A DNA stretch of 59,391 nt, filler included, from Sanchytrium tribonematis (taxonomy: Eukaryota): NCBI GenBank assembly GCA_018985235.1. It is 5 parts of 5 records of this genome, joined end to end, with 100 filler letters (N's around TTAATTAATTAA, not from the genome) between each part and the next. Parts side by side here need not be neighbours in the genome. Positions count along the whole stretch, not along the records: positions 1 to 11,841 come from JADGIG010000244.1; positions 11,942 to 23,763 come from JADGIG010000245.1; positions 23,864 to 35,657 come from JADGIG010000246.1; positions 35,758 to 47,527 come from JADGIG010000247.1; 1 more part is not named here. One strand, written 5' to 3'. Every line of letters starts with the position of its first letter. Within the stretch, counting starts at the first letter, position 1. Positions 1 through 59,391 of the stretch are shown here, piece by piece. Position numbers and translations under genes: made by a program. The notes beneath the pieces were generated by a model. It worked only from the letters and a program-made list of their open reading frames with translations, was not told the DNA's origin and ran no database searches.

Positions 1-2048
1 TTAGATATATCCAGCGATGCTAGTTGCTCAAATTCACCCACTGTAGCGGAAATAGAATTAGGAAGATCCTTGGTAAATGCAGAGCGCTTCAATTCTTCAA
101 TAAATTTTGCAGCGATATTTCGAACTCGCTTTGTTAAATTTTCGACTTCCAAATAGGAAGAATTGCTTTCGTTAAGAGAATCTATAAAATAGTCTTTCAA
201 ATCCGACGGTACCCAATCTGATTTTCCAGAACTGAGTACAACTGACAACAAATAAGCAGAATACTGTTTCTGAATAGCGTAATTTGATACAATATATGGT
301 TTTAAACATTTGATGTCAGGATTTTTAGAGAAAACGTATGCCAACGCATCACAGGCAGTGAGCCTAGACTTGATCAGTATATCAATATCCACCACACCCA
401 AATCCTGATTTGCCATTGCTTGATCCATTGAAGATATAGGAACCAGCATTAATCGTGATTCGTAAGGCTGTCCAAGAGGATGAAAAGCAAGTTGCATCCA
501 AAAAGGCACATATTTTAAAACCTCTGGAAATGCATCAGTCATGAGCATCCATGTTTTTAGACTTTTTTCTAAAAGAGTTTCCTTATCCTCCAAGATGAAA
601 TTGTAAAAAACACGAGTAACCAAATCAACAGTGACCCAATTTTCAACATCTTTGAGGCAATTAACAACATTTAAAGTTGCTTCGCGAACACTGTATAGAT
701 TGTGTCTAAAGAACTGTAGAATTCTTGGTAAAACAGCGCTTAAGGAATCCGGATGCTTTGAATAAAGGTCTTTAATCTGCTTTAATTGCATCAATGTACT
801 CAGCAGATCCATGACACTAGATGTGCTCGCACTGAGATCATCCAAATCACACAGCGCTTGCCAAAGAACGTTTAATAGCTTGAACAGGTCTAAATTTAAT
901 TTCATTAAAGGATTATCATCGATAGTATTTTCACTAAGTTTTTTAACAATGGGACATAGAGCTTGTGCCGCAATCGATCGTACATCATCATCAACGTCTT
1001 CAAGTCCTTTTAAAACCACATCCCCGCAAAGTTCCCATAGTTCTGCAATTTTGTCTTGCCTGGTGACTAAGATATACTGAATACTTAATAGTCCCGCATG
1101 CTTGGCATCCCAACTAATTTTGTCATTTTTCCCGCCAATTTTTCGCTTTTTCTTTACCTCTTGCTTGCTACTATTGTGATAATGTCCAGTTACAATTTTA
1201 AGTGCACATTTCATTGTAGATATCAATAAGTCAAGTTCTGCAAACTGACAACACACACCTATTACTTGAGCGCAAGCTTCTCGTACGGGACATATAATAT
1301 GATCGCCTACGAAATCAGTAAATTTGTCGTTTAGCAAAACATTAAACACATGGCTCAAAACATGTTCGAGTTCCTTCTGGGTCCATTTGAAATCCTGTCG
1401 CTGAATGTTACGTAAGCCGATAAGAGCTCCATGGCGGACAAACCAATAAGGACTGTTGACATTAGATAAAAGATAAACATATATTTGCTCCAGCCCCCAT
1501 TTAGAAATACCTAGGAGTGGGTCTGCTTTTGTTGTTTCTTTTGCTTGTACCACAAGTGTTTTGCTGTTTTTGATGTCTGAAGAGGAACTGGGAAATGCAG
1601 ATGCTGGTGGTGTTTTTTGCTTTAATTTCCTTTTTAGACGATTTCTTTCCCTTGCCGATAAGTTAAGATTTTCAAATTCAGTCGATCCAGCCAAAGGAGA
1701 ATCAATCTCCGCATCAGGTTCAGTAAAGTGGTCGGGCTGTCCTAGCAAAGCATCACCCAGTTCGACAATTGTCAAATCGTCAAAATCCATATCATCATCC
1801 ACAATTGTCCTGCTCAAGTCTGATTCATGGTCTAAGCAAATGCGGCATATTTTTTCCAAAGTAATTTCGCTAACATATCTGCATTCCGATTGCTCAGATA
1901 GCAAACATGAACTTAATTGTAACAGTATCTGACCGATACTGTGATATTGGTTCAAAACGCTTTTACTAATCTGTTCACTAGCTAAACTTTTATTTGAAAT
2001 CGGTTGATTTGACTGCAGTATATCAAAGAGTTTGCTTAGGCGAGACAT
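1..2048 (-). CDS. MOT1: TBP-associated SNF2-family ATPase Mot1/BTAF1, N-terminal HEAT region (3'-partial, runs off window)
   Basis: Not in the ORF track because there is no stop in the window. Manual translation from ATG 2048 gives MSRLSKLFDILQS..., LSARERNRLKRKLK, WFVRHGALIGLRNI, DKFTDFVGDHIICPVREACAQ, GLEDVDDDVRSIAAQAL, DDLSASTSSVMDLL, all matching Mot1 motifs. Frame was spot-checked as open, including to position 1. Confidence 0.9.
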   Translation of the reverse strand, partial: MSRLSKLFDILQSNQPISNKSLASEQISKSVLNQYHSIGQILLQLSSCLLSEQSECRYVSEITLEKICRICLDHESDLSRTIVDDDMDFDDLTIVELGDALLGQPDHFTEPDAEIDSPLAGSTEFENLNLSARERNRLKRKLKQKTPPASAFPSSSSDIKNSKTLVVQAKETTKADPLLGISKWGLEQIYVYLLSNVNSPYWFVRHGALIGLRNIQRQDFKWTQKELEHVLSHVFNVLLNDKFTDFVGDHIICPVREACAQVIGVCCQFAELDLLISTMKCALKIVTGHYHNSSKQEVKKKRKIGGKNDKISWDAKHAGLLSIQYILVTRQDKIAELWELCGDVVLKGLEDVDDDVRSIAAQALCPIVKKLSENTIDDNPLMKLNLDLFKLLNVLWQALCDLDDLSASTSSVMDLLSTLMQLKQIKDLYSKHPDSLSAVLPRILQFFRHNLYSVREATLNVVNCLKDVENWVTVDLVTRVFYNFILEDKETLLEKSLKTWMLMTDAFPEVLKYVPFWMQLAFHPLGQPYESRLMLVPISSMDQAMANQDLGVVDIDILIKSRLTACDALAYVFSKNPDIKCLKPYIVSNYAIQKQYSAYLLSVVLSSGKSDWVPSDLKDYFIDSLNESNSSYLEVENLTKRVRNIAAKFIEELKRSAFTKDLPNSISATVGEFEQLASLDIS

Positions 2049-2111
2049 TTCAAAATTACCTACTTTCAAAGAGGAGCCATACGGTTTTATATCAAAAAAT
2101 CTATAACATAT

Positions 2112-2130
2112 CTGATTGGCTGGACCAATG
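2112..2130. promoter_or_regulatory. Pair of inverted CCAAT boxes in the MOT1/PRP4 divergent promoter
   Basis: CTGATTGGC (reverse complement GCCAATCAG) and GGACCAATG lie within 20 nt in the 212-nt bidirectional spacer. Function is inferred only. Confidence 0.35.
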
Positions 2131-2260
2131 GGAGTATTTTTCTGGCTGCATCTGTATTTTGTAAATATGTTATAATTGATTTATTGAGAGATATCAAATC
2201 AAGGCATGTGAAATTATATCATTGGTGAAAATTGATGGCAATAAATATTTTGAGACAAAA

Positions 2261-3598
2261 ATGTCAACTGGGAGTTTGGCGGAACGAGCGGCTTTGAAAA
2301 GGAAAGAAATAGAGAGAAAAATCGAGCTTCGAAATTTAATATTGCCTGAAAATGATGAAGTGGTAGTTAAGGCTTTGAAGAAATTGCGTCAGGTCCAATT
2401 GTCCACTGCAGAGAAAAGAAAAGAACAATTGCGGCAAATTTTATATGAAAGAAAAACTAATAATCTTTCATATTCTATCCCAGAAATTCTAAAAATCCCA
2501 GATAATTCTCAAGATGATGAAGAATTCTGGAGTTTGGGAAATTCAAAATTACTGGAATTTCGAAGGCAATTGGGTCATGAATCGCTCTTGAAGGCGAAAT
2601 TGAGGCTTGAATCTTTAAGAACTACGGCATCTATAGATATCGACGTCTTAAAAAAAAGCGAAAGTGATTATTTGAAATTTGTGGATAATTTGAAGCCTTA
2701 TTCATCATTCGCGATAGCAAATCGTCCTATAACCTGCATAGAAAGTCATCACATTTCAAATAACAAGATCGCAATTGGAGAAATGAGTGGAAGACTTCAA
2801 TTATGCGATATGAATAAAGAAAATATTAAGGCAAATTATGAAAGCAATGAACATTCTGGAAGGATATCAGACATTCAATGGCATCCTTCTGCAAATCTCG
2901 AGGAAGATGTTGTCCATTTTTTGACAGCAGGGAACGATGGAAAAATATTTTGTTATAATATGGAGACTAATGACCCATTTGTCGAAGTAGTAGGTCACGC
3001 TCAAAGATGTAATAGAATAAGATTTCTTAACCGAGACTACTTTGCAACTTGCGGATTTGATAACTTAATTAAGATTTGGGATTATGAAAGCATGACTTGT
3101 TTGCTGGAGCAATCAGGACACTCTCACTCTATATACGATATAAGTGTCCATCCTGATTCATCTTTGATAAATTCTGGAGATCTCGGTGGTACCGGAAGAC
3201 TTTGGGATATTCGAACGGGTAGGTCTTTACATTCTTACCAATCTCAAAAAGGAATTTTATGCAGTCAATTTCATCCAAATGGGTTTTGGCTTTTTACAGG
3301 CGGGGAAGACGGAATTATTAGAATACACGACATTAGAAAATTAGAAGTTTTGTATGAAATTCCGGCTCACACTCAAAGCATCACCAAACTTCTTTTTACC
3401 TCTGAAGATGCAAAGAACCCCGGATGCCTAATTTCAAGCTCTTTTGATCGAAGCATCAAATTCTGGAGTGAAAATGATTGGCAACTTTTGGGTCATAAAT
3501 CTGCACATGATGGTAAAATAACTAGCCTTGACTGGAAAAATAATAGGCTGCTTTCGGGCGGGTTTGACAGGAAAATCAAGCTTTGGAGCATTGAGTGA
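2261..3598 (+). CDS. PRP4: U4/U6 snRNP WD40 protein Prp4
   Basis: N-terminal PRP4/SFM-like segment (LILPENDEVVVKALKKL...EEFWSLG) followed by WD repeats (LLEQSGHSHSIYDI, GRLWDIRTGR, GGFDRKIKLW). First in-frame ATG at 2261. Confidence 0.85.
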   Translation: MSTGSLAERAALKRKEIERKIELRNLILPENDEVVVKALKKLRQVQLSTAEKRKEQLRQILYERKTNNLSYSIPEILKIPDNSQDDEEFWSLGNSKLLEFRRQLGHESLLKAKLRLESLRTTASIDIDVLKKSESDYLKFVDNLKPYSSFAIANRPITCIESHHISNNKIAIGEMSGRLQLCDMNKENIKANYESNEHSGRISDIQWHPSANLEEDVVHFLTAGNDGKIFCYNMETNDPFVEVVGHAQRCNRIRFLNRDYFATCGFDNLIKIWDYESMTCLLEQSGHSHSIYDISVHPDSSLINSGDLGGTGRLWDIRTGRSLHSYQSQKGILCSQFHPNGFWLFTGGEDGIIRIHDIRKLEVLYEIPAHTQSITKLLFTSEDAKNPGCLISSSFDRSIKFWSENDWQLLGHKSAHDGKITSLDWKNNRLLSGGFDRKIKLWSIE

Positions 3599-3709
3599 TT
3601 TTTAACACAACTTTTGCGGGGAAATAACTTTTAACAGAATAAAATAAATGAAATCAATTAAAACGTTGTTTTCAAGGAGGTTTTTGTAACTACGTTTTGT
3701 AGTTTACTC

Positions 3710-3820
3710 AAGTGAGAGTGTCAGGGTCCAATATTATTGGGTCTGTTACCTCTCACAAAGATATTCGACGTTTAGAGTCATTAGCAGTTTTTTGCAAATG
3801 TAGTTTAATGTCGGACATTA
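3710..3820 (+). ncRNA. Box H/ACA snoRNA, snR191/U19 (SNORA74)-like, predicted guide for two LSU rRNA helix-69 pseudouridines
   Basis: Hairpin 1: GTGAGAG 3712-18 pairs with CTCTCAC 3750-56, upper stem 3724-44. H-like box AGATAT 3759-64. Hairpin 2: TCGACGTT/AATGTCGG with upper stem CATT/AATG. ACA at 3815-17. Both pockets sit 14 nt from their box, and the pocket strands GTCA/GTTAC and AGAGT/TAGTT complement the conserved rRNA sequence GUAACUAUGACUCU. Confidence 0.8.
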
Positions 3821-3888
3821 TCTTAAACATTCACAACGCAGGTATTGAGCTAATGATCTTGCATGTAGAAGTATTATTATAAGTTACT

Positions 3889-4225
3889 TTATTGTGTGCT
3901 TTCTTTTAAGTAAGCAATTAAGTCTTCACGATCTGATGCTTTTTTCAAACCAGCGAACGCCTAAATAAAATTATAGTACCATTTTGGTTCCTGGAATGTA
4001 CTTCTTAGGATTTTCTAGATACTCAAACATGGTTTGCTCACCCCATTCCACTCCACTTCCTTTGTTCGCAGCTGTATAGCCATAGCCAGGAGCACTACCA
4101 GCAACTCTACCAAAAATGCCCCAAAGGTTAGGGCCAACTTTGTGAGGACCGCCATTTTCAACAGTGTGGCACTGAGCACATCTTGTCTTGAATAACTTAC
4201 TTCCTTTAACTGAATCACCAGCCAT
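3889..4225 (-). CDS. CYC1: Cytochrome c (2 exons: 4225-3980, 3960-3889; 105 aa)
   Basis: CAQCH heme motif. Removing the 19-nt intron restores [27 protein letters not shown]. Confidence 0.97.
3961..3979 (-). other. 19-nt spliceosomal intron (phase 0) in cytochrome c
   Basis: GTACTATAATTTTATTTAG; removal restores the conserved GTKMAF. Confidence 0.93.
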
Positions 4226-4397
4226 TTCTGATCTGTTTCACAAGGATCATCGTGCCAGAGTTGTTTTCAGGTAGCCACATTTTTCAATTACTAAGACTTG
4301 ATAGAATAGAAAATTTAAATCAGTGATATCGATATAATCACAATCTAAGAAAAAGAGTTGGGAATTTTGCCTATGAAATCACTTTATTTTGAAACAA

Positions 4398-7300
4398 ATG
4401 TCGAAAAATCTCGGGCAAGAGCTTAATCGAATAATGGCTTCGACAATTGTTGACTGGCCAGATGTTGTGGCCATGCTTCAGAGAATAATAAAATGTCTTG
4501 CCAAATATAATTCCACTGATCACATTGAACGAGAAATTTATCTACGCTTGTTCAAAAAATGCCATCTGTTTATGAATCCAAAGTTACCTGCAGGAGTGCA
4601 CGCAAAGGTTATGGAGCTCTACAAATTAATATGGTGCAATTTGGATGAATCTGAGAAGCAAACTTACATGCAATATTTAGTACTTAGTTTGCAATCATTT
4701 GGACTCATTAGCATGAAGATGAAAGCAACCATGATCGAAGTCTTTGAACTTTTTGTCTTATCCCCCTTAGGATCCTGTGGAATGCCTATAATAGCAAGCA
4801 TTTTACCTGGAATCGAGGAAGAGCAATCTGAAACTTATTTACCGTGTATAGATCTTTTAGGAAAAATTTGCAAGAATGTAAATGAATCGCATTTTTATAC
4901 CACAATTTGGCACATTATCATCAATTACCCCGAATGCAGGATACCTGGGCTAATGTATTTAATTAAAACGCTTCCTACTAAGATTGACATTGAAGATATT
5001 GTATTTTTGTTTAGTGGAGATCAACACATAGTGGTAAGCGCATTCGAAGCATGTTTTAATGATCCTGATCCAAGTGGTCTTGTTCACAGAAATGCGTTAG
5101 ATGTTTTGTTATATTTTTCAATGGACCATCCCGTTTTCGAGTCTCTTTATTTAAAAAGACTTATTCATGCCGCATTACTTGCATGTCTCAAAAGGGACAT
5201 GAGCTTGAATAAGAGGCTCTTTCAGTGGATATGCCCTTCGGAACTATATTTTAAAAATATCTCTTCAATTTTATTTAAAGTTTTGCGAGAGAAAATCCTC
5301 AACGATCCATATAATTCATTTAAAATTCTCATTTCTTTAATGGATAAGCCTTTAGCCATGAATTTAATATGTGACTTGATACCCTTTATTATCGCTTATT
5401 TGAGTTCTCATAGTTTTATAAGCAGTGCCCAATCGTTTTTAGAATCAATACCAAAGCAGACTATTTGGACTATATACAGAGATTTTTTGTACCTCGAAGA
5501 ACTTCCTAATAAGATACCACATAAGAATAATCCTCAAATCATATTCAAAATGTTTTTTGAAAAGTATACATTTCAAGAAAATTCTGATCGAAATTACTAC
5601 CTCCCACTAACTTTAGCTAATATTTTAATTAATTTGCCTCAATACATGGTAGATACTTGGATTTACTTGTTCCAATTTGCAAAATTCGACACTGCATTTG
5701 TTGAGAACTTTGAATTGAAACTATCAAGTTTTGAAAATCCCGAAACCCCTATTCAAAAACAAACTATTTACCACGTGATTATAAAAACTGTTCAAAGACT
5801 TCAAACATGTAAATCTTACAGCTCCTTAAAGCCAATAGCCATGGTATTTTTGCATTTAAGTTCGATCAAATTCTTCACAGAACCATTAGGAATTCTAGAA
5901 GAAGATTTCCAAATTGAAAAGGACCTTAGTGATTTTGACCAGGCAGAATTCTGTGCATTTATGATTGCTTATAGATATTTTCAAGATTTCAAAATCAAAA
6001 ATTTAAAAATTTGTATGCAAAGAATTCAATATCTTTGGTTATATTTCGAGAAATATCGATCACCCCAAAGCATGAAATATCTTGTGCTTATAGACGTAAA
6101 TGTTAAATTACTTGACACTTTTTTGAGTGAACAAATATTACAAAGAAGATCAAACTCATCCAGGTTCCTGCATAGACTTCGTTTACTATTAAGCAATTGC
6201 TCTCACGAATTTTTTGTCCCGCGAACGTTGTTCTCGTTAATTGTGCTGCACAGAAAAGGCGAACTGCCAACCTTATTATTCTTAGAAGTTGTACAATTTC
6301 TCCAAGAAAACTGCAAGTTGCACCAATCTAGCATTATTTACCATTTCTCCAGCATGTGCAATAACAAAGAATCAGAATTATTTTTCCCTTATACAAAAAA
6401 ATTTGGCAATCACACAATTACATATTTTAAACCTATGAAGTTGATAAATTATCATCAACTATTATTTGTTTATGAAGTGCTACTTCATTTCTTTGGTACA
6501 ATCACGGACCACCTTCATGATTTAATATTTCAAGATCAACGTGATATCCTATTGATGGGCGAGACAATTAGATTGATGGCTAAAAGGCTTATGATTATCC
6601 CAGAAGAGAAGCACGTGGGCCCATTTTTACAGATGGAAGAAATGTGCATCAAGTTGATGAGTGTTTTGGTCGAAAAATTTATTAATTTTCATATTGACGA
6701 ACTACGTCCCTTGCTTAACTGGCTATATGAATTTTCTTTTGACAAATTTCATCTCATTGGTTTAAGTATGCAGACGTCTAATGCTATGATATTTTTTACT
6801 TTTCTTGAAAAAGTCGAAAAATTGTACATGAGGGTTAGCACAATAACAAAGTCCACATTGACTAGACAAGAGAAAATGTTTACAATTTTCAACGTCATTC
6901 ACCATCTTGCTTTAAATAGTGAAATGCACAAAATCACACAATCTGATTTCTTTTCCCTATTGAAATACCTCAAATATTTGAACAACTCGATATATGATAT
7001 ATATCCCTACTTTTGCTATTACTTAAAACACGGATTACATCTTTTACTTCAAAATCAAAAAGTGGATGAGCAATCTTTTGTTGCAACTCAAATTATAGAG
7101 CTACTTAGTACGATAACTTACGAAGCTTTTATTGGCCTAATTGACGAACAGCCTGAAATCGAGATGTCTTCAATTGATTTTTCGCTGGGAGAATCTCAAA
7201 TGATAACTATTAGTCCACTTTTCATAAATTTAAAATCAAAATCAGTTTTGAACAATGTACAACATTTGGCGGATCTGATGATTTTACTAATTGAAATTTC

Positions 7301-8873
7301 TACAAAGAGTGACTTGAAGATAGGCCAACTCGTTGACGAATGCCTGGTAAAACTGTTTAGCTCTCCAAACAGGTATATCGTTGATGCAGTGGCAATTCTT
7401 TTTGAGTTTTACGATTATGAGTCCCAAAAGCTTATCCAAAACTTATTCGATCATTTTGATTCTAGCATAAATTTAAAAATTTGCATGAAGCTTTGTAACT
7501 TGATCGTCACAGGACTAAATTCTTCAAGATTTACAAACACCCAGTTTTATATTTTATTGCTAACACATATTGTAAATAATTCTAAAATGGAAGACATTAA
7601 CAACTCACTAATTCCACTTGTTTCACCAATCATTAAACTCGATTTATTTAAATTGGAACTAAAAACAAAAGTATTTTTGATAGAAATGATTGACAGAATC
7701 ATTGTACAAACAATGGCTTCAAACTCTCTTTTTAATGATAAGATACAGATCTTCAAGTGTGTTACGGGGGCACTTGGTCAAGACCTGGGAATGTTTATTG
7801 CTAAGCAATCTCCTGTTACTACGTATGACTGCAATATACTTTTCACAACAGATGATTCACTAATTTTTGTAGCTTACATATTAAAGAAGCTTCCTCAAAT
7901 TTTAGAAAATTTTAGAATTTTTGTTAGAGAATTAGATTTATTTTTGCCAACTTTTATGGTTTTAGAGCAAAATCTGAATGCGTTATTGAAAAAATCCTTT
8001 ATGTTTGACAACGTGATTGAATTTTACAGTTTATTGAGTGAAGATATAAAATCAATTAAAGAGTATAAAAAGTCAATGTCAGACGTGTTGCAAGACGCAT
8101 ATCTTTTTGATAAAATTAATGTTCAAAATTACGATGCAATGTCACGAATTGCCAATTTTTATGCGAGGGATGTAGATTTTACAATTTTAATGGATCTTCA
8201 AAATACAAACAGCATTTTTGCCTCTAAAAAACAGGAATTGTTGGCAATTTCGATGCAGATTAAAAAAGCCAATCTATTTTTATTTCTTCTTGATCGTGGC
8301 AAATGCGAGTTGATTTTAAGAACCTTTGAGGAAAAGTTTTTGAAATACATAAACGATTATTATGTAGATTTAAACTCAGATGTATTTCTTTTAATTTTTT
8401 TATTATTATCAAAGATAAGTAACACAATTTCGTTTACAATGTGGCAAACAATTTTGTATGAAATTTATGAATTTTTATATGCAAACAAAGAAAATTTTGA
8501 AAAGACTTTAAAATTGATAGAACTTTGTGATGTGTTTAATTTTAGAGAATACGAATGCTTTAAACACTTGCTTTTTCCTAGAAGTGGGAACGATGTCGAG
8601 GATGAATATCATAAATCAGTTTTGCTCGAGATTTTAGACAAGTTGAACGAATCGGACTATGAACAGGTTCAAAATGAAGAATCTGAAATATTGGATGACG
8701 ATATTTTGGATTCAGAAATTGAAGCTAAAGATTTAATATTGATTGGAAAAACTAATAATGACAACAAAAAACTCAAACAAGCCATTTTAAGAATTGTTGC
8801 CCCTACTAGATATAACATTAGATTAGAAGACCTAGAGGATAGCTTTCAAAAAGAAGTTTTGACTTCTAAATAA
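4398..8873 (+). CDS. DOP1: Dopey/Dop1 family endosome-Golgi trafficking protein
   Basis: Dopey_N motifs DWPDVVAML, NPKLPAGVHAKVMELY, LPGIEEEQSE, LVHRNALDVL, KRDMSLNKRLFQW in a single ~1490-aa ORF. Confidence 0.88.
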   Translation: MSKNLGQELNRIMASTIVDWPDVVAMLQRIIKCLAKYNSTDHIEREIYLRLFKKCHLFMNPKLPAGVHAKVMELYKLIWCNLDESEKQTYMQYLVLSLQSFGLISMKMKATMIEVFELFVLSPLGSCGMPIIASILPGIEEEQSETYLPCIDLLGKICKNVNESHFYTTIWHIIINYPECRIPGLMYLIKTLPTKIDIEDIVFLFSGDQHIVVSAFEACFNDPDPSGLVHRNALDVLLYFSMDHPVFESLYLKRLIHAALLACLKRDMSLNKRLFQWICPSELYFKNISSILFKVLREKILNDPYNSFKILISLMDKPLAMNLICDLIPFIIAYLSSHSFISSAQSFLESIPKQTIWTIYRDFLYLEELPNKIPHKNNPQIIFKMFFEKYTFQENSDRNYYLPLTLANILINLPQYMVDTWIYLFQFAKFDTAFVENFELKLSSFENPETPIQKQTIYHVIIKTVQRLQTCKSYSSLKPIAMVFLHLSSIKFFTEPLGILEEDFQIEKDLSDFDQAEFCAFMIAYRYFQDFKIKNLKICMQRIQYLWLYFEKYRSPQSMKYLVLIDVNVKLLDTFLSEQILQRRSNSSRFLHRLRLLLSNCSHEFFVPRTLFSLIVLHRKGELPTLLFLEVVQFLQENCKLHQSSIIYHFSSMCNNKESELFFPYTKKFGNHTITYFKPMKLINYHQLLFVYEVLLHFFGTITDHLHDLIFQDQRDILLMGETIRLMAKRLMIIPEEKHVGPFLQMEEMCIKLMSVLVEKFINFHIDELRPLLNWLYEFSFDKFHLIGLSMQTSNAMIFFTFLEKVEKLYMRVSTITKSTLTRQEKMFTIFNVIHHLALNSEMHKITQSDFFSLLKYLKYLNNSIYDIYPYFCYYLKHGLHLLLQNQKVDEQSFVATQIIELLSTITYEAFIGLIDEQPEIEMSSIDFSLGESQMITISPLFINLKSKSVLNNVQHLADLMILLIEISTKSDLKIGQLVDECLVKLFSSPNRYIVDAVAILFEFYDYESQKLIQNLFDHFDSSINLKICMKLCNLIVTGLNSSRFTNTQFYILLLTHIVNNSKMEDINNSLIPLVSPIIKLDLFKLELKTKVFLIEMIDRIIVQTMASNSLFNDKIQIFKCVTGALGQDLGMFIAKQSPVTTYDCNILFTTDDSLIFVAYILKKLPQILENFRIFVRELDLFLPTFMVLEQNLNALLKKSFMFDNVIEFYSLLSEDIKSIKEYKKSMSDVLQDAYLFDKINVQNYDAMSRIANFYARDVDFTILMDLQNTNSIFASKKQELLAISMQIKKANLFLFLLDRGKCELILRTFEEKFLKYINDYYVDLNSDVFLLIFLLLSKISNTISFTMWQTILYEIYEFLYANKENFEKTLKLIELCDVFNFREYECFKHLLFPRSGNDVEDEYHKSVLLEILDKLNESDYEQVQNEESEILDDDILDSEIEAKDLILIGKTNNDNKKLKQAILRIVAPTRYNIRLEDLEDSFQKEVLTSK

Positions 8874-8876
8874 TCG

Positions 8877-10415
8877 TTAAAAGTCTCGAAATATTGCCAC
8901 CAAGTGTTCATTGAGTAAAAGGCTATCCCATAGTCGTTTTCGTAATCTTTGATAATTAATGACCAATTTTTTATCAGCGTCTTTTAAAGCTGAGTCGCCT
9001 CGTCCCAATCGAAGCTCTATAATTCGATGTCGCCTTTCTTCTTCCAATAATCTTGACAATATATTGTATTGAAATTTGTATAAAGCATCAAGAATTGCAC
9101 CATCTAATTCTGATTGAGTCTTCAGCTTGTAAATATAATGTCCCCGAGCAGGATTTCGCTCTTGAGATTTAAAAATTGGAAGTATGTCAAAAATTGCACC
9201 TCCACCAATGACGCCACCTTCGTTTCCAGCAAAAGTAGACATTCCAGGGCTTATTGACAGCGCATATAACAATTGCCTGGTTTCTGAAAATGGCAGCATG
9301 GACTCATTTGCAATCATTTTTTCATCGCCATTTTTCAGACGACACATTGCTCTATACACCCGAAGCGCCTTATCACCAAGCCTACTTCTGATGCTGCTTT
9401 CTACGACTGATTGTCTCAATAGCAGTGTTAAATGCTTATAAGGTACTAAAAATTGATCACTCGGCTCTGAAGAGGCAGTTTGGATCACTTTTGAAAAGTT
9501 TTTTGGTTCTTCATTCGGGGATCCAAAATGAGTTTTGTAAAGATAGCCATGAAAGCAAAGCAAATCAATATAGGATACTACCTTTTCTTCGTGAGTAAAA
9601 GCAGTGGTATGAATCGAGTCATGAATTTTGCTTTCATCTGGTCTGACTTTTTTAGATATATGATCCGGCGTACAAATTCCACCTACAGAATCCTTGCAAC
9701 CTTTAAGATGAGAGGCACTGATGTCCAATATTGCTTTGAGAACCAAGGTGGCTCGTGGATTGAGAGTTACTGATTTTAATATGTTTTCGTTTCGGAGTTC
9801 AACATCCAATCTGCTAAAATTTAAAACAAAAATAGACTCCATTTTTTTCTTTTTCAACGGAGGTTGATATTCTTGTACAGCAAGGTTTCTTTCTTTGTCA
9901 GTTGCCATTAATGACAGTGAACTAGTTGCAGCATCTATCATAAATTGCTCATTATCAAAATATCGGTCATTCAATTCAGTCACAAAATGGTGTAAAACTA
10001 GACTATCCCATACTTTGCCATTCCCATGATATGTTCCACTTTCACAAAATATTTGAAATATTTTCACAGCTTCTTTGCCATACAAATCTTCCAGAATTTC
10101 AGCATATAAAGGAAACCTTAATCTTCGAAATATGAATTCATTGTTGGTCCTGTATATGGTAGGATGGGTTCGACTATAATGTACACATCTGTGCTTAAGA
10201 AGTCTTATCATTATCTTTTTAATATCTTTAAATTCCTCAAAATTAGCTTTTAATTCCGATAAGGTTGATCCACCCTTTTTGGCCAAAAAGTTGCACACGC
10301 GAGACGCTTTAGATCCGAAATGCTGCTTGATAATCAAGGTAATCAATTGGGTTTGATGAATAGTGGATACAGCGTACGATACATTAATTTTAGAAATGGA
10401 ATTGATAGGAGTCAT
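8877..10415 (-). CDS. RPC82: RNA polymerase III subunit RPC82/RPC3
   Basis: IIKQHFGSKASRVCNFLAKKG, RRLRFPLY, RLGDKALRVYRAM, EKMIANESML, C-terminal IFRDF. First ATG at 10415. Confidence 0.8.
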   Translation of the reverse strand: MTPINSISKINVSYAVSTIHQTQLITLIIKQHFGSKASRVCNFLAKKGGSTLSELKANFEEFKDIKKIMIRLLKHRCVHYSRTHPTIYRTNNEFIFRRLRFPLYAEILEDLYGKEAVKIFQIFCESGTYHGNGKVWDSLVLHHFVTELNDRYFDNEQFMIDAATSSLSLMATDKERNLAVQEYQPPLKKKKMESIFVLNFSRLDVELRNENILKSVTLNPRATLVLKAILDISASHLKGCKDSVGGICTPDHISKKVRPDESKIHDSIHTTAFTHEEKVVSYIDLLCFHGYLYKTHFGSPNEEPKNFSKVIQTASSEPSDQFLVPYKHLTLLLRQSVVESSIRSRLGDKALRVYRAMCRLKNGDEKMIANESMLPFSETRQLLYALSISPGMSTFAGNEGGVIGGGAIFDILPIFKSQERNPARGHYIYKLKTQSELDGAILDALYKFQYNILSRLLEEERRHRIIELRLGRGDSALKDADKKLVINYQRLRKRLWDSLLLNEHLVAIFRDF

Positions 10416-10450
10416 GAGTTTTAAAAGGGACCTTAATTTATTTATCACAT

Positions 10451-11841
10451 TCAGTTGTATGATCCAAACCGAGCTTGAAGTGCTTTCTCGTAATCGTCAC
10501 TGACCAAGCTTCTAAAGCTGCCTACAATGTTGAAGTCTTTTCCTTTTTCCGCTTGTTCTCTCAGGAATTCGAATTCCCCAGACTCGTTGCACATATTTCT
10601 AAATATACCATTGTCTTTCATCAGCAGATTGTATGGAGTATCAAATTCAACCAATTTACCTTGATCGAGAACCATGATTCGATTAAAATCAATTACTGTT
10701 CTTAAACGATGAGCAATACACAAAATAGTGGAATCATCAAATTCAGTTCTAATGGTTTGTTGAATTCTTGTATCAGTTTCAGGGTCTACGCTGGCTGTCG
10801 CTTCATCCATTATAATAACTTTTGATCGCTTAATCAGTGCTCTTCCAAGACTGAGCAATTGTCTTTGACCAACAGAGTAATTGTTTCCATTTTCACTAAC
10901 GCAAGAGTCCAGATTAACATCTCCAGTACCGATGCCGTCATTTGATTCACTTACAAAGTGGACTCTCTTCAAAGCATTCCACACTTGTAAGTCATCACAT
11001 TCATCAAATGGATCCAGATTGGATCTGATTGTACCTGCAAATAAAACAGGATCCTGTGGAATAATTGTCAAAGCACTTCTTAGATCTTCTAGACCGATTT
11101 TGTTGATATTTATGCCGTCAATTTCGATCTTACCCTCTCTGGCTTCCATGAACCTAAAAAAAGCCACTGCCAAAGTGCTTTTACCAGCACCAGTTCGTCC
11201 TACTATTCCAATTTTTTCTCTGGGAAACACAGTAAAAGTCAATTGTTTTAAAACAGGTGGTAAAGCAGGAGAGTATTGAATAGTTAAGTTTTTGCATCTT
11301 ATTTCACCAAGCCATGGCCAGTTTGTAGGAGGTCTGGCAGTATCTATAATAGCTGGAGCTTCTTGTTCAATTTGCATATATTCTTGAACTCGTTCCACAG
11401 AATTTAAATTCATTTCTACTAAAGCATTATACCTCACAAGCCACATCACAGAGTCTGTAAATGTCAAAGCATATGATAAACTCAGTCCCGCAAGACCTGC
11501 GTCAATTTTACCAGTGCTAAGCAATATTGCCAAACCTGAAGAGAGAACCACTATAGCACCTAGAAAATCTGTTCGAACTTGCAACCACCTATTAGAAACC
11601 CATAAATAAAAGAAAGCTCTATGATTTGTATCTATTTTGTTGTAATTTTGGGAAACAAATTGCGATTCTGCTTGAAATGCTCTAATGACATGGGCCCCTA
11701 CGAGAGTTTCACTGAATTGCGCATATATTGGAGATCTAGTAGTGCTGTCAAGACGTTTTAATTCTCTGGATGTTTTCAAATAATATGATGATATATAATA
11801 ATAAATAATAGAAACTGGGACAACCGCGATTAAAAATAATG
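10451..11841 (-). CDS. ABCC/MRP transporter (Ybt1-like), C-terminal TMD2+NBD2, 5'-partial at contig end
   Basis: SRELKRLDSTTRSPIY, Walker A GRTGAGKS, signature NYSVGQRQL, Walker B IIMDEATASVD, IAHRL. Confidence 0.92.
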
Positions 11842-11941
11842 NNNNNNNNNNNNNNNNNNNNNNNNNNNNNNNNNNNNNNNNNNNNTTAATTAATTAANNN
11901 NNNNNNNNNNNNNNNNNNNNNNNNNNNNNNNNNNNNNNNNN
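11842..11941. other. Artificial contig-joining spacer
   Basis: 44 N + TTAATTAATTAA (stops in all six frames) + 44 N; identical at four positions. Confidence 0.97.
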
Positions 11942-13644
11942 ACCAAACCAGTTGGAATAGGTTCTTTCAATTTGCCAATATTGGCAAGCATCATATAGTA
12001 ATGAAATAAAATCTCATTGGTGGTTAAATTATTTTTTTCGATATATTGAAATAATTCTATAGCTTTGTTAAAATTGTTAAAATTAATATAGTGTTTGAAA
12101 AGCAAGTCAAGGTGTTTTTTGTCATATTTAGTGAGACTGATTAAACAATCATGTGCATTTTGTATCTCATATTTGTCAATATAATGATTGTAAAGTTGCT
12201 TTGCAGTCGCTTCGCTCGGCGATGTATTGAAGAGACTTTTTAATTCTTCTATATCAGTTATAAATAAATGAGACAGCTTGCAATCAGGCAACGGTTTCTT
12301 AAATTGTACCGCTGTATAAAGTTTAAAATAAATGGAACTATAATTTGAATAGTTTTTTAATAAAAAGTCATATAGGACCTTGTGCCGATCTGAAGTTGGT
12401 TGGGACATCGGAATCAAGTCTTTCTGATACAGTTTTCTGCAGTAATTTTGATAAACTGGATGAAGCTTGAATTGGTTAAGCTCTAGATTAGATGCGCGAA
12501 TTTCTTGATTTTCCTTCTCGAATTCAGCGAAGGATTTGGTATGACCCAACATAGCTATATAAATACAAGCGTCGTAACTACAATTAATTTCAATTAGCTG
12601 GAACTTTCCTGATATAAAATCTGCTTCATTTCTAAGAGATTTTAATCCAGAATATAAAATTGAGTTTAGCTTATACAAAGTAGAGGACACTAATTTGAGT
12701 GAGTCTGGAACAATATAATTTATGTGGTGCAGTGGTGTAGGGTAGCATTTTTGTACAACTTTCATAGATAACATCAATATAAATAAAAGATTGGGGCTCC
12801 GCAGAGTAAGGATCAAATTTGAAAAATCGAGACTTGAAATAAGACTTTCAAGTGTAGGAAATATGTCGTCAATGTTATTGCAATGATATGCTCTCGTTAA
12901 TTTGGTCTGAGCCTCATCATCTTGCTTAGTTTCATTCTTGGCTAGTCTAACAATCATTGGATTTTTGATCTCAGTTATTTTCCCTTCTTGCAAATGAATA
13001 AAATCGTTCTCAAGTACAGCAAATAGTGCATTGCTTGTCATATCATGCTTAAATAGTAGATTTTGAATAATGGGAGCTGTAAATTTTAAATGGTCTTCCG
13101 TAGCAGATTTCTGGTAAGTCTTAAATTCTGTTATTGTATTACCTGTAATAAAGCTGTAAATGGCATTGAAAAATATCACATTTAGATTTTGGCTTGTTTT
13201 CTTCATTTCTTGCAAATCCTTAAACTTTTCTAATGCAAAAAAACAAGCACTTTGCACAAATTCTGTAATCATTTTTGAGTTATTAGACTTTTGAAGGTAT
13301 TCAAATGCTTTTGAATAATCACTACAGTCCACAAAAAAAGCCAGTGTTAGATGTGTATTTTGATATACCTCATCGTAAAACAATGTCTTGAAGGTATTTT
13401 TATATTCTGTTCCATAAGTAATAAATTGCTCATAATATTGAACTAAATTGTGCTTTTGACATTCAATTGCCCCAGCTATCAATTCTTTTAAATCCAAGCC
13501 TTCTTTAAATTTGGTCAATATTTGATCATTTGTGCCCTTATCCATATCTTGAGCGAATAATTTAGTAAATGCGCAATCTATAGATGGTACCATATCATAC
13601 AAGCCCAGGTAGGAAAAAAAGATATAATTTTGTAGCTCACTCAT
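11942..13644 (-). CDS. Hypothetical alpha-helical protein, possibly TPR-like at the distal end; 3'-partial
   Basis: Uninterrupted ORF of more than 565 codons from ATG 13644 into the gap. No family motif recognised. Confidence 0.6.
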
Positions 13645-13667
13645 AAAATGAAAAACAAGGAGAATTT

Positions 13668-15128
13668 TTATTCAGTTTTAACCATTTTGCTTTCAGAATC
13701 ATTGATTTCCTCCAATTCTCGCTTTTTTGGTTTACTGAGTGGCGCATTACCAGTTTGCATATACCTCGGGTTCTTATCTCCTATAGCTGCTTTAGGATGG
13801 TGCGCAAAGTTAACTTCCCAATCAACAGATTTGCTTAACAATTTGCCTGTCAACGTGTTTTCATCAATTTTGACCCCCAATTTTGCAAAATGCGCTCTGT
13901 AAATATCGTATAGTTTTGAAATTGGAATGTTTGTTTTTATACAATCACCACCAACATGGGAGGTGCTTGCTTCGTAGCCAGCATTCCAAATAGCGTTTCT
14001 AATTTTAATGCCTTTTGGCATTTCACCTCGGAACACTTTGCTCAAGCCTTTATTTCTCAAATAAAGTGGTGCATCGACTTCGTCCATGACAGCACTGAGA
14101 ACACCTTTTATACGCTTTGCTTCCTTGAGCAATTTTAGTTTATCATTAAATTCAAGTGAAGCTTGTAACTTTTTAACAAATTCTTTGTCATGAAGCGATC
14201 CCAAATAAATGGGCCCCGTCATTGTTAGTTCACTTGTACATTCAGGACACTGTATTTCAACGCTAAGTATTGAAGGTGAGAAACGATTCTTTTCATTTTT
14301 TGAGGCAATAGATTGATGAGTAAACCATTTGCATTTCAAACATTGGTACACTATACCTGTATTAACACAAGAATCCTTGGCTTGAAGTGCAGATGATTCA
14401 ATTTGAACAAAAATACGAACATAAAAGTCAATAGATAAACATAAAAGTGGTTTCACCGCTCGCTTGTATCTATTTGCACTATTAGTAATTTGATTCAAGA
14501 TAACTCTTACTGCCTGTTCATGAGAAAAGTCAGAATTATTAACAAAACCACCGTATTTCATAAAATTGCTTTCTAATTGTTTCCCACCTGCAAGAGTTTG
14601 CATATCTGTGCATGTAATACACAATAAACCGCCCTTATTCACATTTCTGACAGCGTTATCTATAAAGGGTGATGCTGTTCCGTATGGATCCAAATCAATA
14701 ATGTCAAAATTTCTTTGAATTGTACTTGCATCTTGCTCCAATATTTCAATCCCTGAATCGTTATATGATTTTGAAGAAATTACTTGCTCGATCAATTCGT
14801 CAGAAATATCATTAGCCTTCAAAATTTTCTCCAGTTCATCTTTTTTTGTACGGATTGGAATCTTATTTAATTTCAAATTTTCTTTTATCATGTGGATTGC
14901 GTTTTGATCACAGTCGTTTGCAACAACTGTAACATCTTCTAACTCTTTAAAATATCGTATGGCTCTGAGTCCGGTGGCTGATAATGCATCCAGAATTGTT
15001 TTTCCTTTATGCTCATTCATTACCAGAATACTTAGATCTCGATTTACAGTTTGTGCAGGATTATAAAATACCTTTGAAGTGACGTTGATTCTGGCATCGC
15101 CTTCTTGAATTATTGTTTGTTGTGTCAT
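13668..15128 (-). CDS. TRM1: tRNA (guanine26-N2)-dimethyltransferase Trm1
   Basis: VFYNPAQTVNRDLS, LDALSATGLRAIRY, DIIDLDPYGT, LSIDFYVRIFV, CxxC...CxxC zinc site. Confidence 0.95.
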   Translation of the reverse strand: MTQQTIIQEGDARINVTSKVFYNPAQTVNRDLSILVMNEHKGKTILDALSATGLRAIRYFKELEDVTVVANDCDQNAIHMIKENLKLNKIPIRTKKDELEKILKANDISDELIEQVISSKSYNDSGIEILEQDASTIQRNFDIIDLDPYGTASPFIDNAVRNVNKGGLLCITCTDMQTLAGGKQLESNFMKYGGFVNNSDFSHEQAVRVILNQITNSANRYKRAVKPLLCLSIDFYVRIFVQIESSALQAKDSCVNTGIVYQCLKCKWFTHQSIASKNEKNRFSPSILSVEIQCPECTSELTMTGPIYLGSLHDKEFVKKLQASLEFNDKLKLLKEAKRIKGVLSAVMDEVDAPLYLRNKGLSKVFRGEMPKGIKIRNAIWNAGYEASTSHVGGDCIKTNIPISKLYDIYRAHFAKLGVKIDENTLTGKLLSKSVDWEVNFAHHPKAAIGDKNPRYMQTGNAPLSKPKKRELEEINDSESKMVKTE

Positions 15129-15209
15129 TTTGGAGAACTCCTGTTTGAATCTTTAGGAGTGACGCATTTTTACAAGTATTATTATTTTTGAAACTTTTGC
15201 TGATATTCA

Positions 15210-15915
15210 ATGAACAAGCAACTCTACAAATTTCAGACCGAAATTAAAGTCGTTCAGCATAAATTAAAGGCTACTTTTTCTAAAAAGAAAGCAAATCAAC
15301 ATAACCAAAGATTCGAAATATCTCAACTGTTAAAAGATAATAGGATAAATCACGCCAAAATAAAAACTGAATATGTTATTCGGGATGACTACATCATCGA
15401 GGCAATGGAAATTATTGAATTATATCTGGAATTGATTCTTGTCAGATCTCAGTTAATATTTAAAAAAGATTTTGATGAAAACTGTTTAGAAGCTATAGCT
15501 GGGCTTATTTATAGCGCGCCTAGACTCAATGATGTGCCAGAACTACTCAAATTACAACATATATTATCCTCATTGACGCGAGACTTGTTTAAAAATAAAA
15601 AAGACCTAGAATGCCCGGAATTAATATCAAAAATCAATCCAAAATTGAAAAGACTTGTTGATATGACAAGGGCACGTAATCATATTTTATCTAGCACCAG
15701 AATTAGTTGTCAGATATTGCCAAGAGATTGCGGATGCGTACTCTATCAAAATCGTTATTACCAATTCCGATTTGCTGGATAATACCAAAGAGATTGAGGA
15801 ATTACTAAAGGATATACCAGATCAAGAAAGTAGCGATAGTGATGATCAGAAGCCTAATGTTTCTGCCAATGATATAGAACTTTTGCAAGACAGACTCAAT
15901 CAATTGAAAAAATAA
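15210..15915 (+). CDS. IST1: ESCRT-III-associated Ist1 (2 exons: 15210-15675, 15695-15915)
   Basis: AKIKTEYVIRDDYIIEAMEIIELYLELIL and IYSAPRL. Splicing gives RAP|PELVVRYCQEIADAY and a MIM-like end LQDRLNQLKK*. Confidence 0.88.
15676..15694 (+). other. 19-nt intron (phase 1) in IST1
   Basis: GTAATCATATTTTATCTAG; removal restores the frame. Confidence 0.88.
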
Positions 15916-15925
15916 AATACCTAAT

Positions 15926-16805
15926 TTATAAACCAACAGTAGTTAAAGGCTGATCGTGAACATAGACGGGGTAGCTTCCTAAGACTGTGACTTCAGAACA
16001 AAATTCTCTTAGATTATCCAAGGCTCTTTTAATCTTTTCTTCAGATTCGCTTCCTTCAATATCAACACAAAATACATGTTCCCATTGAGAAATTGCATTT
16101 TTAGCCTTACTAGAAGGAAAAGATTCTATTTGACAGATGTTGATTTCTCTTGTTGCGAAACATCCAATACTCTAAATTAGTAAAAATCACCTTGTATAAA
16201 CTTCCAGGTCGATTCTGCAATCTAATAATCAAAGTAGTTTTCGTAGGCTGGCCACTTAATTTTAATTTTTCCGTCTTGGAAACTAAGAAAAATCTTGTCA
16301 AAGAATTCGGATCATCAACCCTTTCAACAATAGTCTTCAAATTGTAATGGTCGGCAGTTTCCTTTGGAGCAATAGCAGCATAAGCCTCAGATTTTTTATC
16401 AGCAACTAATTTGCAAGCTTCAGCAGTATCGTCGACATGAATCACATGAATTTTCTTTTTTTCCAAGTATTGCTTGCACACACTAGCGAGGTGACCAACA
16501 ACAACAATATGTTCCAACTTACTAGAGTCTGTCGAATTACCAACCAATTGCAACGGCTTCGACCAGTAGTATTCACCTACGACATTCCATTTGTGATCAG
16601 CAATAAGTCTGAACATCTCACTTAATGTATGAGAGCTATTTTGGATGGCCAAGAATGCATACGGATGCGAACTTTGCAACAATTCTTCATAAGTCGAAAT
16701 CGCCGAGAAGGATGCTTCTAATTTTGCTTTGCCAGAAAATTCTTTTAAAGCAAGGCTGGAATAGTTGTTTTCAAAACCATGGTAAGCGATTGTTGATTTA
16801 GTCAT
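15926..16805 (-). CDS. PHA2: Prephenate dehydratase with C-terminal ACT domain (2 exons: 16805-16191, 16171-15926), divergent
   Basis: NSLTRFFLV; spliced ACT domain RPGSLYK|SIGCFATREINICQIESFP...WEHVFCVDIEG...VLGSYP. Confidence 0.82.
16172..16190 (-). other. 19-nt intron (phase 0) in prephenate dehydratase
   Basis: GTGATTTTTACTAATTTAG; removal restores the ACT domain. Confidence 0.9.
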
Positions 16806-16825
16806 ACAAAGGAGAAAACGGCCAA

Positions 16826-17479
16826 ATGACTGCTGGGTTCAAATATAAAATTGTTGATTCAAAAGATATGAGCGAGTATATTATAAAATTGCTCATGGCA
16901 ATGGAAACGGAACATGACAAATTGACTATCGGAATTGCAGGATCTTTTGTTGCTAGTCTACTAGTTGGGTTAAAACCCAAATATCCACAAAATTGGTATT
17001 TCATACTTGCAGATGGCCATTTTGTTCCATTTGAAAGCAGAGATTCTATCTTACTACATTTGTCGCAGATTCCAATTCCTCGTAAAAATATAATTTTATT
17101 TGACCAGAGCTTGGATTGCAAAAGTGCAGCAATTCAGTATGAAGAATTCATAAAGCCATACCTTCCATTAAAAATTTATTTGCTAGGAATTGGGGTTGAT
17201 GGACATGTGTGTAGCCTCTTTCCAGGTCATAGAATGCTTCAATCTGAGAGAATTGTAGATTTTATTGAAGATTCTCCAAAAAATCCTCCGAGAAGAATCT
17301 CACTGACGTTAAAAACAATGAACGATCATGGCTCTAAACGAGTTATAGTCGTGGGTGGTAGTCAAAGATTGGAAGTGGTAAAGAAAATCTATCATCATGA
17401 CAAATCGATACCTGCTGCTAATCTTGAAAATTGTATATGGCTCTTAGATGAAAACTACAATTGTCTTTCAGATATGTAA
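16826..17479 (+). CDS. 6-phosphogluconolactonase-like protein, divergent paralog
   Basis: LLGIGVDGHVCSLFPGH and DSPKNPPRRISLTL. The DER motif is changed to DGH. Confidence 0.85.
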   Translation: MTAGFKYKIVDSKDMSEYIIKLLMAMETEHDKLTIGIAGSFVASLLVGLKPKYPQNWYFILADGHFVPFESRDSILLHLSQIPIPRKNIILFDQSLDCKSAAIQYEEFIKPYLPLKIYLLGIGVDGHVCSLFPGHRMLQSERIVDFIEDSPKNPPRRISLTLKTMNDHGSKRVIVVGGSQRLEVVKKIYHHDKSIPAANLENCIWLLDENYNCLSDM

Positions 17480-17487
17480 TTAAGCTT

Positions 17488-18291
17488 TTACTTGACATTA
17501 GCAAAAAATTCTATTGCCATTTCGAAAGCTTCCTCCTTTGCCTTCTTTAACTCGCTTTTTCGAGTATCGGCCCTGACTGCAAATCCATGTTGAGTCCCGC
17601 ACTTAAATTGATACTTTTTAAGGTCTGAATTATTTTTGCAAGCTTCGTCAACCGATAAAATATCGGCTTTTTTAATCATGAAATCATTTTCAGCGAGTTG
17701 CAATAAAGTTGGAACTTTAATTTTTTGGAAGTCTCTTTCCCAATTAAATTTGCCAGGATGACTCGCAACGACCGCATCAATGCATCTATCCATTCCTGCT
17801 AATAAAGCTACACTTCCACCAAAGCAATAACCTTGGAGTCCAACGAATCTGTATTTTTGCTTTAGTTCTGTCGAAATCTCAGAAACGATTTTAACTTTAT
17901 CTTTGGGTTTGTGCTTCAACATGAATCTAAATAAATCTGGGATGCATTTTACAAAACACAACGTTCTGTAGAGCAATTGTTTCACCTTTTTTAAAGCAGA
18001 TGGTGTGTCCTCTAAATTAAATCCGAAAACGGGATCTAGGCGCTTCGGACTGATAACAAACCCCTGAAAAATATCAGGCACCACCACAAGATACCCTCGC
18101 TCTGCAAATTGATCAGCGATGAGTCTCGTATTTGGCAGAGTAAATCCGAAAGCATCTGGAGCCAATATTAAAGAACGTTCAGAATTGCTTTTTGGCTTTG
18201 AGACATAGCATTTGTAGCCTGCCACTGTTTCTTCGATTCCTTTTGGAGAACCAACTTCTAAAAATCCCGTACAGCAATCAAGAGAAGTCAT
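17488..18291 (-). CDS. Dienelactone hydrolase family alpha/beta hydrolase
   Basis: CCTGF N-terminus, PDAFG...IADQFAERGYLVVVPD, nucleophile motif GYCFGG, AEND, QHGFAVR. Confidence 0.9.
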   Translation of the reverse strand: MTSLDCCTGFLEVGSPKGIEETVAGYKCYVSKPKSNSERSLILAPDAFGFTLPNTRLIADQFAERGYLVVVPDIFQGFVISPKRLDPVFGFNLEDTPSALKKVKQLLYRTLCFVKCIPDLFRFMLKHKPKDKVKIVSEISTELKQKYRFVGLQGYCFGGSVALLAGMDRCIDAVVASHPGKFNWERDFQKIKVPTLLQLAENDFMIKKADILSVDEACKNNSDLKKYQFKCGTQHGFAVRADTRKSELKKAKEEAFEMAIEFFANVK

Positions 18292-18350
18292 TAAAATTTA
18301 CCCCTGTATTGATAATATAAATTATTGTAGCAATTTAGCCACGGCGTAAA

Positions 18351-19031
18351 ATGATTCTCATTTTGTTTGCCTCAATTTTTGCAGACCAATTCATTATTAA
18401 CAGATTTGATGAAACTAGCTTTGATAAAAAGCTCTTTAAAGTTGGAATACTTGGAGACTCAATAACAGAGTCTGGTAATTGGCAAAAAGGGTTTGTTCAA
18501 TTGTTGACATCTAATTATGTCAGACATGCCGAAATTCTTGGAAGAGGCTTCTCTGGATGGAATACTAGGGTAACTGTGAAATATTTAAAGTATATCCTTC
18601 ATTCACTACCTAAATTAGACTTGATCTTCTTGTTTCTAGGTGCAAATGATGCTTGTATTACTGGTGTACAGACAGTGCCATTAGAAGATTATGAAAAGTT
18701 TACCGCGATTCTTGCTGAGCATTTGCAGCTTATTTCAAAGAGAGTGGTGTTGATAACACCTCCTCCCATTGACAATTCTCGACAAGCACCTGGCAGAACC
18801 TACGAGAATACTAAAGAGTACCAAAAGAAGGTAGTCTCAATTGGACAAAAATTAAATTTGACAGTCATTGATTTGTATCAGGTGATAAAAAATGAAGACC
18901 TAGTTGATGGTTTACACTTCAATGATAAAGGAAATGAAAAAGTGTTCAATGAAATCAAGAATTACATTGATTCAAAATACAAGCTAGATGTTTTCTTACC
19001 TCAAGACCCTTATCACACAATGATGAAATAA
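18351..19031 (+). CDS. SGNH/GDSL esterase (Iah1-like), with short hydrophobic N-terminus
   Basis: GDSIT, RGFSGWNT, FLGANDA, LITPPP, DGLHF. Confidence 0.9.
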   Translation: MILILFASIFADQFIINRFDETSFDKKLFKVGILGDSITESGNWQKGFVQLLTSNYVRHAEILGRGFSGWNTRVTVKYLKYILHSLPKLDLIFLFLGANDACITGVQTVPLEDYEKFTAILAEHLQLISKRVVLITPPPIDNSRQAPGRTYENTKEYQKKVVSIGQKLNLTVIDLYQVIKNEDLVDGLHFNDKGNEKVFNEIKNYIDSKYKLDVFLPQDPYHTMMK

Positions 19032-19055
19032 ATTTTGAAATGGCGGAGAATCCAA

Positions 19056-19724
19056 ATGCAACATATCTTTTCCACCAAAGCGCAGCTTACAAAGGAATTG
19101 CTTTCATCGATATTACAAGCCGAAAAAACCCATTTTGAAAAATACTCAAACAAGCCATTCGTAGTTGCTGTAGCTGGTGGATCTCTGCCATCCATGTTGA
19201 AGGATTTAAAGCCGGAATGTCCAGAAAAATGGAAGGTCATCTTAGCGGACGAGCGAATTGTGCCAATTGAGCATGAGGATTCCAATGGCAAATTGTTGCT
19301 TGAAAACATGAGTTACATATCGAAAGATAATATTATACTAATCAACAATACTTTAGCGCCTCAGGAGTGTGCAAAAGATTATGAGCAAAAAATATCTGCG
19401 ATTTTGCCAATTTCATTAGCATTATTAGGAATGGGACCTGACGGTCATATCTGCAGCTTGTTTCCCGGCCATAAACTCTTAAATTCGACCTCTACAGTGG
19501 ATTACATAATTGATTCGCCGAAGCCACCTCCAAAGAGAGTCACCTTGACGTTTCCTATATTAAATGATGACTTAACTGACAGATATCTAATTGCGACTGG
19601 TGGTGGAAAATCGTCTGCGATTAAAAAATCGATTTTGAACAAAGACAAATCTTTACCAGTTTCTCATTTAAAAGACTTACAATGGTGGTTAGATGAAGAA
19701 GCAGCCAAAGAATTACCAAAATAA
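19056..19724 (+). CDS. 6-phosphogluconolactonase
   Basis: AGGSLP, LADERIVP, LGMGPDGHICSLFPGH, DSPKPPPKRVTLTFP. First in-frame ATG at 19056. Confidence 0.92.
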   Translation: MQHIFSTKAQLTKELLSSILQAEKTHFEKYSNKPFVVAVAGGSLPSMLKDLKPECPEKWKVILADERIVPIEHEDSNGKLLLENMSYISKDNIILINNTLAPQECAKDYEQKISAILPISLALLGMGPDGHICSLFPGHKLLNSTSTVDYIIDSPKPPPKRVTLTFPILNDDLTDRYLIATGGGKSSAIKKSILNKDKSLPVSHLKDLQWWLDEEAAKELPK

Positions 19725-19738
19725 ACTTACTTATTTAC

Positions 19739-22700
19739 TTAATCTCTGGTCAAAACATGCTTAATTCCTTCGATTTTTTGAGCTGGACGGGCGTTGATTC
19801 CCCCGAAATATCCCATCTTTAAAATAAATTTACGAATAGTGTCGTAAATTATTAAAACAACTCCTGTAACTAGTCCCACGATAAATACTTCCCCTGGAGG
19901 TCCGCTTGTAAATAAAATGCTGTTGATTGCAGGTGCGTAGGCGACCATGCATGCCCAGCCAAATGAAAAGCAAATTCCAGCGTAACTGATCTTGTTGATG
20001 AAAATTTGTTTTGAAAAGATGTAATTGTACTTCACTTTTGTAATAATCAAATCACAAGCTTGGGCACATATCATACACAAGAAGTAACCAGTTTGTGCTT
20101 TTTGCAAAAGTAGATTATAGGCACCTTCAGGGATTTTAATAATATTTTCAAGTCTATCGTCATAACTTCGAGATCCATATACTTCAGAAGGAGACAAGGA
20201 ATAGAATTTCCCATTGAAATCTGCTCCAATATAGAATGTTAAAAAGAAAGCAAAAAGTGCTCCAATGTGGATGAGTAATCCAAGTTGAACGTATGAGACA
20301 AAAAGCAACTGTCTATCTACCAAACTTTCATCACTAGGATTGTGCTTCTTTGTCCAGACTGCATCTACATAACGTTTCCAAAAACTCTTGACAGTTTTAG
20401 GTCTTGGTTGAGTTTCTAGTCTAAAAGAAGGAATTTTGCTCAAATTTCTAGCATCTTCATCGTCCAATGCTACAAGATCAGCAGGAACAACAGTTCTTCT
20501 TGGTGACTCAGCCATCAAATCATCTTCTTCCGCTTCGAACGCATAGGTTATGGCTGGAAAAGCATCAGTGAATAAATCGAGCATCAGAATTAAAAAGGGA
20601 GTAAAGGCTAATGGCAATGGCAGTATGATATGAAGTAAGAAAACCATATTCTCAGGAGTAACATGCGTAAGAGTGTATCTAATAGCTTTCTTGAGATTTG
20701 CAAAAATGAGTCGACCCTGAGCAATTCCCTCAACAATTGTAGCAAAGTTATCATCCATCAAAATCATCTTTGCAGCTTCTTTCGATACATCACTACCGCT
20801 TATATTCATCGAAATACCCAGATCGGCTCTTTTTAATGCAGGAGAATCATTAACACCATCTCCTGTTGCGGCTACAATGTGACCCTTGGCCTGACAACGA
20901 GCCACGATTTCAAGCTTCTGCTTAGGAGATGTACGAGCAAATACAATTTCCTTCTTGTTCAGAATTCTATCCCACTCTCTGTTGCTAAAAGATTCCAACT
21001 TTTCTCCATGAACAACAACTGCACGGTACTCGTCTTCTCCAATTGTATCTTCAGGTCTGTTCAACCTCTCAGCCACCTGTTCTCTTGTTTCACCAATTAA
21101 AAGACCCACTTGTCTAGCAATAGCTTCAGCAGTCAATGGGTGATCACCTGTAACCATGATTACAGTGATACCGGCAGATTGGCATGATCCAATGGCTTTT
21201 GAAACTCGATCTTTTGGAGGGTCTATTAAAGATATCAAACCTAAAAATACATACCCATTCTCAGGATAATTAACTGGATCAGACTCAAATTTGTATCCTT
21301 CATTGTATGAAGAGTCTAAGGGACAGTATGCAACAGCCAAAACTCTTTGGCCCTTAGAAGCCATGGTTTTATATGCCACATCAAAGTCGTTTTGAAAGCT
21401 GTCTGGAGTAGGTACTTTTGCTCCGTCTATCATTACATGTGAGCACATTCTAAGAATTCGTTCTGGAGCACCTTTAATAAAGATGGATAATTCTCCTTCA
21501 TCGTGTTTGTATTTCGTTATTGTCATTGCCCACTTATTTGATGAATTAAAAGGAACACCAAAGACTCTGGGACTCTCTTTTCTAAGTTCATTTACATCTT
21601 GAAAATGTTTTGTCATAAATCTTAAAATACCACTCTCAGTTGCATCACCGTTAATTTTCTTCTTGTCTGGATCCTGATTTGCATCAGCTAAATCATACTC
21701 AGCCAAAAGATTCAATGCAGAAGCTTTTAAAAATATCTCTTGGTCTTTTGATTTTGGGTCCAACTTTTGGGATTCTTTTGTCAACGCCTCACCTGGATGG
21801 TGGAAGTAATGTCCATTGAATTTCTGGCTAGGTTTCCAGAAGTTAACAACAGTCATTCTATTCTGGGTCATTGTTCCAGTTTTATCACTAGCTAACAAAG
21901 TAATAGCACCTAATGTATCCACCCCTCTTAAATCTTTCACTAAAACATTTCTCTTAGACAATTTTTTGGCTGCAAAAGTGAGCAACATGGAAACGGTTGC
22001 TGGTAATCCTTGTGGGACGTTGGCAACAAAAATTCCAATAAAAAATTGAAAATTCACCAAAGGATCTTCACCCACAGCAGCGCCCAATCCATAAAATATG
22101 AACGCCATCACAGTGGCTATTGAAGCAATCAATTTGACAAACTTTGAAATCTCAGAGTGTAATGGGGATGTAGCATGACCACTGCTGTTACTCATTTTAG
22201 CGATACTCCCAATAACTGTGCGGTCACCAATTCTGATAACAATTCCTTTCATATCTCCAGCTACGCATAAAGTACCAAAAAATGCTAGATTCTCGGCTTC
22301 TAAAGGATTGTCATGTTTGGAGTTGAGTTTTCTGGTAAGCGGTTCAACTTCTCCAGTTAAACTGGAGTTATCTACTTTGCAATGATCAGTCTCAAAAATA
22401 CGAACATCTGCTGGGATTTTGTCACCTTCTTTAATTTTTACAACATCTCCAACAACCAAGAATTTTGATTCAATTTTAGTCCAATTACCGTCTCTCAGAA
22501 CCATAGACTGTTGAGGAATCATATTTCCAAAAGAGCTCAAAACTGAGTTAGTTTTCAGTTCTTGAACTGATTCAATGAAGGCATTCATAGCCACAACAAA
22601 AAAGAGAACTATGCCCAGATACAAGTTAACAACATCTGGGTCATTTGTAGCAACAGTAATACCATAAAGTATAAAACACAAAATTCCCGCAGACAATGGC

Positions 22701-23056
22701 AATAAAGCAAATGGCTGTATCCATTGTTTAAAATATATAAGAATCGGACTTTTTCGCTTTGGCGGAGTCAATTGATTCAAACCATCACGTTCAATTCTTT
22801 TATCGACTACTTCTTTTCCAAGTCCTTTTTCAATCGATGTAGTATAAATTTCCACTACCTCCGGAATAGTCTTCATATGTTCTGTAACATCTGCTTTCTT
22901 TTCTTCCTCGGCTTTTCCTTCTTTATCTCCTTTCTTGTCCTTTTCAAAATGTTTGACGTAGATAGTATTCTGTGATTCTATTTGAATAGCTTCTCTATCG
23001 CGTCCGAGCTCGTTTCCTTCAGTCATGTTTAATGGCCTAGTTTGATCATGATCCAT
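19739..23056 (-). CDS. P-type IIC (Na,K/H,K-ATPase alpha-like) cation-transporting ATPase
   Basis: GLNQLTPP, DNSSLTGE, SDKTGTMTQNRMTV, KGAPERIL, MVTGDHPLTA, FARTSPKQKL, TGDGVNDSPALK. TM4 reads PQGL. Confidence 0.92.
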   Translation of the reverse strand: MDHDQTRPLNMTEGNELGRDREAIQIESQNTIYVKHFEKDKKGDKEGKAEEEKKADVTEHMKTIPEVVEIYTTSIEKGLGKEVVDKRIERDGLNQLTPPKRKSPILIYFKQWIQPFALLPLSAGILCFILYGITVATNDPDVVNLYLGIVLFFVVAMNAFIESVQELKTNSVLSSFGNMIPQQSMVLRDGNWTKIESKFLVVGDVVKIKEGDKIPADVRIFETDHCKVDNSSLTGEVEPLTRKLNSKHDNPLEAENLAFFGTLCVAGDMKGIVIRIGDRTVIGSIAKMSNSSGHATSPLHSEISKFVKLIASIATVMAFIFYGLGAAVGEDPLVNFQFFIGIFVANVPQGLPATVSMLLTFAAKKLSKRNVLVKDLRGVDTLGAITLLASDKTGTMTQNRMTVVNFWKPSQKFNGHYFHHPGEALTKESQKLDPKSKDQEIFLKASALNLLAEYDLADANQDPDKKKINGDATESGILRFMTKHFQDVNELRKESPRVFGVPFNSSNKWAMTITKYKHDEGELSIFIKGAPERILRMCSHVMIDGAKVPTPDSFQNDFDVAYKTMASKGQRVLAVAYCPLDSSYNEGYKFESDPVNYPENGYVFLGLISLIDPPKDRVSKAIGSCQSAGITVIMVTGDHPLTAEAIARQVGLLIGETREQVAERLNRPEDTIGEDEYRAVVVHGEKLESFSNREWDRILNKKEIVFARTSPKQKLEIVARCQAKGHIVAATGDGVNDSPALKRADLGISMNISGSDVSKEAAKMILMDDNFATIVEGIAQGRLIFANLKKAIRYTLTHVTPENMVFLLHIILPLPLAFTPFLILMLDLFTDAFPAITYAFEAEEDDLMAESPRRTVVPADLVALDDEDARNLSKIPSFRLETQPRPKTVKSFWKRYVDAVWTKKHNPSDESLVDRQLLFVSYVQLGLLIHIGALFAFFLTFYIGADFNGKFYSLSPSEVYGSRSYDDRLENIIKIPEGAYNLLLQKAQTGYFLCMICAQACDLIITKVKYNYIFSKQIFINKISYAGICFSFGWACMVAYAPAINSILFTSGPPGEVFIVGLVTGVVLIIYDTIRKFILKMGYFGGINARPAQKIEGIKHVLTRD

Positions 23057-23127
23057 TTGTGAAAATTGACGTTCACCTTTCACAAAACACTTTTAATACA
23101 AAATCTGAAGCAGCATTGCCCTGACAC

Positions 23128-23763
23128 ATGACACAAATTTGGCGTCGATTATTATCAAATTGCGCCAAAACTACGATAATTTTGTCATTGGCACTTGCCA
23201 TCTCAGCGCTGATAGTCTCTGCTGCGCCACGGGCAACTGTCGACTTGGACATTAATTGGAAAGTGACCCATGATGAAATCAGTCAGTATGGATTAATTGG
23301 CAATACTCTCAATTGGAATTTGACATTTGATGCTCATATGCATTCCACATTTTCAGACGGATATATGACTCCGGAACAGGTTTTGGACTATCAAATCGCG
23401 AATGGATTTGATGTGGTTTTTGCTACGGAGCACAATTCACTTCAGGGCTCTAAGTTACTTAAAGATTACTCAATTGACTATAACAAGAAACACAAGACTG
23501 ATATTCTTGTAATTCCAAGTATGGAGTACACCTGCTGCAGAATTCACATGAATTTTTTAGGAATTGAAAATGACAATAATCTAATGCCTTCGAAATTCCC
23601 TACTGACGAAGAATTGAGACGAGTCATTAAAAGTGTACATGATCAAAATGGAATAGTTATGGTGAACCACATGCCATGGTCAGCTCAACAAGAAGGGCAG
23701 AGATCGGACCGGGTGCTCTTAAATCATCCGACTCGAGAACAATTATTAGACTTTGGGGTTGAC
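23128..23763 (+). CDS. PHP-domain metal-dependent phosphoesterase with N-terminal signal/TM; 3'-partial
   Basis: DAHMHSTFSDG, ATEHN, MEYT...HMNFLG, VNHMPW. Confidence 0.8.
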
Positions 23764-23863
23764 NNNNNNNNNNNNNNNNNNNNNNNNNNNNNNNNNNNNN
23801 NNNNNNNTTAATTAATTAANNNNNNNNNNNNNNNNNNNNNNNNNNNNNNNNNNNNNNNNNNNN
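23764..23863. other. Artificial contig-joining spacer
   Basis: 44 N + TTAATTAATTAA + 44 N. Confidence 0.97.
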
Positions 23864-24049
23864 AAGATTGGTTTTGATAAGTTATCTGAGATTTCCTCCT
23901 AGTCAGATGATTTTCATTTTCAGGACATCGTAAATTGATTTGATTTGCGGAACAAGATCTTGAGGTGATCTAGGACATGTCATCTACATTTTTGTCTGAT
24001 TCTTTACTTCGAGAAAAAAAGGCATAATGTTTTTAAAAGGCCAACAGAA

Positions 24050-25606
24050 ATGCTGGGTTCTCAGATTCACTCATATTTGTCATTAGTCAGACTAAGTACT
24101 TCTGAAAAATCAGACGATATATGCCTAGATTTAATGAATGCAGTGGAGCAGACTGAATCTTCGAGTGAAGAAATTAGGCTTTTACCAGAAATAGTACGCA
24201 GTAAGTTTGCAAGCCCGCTTGAATGCGCCTTTATGTTAATGAATGAGGCCAACACAATTAACAAGACCGCGTTCTTGTGTTATGGAAAAATTGATGAAAT
24301 GCTAAACAAGCCTTTGGCATACTATCAAATGAGCCAAACATTATTGTCAAACAATGAAATGAAAACCTTTTCTGGCAGGTTCATTGATGGTTATTTCGTT
24401 GTAATAGATGGTCTAGGCTATATACCTCATTTATTACTAAAATTTGAATTACTAAAAGGGGTTTCCTTTGTTCAATTTTGCGTAACACCTATTAATATAT
24501 TAGAATTAAATTTGAGTATGGATCAATGGAAAGATATGAATTTTAGGGTCTCTGAAGCTCCGGATTTTGTTTTGACGAACCATAAAAGTGAGCCTTTGTT
24601 GTCGTTTAAAAACAAGTATCCAAATAATTATAAAAAATATGAGCTAAGAGATGGCTTGGTAGAATTACATGAAGAAAGGCTGGATTGTTTATCAAAATGT
24701 GTGGTAGAATATAGTAGCGAGAATTGTATTAACAGTATGGTGCGTGAATATTATCGCAATAGGCCTGATTTTCTCTTAATTAGAGAAATCGTCCCAGCTA
24801 CAAATTGTGTGAAAGAACATTTTCAATTTGGAAGAAAAGATGGTCTTAAATCACTTTCTTTAAGGGATATTCCATTATATTACGAATTTTATGATGTGAG
24901 AATGGAATGCTTAGTATCAAGATCTATTGGAGAAAGTATTGTGGATAGATTTTCGCTAAGGCCCGATAGCTTATACAGTCGTACCTATTTTCAAAATATT
25001 TATTTAAATATTTATGAAAAAGGTTTTAAAGTAATAAGTCTGGAATTCAATGCATTAAATGATCATATTAAACTTGTTTTTCCAAAAATGAAGAATTTAA
25101 TGAATCCTTTTGTAATTTTAGAAAAAAATTCGTTATCTAGCGAGACAAAAGAACCATTTAGCATTGTGAAGTGCTGCTCGGTGGATCTTGCACATTCGAG
25201 AGAACTTGAGAACCGTATCGAAGATTTTTTTGAGTTTGCTGCCTACGAAATCACCAAGATTTTGAATGAAAGAACAGAAATTCAAACAAAATTAGATTCT
25301 ATATTGAAAGACCGCAATTCGCAAGAGAAAGTGGCAAATGATATCGAACCAGTCTCTCAGAAAAATAATCTCTCGATCAAAAATTTAGTGCAAATATTCA
25401 AAGAGCAGACAAATTCCATCGATTCAATGAAGGACTTTTTTGAATCGCAATATAATATCCGTGTAGGAATTTTAACCAAAAAATTGTCAGAAGCAAGAGA
25501 AAAAGGAGCAGACCATAAAGTAGAGAGCGAAGTAATTTTATCTAGATTGTCAAAAATCAAGGAAGAAAAAATTGAAAAAATTAAAAATTTTACTGCACTA
25601 TTATAA
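24050..25606 (+). CDS. Divergent dynein regulatory complex subunit 7 (DRC7/CCDC135/FAP50)-like protein
   Basis: Repeated DRC7-like units (YELRDGLVEL; EYYRNRPDFLLIRE; EHFQFGRKDGLK; EFYDVRMECLVSR; RFSLRPDSLYSR) plus a C-terminal coiled coil. Resemblance judged by eye only. Confidence 0.5.
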   Translation: MLGSQIHSYLSLVRLSTSEKSDDICLDLMNAVEQTESSSEEIRLLPEIVRSKFASPLECAFMLMNEANTINKTAFLCYGKIDEMLNKPLAYYQMSQTLLSNNEMKTFSGRFIDGYFVVIDGLGYIPHLLLKFELLKGVSFVQFCVTPINILELNLSMDQWKDMNFRVSEAPDFVLTNHKSEPLLSFKNKYPNNYKKYELRDGLVELHEERLDCLSKCVVEYSSENCINSMVREYYRNRPDFLLIREIVPATNCVKEHFQFGRKDGLKSLSLRDIPLYYEFYDVRMECLVSRSIGESIVDRFSLRPDSLYSRTYFQNIYLNIYEKGFKVISLEFNALNDHIKLVFPKMKNLMNPFVILEKNSLSSETKEPFSIVKCCSVDLAHSRELENRIEDFFEFAAYEITKILNERTEIQTKLDSILKDRNSQEKVANDIEPVSQKNNLSIKNLVQIFKEQTNSIDSMKDFFESQYNIRVGILTKKLSEAREKGADHKVESEVILSRLSKIKEEKIEKIKNFTALL

Positions 25607-25624
25607 TAAATTATATTTACTAAT

Positions 25625-28190
25625 TCACGTTCTTGGTTCTGCCTGTAATGAGAGCTGGTACGCAATTTCTTCGGACATCACTGGGTAGGTTTGGATATAA
25701 TTGATCAAATCTGGAACTGGTTGCAAATTATATCCCTCTTTTTGAAAATATTTTAATTCTAGCACAATTGATGCCATCTTTTGATACTTTTGGAAGTTGA
25801 TCATTCCATTCTCATGGACATTTTTGGAGTAGGTGTCAAGAAATACTAAATCGCTTTGTACAATTCCTACGTAAAATAATAATACCAGGAAATGGAATGC
25901 AAGGAAGCGTCATCTCCCGTATGCATTTTCGTAAATTCTTGAAATTGGACTCGGTGCTCATAAGAGTATTCAGATCTCTATGAATTTGTTGAATTTTGTT
26001 CGAAATACCGGCTTTTGTTTTTTTCATCCTATGAAGTGCAGAGTGCGACAAAGCTGCAAGAACCTCTTTCACTCCATTGTAATTTCTCAATTTTTCTAAT
26101 GCTTGGGCGATAAGTATGAGTTTTTCAATGGCCTGTGTACGAACCTTAATGTCTTTAATATTAACAATCTCACTTACAAACCACATGATCAAATGATTTG
26201 AAAATTTAGCCATACGGATCAGATTTGGAGCCTTCTTTTCTTTGTCAGATGCCATCCAAGATTTTTGAATAAGTTCTTCTGCTTTTAATTGTGAAAATAA
26301 TTCAAATTCAATCAATGAAATTTGTCTAGCAATTTCAACAGCGTCTATCTCTAACAAATTAACGCGATAATCATCAGAAGATGTGTTGAAATTATTAACG
26401 GTAACTTCAATCGTGAAAGAGTCGCCAAGTGGAATTCTTCGCGAAATTTCAACTGGCCCATTTTCCGATTGAATGCCGTACCTTTTGGCAAGTTGTTTTG
26501 GCAGAATGGGCTTTAATCTTGACTGGCTTTTGTCATCCAGTAGTATGGGAGTAGCCATAGTACGGATTCCTGTCAAAGTGTCGTTTTTCTTAATTAGCTC
26601 AGCGACTTTTTGCTGTTTGTCAGCCGATAGCATCGGCCTAATAGTAATTATATCTTTTAATTTTGATCTCAACTCTACATTATTTGCAAAATCATCCCAA
26701 TAATTCTTAATCCAATGGCATAGAATGTCTCTCAAACGAATTTCGTAAACGGGTCTGTGAGTTTCTTGGTCCTTTACAATTATATTAAAAAAAGCTTCCA
26801 ACTCATCCAGTACAAATTGAGGAGTCGTAAATTCTCTATATGTCAAGAAAAAGTTGTCGATGAAAATCGAGTCGTAAGTTGGACATTGCAGCAATCTTTG
26901 CACTAATTTAGATGGAGTTCCACCCTTGACTTCTTGCAAAGCATTTTCGTTTTCAACAATTATAATTCCCTGCTCTTCTTCTTCTTTTGTCGGGGATCGT
27001 AATTGCTCCAAAAGCTCTTTCTTTATGTTTGTTCTGCAATGAATCAATTGCTCCTGAAGCTGATTCCGGTGTTCTTCTAAAGATTTTACCATCGCTTCCA
27101 AGTGCCTTATTTTCTCAGCGGCTTCGCTCGGGGTTCCTGGAGATACAGCCACTGCAGAATCAATTTTACTTTCCTTATCAGAAGAAGTTGTATTCTTTCT
27201 AATTAAGGTGGGAGTTGTAGGTTCATTATTTGTGGTCGACCTGGAGAGACTTTTGAATTTTGAAGTTTCTTTATTTTCATCAATTGAATGAGTAAGATCT
27301 GTGGAAAAAAGAGGCTTATCTTCAATATTTAGACTCAATTGCAGGGGAATGTTTCCGTTCAAGTTGTTGCTATTAGAGCTTCCTACTGAGCCCGAGTGTG
27401 GTTTACCTTTTTGTTCGAATGCTTTCTTTTTTAAACTGTCTAACTGGTGTTGATGTTGTGACTGAAATTCTTTAATTAGATTAGAATAGTACAACACATT
27501 TTGGTTTGTTTCCCTTTCGTAAAAAAGGTGCTTATTTTTGTAAAAATTGATTTGAGCATCCTTTGTGGCAAGCATGTCTTGTAAATACTGGACATAGTCC
27601 ATTAAGCGAGTCTCTCCATTTTCAACACCTGCTACGTTCTCAAGAATCTTGATTTTTTGTTCAGTCGTTAGCTTTTCTCTGATTAAATGTTTAACTTGTG
27701 ACTTGACTGTATCCTTAAAATCTGTGTATTGTGCGACAATCTGAAGCAATGATTTGCTAACTAATTCGACATCTCTTGGCAATTTTTTCTTTATTTCTTC
27801 AAATTGAGATTCTTGCTGGACATGAGTTAGGAGGAGCATCATCTCTGTTTTTGCTGTTCTAGATACATCTAAAGGCAACTCTCCAAAATCGTTGACAAGA
27901 TTTCTGTTTGCTCCACGATCTAATAATATTCTTAAACAGTCATCATTTCCAAATGCACTAGCATAATGAACAGCAGTGTTGTTATATTGATCTCTGGCAT
28001 TGATGTCGACCTCGTCTAACAATCGTCTCAAGATCGCAGGTTGATTTAATAAAACTGCATAAAAAGATGCAGGTGCTTTCATTTTTGGAACTGGCTTATT
28101 TAAACTGCCGCGATTTTTAGCTATATATTTATCTACCGCTTCGTAATCTGCTGAAGCTATCATATCAAGTAAAAAATCATCAACAGGCAT
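25625..28190 (-). CDS. Ankyrin-repeat Ras guanine-nucleotide exchange factor (ANK, coiled coil, REM, CDC25); 2 exons: 28190-25886, 25866-25625
   Basis: ANK repeat DINARDQYNNTAVHYA; REM FFLTYREFTTP; CDC25 EIARQISLIEFELF and LRNYNG. Splicing gives PCIPFPG|IVQSDLVFLD...INFQK...LSLQAEPRT*. Confidence 0.9.
25867..25885 (-). other. 19-nt intron (phase 1) in RasGEF
   Basis: GTATTATTATTTTACGTAG; removal completes the CDC25 domain. Confidence 0.9.
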
Positions 28191-28287
28191 ATGAAAGCCA
28201 CACGACTTTTGAGCTAAATAAAAAAGCCTAGTTTTAATGAGGTTTTAACCAACATAAAGGGCTGCGAATTGTTTATTTTATGTGAAT

Positions 28288-29014
28288 CTACAATTTCCTG
28301 GGCTGGGACTCTTCCACACCCAAAATAACATTTCCAAATTTACGACCATCTATTTCTTTAATGGCTCGCTGCACTTCTTCTGGAGTCAAGTAATTTACAT
28401 AAGCATAACCCTTGGCTTTACCATCAATAATAGGCAAATACATTCTTGTCACCCGCCCAACTTTACCCATTAGTTCCCTTAAATCATTCTCAGTACACTC
28501 CGGAAATAAATTACTAACTCTAACAGAATAGGAGACGGCTAAATAAAAACGAATTACGCATAGCTGAGGAAATTCCAGCTTCCATCTGCTTCCTTCTGCT
28601 AGGAGGAATATATTTGGACGCTTGAGGCTCGGGCATTGAAGCAGACTCTTTCACTTCTGTATTGGATGTCTTCATTAAATCTTTGTTTGGACATCTCATG
28701 CTCAAATGTTCACCAGAACAAAATCGACAACGAATTGAGCCAACCTTTTTTACTTCTTGCTTAAATTGCTCGTCCTGTGAATTTTCGATTTCTTTTGAAT
28801 CTAAAGAAAGCTTGACTATAATATTGTCAGACTCCTTTAGTGAAAAAGACTTGTAATCACCAAATTTTGGAATTTTTCTCTCATGAATTCTTTTAAACTT
28901 CTCGATCAGATTTGGAGATTGCGTAGTTCTTTGTATGCTTAAATTTTCACCATTTCTTTTAGTCATAATTGTCAAAGTGCAACCTTCATCTCCGAAACTT
29001 AATTGAGTTGCCAT
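28288..29014 (-). CDS. TIF35: Translation initiation factor eIF3 subunit g (2 exons: 29014-28558, 28538-28288)
   Basis: CRFCSGEHLSMRCP zinc knuckle and KYIPPSRR. Spliced RRM reads SVRVSNLFPECTENDLREL...AKGYAYVNY. Confidence 0.88.
28539..28557 (-). other. 19-nt intron (phase 1) in eIF3g
   Basis: GTAATTCGTTTTTATTTAG; removal joins the RRM in frame. Confidence 0.88.
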
Positions 29015-29192
29015 AGGTCTTTTCGAGGGGCATTCAACGGACAAGAAATTAAGATATCACAGGTGGAAACCTGACTCACCACATTTTATGAGACTCAGTG
29101 ATCGCTGAAGAAATCTTGGCATACTTTATAAAATTTTGTATTTTTCTGACGCGTTGGCCATTTTTTGAATTTAAAGCCATCTCAAATTTTCA

Positions 29193-30533
29193 ATGTTCCA
29201 ATATCAATTAGATGAAAAACAGAAAGACGAGAATCTGGCCAGAGCTTTAATGGCGCAAGAGAAGAGAGTCCATTTTAGAAGAAATAATCGCATTGCCGTA
29301 GAATTTGAAAAAGAGAGGTTGGAGCTAGAGGAAATGATAAAGCAAAAAGAACTAAAAGAGACTCAAATGCTGAAATTTAAGCAATTGCAAGATGAAGAAG
29401 AAAGAGTTGAAAATCAAAAGAGGAATGCATTAAGACATCAAAAAATGAGACAGTTAGCACGAGAAAATCATGAAGTGAGATATTTGAAATCTCAACTCCA
29501 AGAATTGCTTACAAAAAAACAGCAACATGTACAAATAGAGCAGCATCTAATAGAGAAGGAATTAAGGCAGCTAGAAAAAGAGAAACTCAGGGTGGAAATT
29601 GATCATAAGGTTCATGATTTTGAAGTTGATCTTCAAAAGGAAGAAAACATTTCTAAAGAGCACCAAAACTGGTATAAAGAAAGTCTAGACGCACAATTGG
29701 TAGACATTGAGCTGCGTCAAGAGCAAATGTTCCAAGAATTTTTAAAGGAAAAACATTTAATTGATAATTTGGTCAAAACAATTCAGGAAGAAAACGCACT
29801 ATTCTCGCATCAAAAACAAATAGATAAGATGCAAGTAAGACAGTATATTAAGGACTTTTTAGCGGAACAAGACAAATACAAGGAGAAACAAAAGCTTTTG
29901 GAGAAAGTAGAAAATGATAAAATCAAAGAGTACGTTGCCCAGAAAGAGTCAAAAAAAGCAGAAGATAGTCACAAAAGGAACGCATTAGACGAAGTTCGAG
30001 ACAAAATTTATGAGCAACTTGCTGCTAACATAAAACAACGAGATATCGAACAAAAGGAAAGAGAAGAAATAATATTTCAAGTCGCAAGGCAAAAACAAGA
30101 CGAAAAAGAAAAACAAGACATCGTCAAGGAATTCGAAAAACGAACAAATGAAAAAATAATTTTACTAGATTCTTATAAGCACCATCTACTTTCCAAACAA
30201 GAAAGTCGGAAAAAAGATTTAGATATAAAAATAAAAGAAAAGGAAAGGTTATTGGAGCAACTCAAAGAAGACAAAGCTTTAGAGCAGCTAACTTTGGCTG
30301 CTAAAAAGCGACGGATGGCTACATACCACCATGAGTTATCCTTACTAGTCGCATATAAACAAAAAATGCAAGTAGATTTAGAAAACAGTGAAAAAGAACT
30401 GACGCTTAAGCTGCTCAAGATAGATCAAGAAAAGGAAGATCTGATCGCGAATGAGAAGAAAAAAATTGTAGCTGAATATAGCACTAAGTTACAAATTCCG
30501 GAGATCGAGCTTGTGAAATATATAAATAAATAA
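29193..30533 (+). CDS. MNS1: MNS1-like axonemal coiled-coil (TPH-domain) protein
   Basis: KMRQLARENHEVRYLKSQL, QEFLKEKHLIDNLVKTIQEE and LEQLTLAAKKRRM resemble MNS1 conserved blocks. Confidence 0.7.
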   Translation: MFQYQLDEKQKDENLARALMAQEKRVHFRRNNRIAVEFEKERLELEEMIKQKELKETQMLKFKQLQDEEERVENQKRNALRHQKMRQLARENHEVRYLKSQLQELLTKKQQHVQIEQHLIEKELRQLEKEKLRVEIDHKVHDFEVDLQKEENISKEHQNWYKESLDAQLVDIELRQEQMFQEFLKEKHLIDNLVKTIQEENALFSHQKQIDKMQVRQYIKDFLAEQDKYKEKQKLLEKVENDKIKEYVAQKESKKAEDSHKRNALDEVRDKIYEQLAANIKQRDIEQKEREEIIFQVARQKQDEKEKQDIVKEFEKRTNEKIILLDSYKHHLLSKQESRKKDLDIKIKEKERLLEQLKEDKALEQLTLAAKKRRMATYHHELSLLVAYKQKMQVDLENSEKELTLKLLKIDQEKEDLIANEKKKIVAEYSTKLQIPEIELVKYINK

Positions 30534-30659
30534 ATTTTAACGATATTCAACATCTAGAGTGCTTTAAAATATTCCATAGTAACTTATGGAGAAAATTTTC
30601 AAGTGGTCGTCTGAGTGATGTTATGATCTCCGTTTTCGTATTTTTCTTTGGTAAAACAA

Positions 30660-33600
30660 ATGCAGTCAGATCAAAAGAGCAAGAAGGAATTGACTGCTCA
30701 AGATTATTCAAAAATCAGCTGCTTACTACGTGAGTTAGAAATCTACTCTGACCAAGACATTTGCCAATTTGTAATGGATGCTTGCAATGCCGATACTTTG
30801 GATTTAAACCTTGAAGACGACGGGATGTCTTTGCTTAATGCTAGAACCAGCTCATATGGCGCAAAACTAGCTATACGAATGAATGAAATGATCGATTCTG
30901 ATATTTTGGAGTATATGGCTAGCAGGGTTGAGAGACAATCTCAGATTCGAAATCGTTATCATAATGTGAAAAGACATCAAGCTCAGCTAGCAATGAATAA
31001 GATAGCACCTATAGAGGAAGAGTTGCTAAGTATTGAGGACATTCCCGAAATAGTCGACCAAGATTATGACCATATTAGTCCACAAGATAGCGATGAAGAA
31101 TATGGCATCCCAACTAAAAGAAGATCATCATTTGCTGTCGAAAGACCTGAGAAAAGAGCCAAGTTAAATGAAGTAAAGCAATGGACTTTACTCTCAAAAA
31201 GAGTTGTAAAACATGCTAGGCATTTTCCTAAAACATTCATCGTGAAGCATTTAAATTCCATTAAAGATGTGGCAAAGCATCAAATTAGTCATGTAGAGCT
31301 TCTTTCTAAATGCAAGCAGCTCACAAAAGATGTTGGGGTTTTTATCCGCAAAAAGGATAAAATCGAAAGAGAATATAGAAAAAAAGCAGAAAAAGAACAG
31401 TATGAAAAAGCTAAAGCAGAGGAAGAGAAACGGGAATCACAAAGACAAGCTAGAAAACTAAATTTTTTGATAACTCAAACAGAAATTTATTCCCATTTTG
31501 TTGGGAAAAAGGATCAAGCTGAAAATGATGACAAAAATGGGATGATCATAGACCAGCCAATTGATTTTGACAACGAGGATGAAGAATTACTTAAGAGGCA
31601 AGCTGCAGACAAAGCTCAATCTGCTTACTTGAAGACCCAAGCTCATGCAAATGAATTTAATCAAGTGAGCTCTTCTGGAATCGAAAACATTCAGCAGCCA
31701 GATTTACTGAAATGCACTTTAAAATCGTATCAACTAAAAGGTCTAAATTGGCTTGCGGGATTGTACGAACAGGGTATAAATGGGATTCTGGCTGATGAAA
31801 TGGGTCTAGGAAAAACTGTCCAGAGTATCTCTTTACTTGCTTATGTAGCTGAAAAATATGGCATCTGGGGTCCGTTTCTTGTGGTAACGCCAGCTTCTAC
31901 TCTTCACAATTGGCAGAATGAATTTTCGAAATTTACACCTTCTTTTAAGACAGTTCCATATTGGGGCAATTCGAAAGAAAGGCAATCAATGAGATCTCAA
32001 TTTCGTGCCAAGGGTATTTGGAGCGAAGAATCTGCTGCCCATGTAATTATAACATCCTACCAATTGGCAGTTCAAGACCAACAGTATTTATCAAAGTTAA
32101 AGTGGCAATTCTTGATACTCGATGAAGCCCATTCTATAAAATCAAGCAGTTCTGTAAGATGGAATACACTTTTAAAATTCAATTGCAGAAATAGACTTCT
32201 TTTGACAGGAACTCCAATTCAAAATAGTCTTCAAGAATTGTGGGCATTATTACATTTCATTATGCCAACTTTGTTCGACAGCCATCAAGAATTTGCCGAA
32301 TGGTTTAGTAAGGGTATTGAAGGAGACACGAAAAGCATGAATGAGCACCAGCTTAAACGGTTACAGGCTATTTTAAAACCATTCATGCTGCGAAGAGTAA
32401 AAAGCGATGTGGAAAATGAGCTGCCCGAAAAAATTGAAAAAGAATTACCTTGTCCTCTGACGCATCATCAGCGAAGGATGTATAGATTGCTCAAGAAAAA
32501 AGTCAATCTTAAAGATTTATTAGAAAAAGCAAATTTATCTAACAACAAAACCGACGACACACTAATGAATCTAATGATGCACTTTAGAAAAATAACAAAT
32601 CATCCAGAACTATTTGAACGGAGTGACGTGACTTCTCCATTTCATTTTAGCGAGATTAAATTTGGGGAAATTGAAGAAAGCAGCGACTTACACATGCATT
32701 CTGGTAAATGGACATATTTCAGGTACCCTTCATTGATTGGCGCGGCTTTCTTAAACAACATAGAAGTCAAAAAGATTTTTAGGCAAAAAACAAACATTTT
32801 TAGTCACAGATACACAAATGATGACTACTTAAATTGGACTGCTGGCTATTCGAAATCAAGATTAGGAATCGCTAGAATGCTTTTGGACGATTTACAGGTT
32901 TCAGTACCTTCTGGTTTGAGTATCAAAAAGCTGCAACCATTTGAACCGTTCTATATACCCTCAGTAACTTGCGAAGGTCTTAGAATCACGTTTGGGTCTT
33001 TGGAAATAGACAAAGCCTATTACAGCGATCTTGATAGATCAATGAGAAAGAATTTGATTTTGTCGCATGGCCTTCCTCTTACAATTTGGGAAAAACACTT
33101 GGGAACGAACATCGATAGAACCAATATCGACCCAGATGAACTGCAAATGTTGCAATCTCTTTACGATCAGGATAAACCTTATGGAACTGCCTCATTGGGA
33201 AGGAGAAACAACACTTTTCTAAAAGTTCCGACAATCAATGATCTCATAAGTAGTAGCGGAAAATTACTAGTGCTAGATGATCTATTACCCAAATTGAAAG
33301 AGCAAGGACATAAAGTTCTTCTGTATTTTCAAATGACCAAAATGATGGATATTATGGAAGAATATCTGACCTATAGGGCGTTTCAATTTGTACGTTTAGA
33401 TGGTTCAACCAGTATTGAAGAGCGTAATGAAAAGGTTCAGAAGTTTCAGGACAACGACGAGCTTTTTATATTTATTCTCAGCACCAGAGCTGGAGGAGTC
33501 GGTATCAATTTGACAAGTGCTGACACAGTTATTTTTTACGACCAAGACTGGAATCCTACGTAGTTTCATTTAACTTAGAGCTGATCAGCAAGCTATGGAT

Positions 33601-33783
33601 CGCTGTCACCGTTTGGGGCAGACAAGGCAGGTCACTGTATATCGAATGATAACTAAAGGAACAATAGAAGAAAGAGTTTTACAAATGGCGAAGAGAAAGC
33701 ACGACATACAGAAGGCCGTAATAGCAGGAGGAGATTTTAAGCAAGTGGTGGAAGATTTATTACAAGACGACGATGATGAGTAA
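30660..33783 (+). CDS. INO80: Chromatin-remodelling ATPase Ino80 (2 exons: 30660-33559, 33579-33783)
   Basis: DBINO motif [38 protein letters not shown], split helicase. Splicing gives [19 protein letters not shown]. Confidence 0.96.
33560..33578 (+). other. 19-nt intron (phase 2) in INO80
   Basis: GTAGTTTCATTTAACTTAG; removal restores the DWNPxxDxQAMDR motif. Confidence 0.93.
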
Positions 33784-33785
33784 AA

Positions 33786-35057
33786 TCAAACTTTTTTCTT
33801 CTTGATGGATTTGACACGGTTGACGATCTCTTCTGCATCTTCTGATAGCGGCTTTCTCTTCTTTTTGTTGCCCAAATTAATGTCCTTCATTTGTTGACTA
33901 GCCAAATGATTTGCTTCTTCAACACTATCCATTAAAATTTTTACAGCTGCGTCATCAAGATCATATTTTTCCAATTTTTTTTGAATAGCATTTTCAATTC
34001 TTTGATACACTTCCACGTCATATTGCGTAACAAAAGTAACAGTATTGCCGTGCTTACCTGCTCTCGCAGTCCTCCCTACACGATGTAAGTAATTTTTAGA
34101 TGACATTGGCACATCGTAATTAATGACATAACCTACTTGAGGAATATCTAGCCCACGAGCTGCGACATCTGTACAAACCAAAATGCCCTTATCTCCAGAT
34201 TTAAATTTGTTGAGTGAAGCCAAACGCTTTTGTTGACTCATTTGTCCATGTAGCGGCAAAGAACTGAATCCGAGGTTTCTTAGCATTAGGGCTACTTTTG
34301 TTGATGCAGCACAGGTAGCAGTAAACACAATGCAACTTTTTCCTGCAATTTCGTTCAGTATATAAGTTAAGTAACAATCTTTGTATTTCAATGGGAAGAA
34401 TAGATAAGTTTGATTCAGAGTGTCAACTGTGTCGTACTTAGAATTAGCTTCTACTGTTACAGGATCCCTTAAATTTGCCCTTTGTAATTTGTGGACTTTA
34501 CTTGTCATTGTTGCACTAAAAAGCATGGTCCTGCGATCATCAGGTAAGCACTTAAATATTAAATCAATCTTAGGCCCATAATCCGAGTCTAATAGGCGGT
34601 CTGCTTCATCCAAAACAAGATATTTGGCATTTTTCAAGGAAAACCCTTTAGTATTTTCTAAATGATCTGCGAGTCTACCCGGTGTAGCCACAACAATATG
34701 TGGTTTTCTAGAAAGTGCAATTTTTTGCTGAGTCATATCTACACCACCTACCAAGACTGCACAACGAACACCAATAGTTGAACCCAAAGCTGAGAATTGA
34801 TCGCTGATTTGAAACGCCAATTCTCTGGTTGGAGCCAATATTACAGCATAAAAGCTGGCGGGACTGTTCCATAAATGATGTAAAATAGGTAATGCAAAGC
34901 AAGCTGTTTTTCCCGATCCCGTTTTTGAAAGACCTATAACATCTTTTCCTTCCAAAGCAATGGGGATAGTTTTCAATTGAATGTCTGTGGGTTCTTTGTA
35001 TCCAACTGACTTGCACGCTTCCACTAATTCCGGAATTAAACCTAAAGCGGAAAACAT
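33786..35057 (-). CDS. RRP3: DEAD-box rRNA helicase Rrp3/DDX47
   Basis: [43 protein letters not shown]. Confidence 0.95.
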
Positions 35058-35117
35058 CTCCTTGAATTATCCTTCTCCAAAAGTTGATATTAAAATATTT
35101 TATTAAATTAAAAGTCT

Positions 35118-35657
35118 CTAGCTTAGAAGCTCAAATTTGATATGTCCCAAATCTAATGTGGTATCTGTAGTAATATCAAGGTGCCTAAAACTGCCGTAAA
35201 TCCCGTATTCTGCATTTTTGGTACAATAATCATAAAACTTACTACATTCATTAATGATGTAAAAGCTGGTGACTACACCATTACTTCTACAATGCATGTC
35301 AGTCAAAAAGATCCCTGTTTGTGCTAAAAGTGATAAAATAAAATCGAAATGAAATGTAGATACTGCTACCTCTTGGTCATACAGCAATATCCACACATCG
35401 TCTGATTTGTATATTATAAAGTCATTATCGTATTTGATGTCTTTGAGGTATTTTAATTTCAAAGTCTGACAATATATTTCAATGACGTTTGACATTTTCT
35501 CTTCCAATGTACCCTCTACTAATAATGCGAATGGTTTTAGAAATCCAGTTGTTTTTTGCCAACCATTAAGAGATATTGCGATATCCCCAATTAATGAAAA
35601 CGTAATGGAGGATGTTATAAAATTTGATATTATTGTAATTAAATCTTGGGAATTTTT
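35118..35657 (-). CDS. Hypothetical protein, C-terminal part (5'-partial at contig end)
   Basis: The frame of ORF 35118-35507 stays open up to the gap. No motif recognised. Confidence 0.55.
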   Translation of the reverse strand, partial: KNSQDLITIISNFITSSITFSLIGDIAISLNGWQKTTGFLKPFALLVEGTLEEKMSNVIEIYCQTLKLKYLKDIKYDNDFIIYKSDDVWILLYDQEVAVSTFHFDFILSLLAQTGIFLTDMHCRSNGVVTSFYIINECSKFYDYCTKNAEYGIYGSFRHLDITTDTTLDLGHIKFELLS

Positions 35658-35757
35658 NNNNNNNNNNNNNNNNNNNNNNNNNNNNNNNNNNNNNNNNNNN
35701 NTTAATTAATTAANNNNNNNNNNNNNNNNNNNNNNNNNNNNNNNNNNNNNNNNNNNN
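35658..35757. other. Artificial contig-joining spacer
   Basis: 44 N + TTAATTAATTAA + 44 N. Confidence 0.97.
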
Positions 35758-36656
35758 AAATAATGGAAAACCTGTAGGATATTCCATTCCTGCAACTGAG
35801 CATTCTGTTATGACTGCTTGGAATACTGAAAAAGAAGCCATCTCAAACATGATCAACAGGTATGGAGATGGAGTGTATGCATGTGTAATGGATAGCTATA
35901 GCTACATGAAAGCTTTAACTGATGTTCTTCCAAGTATTTATCAGGAGAAAATAGGGAAAGGCGGATTTTTGGTATTAAGGCCAGATAGTGGTGATCCAGT
36001 CGAAACAGTCTTACAAGCCTTAAGAGCCGCTGAGCGTGTATTTGGCTGCAGTTTTAATCAAAAAGGTTACAAAGTAATTAATGGATGTGGTGTGATTCAA
36101 GGCGATGGAATCAATAAGGACACGGTCCAAAAAATACTCGAAGCAGCAGAAAAGGAAAAATACAGCGCAATGAATATCGCATTTGGGATGGGAGGTGGTT
36201 TGTTACAAAAGCATAACCGTGATACAATGTCTTTTGCTACCAAGTTATGTTTTATCGAATACGCCACAGGAAAATCTAGAAATGTTATGAAAGCTCCCAA
36301 AACAGACTCGGCTAAAATATCGTTACCAGGAGAGCTTTTTGTCTATCTCAACGATCAAAATGTATCATTTACTAATGAAGTTGCCCGTTGTTTATCCCAA
36401 AAATGATCCAAAATATCCTCCTCCTAATTTCAAGTCAGTTTTGAATCTTGTTTATGATGGGACAGACCCTGAACTGAGGAATTTTGGATCTGAACACCCT
36501 CCCTCTGTAGGAAAACCCTCTAAACATACATTCTGGGATATGTCATTTGATGATATTAAAATTAAACTGCAATCAAATTGGGACAAGTATCCAAAGAGCC
36601 ACGACCCATTAAGTAAGGAATTGAAAGAAAACATCAATAATACATTAAGTTTATAG
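35758..36656 (+). CDS. NAMPT: Nicotinamide phosphoribosyltransferase (NAMPT/NadV), 5'-partial; exons ..36361 and 36381-36656
   Basis: SIPATEHSVMTAW, VMDSYS, LRPDSGDP, IQGDGI, AFGMGGGLLQKHNRDT. Confidence 0.9.
36362..36380 (+). other. 19-nt intron (phase 0) in NAMPT
   Basis: GTATCATTTACTAATGAAG (AAG acceptor); removal joins ORFs 35810-36406 and 36339-36656. Confidence 0.82.
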
Positions 36657-36672
36657 CAAGCCTAATAATTTA

Positions 36673-38191
36673 TTAGGATACTGAAAACAGTAAATCACCA
36701 GTATCTTTTTCATTTTCATCTTCATGAAAACATCCAATTGATCTGTAGTATCTCTCTGTCATATTCATTTGGGTCATGATTTGTATTTCTTGTTTTTCTG
36801 GGTCTTCCTCGTCAATGTCTTGTTTAAAAACGGTCGAATCGTAACTTTCATTTGATTTTTCTTGAAGAGCCTTTGGATCAGTAGCGACTTTTTTATCTTT
36901 TGCATCTTCTCTAGATTTTTTAGTAGCAGCCTTGGCTTCTTTTTCTGCTGCTTTTTCTTCCCATATTTTTTCAAGATACAAGTCACAAATTTCCAAGTCA
37001 GAAGATGCAATTGAGGATTTCTCAACAACTTTTAAATTTTGCGATATGACCTGCATTACATTTTGAGGATGGAATATTTCTGGAAATCCAAGAGCCTTTA
37101 GAAAGTCGTTGGCTTTGTATGTACATTTATCTATACTGGGGCAAAGAGTGACATTTTCGCGAATGTATTTCCACAAAAATTTAAGGCCGATATGTCTAAA
37201 TTATTATGATATACCTTGGAAAATATCGCACTTGGCAAATTTTGGCAAATTCGGGACTCGGTTCGAAATATTTCATATTTACATAACGGGTATGCCGTTT
37301 CCCTTCATTGATTTTCAATTTGAGATCTGTTGCATTTGAAATTTCTTCCAATATTGTATCCTGGTTTGTTGCCAACTTTTCAAGATCTACTTCGTACAGA
37401 AATTTAGCACCTGAAAGTTGTTGTTCTGAATTAATACTATTCTTACTAACTTTTTCCAGTTGACTTTTAACGTAATTTGAAAGCTCTGCCGTTGAAATTA
37501 CCTCAACATTTAAAATCTTTTTGAGCTCTTCGTCACAAAATATGCGACCACGACTTTTAAGAATGTCTTTCTTTTTGATAACAGAAATGAATTTTGAGAC
37601 TGCATGTTTGTAAGTGGAGTATCGTGTTTTAATTATGCCTGCTAGATCATCTGAGCATTTCAATAATTTCATTCGTCTATATTTCTCAGGAATTTCTATC
37701 TCTTCAACATTTTCAAGGCTGTTTTTAGTAATAATAGGATCAAGATGAAGTCTGAAATTGAATTTTGAGGGCTCGAATATTCGCACGCTGCACAGCCTTT
37801 GCAAATTTTCATCTGCTAATATGCGCCCTCCACATAACAGATTATTATGAAATGCATAATCCCACACCAAGCCTTCCACCTCATGCTCCTGCACCACCTC
37901 CTTCCCCAGAATTGGAAACAATTGAGAACTAGGTTTGTACAAATTTGTCTCTTTTGTCTTTGCAGAAGGCGTCTCTAGGTGAGGAAATTCGAATGCTGTG
38001 GACTGGTAGTGTTGATGAACACTCAAGATGATGTGGTCAGTTAAAAAATCCTTAATATGGTCTAATTTAAGGCCCATTTTTCTCTCAATTTCACTCCTAA
38101 TTTCTAATAAGGTTTTATCAAATACATCCTCTCTTTTAATTATAGGATACACATGACTTAAAATTTTCTGCAATAGTTCGTTGTTTGTCAT
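36673..38191 (-). CDS. DEK-C-like plus multiple SWIB/MDM2 domain protein (Uaf30/Tri1-like); 2 exons: 38191-37215, 37195-36673
   Basis: LLEIRSEIERKMGLKL, then three SWIB-like units (PSSQL...VWDYAFHNNL...ADENLQRL; CSDDL...IFCDEELKKIL; PSPEF...PR|HIGLKFLWKYIREN). Confidence 0.7.
37196..37214 (-). other. 19-nt intron (phase 2) in the SWIB-domain gene
   Basis: GTATATCATAATAATTTAG; removal joins the two ORFs inside the third SWIB unit. Confidence 0.85.
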
Positions 38192-38340
38192 GTTTCAATA
38201 TCAAGATATGAAATTTTGGAAAATGATTAAAAATTTAAACAAGCACATAAATGGCAAATGGATTAACTCAATGAACTTCTGATATTAGGCCGATGATGAG
38301 AAGGCGCATTTGTGATACAAAAATTTGCCATCTCCTTGAA

Positions 38341-41300
38341 ATGACACAGTCCGATATTTTGGACCATCAATCAAGTGAAATAAACCCTACGTCAAATCAT
38401 TCTCTCTATTTAAAACGGATTGTTGTTGAAAATTTCAAATCTTACTTTGGAAGACATATAGTAGGTGATTTTGACCAGCAATTTACCTCCATCGTGGGCA
38501 GCAATGGAAGTGGGAAAAGTAATATCATTGATTCTTTATTATTTGTATTTGGTTTTAGATCTAATTATTTAAGACATCAGAAGCTTAGTAATTTAATCTA
38601 TAGCGGACATGTTCAATGTGATTTTTGCGTTGTTGAACTCCATTTTGTTCATGAAAGCACGACAGATTATATTATAAGTAGAAAGGTTGATTTAAACAGC
38701 CAAAGTACTTATTACATCAATGGAAAGAGTTGTCCTTTTAAAGTAGTAAGGGAATTAGTAACTTCTTGGGGGATCGATTTGGATCACAATAGATTTATGA
38801 TTCTTCAAGGTGAAATCGAATCGATTGCTCAAATGAAACCAATTGGTAGTAGTACTGTTGCGGGCATTCCCACTCCAGATAAGAAATCGACAGGTTTACT
38901 TGAATACTTGGAAGACATCATTGGAACAACAGAATTTCATAATCCGTTATTTGAAACATTTAATCGTGTCCAGGAACTTGATACTCAAAGAGAGGTCTGC
39001 TTACGACAAGTAAATCAGGCAGAAAAAGATCGAAATGAACTGCAAGCTCCTTTTGATGAGGCGATTGAATATATAGCAAAACAAAATGAGGTGACAGAAT
39101 TACAGAATATGCTTTTTCAGCAGCAAAAAATGCTTCAACTGGAAGCGATTGAAAACTTACAGAATTCAATGGAAAAATTAGAACTTAATATCAAAGAAAA
39201 CGAGGCTAAAAAAGTTTTACTTCATAAAAATAGTGAGTCTATTACTTCTGAGATGAACGCGTTTCTAAAGAATCATCAAGAAAATGAAAATGTTGTGGTT
39301 GAAATGAAAAAAAGGGTTCTTTTTTTAGAAAAAGAGCTAGTGAAGACTGGAGAGGAGCTCAAACATTCCAAATTGACATTGAAAAAGAAACGTTCAGCAT
39401 TAGAAGACGCTCAAACTAAACTAGGAAGTCTGAATTTAGTGAATGACGATACAATTGAGGCTTTAAAACAAGAAATCAAATCTATCGAAGAACATTTGAA
39501 AGATGAGACAAAATTGCTAAACAAGATGAGAATTGCAATCCGAAAAGAATTAGAACCGATTGAAAAAAATTGCGACGCAATTGAAAAAGAATTAAACCCA
39601 ATCCAACTAGAAATAGACTCGAAAAAGAACAAAATGCAAGTAATCGCCAAGGAATATACCGACTTGCAGAAACTTTGGAAAGAATCAACTCAAGGAGATC
39701 AGAATAATTTAATAGCTGATTACGAAAACCAGATAGCCTCCAAAAAAGAAGAGATTGAATATCTTAATGCCCAAATCCCCGAATCAAATTTCTCAATTTC
39801 CAAACTGAGGAATGAAATTACTCAAATTGAAGATCGCAAACGGGGATTGGTCAATGAGTCTGAGTCTATTAGAGCAAAATTAGAAGACAACAATTCGGAA
39901 CAAGCTTTTACTCAGTCCCAAGATCAGACTTCAAAGTCTTTATACAACTTGAAACAACAGATACGTGGAATCCACGGCAAGCTCGGTGATTTGGGAGTAA
40001 TAGAATCAAAGTATGACATAGCTGTATCGACTGCTGCTCCATCGTTGCACAATTTTGTTGTTCAAACAGTACAGGATGCAAACAGCTGTGTTCAATTTTT
40101 AAGAGAGCGAAATCTTGGGCGCACAACCTTTATAGTTTTGGACAAACAGAATTCTTTTAATAACCACAAGATAACTACCCCAGAAAATGTACCGCGTCTT
40201 ATTGATTTGATTCAATGTGCAGAGGCGCATAAACCTGCATTTTATTTCTCAGTTAGAGATACCATTGTCGCTAAAGACATAGATCAGGCAAGGCGAATAA
40301 GTAATTTTGGTGGACGAAGATGGAGAGTCGTCACATTGGATGGCAAAATGATTGAACCCACAGGAGTAATGAGTGGGGGTGGAAACCGATCATTTTCAGG
40401 CGCTATGAGAACTTCTGAGGGCACACATAAGATTTCCTCCGGTTACGATAGTGCCGAAGTCAAAAAATTAGAAAAACTGTTGGAAAAACAAGAAGTATTG
40501 ATTAAAAAGATTGATTTTGAACTGAAGCCGAAGCAAGATCAACTAAAAACACTTCTTGACAATGTCCATGACTTAATAGCGGTTCAGGATGAGTTGAAAG
40601 AAGAATTGAGACAGATTGAATTGAAAAGGGATGAAATACAAATTTCAGTTTATACAGAGGCAGATGAAACTCGAAAAAATTCATTGGAAGAGCAAAGAAA
40701 ACTTATTTATAAAGAAATTCAAAGTCTTACTGTACAATCAGAACCTTACCTTATGAGACTTCAGTCGGCGCGCGATCTTTTGAAAAAAACCGGTGGTGCG
40801 GAATTGAATCAAAAAGAAACTCGAGTGAAGGATCTGGAGTCTTCTAAAAAGTCATTAACCCAAAGATTGAATGTTTCAAAACAGGAAAAAGTCAAATATG
40901 AAAAGGATTTTAAACGATTTAGCAGAGATAAGGACCGCTTCAATGTTGATGTTCACAATTTGGAAAAGCAAATAGTGGAACTTGAAAAAAATGACAGCTT
41001 AAAATCTATAGAGCTTAAAAAGCTTAAAGAGGACTTAGTGTTGCGCGAACGAAATTTCGAAGAGCAAAATGTTCACATAATAAAATGGAAAGAAGATATT
41101 GGTATCATTGAAAAGGAGCTGAACATGATAAGAAAGACTCAGGTAGATTATGACAATCAACTTGATATTATTAAAAGGGAAGGTAGAGCCTCTGAAAAAG
41201 AACTAAGGCGTGTCGAGGAATTAATCGGAAAATTGGAAATGATCGGAATAGACAAAGATGACGATGAAATGGAGGTTGACAATGCTCTGAAGTGCTATAC

Positions 41301-42073
41301 TGGCGATGAGCTTGATGCACTGGATCCAAAAAGTGCCAGTCGAGAAATAAAAAAGCTGCAAGAAACCATAAGTAAAATGAAGCCTAATCTGAGATCAGTT
41401 GAGGACTATAGACAAAGACAAAAAATATTGAAAGAAAAGCAGCAAATTTTAGATGAATGTAAAGAAAAGCGCAACTCTGTTAGGGCGGAATTTGAGGCTT
41501 TGAAATCTCAAAGATTAGGAAAATTTATGAATGGCTTTAACATAATTACAAAAAAATTGAAAGAAATATACTCTTTTCTAACTATGGGTGGCAACGCGGA
41601 ACTCGACTTTGTTGACTCATTGGATCCTTTTAGCGAAGGGATTCATTTTAGCGTTATGCCGCCTAAAAAAAGTTGGAAACTAATCGGAAATTTAAGTGGG
41701 GGAGAAAAAACTTTGAGTTCTTTGGCTCTAGTCTACGCTCTTCATCATTTCAAGCCCTGCCCTATATATGTGATGGACGAGATAGGTAGTTTTAGTTTAT
41801 TTAGATGCAGCCTTGGATTTCAAAAACGTGGACATTGTAGCCCGATACGCAAAAGAACAATCTCGAAATCAAGCTCAAATGATTATTATTAGTCTTCGAA
41901 ATGATATGTTCGACAAGGCGGACAAATTGGTTGGAATTTACAAAATCAATGGATGCACAAGATCTATTACCACTGATTTAAATAAGTTACTTGAGCTTAA
42001 ATTTCATATCAAAAAAGAAATAGAGCCACCGATATCCCAAAAATCGAAGAGAAATTTCGTTTTGAAAAAATAA
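38341..42073 (+). CDS. SMC4: Condensin subunit Smc4 (2 exons: 38341-41785, 41805-42073; an alternative ATG at 38293)
   Basis: ENFKSY, GSNGSGKSN, IDLDHNRFMILQGE, hinge GIHGKLGDLG, LSGGEKTLSSLAL. Splicing gives YVMDEI|DAALDFKNV and IIISLR. Confidence 0.96.
41786..41804 (+). other. 19-nt intron (phase 1) in SMC4
   Basis: GTAGTTTTAGTTTATTTAG; removal restores Walker B/D-loop DEIDAALD. Confidence 0.94.
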
Positions 42074-42154
42074 ATTACTGGTTTGTCATACGGCGTAGTC
42101 TAATTATCTAAATCGGGTCTAAATTCTTTATATGGGGAACGGCCCTCAATATTG

Positions 42155-42757
42155 ATGACGATGTTTAGTACCGGCTATTCAGGAATTGATAACGATATCA
42201 CAGTTTATGAGTTGCCCGCAGAGAAAAAAGATTTGTTAGAAATCAAGCGTACAATACTTTTGGCTGTGGATGAAAGTATTACATCACAGTACGCATTTGA
42301 CTACGCCAGAAAGAATTTGCTAAGATCAGATGACTGTGTCTGCTTGGTCAATGTTATGCCGACGAATTCTCCACCACCACTTGAAAGTTTAGATGTAGGT
42401 GCCATGTTTATTGACACAGGATATCTAGAAGAGCAGCAGAAATATAATGCGGATCACTCGAAATGGTTATTGAAAAGATACGAAAGCTTTCTACAAAAGT
42501 ACAAAGTGCGATTATTTTCTCTCCTTGGAGATAATCGAGATGAAATTTGTAGAGCCGCCACAAATTTGAAGGCTGATATGGCCATTTTAGGAAGTAGAGA
42601 TTTAACCGGTTTGCATAGAATGTTTTTGGGTTCCACGACAGACTATTGCCTTCATAACATAGAGTGCAGTGTTTATGTTGTAAAACCACCAGAAAGCTTG
42701 GAATTTGACCCGATTTTGGGTTCAGACAATCGCTCAATAAATAAAAAGGAAAGTTAA
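42155..42757 (+). CDS. Universal stress protein A-like domain protein
   Basis: RTILLAVDESITSQYAFDYA, GDNRDEIC, ILGSRDLTGLHRMFLGSTTDYCLHN, VYVVK. Confidence 0.9.
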   Translation: MTMFSTGYSGIDNDITVYELPAEKKDLLEIKRTILLAVDESITSQYAFDYARKNLLRSDDCVCLVNVMPTNSPPPLESLDVGAMFIDTGYLEEQQKYNADHSKWLLKRYESFLQKYKVRLFSLLGDNRDEICRAATNLKADMAILGSRDLTGLHRMFLGSTTDYCLHNIECSVYVVKPPESLEFDPILGSDNRSINKKES

Positions 42758-42764
42758 ATTTTAT

Positions 42765-45614
42765 TTACCTGTTTCCTATAAAAAAGGCTTGATCGCCCAT
42801 TCTTAATTTAACAACAGGTAGTGGAGCTGTATAAATGTAGGGCAATTGATTACCTCTGTCGGTGGTGGGAGGGCGATAAATTGCGACAGGTATTCTTCTA
42901 AACATAGTTAACGAAGATCTCAAAAATTCAGCAAAAGACACTCCCCAAAATTCAGCAGGTATTTCTTCCAAAAACATGTATCCATTAGAAATCCCCATCT
43001 CTCTACCAATTTCTAAATCTTCTTGTAATCTAATTCCGCAAAGAGTTTGTACAAGATCGAATGCGTGGGATCCTTTGTAAGAATGAAATATTATATTGTC
43101 CAACATATTATCTATCATAACTCCGCCTGCAGCAAAAACTGGATCATATGCTACTTCTTCAATACTAGTATAGGGAACTTCTTCTTTTTTGCCTTTCCTT
43201 AGTCGCGAGTGCTTTAAAACATTGGCTTGTTTAAGGGAATCAGAGCTCAAATGTCGCACATTGCGCCTCTCGTGTAACTCTACCAAAACAGGTTTTTCTT
43301 TTACACATCTTTCTTGCCATAGTATTGTTATGGAATGCTTTATCATCAAACTTGGTGCATCGTCAAAATCTCTGACGTAATGCTCGGACTTTTCGGTTTG
43401 ACTAAATATTATGACTCTTGAACAAGTCAAAGCCCCTGCTCGCTCAAGGTCTTTCATTTTTCGAGGATTCCCAACTACAAAAAACATTCTTGGAAATGAT
43501 TGAAGGTAAAGATATTCTTCTTCAGTTGGCAACCTCGGACTAAAAATGACGACATCGAAAATTTCTGATTTTTGGAGGATTGCACTCCGTAGAACAACCA
43601 TGCATATTCCTAAGTCGTGGTTTCGAGGTATAATTAAAATGTGATTTTTCAACTCCAAAGCATTATCCAGAATTCTTTGCTCCATTGGCAAAGGTTCTTT
43701 CAAAAGATGGCAAATTGCCCTCTTTGAGGCTACAGAAGGCTTAAGAGGTACCGCGTGCGTATACGAATCGTTAATAACGGGAAACTCAAATAGAATACTT
43801 TCTTTAAATGAGTCGTCTTTCCCCAAGACCATGCTAGGTTCTTTATAGTGATTGCAAAAAAATTCGAAGTCCATATTTTCAACTTCCTCGACATCATGAA
43901 GATTTTGTGCTATTATTATAAATTCATCTTCAACTTTTGGCCTGTAGTCATAAGGATTTAAAAAGATATAAAATTTCTGGTGTTTGGGAGACCAAATGCG
44001 GATCCCGATTAAGATAACTTGAAAATGCTCATAGATAAATGGTGCCAAATTGCAAAATAAGAACCCTTTCAAGTGATCCGCGATGCCGCAGGTAAACATT
44101 TCATTGCAGCAACCATCATTGTATTCCATAATCCATTTTCGGCTCACCTTGGCATGTGGATTAAAAGAGTTCATCAAATTTGTTACAAAAGTAGAGGCAC
44201 CGGGATTCAGTGATGAAAATGCTAGTAAAACTGTCTTGACTATTGCCGTACAAATGACCACATCTGCTTTTCTTTGAAAATGTAAAGACTGAGGAGTCCT
44301 TGAGATAGAAAACAATTTCGTATTTGGAGCAAATCTTTTAAAGCTCCAAATTCTGAGACAGTTATGCTCATCTTCCATTTCGCCTGACATTTCGTCTCTG
44401 TCACACAAAATAAATGCCGCATCTGCAAATTGAACTTTAGCTCGTAGCAAATCTTGTTCATTTAAAGCACTTCCTTTTAAATAATATATTCGATGAACAA
44501 ATGAAGGTAGAGATATTAAAGCAGATATATCATCGCTTACTTTTTCAGGTCCTACCATTACAATTTTTACGTTTTCCAATTCTGGATCGCTTTGGAAAAA
44601 ATCAATAATATCCACAATTTTTCCAAAATTACGGAAAGAACCAAATATCACAATAAATCGACTTTCTTTATCTTCAAATGTGCCACCCCCTTGTCTTTGT
44701 CGTCTAATTGTTTCCACAACTCGTCCAATTAGTTGCGGGAGCACTGCAATGGTGACTAGTATAAATAAAATAATAATGAATCTACCAGCATTACTTTCTG
44801 GTGTTATGTCACCATAACCCACAGTGGCACCAGTCACTATCATCAAATAAAGAGATGGAAAAAATCTCCACCTGTGTTGAGTCGCGCTAGTTACTGCTTC
44901 TGCATATTCAAAAGAGCACAAGCCCACATATAAAATTACTAAAATGGCACATACCAAAGTCACTAGTCTCTCACTTAGACCTGTGGTTGGTACAGTGGCC
45001 ACGCTGAATTTTGAATTTTTCTTCAGTTCCAATTGAATAAACATCAATCTCCTAATTCTTTTAATTACTATTAAAGATCTCAAAAAGTACGGCACAAACA
45101 AATAATTTCCGTTAGGGATGCCTAAGCTTATTATAAATGGCATACAGGTTAAAGCATCCACTAAAGTTTGCCAAGACAAAATTTCCTTTGGAGTGTCTAA
45201 AGCAGAAATACATCTTGAAAAAAATGAAAATAAATTAAAAAAGCTTAGGATAATACACAAATCATAGACCCAAAGTGGTCTCAATACATATAGCCCAATA
45301 GGTAAAATATTGGCTGCAATTGGACTGGTTTCCATCTCTACAACATATAGTAATAAAAACGGGAGATCGACGCAAACATCCAATATAATAAACAGAATAA
45401 TTCCAGGGCCAAAAAATATGTAATTAAATAAGTCGACTAAATTCAACGCTTTAAGAATAGCTTTCCATCTTTTTTCTTCCTCTTTTAGTTTTAGATTCTG
45501 CCGTATATGATGGTAGGTTTTGATATTTTGATGTTGATCATTTGGAATATCTGCCATGACATCTGCATCTATCAATGAAAGCTGAGATTCTTGTAAAATA
45601 TTGGCAAAACTCAT
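42765..45614 (-). CDS. Slo-family (BK/KCNT-like) potassium channel with two RCK domains
   Basis: TM segments, filter TVGYGDITP, RCK motifs YLKGSALNEQDLLRA and FFVVGNPRKMKDLERAG, PVFAAG. Confidence 0.9.
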   Translation of the reverse strand: MSFANILQESQLSLIDADVMADIPNDQHQNIKTYHHIRQNLKLKEEEKRWKAILKALNLVDLFNYIFFGPGIILFIILDVCVDLPFLLLYVVEMETSPIAANILPIGLYVLRPLWVYDLCIILSFFNLFSFFSRCISALDTPKEILSWQTLVDALTCMPFIISLGIPNGNYLFVPYFLRSLIVIKRIRRLMFIQLELKKNSKFSVATVPTTGLSERLVTLVCAILVILYVGLCSFEYAEAVTSATQHRWRFFPSLYLMIVTGATVGYGDITPESNAGRFIIILFILVTIAVLPQLIGRVVETIRRQRQGGGTFEDKESRFIVIFGSFRNFGKIVDIIDFFQSDPELENVKIVMVGPEKVSDDISALISLPSFVHRIYYLKGSALNEQDLLRAKVQFADAAFILCDRDEMSGEMEDEHNCLRIWSFKRFAPNTKLFSISRTPQSLHFQRKADVVICTAIVKTVLLAFSSLNPGASTFVTNLMNSFNPHAKVSRKWIMEYNDGCCNEMFTCGIADHLKGFLFCNLAPFIYEHFQVILIGIRIWSPKHQKFYIFLNPYDYRPKVEDEFIIIAQNLHDVEEVENMDFEFFCNHYKEPSMVLGKDDSFKESILFEFPVINDSYTHAVPLKPSVASKRAICHLLKEPLPMEQRILDNALELKNHILIIPRNHDLGICMVVLRSAILQKSEIFDVVIFSPRLPTEEEYLYLQSFPRMFFVVGNPRKMKDLERAGALTCSRVIIFSQTEKSEHYVRDFDDAPSLMIKHSITILWQERCVKEKPVLVELHERRNVRHLSSDSLKQANVLKHSRLRKGKKEEVPYTSIEEVAYDPVFAAGGVMIDNMLDNIIFHSYKGSHAFDLVQTLCGIRLQEDLEIGREMGISNGYMFLEEIPAEFWGVSFAEFLRSSLTMFRRIPVAIYRPPTTDRGNQLPYIYTAPLPVVKLRMGDQAFFIGNR

Positions 45615-45685
45615 GAATTTGTATAATTGTTTTAGGGAGGAATTTCAGGAGAATATTACTGCAAATCAGATTAAAATTCTTTGGT

Positions 45686-47446
45686 CTAATTTATTTGTAA
45701 ATGTGGAATATATATAGGGAAAGATTCGCATGTCCTAAATTTCCTCGTGTCGGTAGTCAAACTGACTTTAGAATAGTCTATTTCTTTTTCGATTTGAAAA
45801 CTAGCATTTATGCCATCCTCCATATATTTAAGAAGCAAATAATTTCTTCTTGGCATAAGATATTTAAAAGGAGGCAGCCTACTTTTATCTGTCTCTGTTA
45901 AAACACCATCTTTGTCTATAGACACTTTGGAAACATCCTGGGTAAAGCATTTAACCATGGCTTCCACATATGTGCTTTTTTTCTTATGGTTTCTCGCCAA
46001 ATGGAGTGGAATCATTGCTATCTTTGGAGGGGGCTCATTCGTTATGGCGGAGCTTATTATCTGAGTGACAAAACTTGGGTCTCTTTTTGGTGAAACTTTG
46101 TATTTTTTATGTCTTAAAAATTTAGGATCGCATTCAGAATGATTAAATGTGACATCGTCTGTCTTGGTATATATTTCACCTACACCACAACAATGTGAGT
46201 CTCCACTTAATAGGGTGACTCGAACTGAGCTTTTTTTTGCATAATTCAATATATAGGAAATAAATAAATCTTTTTCCGCTTCATGAGTTTTGGTATTCCA
46301 ATGATCAATAATATCATTGAGTAATTCTGGCTCGCCAAATGGCTGTAGTAAAGAGTCAAATGAAAAGTTGACAAATTTGTTAATGTTAGCTACTAAGTTT
46401 AAAGTATTTTCCTCCCATTTTAAAGAAGGAAATATTAAAGGCACCCCGATTACAATTATCAAATGTTTAAGAGTATTGGGGTATAGTTCCAGCTGATTAA
46501 ATACATTTCGGTAAACATTTGCTGGTATAATTTGTTCTAAATTTCTGTTAGTTCTTGTGTCCAAAGTCAGGATCGCTAAATTTGGACCAAGCAAACTAGT
46601 GAAGGCGGAGTCGTATAGAAATCTACCGTCTCCCTTCAAAGAATGGTGTTGAAATAAGTAGTAAAAGGTTTCTGCAGCTTTAAATAATGCTTGAAAAACA
46701 GAACAATTTTGCAGATCTGATGGATACGATCCATATCCATTAAATATGTCGTGGTCATCCCATGCATTGAGGCTCGGTATCGTACTGAATATGTTTCTGA
46801 TCCCATCTCTCATAAAATGTTGGCAATAATGTTGAAAATAAAAATTACAAATCTCTTCCGAGATTTCTTCATCTACAACAAATTCAATTCTTTCCTTTCT
46901 GCTTTTTAAATGGCGCCAAATCGATAGGCTAGGTATGTCAAAAACAGCATCATTATACAATTGGTCACCGCCTCCAACCAACAAGTGTAGATGTTCGCTT
47001 TCAGATTGCTTCAAAAGATCAAACCATAGATTACAATAACCACCGTATTTCAAAGAATCTACTCCTTGAGAAAGTCCAGCACATGAGTAGTATGCGAGTT
47101 TGAAATTCTCGTTTTCTGCCGGTAATACAAATGAATATTCTCTGATATTTTCATCTAAATTTATGCAATACTTTATTCTTTGATGTTGCGCTTCCAAAGG
47201 AAAGTGTAAAATGCAGCGATTAAAATTGTAGTCGTGAAATGTATAGAGTATGGTAAAGGATCTTTCAGAATTTTCGACCATTATTTTCACTCTTTGCTTG
47301 CAAATGACCAAAATACTTACAGAATATACTTTATCTTTGAGCCCTTGAAATACCAAAAAAGGTCCAACCAAAGATTGAAAGTTGGGAGTCTTGGATAATT
47401 CTATCGGATTAGGATCCAAAAAGGTATTTCCAAAAATATGATCCAT
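45686..47446 (-). CDS. PhoD-like metallophosphatase (fungal PhoD_2 type)
   Basis: YSCAGLS, GGGDQLYND, WDDHDIFNGYGSY, DTRT, DIIDHW, LSGDSH, QIISSAI. First ATG at 47446. Confidence 0.88.
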   Translation of the reverse strand: MDHIFGNTFLDPNPIELSKTPNFQSLVGPFLVFQGLKDKVYSVSILVICKQRVKIMVENSERSFTILYTFHDYNFNRCILHFPLEAQHQRIKYCINLDENIREYSFVLPAENENFKLAYYSCAGLSQGVDSLKYGGYCNLWFDLLKQSESEHLHLLVGGGDQLYNDAVFDIPSLSIWRHLKSRKERIEFVVDEEISEEICNFYFQHYCQHFMRDGIRNIFSTIPSLNAWDDHDIFNGYGSYPSDLQNCSVFQALFKAAETFYYLFQHHSLKGDGRFLYDSAFTSLLGPNLAILTLDTRTNRNLEQIIPANVYRNVFNQLELYPNTLKHLIIVIGVPLIFPSLKWEENTLNLVANINKFVNFSFDSLLQPFGEPELLNDIIDHWNTKTHEAEKDLFISYILNYAKKSSVRVTLLSGDSHCCGVGEIYTKTDDVTFNHSECDPKFLRHKKYKVSPKRDPSFVTQIISSAITNEPPPKIAMIPLHLARNHKKKSTYVEAMVKCFTQDVSKVSIDKDGVLTETDKSRLPPFKYLMPRRNYLLLKYMEDGINASFQIEKEIDYSKVSLTTDTRKFRTCESFPIYIPHLQIN

Positions 47447-47527
47447 TTTGTTTTTCACCTTTGTTTTAAATTATTGCAAAATCAAATTTACTAATCCTTT
47501 TAATCAATAATCTCCCAAATTATCCAG

Positions 47528-47627
47528 NNNNNNNNNNNNNNNNNNNNNNNNNNNNNNNNNNNNNNNNNNNNTTAATTAATTAANNNNNNNNNNNNNNNNN
47601 NNNNNNNNNNNNNNNNNNNNNNNNNNN
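47528..47627. other. Artificial contig-joining spacer
   Basis: 44 N + TTAATTAATTAA + 44 N. Confidence 0.97.
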
Positions 47628-48401
47628 CTGTAGAAACAAGCACTGATCAGGTGGCAGAATATCAAAACTCCATATCTTATTTAACTAGCTATCACGGCAA
47701 TTCAGACATTTTGTCACCTTATGCGCAAGCACAATATGATCAGGAGTACCGCTGCTATCATCAATGCTCTATAATAGTACAAACAGATATCATTTGGGGA
47801 GAAAATCAAAAAATAGGTGAATTGTCTAAAATTCACTACAAAACACCAATTAAAACACACATGGAGCAGTATTGTAAGCTACATGGCATTGAATATAACA
47901 CTAAATGGGTGCAGGATGCAATCAAGCGAAGTAAGCACCATGAAGAGTACCACAAGGTTGAACTATTTGTCAATGGACACCTGAAATGCGACTGCTTGCA
48001 TTCAAATGTTTGGATGTTGCCATGTAAGCATCAGATGGTGGTATATCATCAAGTGGTGTCAACAAAAGTTTTGGATCTAATCCCAAATCTTTGGTATGTC
48101 AGGTGTCAAAAAGAAGACCAGCCCATTCATTAACCATCCAGTTCCAATATTTGAAAGTGAAAATAAAGTGGAACAGCAAACGTACAAAGATGCGAGTAAG
48201 CATAGTGATTTTGACGAGGCAATGACTAAGCAATCGATCCAGAAATTTACCAGAAATCTGATGGAGCTCGCTGATCGCCACAAGTATGATTCTCTTTGGC
48301 TTGAGGATCAGTTTGGATTGTTTTTAGGGGAGTTGGAGCATGCTAAAGATTCCAACGTCAATCGTGACTCTCGTTGTTTGAAGGAGGAAATAAAAAAATA
48401 G
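47628..48401 (+). mobile_element. Mutator/MULE-type transposase C-terminal remnant with SWIM zinc finger
   Basis: CDCLHSNVWMLPCKH (CxC-x7-CxH SWIM) followed by LIPNLW; the frameshifted continuation is ORF 48096-48401. Confidence 0.55.
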
Positions 48402-48834
48402 AATTTAAATATTTTTTTTCACCCTCTCATACTGACATTTTCAGTCATTATTCTTCATTTGAGCGTAGAATAAATGGTTTTAAACATGTTCCAATTTGAA
48501 TGGAGTCTCTATGATTACTAAAAAGAATGTAAAACGAGATATTAGTTAAACTGAAATTTTGAATTTAGTTTCAAGCATGCTATTGCAATAGTCGAATTAA
48601 AGTGATCATTGTATTTGCAGTAGTAATGCGCTTTATTTATTGATTTGGAAACGCTAATTGCAGCTTTTTTGAGGGAGACACACCTAATATTTAAAATCAA
48701 TGCATAATTTGTATTGAGAATTACTCTTCTTGTGATGTTTATTAATGAATATTTTAATTTGGTAGACACATTTATTCCTTTACAACAAAATGCTTTTAAA
48801 TGGTACTAATATTGGATACAGAAGTTGATTTTTG

Positions 48835-48945
48835 TGCGAGTTGGTGAATAGATGGATTCTTTCAAATGTATTCAAGTGCAAGAAGATGACAAACACTAAC
48901 GATTGGCTCAATGTGTTACCAAATATCCCATAAACTATACATTTT
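48835..48945 (+). pseudogene. Possible rve integrase C-terminal relic
   Basis: ELVNRWILSNVFKCKKMTNTNDWLNVLPNI resembles ERFNRTLK...W..VLP..V.NYN. Short and degraded. Confidence 0.25.
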
Positions 48946-49689
48946 AAAGCGCGGTTTAAGATTAACAATTTGGCTTAATTAGATTTCTTTTATTCAAATT
49001 TTATCGACATTGATCGGTCATTTTGTTTTAGCAAATATTTATAACCCTCCCCTACATTTGTTACTCAATCTAATCAATTAAAATGAAGAAAATTTAATTC
49101 AAAATAAATATATTAGTGCACTATATCGTTTGGAAATTCAATTTCTGCTACAATTCTCAATTTTCCAAATTATGGCATAAAATCATGTATTTATATAAAA
49201 TAGACTATTATAATTTATTCTTTCAGCTATAGAGATTCTAAATATGTGTCTTAAGTATCAGTAATTGACTCACTTTGAGAGATATGAACTATTAAAGATA
49301 TTTTTGCAATATGGGTATTATTGGAATGCCTGAAATATGTTGGAGACAAATCAAGTATCACTAAATAAATAGTATGATTAATGTATTAGAAATAGTTGAT
49401 ATTAGAATGTTGGAGTTAAATCTTTGTCATGTGTTTGTCAATGTTGCAATAGAGGGGTAACGATAAGAAAAGATACTTCGTACTTCGTACTTTTTAAGCA
49501 ATCCCGTTTGTTAAAACGAGGAGGATTCGGTCACAATGACCTAAATTTAAAGAATTCCCTGCCGCAGTTCTGGATAGGCATTTCATACCACATTTCAGAA
49601 TTTCTTGTCTAAAAATGTAACTTATTAATCTTTGATATCATTATTGTTATTTGTTACATTCCATCTGGTAGTTCTAAGGATCGACATGG

Positions 49690-50629
49690 TTGTATTGACA
49701 TAGTTGTATTGAGAGAAAATCGAAACATGATTGGATAGTGATCAGAGCCAGTGATTTCATTTCTGAGTACATGTGAGCTTGTGCTTCGGTGACAAGTGCT
49801 AATATGACATTATATTTGTTCCAGTATATTTGAAGAAGATAACATGCTACTATCTATGGGATTATTGAGAATTTTATATGAATTATTTTCCATGAGATTT
49901 TGGAATTGTGAATCATCTTGATTGAAGCCATTTTTGACACTTTGAACTCGGAAATTAGTGTCACCTATAAATGTTGATTTCAAATCAATTGCTAGTCGAA
50001 ACTCTCTCTTCACTTGATCCAAAGACATATGAGTACGTGGTGGGATGTAGGTAAAACTGAGATAATCATTACTGATCTTAAATGTATGGCAAAATTTAGT
50101 GTCAGGAATGGTCATGGTTATATTTTCAATATCCACACGAATAAACAGAGCCTGTGGATCAACCTCAAGGGTAAATGGCAATGCAATTAATTTATATCCT
50201 TTTAAATAGATTGGTTTGAGTACTCTGTACTCAGTGATATGAATAACGTCTGGAAAGTGTCTAACTACAATGTTTCTCAATCCAGTATTTGATGCGGAGC
50301 CACGTCCTCCACGTGATTTATAACTGATGATTTGCAAATCATGATGGAGAGATCAATGTTTGAATGTAATGATTGTCCACCTGACAATGCAACTTAAATA
50401 TCCAGTGTGCTGGTGTATTCATCAAAAAACACATCGGGTTTCAAGGTAATCCTGTGATTTGAGTAAGACAGGGATAATCAAACCTACGCTCCTTTAAAAG
50501 CATTATGACCTGTCGGAGGGTGACAATTTTAGGTGTGTGCAACATGATTGTCTTTGAGTTGATATCTTTGATTTGAATCAATCTAGTGTTGATTGGATCA
50601 AATTTTAATGACTCAGAATTTGCATCCAA
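49690..50629 (-). mobile_element. Decayed non-LTR retrotransposon: APE endonuclease plus upstream ORF1 fragment
   Basis: IISYKSRG...PDVIHITE, YIPP, FIGDTN in ORF 49810-50337; GSDHYPIMF in another frame near 49740. Confidence 0.7.
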
Positions 50630-51057
50630 TTGTCTTTTAGGAGCAGGTGACTTTTTAATGCAACAATTTATTAATAAATCACTTTGCTTCTGTCTGGCCA
50701 GATGTCTCTCGACTCCTAAATGAGCAATTAGATACTGTCACAATGACCATTGAAGATGGCTTATCGATCCGGTATAGCTACCATCGATGATCAATGAGTT
50801 TACAGCATCGGGGTGGCTTATTAAAGGCCAATTAAATGTTTCGGATTCCCTATAAAGGGACACGGTCCCCTCAATAAATACATTCTCTCTAGCGTGCGTG
50901 CGACAGATACATTGAAATCTTACTTTTCACGGTACAATCTATGGTTTGACTGTCCTTGATATTCCTCTTCGATATCCAGCCCACATCTCAAACACCCGGA
51001 GATTTTGACTTTCTTCCATGACATCTGTGCCAAACATCAAATAATAAGTAAGATTGT

Positions 51058-52870
51058 TTATTGATAGTTGATGCTATCTTGCGGATGATGTGTATACTTA
51101 ACATAGTGGTTATTTGTGTGATATTCGTAAAAACACGGTTTAGTAACGTGCAATGGCTTTCTACACATCTCAGAAGCCGATGAATAGTAGCTATAAATGC
51201 CGTGCAGTAAACAATACTCACAATGTTCTCGTTTTTCAATTGGGATTGTTAAATGACAAGCTCCCTCCTTCAAAAATCAATCTCCAGGCACTGACGAAGT
51301 AACTGCGTTATTTGATGACGTTTCTTGACCTTCTTTCGATGTCGTTTAACATATGTATTCCCATTAATTAATTTCTCAGCCACTTTTAACTTGAAGTCTT
51401 TAAATGACATTTGTTTGCCAGATATGTCACAATGTAGTTTGTTATATATGACATGTGCATTAGCCATAACTGAATCTAAACAAAAGAAAAACATACAAGG
51501 CCACCATCTCATTGTTTTAATTTTACAACTTGCCAAAGAAACTTTCACATCAAACAAGTCGCTAACCCCCCCCCCATATTGTGGGAGTAGCTGACTGCTA
51601 TTTTATGCATTGATACAGTAAATCTACTCTTTACTAGCACTAATTAAGATGCAGCTGGGTTGTTTGCGGAGAATCTTCGTAATACATTTACTGTTTCTCT
51701 TCTATTATTTCTTAATTTTGGATTTGATGTTAAGAAATAAATATCTTTAGAGGTAATCACATTCATCTTCAATAGTGTAGCATGTGCAGAGTCGCAATTT
51801 ACATACACATCTCCCTGTTCTTCATTGATAAGCTGCATGACATTTGGTCAATTCTGTCACGTCTAATTGTACCACAAACAAAAACACCAATTAAATGCAG
51901 CCCATCTAGCAGTTCCTGACTTGTAAACCATTTTTTCGTGAATATAGTTATTCCTTCTATTAATAACAATACTCATCACGGCACAATCTCACTGCAGCTG
52001 CTGTTTTACCAATTGGATCTAATGGATTACTTTTATCATCAATGTACCAGGCGTAACAATACCCTGTACGGGGATCCCCACCCCTTAGGATGGGGTTTTG
52101 ATTTTATAGTAAATAATAAACTATGCCTTCCTTTGTACCGAATCATTGACTCATCTAAAACTTACTGCAGAATCATCACAACATATTTGCCAAACGACTT
52201 GGCTAAATCTAAAACAGGACGTGCCTTATAAGACTTATCTAATCCTGGATTACTAGAATAATCTACCAAATGGAAATTGCGTAAAAGGAATAAGAAGTCA
52301 TTTTTGCTAAATGTGCTAGATACTAAAGGGTCTTTACCTGGGAACTCATCACACCATAACTAAGAATTTGGGGTTTGTTTCCTAATACCCATGGTTAAAA
52401 AAATTCCAACAAATGCGCGTATCATCTCACTATCAACATCAGGAACCCCATTTAATAGTGTCTTTTGACCACTTTGCCTTCACAGTGGCTTGTTGTAATA
52501 TAAAATTTGATGTTTGTGATGCCAAATTATTTCAAAATAAATCAGGTATTAATACATTTACAATATCAATAAGGCTGACAGTGGTCTAAATCAATACCAT
52601 CCACAGCCAATTTAGCGTAGTTCAGCTCCATTACATCGTCTAGATCTCTTGTATCCTGTAGCTCTAAAGCGTTGAATTCCGATTCATTTATTGGCGAGTC
52701 CTCAATATTTAAATCACTTTTTGAGTCTTCCGCTCATCATATTCTACTGTTCTGTCTGAGGGACAATCTGAGTAGTTTGCGTCTTCTTCAATCTCAAATT
52801 CAGTCACGGTATCACCTTCGGAACAGCTTGCAATCGTCAAATCAGCAGCATTCTCGATTTTCCATCTTAT
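51058..52870 (-). mobile_element. Decayed piggyBac (PGBD-type DDD) transposase
   Basis: Fragments in order: acidic N-terminus (~52700-52870), DESMIRYKGRHS..KPHPKG (~52085-52155), KWFTSQELL..GVFVCGTIRRDR (~51850-51940), GGVSDLFD..KTMRWWPCMFFFCLDSVMANAHVIY (51270-51575), Cys-rich tail HCEYC..CRKPLH..CFYEYH. Many stops and frameshifts; TIRs not found. Confidence 0.8.
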
Positions 52871-53825
52871 TTTAATATTTTTTACCCTTTGTTTTACTTG
52901 GCATAAATGTCTTAATTGTGGCAATGTTGGACACAAATTCAAATCTAATGGGAAAGTAATTCCCATCCCCGCGATCATCGTAAATAATGATATTCAACGA
53001 AAAGATGACTGGATTCTCCAACACACACACTTGAGATTCTACAACACAGAGATCTTCTTCATTACATACTTCCATGGCATTTGTGTGGGAAGAAATGTTC
53101 AATTGCACTGCTTTTTTGATCAATTCCAGTTGCGATTTATATTTCACTGTATCCAAATCTCTTGTGTGCTTTATCATCATAAAATTCAAACAGTAGTGTC
53201 TAATGTAATCATAATGACCAGACCCAGCAAGTCTAGCAACGGGAGAAGATTTACCATCTTTAAATAAATCTACGGGTAAATTGCGATTAAGCTTGCTGTG
53301 AGCAAACAACTAAGGTCCATCTGAATCCAATAAATTTTGACTTAGTTTGTCCACATTTATCATTTTCAACTGATTGTGTTCTTCCAATCATATTCTGTCC
53401 TAGAATCTTTTGAGCTGTTGATGTCAAAGTGTCAATATCTGAGTTCTTTTTCACAATTTCGGTTCTTTTCTTTTTCATTAAGGAAGATTTGCCCTCTTCA
53501 GTCAATTGAGGAATTTATTGTTCAAGAACCTTATGATCATATGCTCAGCTATCTAGATTTACAATTGATGCCTCCCGACCAATTTGCAACTGATGTTCCA
53601 TTACGTCGATGGTCCACTCATTTATTACATAACGCCAATAATCAATTCAAGTCCAACAAATCCGCGTAATACTACATGGACACAGTCTATTTCGTAATCA
53701 ATTTATTAGTGATAATCAAAACATAGATAATTATTGTAACAATATTACTCAAACACTGGATAATCTTTTTGATCTCTTTCTCAAATCCAAGATTCCCTTT
53801 GTTTATACTCGATTAAATACTACAA

Positions 53826-55450
53826 GTGTCGGCAATCTGGTTTATTACAAGGGATTTCTCACAAACATTCAAAATTCCAATTTCACAAGATCAATTTCCA
53901 GCTGGCGAAAGAAGCGAAATAAGATGTTTACTCCCAATGCTTTATCAAATTGAAAATAGTGAACTGGAAATAATCTTTCGCACTAAATATTCAAATTTCA
54001 GGAGGAGAAACGCGCAGAAATCACTATGGTCATCAATTGTATCGCTAAAGATAAGTTAATGGATATCTTTAATCGCAAAATCCATAATAAAAGTCCTGGA
54101 ATTGACGATTATACTAAATTGTTGATCAAATTGCTCCCTGATCGATTTTTTGGTATTATCAATTTGCTATTCAAAATGGTTATACAAGTGGGGTGCAAAT
54201 GTTTCGAGATCAACAAACGTATATTTATTAATACTTGGTTATATCACCCCTGGCAGTAATTACTGCTTTGATTCTTTTTCTATGACCATCAATCATCAAT
54301 TAGTCTCTGAATAAATTCTGAAGGGATTTCAGACCAACAATTGACCATCAATTGCTCTAACTCAGTTAACGAAGTTAGGTATTTCTTTGACTTCTTCATT
54401 CTTCTTCGCAGTTCTCTCCACATAAGTTCAATAACATTCATATCGGGACTCTTTGCTGGCCAATCAATGAATGTCATATCAAGATCTTCCAGATATTCTG
54501 TTGTGTGTTTCGAAGTATGAATAGGTGCATTATCCTGAACCACAAAAAAGTCACCATATTCATCTTCTAATGACAAGAGATCTGGTTTAAAATGTCTATT
54601 TATCATTTTAGTGTAAATTTAAAGTCCATATGGCCTTCACACATTATTAATGGTCCCTTTCTTCCAATATGAAATCCCTGACCAAACCATAATTCCTCTC
54701 TTTTCAGACTTGTCAATTCTCTGGAACCATTTTGACTCATCTCTACTTCGTACCATACATTCATCTGCCCAAATCATATTTCTTAATTCATCTTCAGTCC
54801 ATTGAATGGCTTTCCTAGCAAATGCAAGTCGATTCTTAATGTGTGAAGGGTTCAACAAAAGTCTTCTTAGTTTTCTTCAGTACTTAAAACCATGTTCTTT
54901 TAGCCGTCTTCGAATAGTCCATCTTGAGACACCTACTTCAAGTTCCCTAGAAATGTCTCAGCAACTAGCAAAACCTTTCTTACGTACGTTTCGGGCTAAT
55001 TTGCGGTCAAATCGGTTATCAGTCTTTCTTTTATGACCTGTTTTGGGCAATTTTGCCGAGGTGCCTTTCTCTTTTACCTCTTTAAATATGCGATATGCTG
55101 ACTTGTAGGGCACTTCACGACCTGATGGGAGTATAACAGGATTTATTTTACAGGCAAACATAGCTGCAATATAGCCTCTTTCGCCATCAGTATAATTTTT
55201 GGGCGACATGTCTCGAAACATTTGCACCCCACTTGTAAGAGAATGCTGTGTGCCTCGAATATGGAAAAAGGGAAAGACGATACTGATATTCAAGAAGAAT
55301 AATCCTCTGATAAAGCCAATTATAGACCGATTACCATGCTTGTTTTATTAAGCAAACTCATGGAATATTTTATTTCATTTAAATATTGCGCCCAAGTCAA
55401 ATTGCATTTACATCCAACAAAGACTGCTGTTTTGGTTTACTGGAGATGAT
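53826..55450 (+). mobile_element. LINE reverse-transcriptase remnant interrupted by the Tc1 element
   Basis: KSPGIDD...LFKMVI before 54184 continues after 55237 as RECCVPRIWKKGKTILIFKK, then (frameshift) DKANYRPITML..LSKLME and LRPSQIAF. Left boundary is approximate. Confidence 0.75.
54185..55235 (-). mobile_element. Tc1-family (DD34E) DNA transposon, 1051 bp, with both TIRs and a disabled transposase
   Basis: Perfect 25-bp TIRs CAAGTGGGGTGCAAATGTTTCGAGA (54185-54209 and 55211-55235); TA duplications at 54183-84 and 55236-37; WADE, IMVWSGIS, QDNAPIH-(34)-E in WPAKSPDMNVIE, and C-terminal RIKAVITARGDITKY*. Internal TGA stops and frameshifts. Confidence 0.92.
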
Positions 55451-56056
55451 TGAAATTCAAAAAGGTGATTATATTTTATTTAAGCAAGGGAATTTGAATC
55501 ATTTTGGAAGAATGAATGGACCAATAAATGCCAAGCGAACAAATGGAAAAATAAAGAGCATATGGCATTTATTTCGAATGATGGTTAATAAAATACAATT
55601 TGAACAAACTAAGCATGAAATAATATTTCGGGGTTTGAGATAGCAATAGATCTTCTGTGGATGAAACAGAGGACGTGAAATAATTGTTTAAGATGACGAT
55701 ATTTTAGGCAGAACTGCCTCGAAATAGGAGATGGAACGTGGGTTTATTGTTTTCCGATGTGAAGATATTCGTATTGCGATCACATAACAATTGAATAAGG
55801 CAGTATCGCGATTAATCAAGCCAACATTACCTTAAGCAGTTAGATCAAGAAGCAAAATATTAGACTCTTCAAGATGTTTTATAAGCACCCAATCAGGGTT
55901 GCAATGACTTGATTAGTTAGTATCCAATCAAAGAAAAGGAAATATTAACACAGAATCCCGTAACGTATCAACTATCAAATTCACGGCAAATTGCCTTAGC
56001 CAAAAAATTATGCAGGCCATTAACCTTTACATCAGCCCTTCCGACAAATATGGCAC

Positions 56057-59000
56057 GTGTTATTAAATTCCCAAAATTTAAAAACATCGGGGTCAATGCT
56101 ACACAGTACAAAATTCCAAAAACGCGACTCAGGTCTCAATTTGAGCAACCAATTAGCCAAATTACCACAATTAAGATCTCCAGAAAAGAGCGCTTCTGAA
56201 AGCCAAAAATCCTATCAACTTTTATTTCAAAATCCCTATCATCCCATAAGTTACTTTACAACCCATAGTAATAAAAATACCTCCACCCGGTACCATTGGT
56301 ACCAATTCACTAAAGTTCCGATTCGAAACTAGCATTAACGCAAGCAGTCTAGTTTCTCAAGCTCAAGAAAAAGGATTTGCCTTCACGATTTAAAATTAAA
56401 ACCAGTGAGAGACTCGATGACATTAAATGTATCCCAAATGTTTTAGAGGGACGCCTCCTAATTCAATTAAATGACTCCCAACTCTCAATATAATTATTTA
56501 CTTCATCACTACAATATTGACTATCAAGAAGACGTAATGGCACGATTAAATTCATACTGGGCTTTTAAAAATGTCTTACTATGGGATTTTAATTTACACA
56601 CTCCAACTGAGCTCATTTTTCTTTTGGAGAAGGAGACCAAAGCCATATATCATTTGCTACCATTTAGAACAGTTGTAAATCAAATTACATACGAGTACAA
56701 CAACATAATAGCAGCAATTCATATACTTCTACCCCAATTAAAAGGGATTTCCAATCCAATGTTTCAAGCCAAAGTTGTTGATCACTGTCTTCGTTTGGAA
56801 AAGCATTTCTTAAAAAGTTTAGATTCACCTCCTAGCATATTACACAGATTGACACCTAGTGTGACTTTGCCAATCAATATTCAACAATCCCCAGATGCTG
56901 CTCCTTTAATTTTTGAGTCAATGACACATACAAAATTACAAGAGATCCTTTTAGTCATCAAATTGCGGTATGGAATATCAGAGGGATAGGGAAAAAGATT
57001 CAAAGTGCACAAAACTTACTAAATTATTTAAACTTAAATATATTAATTTTAATGGACACCAGACACTCTAAAAATATCAGAAATAGACTCATCAAAGGAC
57101 AATGTGCTACCACAACAAAAAATGGCAATGGATTTGTAGTTCTCAAGCACCATAATTACGCATCCCCTATATCTATTTTACCAGCATCCAACCAACATTT
57201 TGTTGCTATCCAATTATCCTCTCAAACCCTATTTGTTGATTTATACATACCGCCTTCACTTAAAACACCTGAGAATCGTGAGAAACTCGAGCCACTCTTA
57301 TTTCAACTGCATCAATTAGGCCAGCAATTTCAAAATATCATTTTTAGCGGGGATGTCAATATTCACTTTAATACTGGGACTAGCAAAAATTGCATTACTG
57401 TACTGATTTTATCTATACTATTACCAGACACTTCATATAACAAAGTACCTGGATATTGAACCCATACATACGAATGCAACTCAACAAAGTCTTCCATTAA
57501 TTGGTCATTTACTAATTTTTGCAAACAAATGATATTATTAACACCAGGGTTTGGCCACCCGCATTGAAGGATGGTTCGCTGTCAGATCATTGCATTTTAA
57601 TATCAAGTTTCAATTTGACACCCTGCCAAAACACAATTACTTACCAACCCAAGTACCGAGTTGATCTCGTTCAGATGCAACTAGAAGATATGTCTTACCC
57701 ATACATCATATCATATCACAATCAAATTAACACAAACACCGACTACAATCTAATAGCTTCCTCAATTAAAGATCAGTGTGCCACCACTGAAATTGAAACT
57801 AGTCAGCATGCCAAACAAAGCACCCAGATTATGAAGCACATTATGAATACTACCAAGTTTGCGGCACACCAGTCAATTGGAATAAAGGCACCAATACGTC
57901 AAAAAGAAACACACAATACCACTTTATCTAGAAAATTTATTCACATGATGAACTCCAAACAACTAAAGCTGACATTCAAAAGTTTGACATTGAGAATAAG
58001 ATTCAGAGTATAGAAAAGTGCAATGAATATATTCACTCTCAATACTCCCAATTTAACGCACTTCTTCAAAATCCGCATCCAACAAAACAACATTAAATTA
58101 TGCAGTCTACTATTGAAGGATATAAATGAGCATGCATCATCATTTGCTACACGATCAAATGTTTCCCATAGTGATCCTGTAAAATCCAAGTCATATTACA
58201 CAAATAAATGTCAAATAAAGCATCTGCTTTGCATTTGTTCATTACAAGAATTTCGTTCGATTACTCATCATTTACCTAATAAAAAGAGCCCCGGTCCTGA
58301 CGAGATTCCCAATGAGCTGATTAAACATTATCCCACTAAATTTTTGCGTCTTATTTATGATTACTTTAAACTACTCATTTTAAAATGTATAACACCCTCA
58401 CAATTCAATTTAATATTACTTCACCCATTACAAAAGCAAGATGACCCTGGAAATGTTCTAAATTATCGTGTTTTGGCACTTAGTGCCAATTTAAAGAAAT
58501 TATTTGAAAGAACCTTTATTGAGAGCTTAGGGGAACTAACTAATAAACCAGACGGCATTCAGTATGCTTACCGCAAACACCATTCAGTTCATAATGCAAT
58601 CTCTACGATTATTGACCACATACAAACTTTAAAAGTAAACAGCACTTCACCCATTATTCTCTTTTGTGCAGACATCACCAAGGCCTTTGACCACTTATCA
58701 CGACACTTCAATCTAACACAACTAGCACAAGTTGATGATGCTATTTAGTGGGTCTCATCTATGATCTTTTAGATGTATCATTTCAACTAAAAGTCTTTAG
58801 TACCCTCAGTGATGTTCAAACCACAGCAAATGGAATTCTACAGGGCTCATGCTGTAGTCCCATACTATTCACTCATGCAATTGGAAAAATCATTCAACGA
58901 TTTCCGAGCAAGTTATTGAGTGTTTTCTTTAGTGACGATAGCAACTTCGTTCTCAATGCTGACATGGACATTGGGCATACAGTAGACTTTATTAAACAGT

Positions 59001-59391
59001 CTTTTGCACCCGCTGGTCTGCTTATTAGCGATTCTAAAAGCGTATTGATCACAAAAAACACTACAAAAGTCATTAATCAACTAAACCAAATCAATAGGAT
59101 GGAAAAGCCACAAAAGATGCTTTCCTATCAACTCAATCAAGTAGGAATACATTGTAGAGATACAGTGACACTTCGCACAAAGAAATTAAAGCAGGGACTC
59201 CAGGATCTAATTGCAATTGGTTTCATGTGTCCCTCATTTCCAATTAGAATCAAGCTACAATTATTCAATACATACCTAAAGACCATCATAACTGCTAATC
59301 TTCCATTAATTGAGAGCGGCAATTCACGTAATCAGGCGCAAATTACAGCACTTCAAGTTCTATGGAATAAAGGTATCAAGTCATTTCTGGG
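56057..59391 (+). mobile_element. Decayed non-LTR retrotransposon (ORF1, APE endonuclease, RT), 3'-truncated by window
   Basis: IAVWNIRG (~56960), YIPPS..SGDVN, SDHCIL, KSPGPDEIPNELIK, NYRVLAL, QYAYRK, ADITKAFD, GILQGSCCSPILF, FSDD (~58930). Several stops and frameshifts. Left boundary is approximate. Confidence 0.88.

Follow-up and report, generated by a model that had tools for sequence, protein, structure and literature searches.

Nine 19-nt candidate introns with a fixed adenine six nucleotides from the 3' end in Sanchytrium tribonematis

Nine genes in the window from Sanchytrium tribonematis (the whole stretch of 59,391 nt that was analysed) are interrupted, late and once each (9/9), by a GT-AG insert of exactly 19 nt. 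These inserts raise the question of whether they are spliceosomal introns and whether the A that stands six nucleotides before their 3' ends is the branch point. Judged from the sequence, the reading preferred here, with a probability of roughly 85%, is that all nine are miniature U2-type spliceosomal introns with A14 as the branch point, handled by a largely ordinary major spliceosome.

Inserts and the genes that carry them

Removal of the 19 nt restores the reading frame in 9/9 genes (Table 1), and in the three genes tested against homologues, prephenate dehydratase (PDT), SMC4 and Ino80, the resulting junction is gap-free (for PDT, against P0370, P0371, P0373 and P0375). In SMC4, an alternative cut of 16 nt produces a gap against the homologues, and an AG upstream of the putative branch is skipped. 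Pfam matches were found on exon 1 of cytochrome c (Cytochrom_C) and IST1 (Ist1) and on both exons of eIF3g (eIF3g on exon 1, RRM_1 on exon 2), and the RasGEF profile match ends at the intron, at position 155 of 181; exon 2 of the SWIB-domain gene had no match in Pfam.

Table 1. Positions in the window of the nine 19-nt candidate introns and of two further genes
Feature	Position	Strand	5' end	Phase	Putative branch A	Last exon (nt)	Remarks
Intron, cytochrome c (gene 3889-4225)	3961..3979	-	-3979	0	3966	72	last coding exon
Intron, IST1 (15210-15915)	15676..15694	+	+15676	1	15689	221	
Intron, prephenate dehydratase (PDT; 15926-16805)	16172..16190	-	-16190	0	16177	246	ACTAAT
Intron, ankyrin-RasGEF gene (25625-28190)	25867..25885	-	-25885	1	25872	242	
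Intron, eIF3g (28288-29014)	28539..28557	-	-28557	1	28544	251	last exon with RRM
Intron, Ino80 (30660-33783)	33560..33578	+	+33560	2	33573	205	
Intron, NAPRTase-family gene (stop 36656)	36362..36380	+	+36362	0	36375	276	ACTAAT; ends AAG; 5' end of gene lost at contig end
Intron, SWIB-domain gene (36673-38191)	37196..37214	-	-37214	2	37201	523	
Intron, SMC4 (38293-42073)	41786..41804	+	+41786	1	41799	269	
WD40 protein gene	2261..3598	+					Pfam: generic WD40 families only
RRP3/DDX47 helicase gene	33786..35057	-					intronless; host-placement marker

A motif scan of 29 genes over lengths of 14-40 nt returned the nine sense 19-mers and no other length class comparably large, and found no 19-mer with the motif on the antisense strand or in intergenic DNA. 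An ORF-repair scan blind to the motif recovered 8/9 introns, the cytochrome c intron being missed because its last exon is under the length threshold. Six of the introns are carried without joint or gap by DNA contigs of run X1, which is possibly the source of the window itself.

Several other candidates were rejected. AT-rich ORF joins with 5' ends at -10469, -13682, -25628, +30513, -36681 and -42768 read on beyond the stop of their gene, into the following gene or its antisense strand; the join at -42768 (36 nt) carries the 3' motif. A 24-nt in-frame candidate at +31825 corresponds to conserved Ino80 coding sequence.

Position near gene ends and the splicing machinery

The usual bias of intron position in intron-poor genomes is towards the 5' end. 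Here all nine introns have relative CDS positions of 0.65 or more, and 8/9 are no further than 300 nt from the stop codon (7/9 at 205-276 nt; P about 6e-6; within-gene test, 28/200,000), a pattern spotted post hoc on nine introns, with those of SWIB (523 nt) and cytochrome c (72 nt) as outliers of the cluster. Intron density is about 0.3 per gene, with one intron per gene behind first exons of up to 3.5 kb. That introns survive mostly at 200-280 nt before the stop may be due to a bias in intron loss or to assistance by 3'-end processing. A link of the introns to convergent gene pairs was rejected, since the share found there (7/9) is about that of the window background. At 26 gene starts searched for short first exons, four AT-rich candidates were seen, none with the full motif. 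A 19-mer at about 45621-45639 (+), ahead of a PhoD-like gene, agrees at T12 and A14 but carries G15, its ATG overlaps the start of the opposite gene, and it was counted as chance; if real, it would be a 5' exception.

A tentative alternative, which is judged unlikely, takes this position as its starting point and proposes that the spliceosome is markedly remodelled and poor in U1, and that 3'-end processing recruits it mainly via U2AF/U2, so that only introns near the putative poly(A) site are spliced efficiently enough to persist. Besides the clustering and the single intron behind long first exons, it is favoured by the donor, which has G at +5 in 0/9, and by the U1-side factors not found in the related Amoeboradix gromovi (U1C, Prp28 and Prp39, among the matches listed). 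Against it stand the two introns off the cluster, the post hoc origin of the pattern in nine introns, and other fungi, where lower loss rates at 3' ends, possibly mutational, are described in the accessible part of the source (PMC532390), as well as the U1 components annotated in A. gromovi. This alternative and the assignment of the branch to A14 are mutually compatible.

The presence of the major spliceosome in the lineage is supported by the annotated proteins of A. gromovi, which include 21 of the 27 splicing factors looked up, among the matches listed. The original prediction expected a remodelled U1/U2AF/SF3b machinery; as a loss, this finds no support, given the annotation of U2AF35, U2AF65, SF1, SF3B1, U1-70K, U1A/U2B'', Luc7 and Prp40, and wholesale remodelling is unsupported because U2AF, SF1, SF3B1 and U1-70K are among them. 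Likewise, with U1-70K, U1A/U2B'', Luc7 and Prp40 present and only U1C, Prp39 and Prp28 not found on the U1 side, among the matches listed, the annotation does not correspond to a U1-less spliceosome of the Cyanidioschyzon type, in which all U1 components and Prp28 are lost. A milder trimming is hinted at: in the proposed check of U2AF65, SF1/BBP, Slu7 and Prp18, the first two are present and the last two were not found, and neither were U1C, Prp28, SF3B6 and Prp39, among the matches listed, absences that come from an ORF-based list, itself fragmented by introns, and weigh little as evidence. Both published sanchytrids have an annotated Dbr1, the enzyme that debranches lariats. In the window, the WD40 protein of Table 1 is presumably the spliceosomal U4/U6 protein Prp4, and Rfam and tRNA scans of the window gave no match, hence no snRNA there. 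In yeast, the second step is possible without Slu7/Prp18/Prp22 below 7 nt, and Prp28 is bypassed by U1C defects, according to the accessible part of PMC3392075.

A broader proposal, also doubtful, is that in sanchytrids all introns have collapsed to one 19-nt template (so far the shortest in fungi or animals), are kept almost exclusively about 250 nt before gene ends, and are found from the 3' side, via coupling to cleavage and polyadenylation, by a trimmed spliceosome (no U1C/Prp28, Slu7/Prp18). Such a pattern, if true, would be the reverse of the 5'-biased one in other intron-poor genomes.

Conserved columns, putative branch point and relatives

The nine introns quoted in the original prediction are present in the window exactly as given there, and the column counts reproduce T12 (9/9), A14 (9/9) and a pyrimidine at position 15 (9/9; T7/C2), together with the variable positions 4-11 and the ACTAAT kept in two introns. 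Position 13 is T5/A4 and position 17 is T8/A1 (n=9), and the T found at position 5 in 7/9 is close to background. Because T (56%) and pyrimidines (64%) are common in the intron interiors, A14 is the main carrier of the signal. When the 15 interior bases were permuted within each intron in 200,000 trials, T-N-A-Y at a common offset was obtained in 0/200,000, an invariant A column in 62/200,000, and at least two invariant columns in 318/200,000. The combination T12/A14/Y15 occurs in 11/333 other GT-N15-AG 19-mers of the window, and in 3/39 of the AT-rich ones. A14 is the sole A between -10 and -3 in 5/9 introns, and a second A is found at -7 in 4/9. The claimed lack of a polypyrimidine tract holds insofar as the A and the AG stand too close together to leave space for such a tract, but the 3' half is U-rich, interrupted by A.

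The GT...AG termini are those of a U2-type intron in 9/9. U12-type introns have a long conserved donor, RTATCCTT, and a TCCTTAAC-type branch; membership in this minor class was rejected, since positions 4-11 vary. Around the A, a branch-site-like motif could form 3-6 pairs to the U2 GUAGUA (taken as given for Stentor) with the A bulged, pairing at positions 12 and 15 in 9/9 and at position 11 in 8/9. With T12/A14 fixed and the read-through peptides of relatives in agreement, the A at -6 is, as predicted, most likely the branch point, with an expected lariat loop of 14 nt and a tail of 5 nt.

Here it is proposed that a largely ordinary major spliceosome would define the intron over its full length of 19 nt, with U2 pairing to positions 9-15, A14 bulged, and only the bulge-adjacent pairs (12, 15 and mostly 11) retained. 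Branching at A14 would give the 14-nt loop and 5-nt tail, and the AG, three bases beyond the branch, would be docked without scanning, so that Slu7/Prp18 would be unnecessary. The donor, reduced to GTR as first noted (A8/G1 at position 3) and lacking G at +5, would therefore pair weakly with U1/U6, and the information that it lacks may come from the fixed spacing; because all nine introns have one length, a 5' ruler and a 3' anchor look the same in these data. The idea that little room is left for U1/U6 and U2 needs revision, as the footprints of +1 to +6 and 9 to 15 stay clear of each other within 19 nt, and the Stentor introns are more cramped.

It is improbable that these are real spliceosomal introns in which T-W-A-Y-N-Y-AG is an extended acceptor read by a protein (U2AF-like, cf. 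the nematode TTTCAG), with branching flexible or elsewhere. The motif is T-rich and contiguous with the AG, the A. gromovi annotation includes U2AF35 and U2AF65, and a strong 3' consensus is known from C. elegans. However, an invariant purine is unexpected within a pyrimidine-binding tract, the conserved columns are the flanks of a bulged A in a U2 helix, with the full six-pair match in two introns, and in 5/9 introns no A other than A14 occurs from -10 to -3.

The branch-point reading can be followed in relatives. In a quick tree of RRP3/DDX47 (one gene, 50 of 120 rows), the host groups with Amoeboradix (clade support 100) on a long branch sister to Blastocladiomycota (support 87), in agreement with the published sanchytrid placement (PMC8371127); by its sequence, it is likely a sanchytrid (Sanchytriomycota), an alga-parasitising fungus related to Amoeboradix gromovi. 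No close relative was found in metagenomes through the RRP3 alignment, the 80 of 164 loci kept being all 34-43% identical. The intron sites of Ino80 and SMC4 are also broken in relatives whose proteins are about 50-70% identical. The A. gromovi Ino80 (P0129) ends in the read-through tail T-Y-L-L-L-T-stop, whose codons force T12, A14, C15 and T17, with the stop at nt 17-19 (chance 0.004). For SMC4, the tail reads G-K-I-H-stop in A. gromovi (P0252) and G-S-L-Y-stop in an ENA relative (P0251); in each, the stop falls at nt 12-14, where a T-A-A at these positions would place it (chance 0.06 for each tail). T12 is forced independently by 3/3 informative read-through tails and A14-C15 by 1/1 (Ino80 and SMC4 orthologues), the two SMC4 tails not being fully independent because they are orthologous. 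The Ino80 orthologue P0130/P0248 fits poorly, ending in D-Q-G-T-T three residues short of the shared site. The PDT orthologue P0370 is unbroken across the intron site, and therefore the PDT intron is either not shared or was called spliced there.

Inserts of a non-intronic nature (assembly or amplification errors, pseudogenising insertions, transposon footprints) or non-spliceosomal introns (Ire1- or tRNA-type) would explain why public protein sets end the genes in or just past the insert, but are highly improbable given nine of nine with a GT start, an AG end, 19 nt and unrelated interiors, the interruption of essential single genes, the same sites broken in relatives, the X1 contigs carrying the inserts unchanged, and no Rfam or tRNA match in the window.

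Public sanchytrid proteins are unspliced read-through ORFs in 7/8 intron genes tested, and therefore lack C-terminal domains (the eIF3g RRM, the SMC4 end), which can bias claims of gene loss in the sanchytrid phylum.

Comparison with known tiny introns

The branch geometry is not new, as Stentor and Yarrowia share the A at -6; what looks new is the lineage, the single length of 19 nt, which is below that of the fungal and animal introns described in the literature compared, and the 3' position. No report on sanchytrid introns or splicing was found in the literature searched, which lay outside most subscription journals. If the preferred reading holds, miniature introns of fixed length would have arisen independently once more, this time inside Fungi, and the recurring 5-nt tail from branch to end suggests a geometric lower limit to the second step of the spliceosome. 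Two yeast results would become natural experiments, namely that Slu7/Prp18 are dispensable at a short branch-to-AG distance and that a weakened U1C makes Prp28 dispensable. The 3' clustering is at odds with the standard account of intron loss.

The comparisons that follow are limited to the accessible parts of the sources cited. Mikrocytos mackini, with introns of 16-17 nt, is likewise a reduced parasite with a very narrow length range and conserved internal sequence, but is a rhizarian with only 17-19 spliceosomal proteins found, whereas most factors are annotated in A. gromovi (PMC10245619). Chlorarachniophyte nucleomorph introns (18-21 nt) share the length range and GU-AG ends, but number about 3 per gene, against about 0.3 here, with no discernible branch A where the present introns have an invariant one (PMC6009652). 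Among opisthokont parasites, ultrashort introns are known from microsporidia (about 25 nt), Rozella (about 30 nt) and myxobolids (median 22-27 nt), all longer and of variable length compared with the 19 nt here; the myxozoan donor, reduced to GTa, resembles the present one, but the myxozoan A's shift away from the AG with growing length whereas A14 is fixed, and E. cuniculi, unlike this genome, keeps strong donor and branch motifs (PMC6349667; PMC13644364).

The 15-16-nt introns of Stentor coeruleus are, as here, GU-AG, AU-rich, of near-fixed length and few per gene, with a presumed branch A at -6, as originally stated, and a 5-nt 3' tail (PMC9505925). They differ in a loop of 10-11 nt against 14, in a 5' bias against the 3' clustering, and in that a strong branch consensus is not reported in the accessible text, where T12 and Y15 are kept here (PMC9505925). 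With the A at -6 shared but 19 nt and a fungal host, the present introns would work alike without being members of the heterotrich type. Convergence with ciliates, as first proposed, is right as to this shared A; the fixed spacing is not solely a ciliate parallel, because it already exists in a fungus, Yarrowia lipolytica, whose branch motif lies 2 nt before the AG, with the branch A at -6 and the polypyrimidine tract absent, as here (PMC2483917). Yarrowia introns are, however, rather long with a strong consensus, in contrast to the present ones, which have a full length of 19 nt and two degenerate signals (PMC2483917).

Sequence and geometry of the probable 19-nt introns

The nine GT-AG 19-mers of the original prediction were all found in the window, one per gene; each breaks the reading frame and its removal repairs it (9/9). 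A motif-blind scan for GT/GC-AG cuts that repair a long ORF recovered eight of the nine, with the 19-mer as sole AT-rich GT candidate in six, two candidates in RasGEF and five in SMC4. A 16-nt cut in SMC4 fitted homologues worse than the 19-nt cut. Junctions aligned to homologues without a gap in the three genes tested (PDT, SMC4, and Ino80). A profile scan covering lengths of 14-40 picked up nine 19-mers, all on the sense strand of genes; it gave none on antisense strands or between genes, and no other length had more than two matches. Contigs of X1, a DNA sequencing run that may be the source data, span six introns without gaps or joints. The 19-mer feature in the window is real.

As had been claimed, T12 and A14 (position -6) are invariant and position 15 is a pyrimidine in all nine introns; only 11 of 333 other GT-N15-AG 19-mers of the window match. 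T-N-A-Y at a shared offset occurred in 0/200,000 shuffles, and an invariant A column in 62/200,000. When positions 9-15 were paired with U2 GUAGUA with A14 bulged, using the Stentor U2 sequence, which may not be the host's, pairs formed at 12 and 15 in 9/9 introns, at 11 in 8/9, and at 9, 10 and 13 in 4/9 each. This pattern corresponds to yUnAy, the minimal branch consensus. Judged from sequence, A14 is likely the branch point (probability about 0.85), which predicts a lariat with a loop of 14 nt and a tail of 5 nt. Between A14 and the AG lie three bases; in SMC4 another AG, upstream of the putative branch, is passed over, so the acceptor would be the first AG after the branch. No donor has G at +5 (0/9), which makes U1 and U6 pairing weak; the spacing is rigid and the sequence signals are weak.

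Every intron falls at a relative CDS position of 0.65 or later (in the NAPRTase-family gene the 5' end is missing); eight are <300 nt from the stop codon and seven at 205-276 nt. Coding bases within 300 nt of a stop make up 17% (binomial P 6e-6 for 8/9), and a within-gene null gave 28/200,000, or 95/200,000 without the 5'-cut gene, for a clustering spotted post hoc with n=9. Any mid-gene intron of 19 nt would cause a frameshift and could not go unnoticed, and a search of 26 gene starts for short first exons gave only one imperfect 19-nt candidate. According to the parts of the sources available, introns of intron-poor genomes are usually 5'-biased (PMC532390; PMC8476143), as are those of Stentor (PMC9505925), and lower intron loss at 3' ends is reported in filamentous fungi (PMC532390). 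Coupling to polyadenylation may be the cause, but it is no more probable than biased loss.

Features of the window (introns by start; other features by range)
Feature	Position	Strand	Last coding exon (nt)
Cytochrome c intron	3979	-	72
IST1 intron	15676	+	221
Prephenate dehydratase (PDT) intron	16190	-	246
Ankyrin-RasGEF intron	25885	-	242
eIF3g intron	28557	-	251
Ino80 intron	33560	+	205
NAPRTase-family intron	36362	+	276
SWIB protein intron	37214	-	523
SMC4 intron	41786	+	269
DRC7-like (MORN_DRC7) flagellar protein	24050-25606	+	
MNS1-like (TPH) flagellar protein	29193-30533	+	
6-phosphogluconolactonase-like ORFs	16826-17479; 19056-19724		
Putative Na/K-type P-type ATPase	19739-23056	-	
Putative BK/Slo-like potassium channel	42765-45614	-	
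Candidate DDE transposase	54289-54606	-	
Candidate LINE-type reverse transcriptase	56471-59389	+	
Spacers	11842-11941; 23764-23863; 35658-35757; 47528-47627		
Convergent gene ends	8873/8877; 15915/15926; 25606/25625; 33783/33786; 36656/36673		

Read-through proteins and splicing factors of relatives

Public proteins of the sanchytrid group are plain TransDecoder ORF calls, as the available part of the genome paper states (PMC8371127), so relatives' ORFs enter introns and reveal part of their sequence. Unspliced read-through ORFs in the public collection are letter-identical for seven of the eight intron genes looked up. Ino80 of Amoeboradix gromovi ends in DQDWNPT-YLLLT-stop. Translated from the shared phase-2 site, this tail requires T12 for its third Leu and A14-C15 for its Thr; its stop codon occupies nt 17-19 and would be TAG in a 19-nt intron (chance of the pattern 0.004 with random AT-rich interiors). 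The SMC4 tails of A. gromovi (MDEI-GKIH-stop, P0252) and an ENA relative (MDEI-GSLY-stop, P0251) both stop at nt 12-14, the predicted T-A-A position (chance 0.06 each). Of the five tails that relatives provide for shared genes, three are informative, and all three fit; P0131 stops immediately, like the window's own, and P0130/P0248, ending in DQGTT three residues short of the shared site, does not fit neatly. The PDT orthologue P0370 is uninterrupted across the intron site, the intron being absent or already called spliced. P0003 lacks ten conserved RRP3 residues; this gap and the early end of P0130/P0248, both in one ENA relative, could be further mis-called tiny introns or assembly errors.

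The published A. gromovi annotation contains 21 of the 27 splicing factors looked up. Among those expected to bear on a remodelled machinery, U2AF65 and SF1 (two adjacent ORFs) are both annotated, and Slu7 and Prp18 have no match in the list, a hint only of their absence. Also annotated are U2AF35, SF3B1, Prp8, U1-70K, U1A/U2B'', Luc7, Prp40, Dbr1, Prp5, Prp2, Prp16, Prp22, Prp17, Cwc25, Yju2, Isy1, Cwc22, Prp6 and a Brr2-labelled helicase; U1C, Prp28, SF3B6 and Prp39 (looked up with a single identifier) were likewise unmatched among the annotated rows. The identifiers are those we take to denote these factors; each match was borne out by the label of its row, and misses are unconfirmable. Against 7,220 predicted proteins the list has only ~3,700 rows with an annotation, so the six absences count as no more than a hint. 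Four of the unmatched factors make up two functional pairs suited to this intron design, which is suggestive only. Yeast step two is described, in the part of the source available, as not needing Slu7, Prp18 and Prp22 when the branch-to-AG distance is <7 nt (PMC3392075), the Slu7 threshold being elsewhere ≤9 nt (PMC10158995), and yeast Prp28 as bypassed by U1C defects (PMC3392075).

Genomic setting and lineage

Parts 1-4 are gene-dense (29 genes over ~45.0 of 47.2 kb) with a GC of ~35%, the published value for Sanchytrium tribonematis being 34.6% (PMC8371127, in part). The fifth part (47628-59391) has few genes, with short broken ORFs resembling a transposase and a reverse transcriptase. The parts are ~11.8 kb contigs joined by spacers (N padding plus a 12-base all-frame stop linker); genes on either side are not true neighbours. 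Convergent ends lie 2-18 bases apart, making antisense overlap of the transcripts likely. The two 6-phosphogluconolactonase-like genes, as labelled from their ORFs, are diverged and 1.6 kb apart; the ATPase and channel genes, also labelled from ORFs, are intronless. DRC7-like and MNS1-like genes are retained despite sanchytrid flagella being described as non-motile in the available part of the genome paper (PMC8371127). X1 has clustered second-allele differences at about half depth on 23864-35657 and 35758-47527, which points to heterozygosity or a mixed sample; no difference among those listed for either part lies within an intron.

The intronless RRP3 helicase of the window (33786-35057) is 81% identical to P0002 (A. 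gromovi) and 78% to P0003, and ≤66% to the other 117 among the matches listed. In a quick one-gene tree (50 of 120 proteins), the window's protein groups with P0002 and P0003 in a long-branched clade (support 100), with Blastocladiomycota as its sister (support 87), in agreement with the placement of Sanchytriomycota in the available part of the genome paper (PMC8371127). The host is therefore a sanchytrid distinct from A. gromovi, and S. tribonematis is the probable species. The orthologues of RRP3 and Ino80 (30660-33783) in two ENA relatives, P0003, P0130, P0131 and P0250, are recorded on contigs whose lengths agree (7221; 68777). This suggests conserved gene order, and that public metagenomes contain at least two further sanchytrid-like genomes.

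Comparison with known systems

A literature search found no account of sanchytrid introns or splicing, and the available part of the genome paper has the word 'intron' only within a reference title (PMC8371127). The fixed -6 branch geometry is already known: as far as the available parts of the sources go, the A at -6 of the window introns is shared by the 15-16-nt introns of Stentor (PMC9505925) and, as a 2-nt branch-to-AG spacing implies, by those of Yarrowia lipolytica (PMC2483917). Mikrocytids have similarly narrow tiny introns (16-17 nt; PMC10245619, in part); those of nucleomorphs (18-21 nt) are described, in the part available, without a discernible branch A (PMC6009652), unlike the invariant A14 here. 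Among opisthokonts, partial sources put introns at ~25 nt in E. cuniculi and ~30 nt in Rozella, and myxobolid medians at 22-27 nt (PMC6349667; PMC13644364). Irimia and Roy expect a strong consensus in intron-poor, short-intron genomes; the window introns have fixed spacing but a weak sequence consensus. What looks new is the occurrence in sanchytrids, the uniform length of 19 nt and the concentration of introns towards the 3' ends of genes; these, together with the mis-annotated proteomes, merit follow-up.
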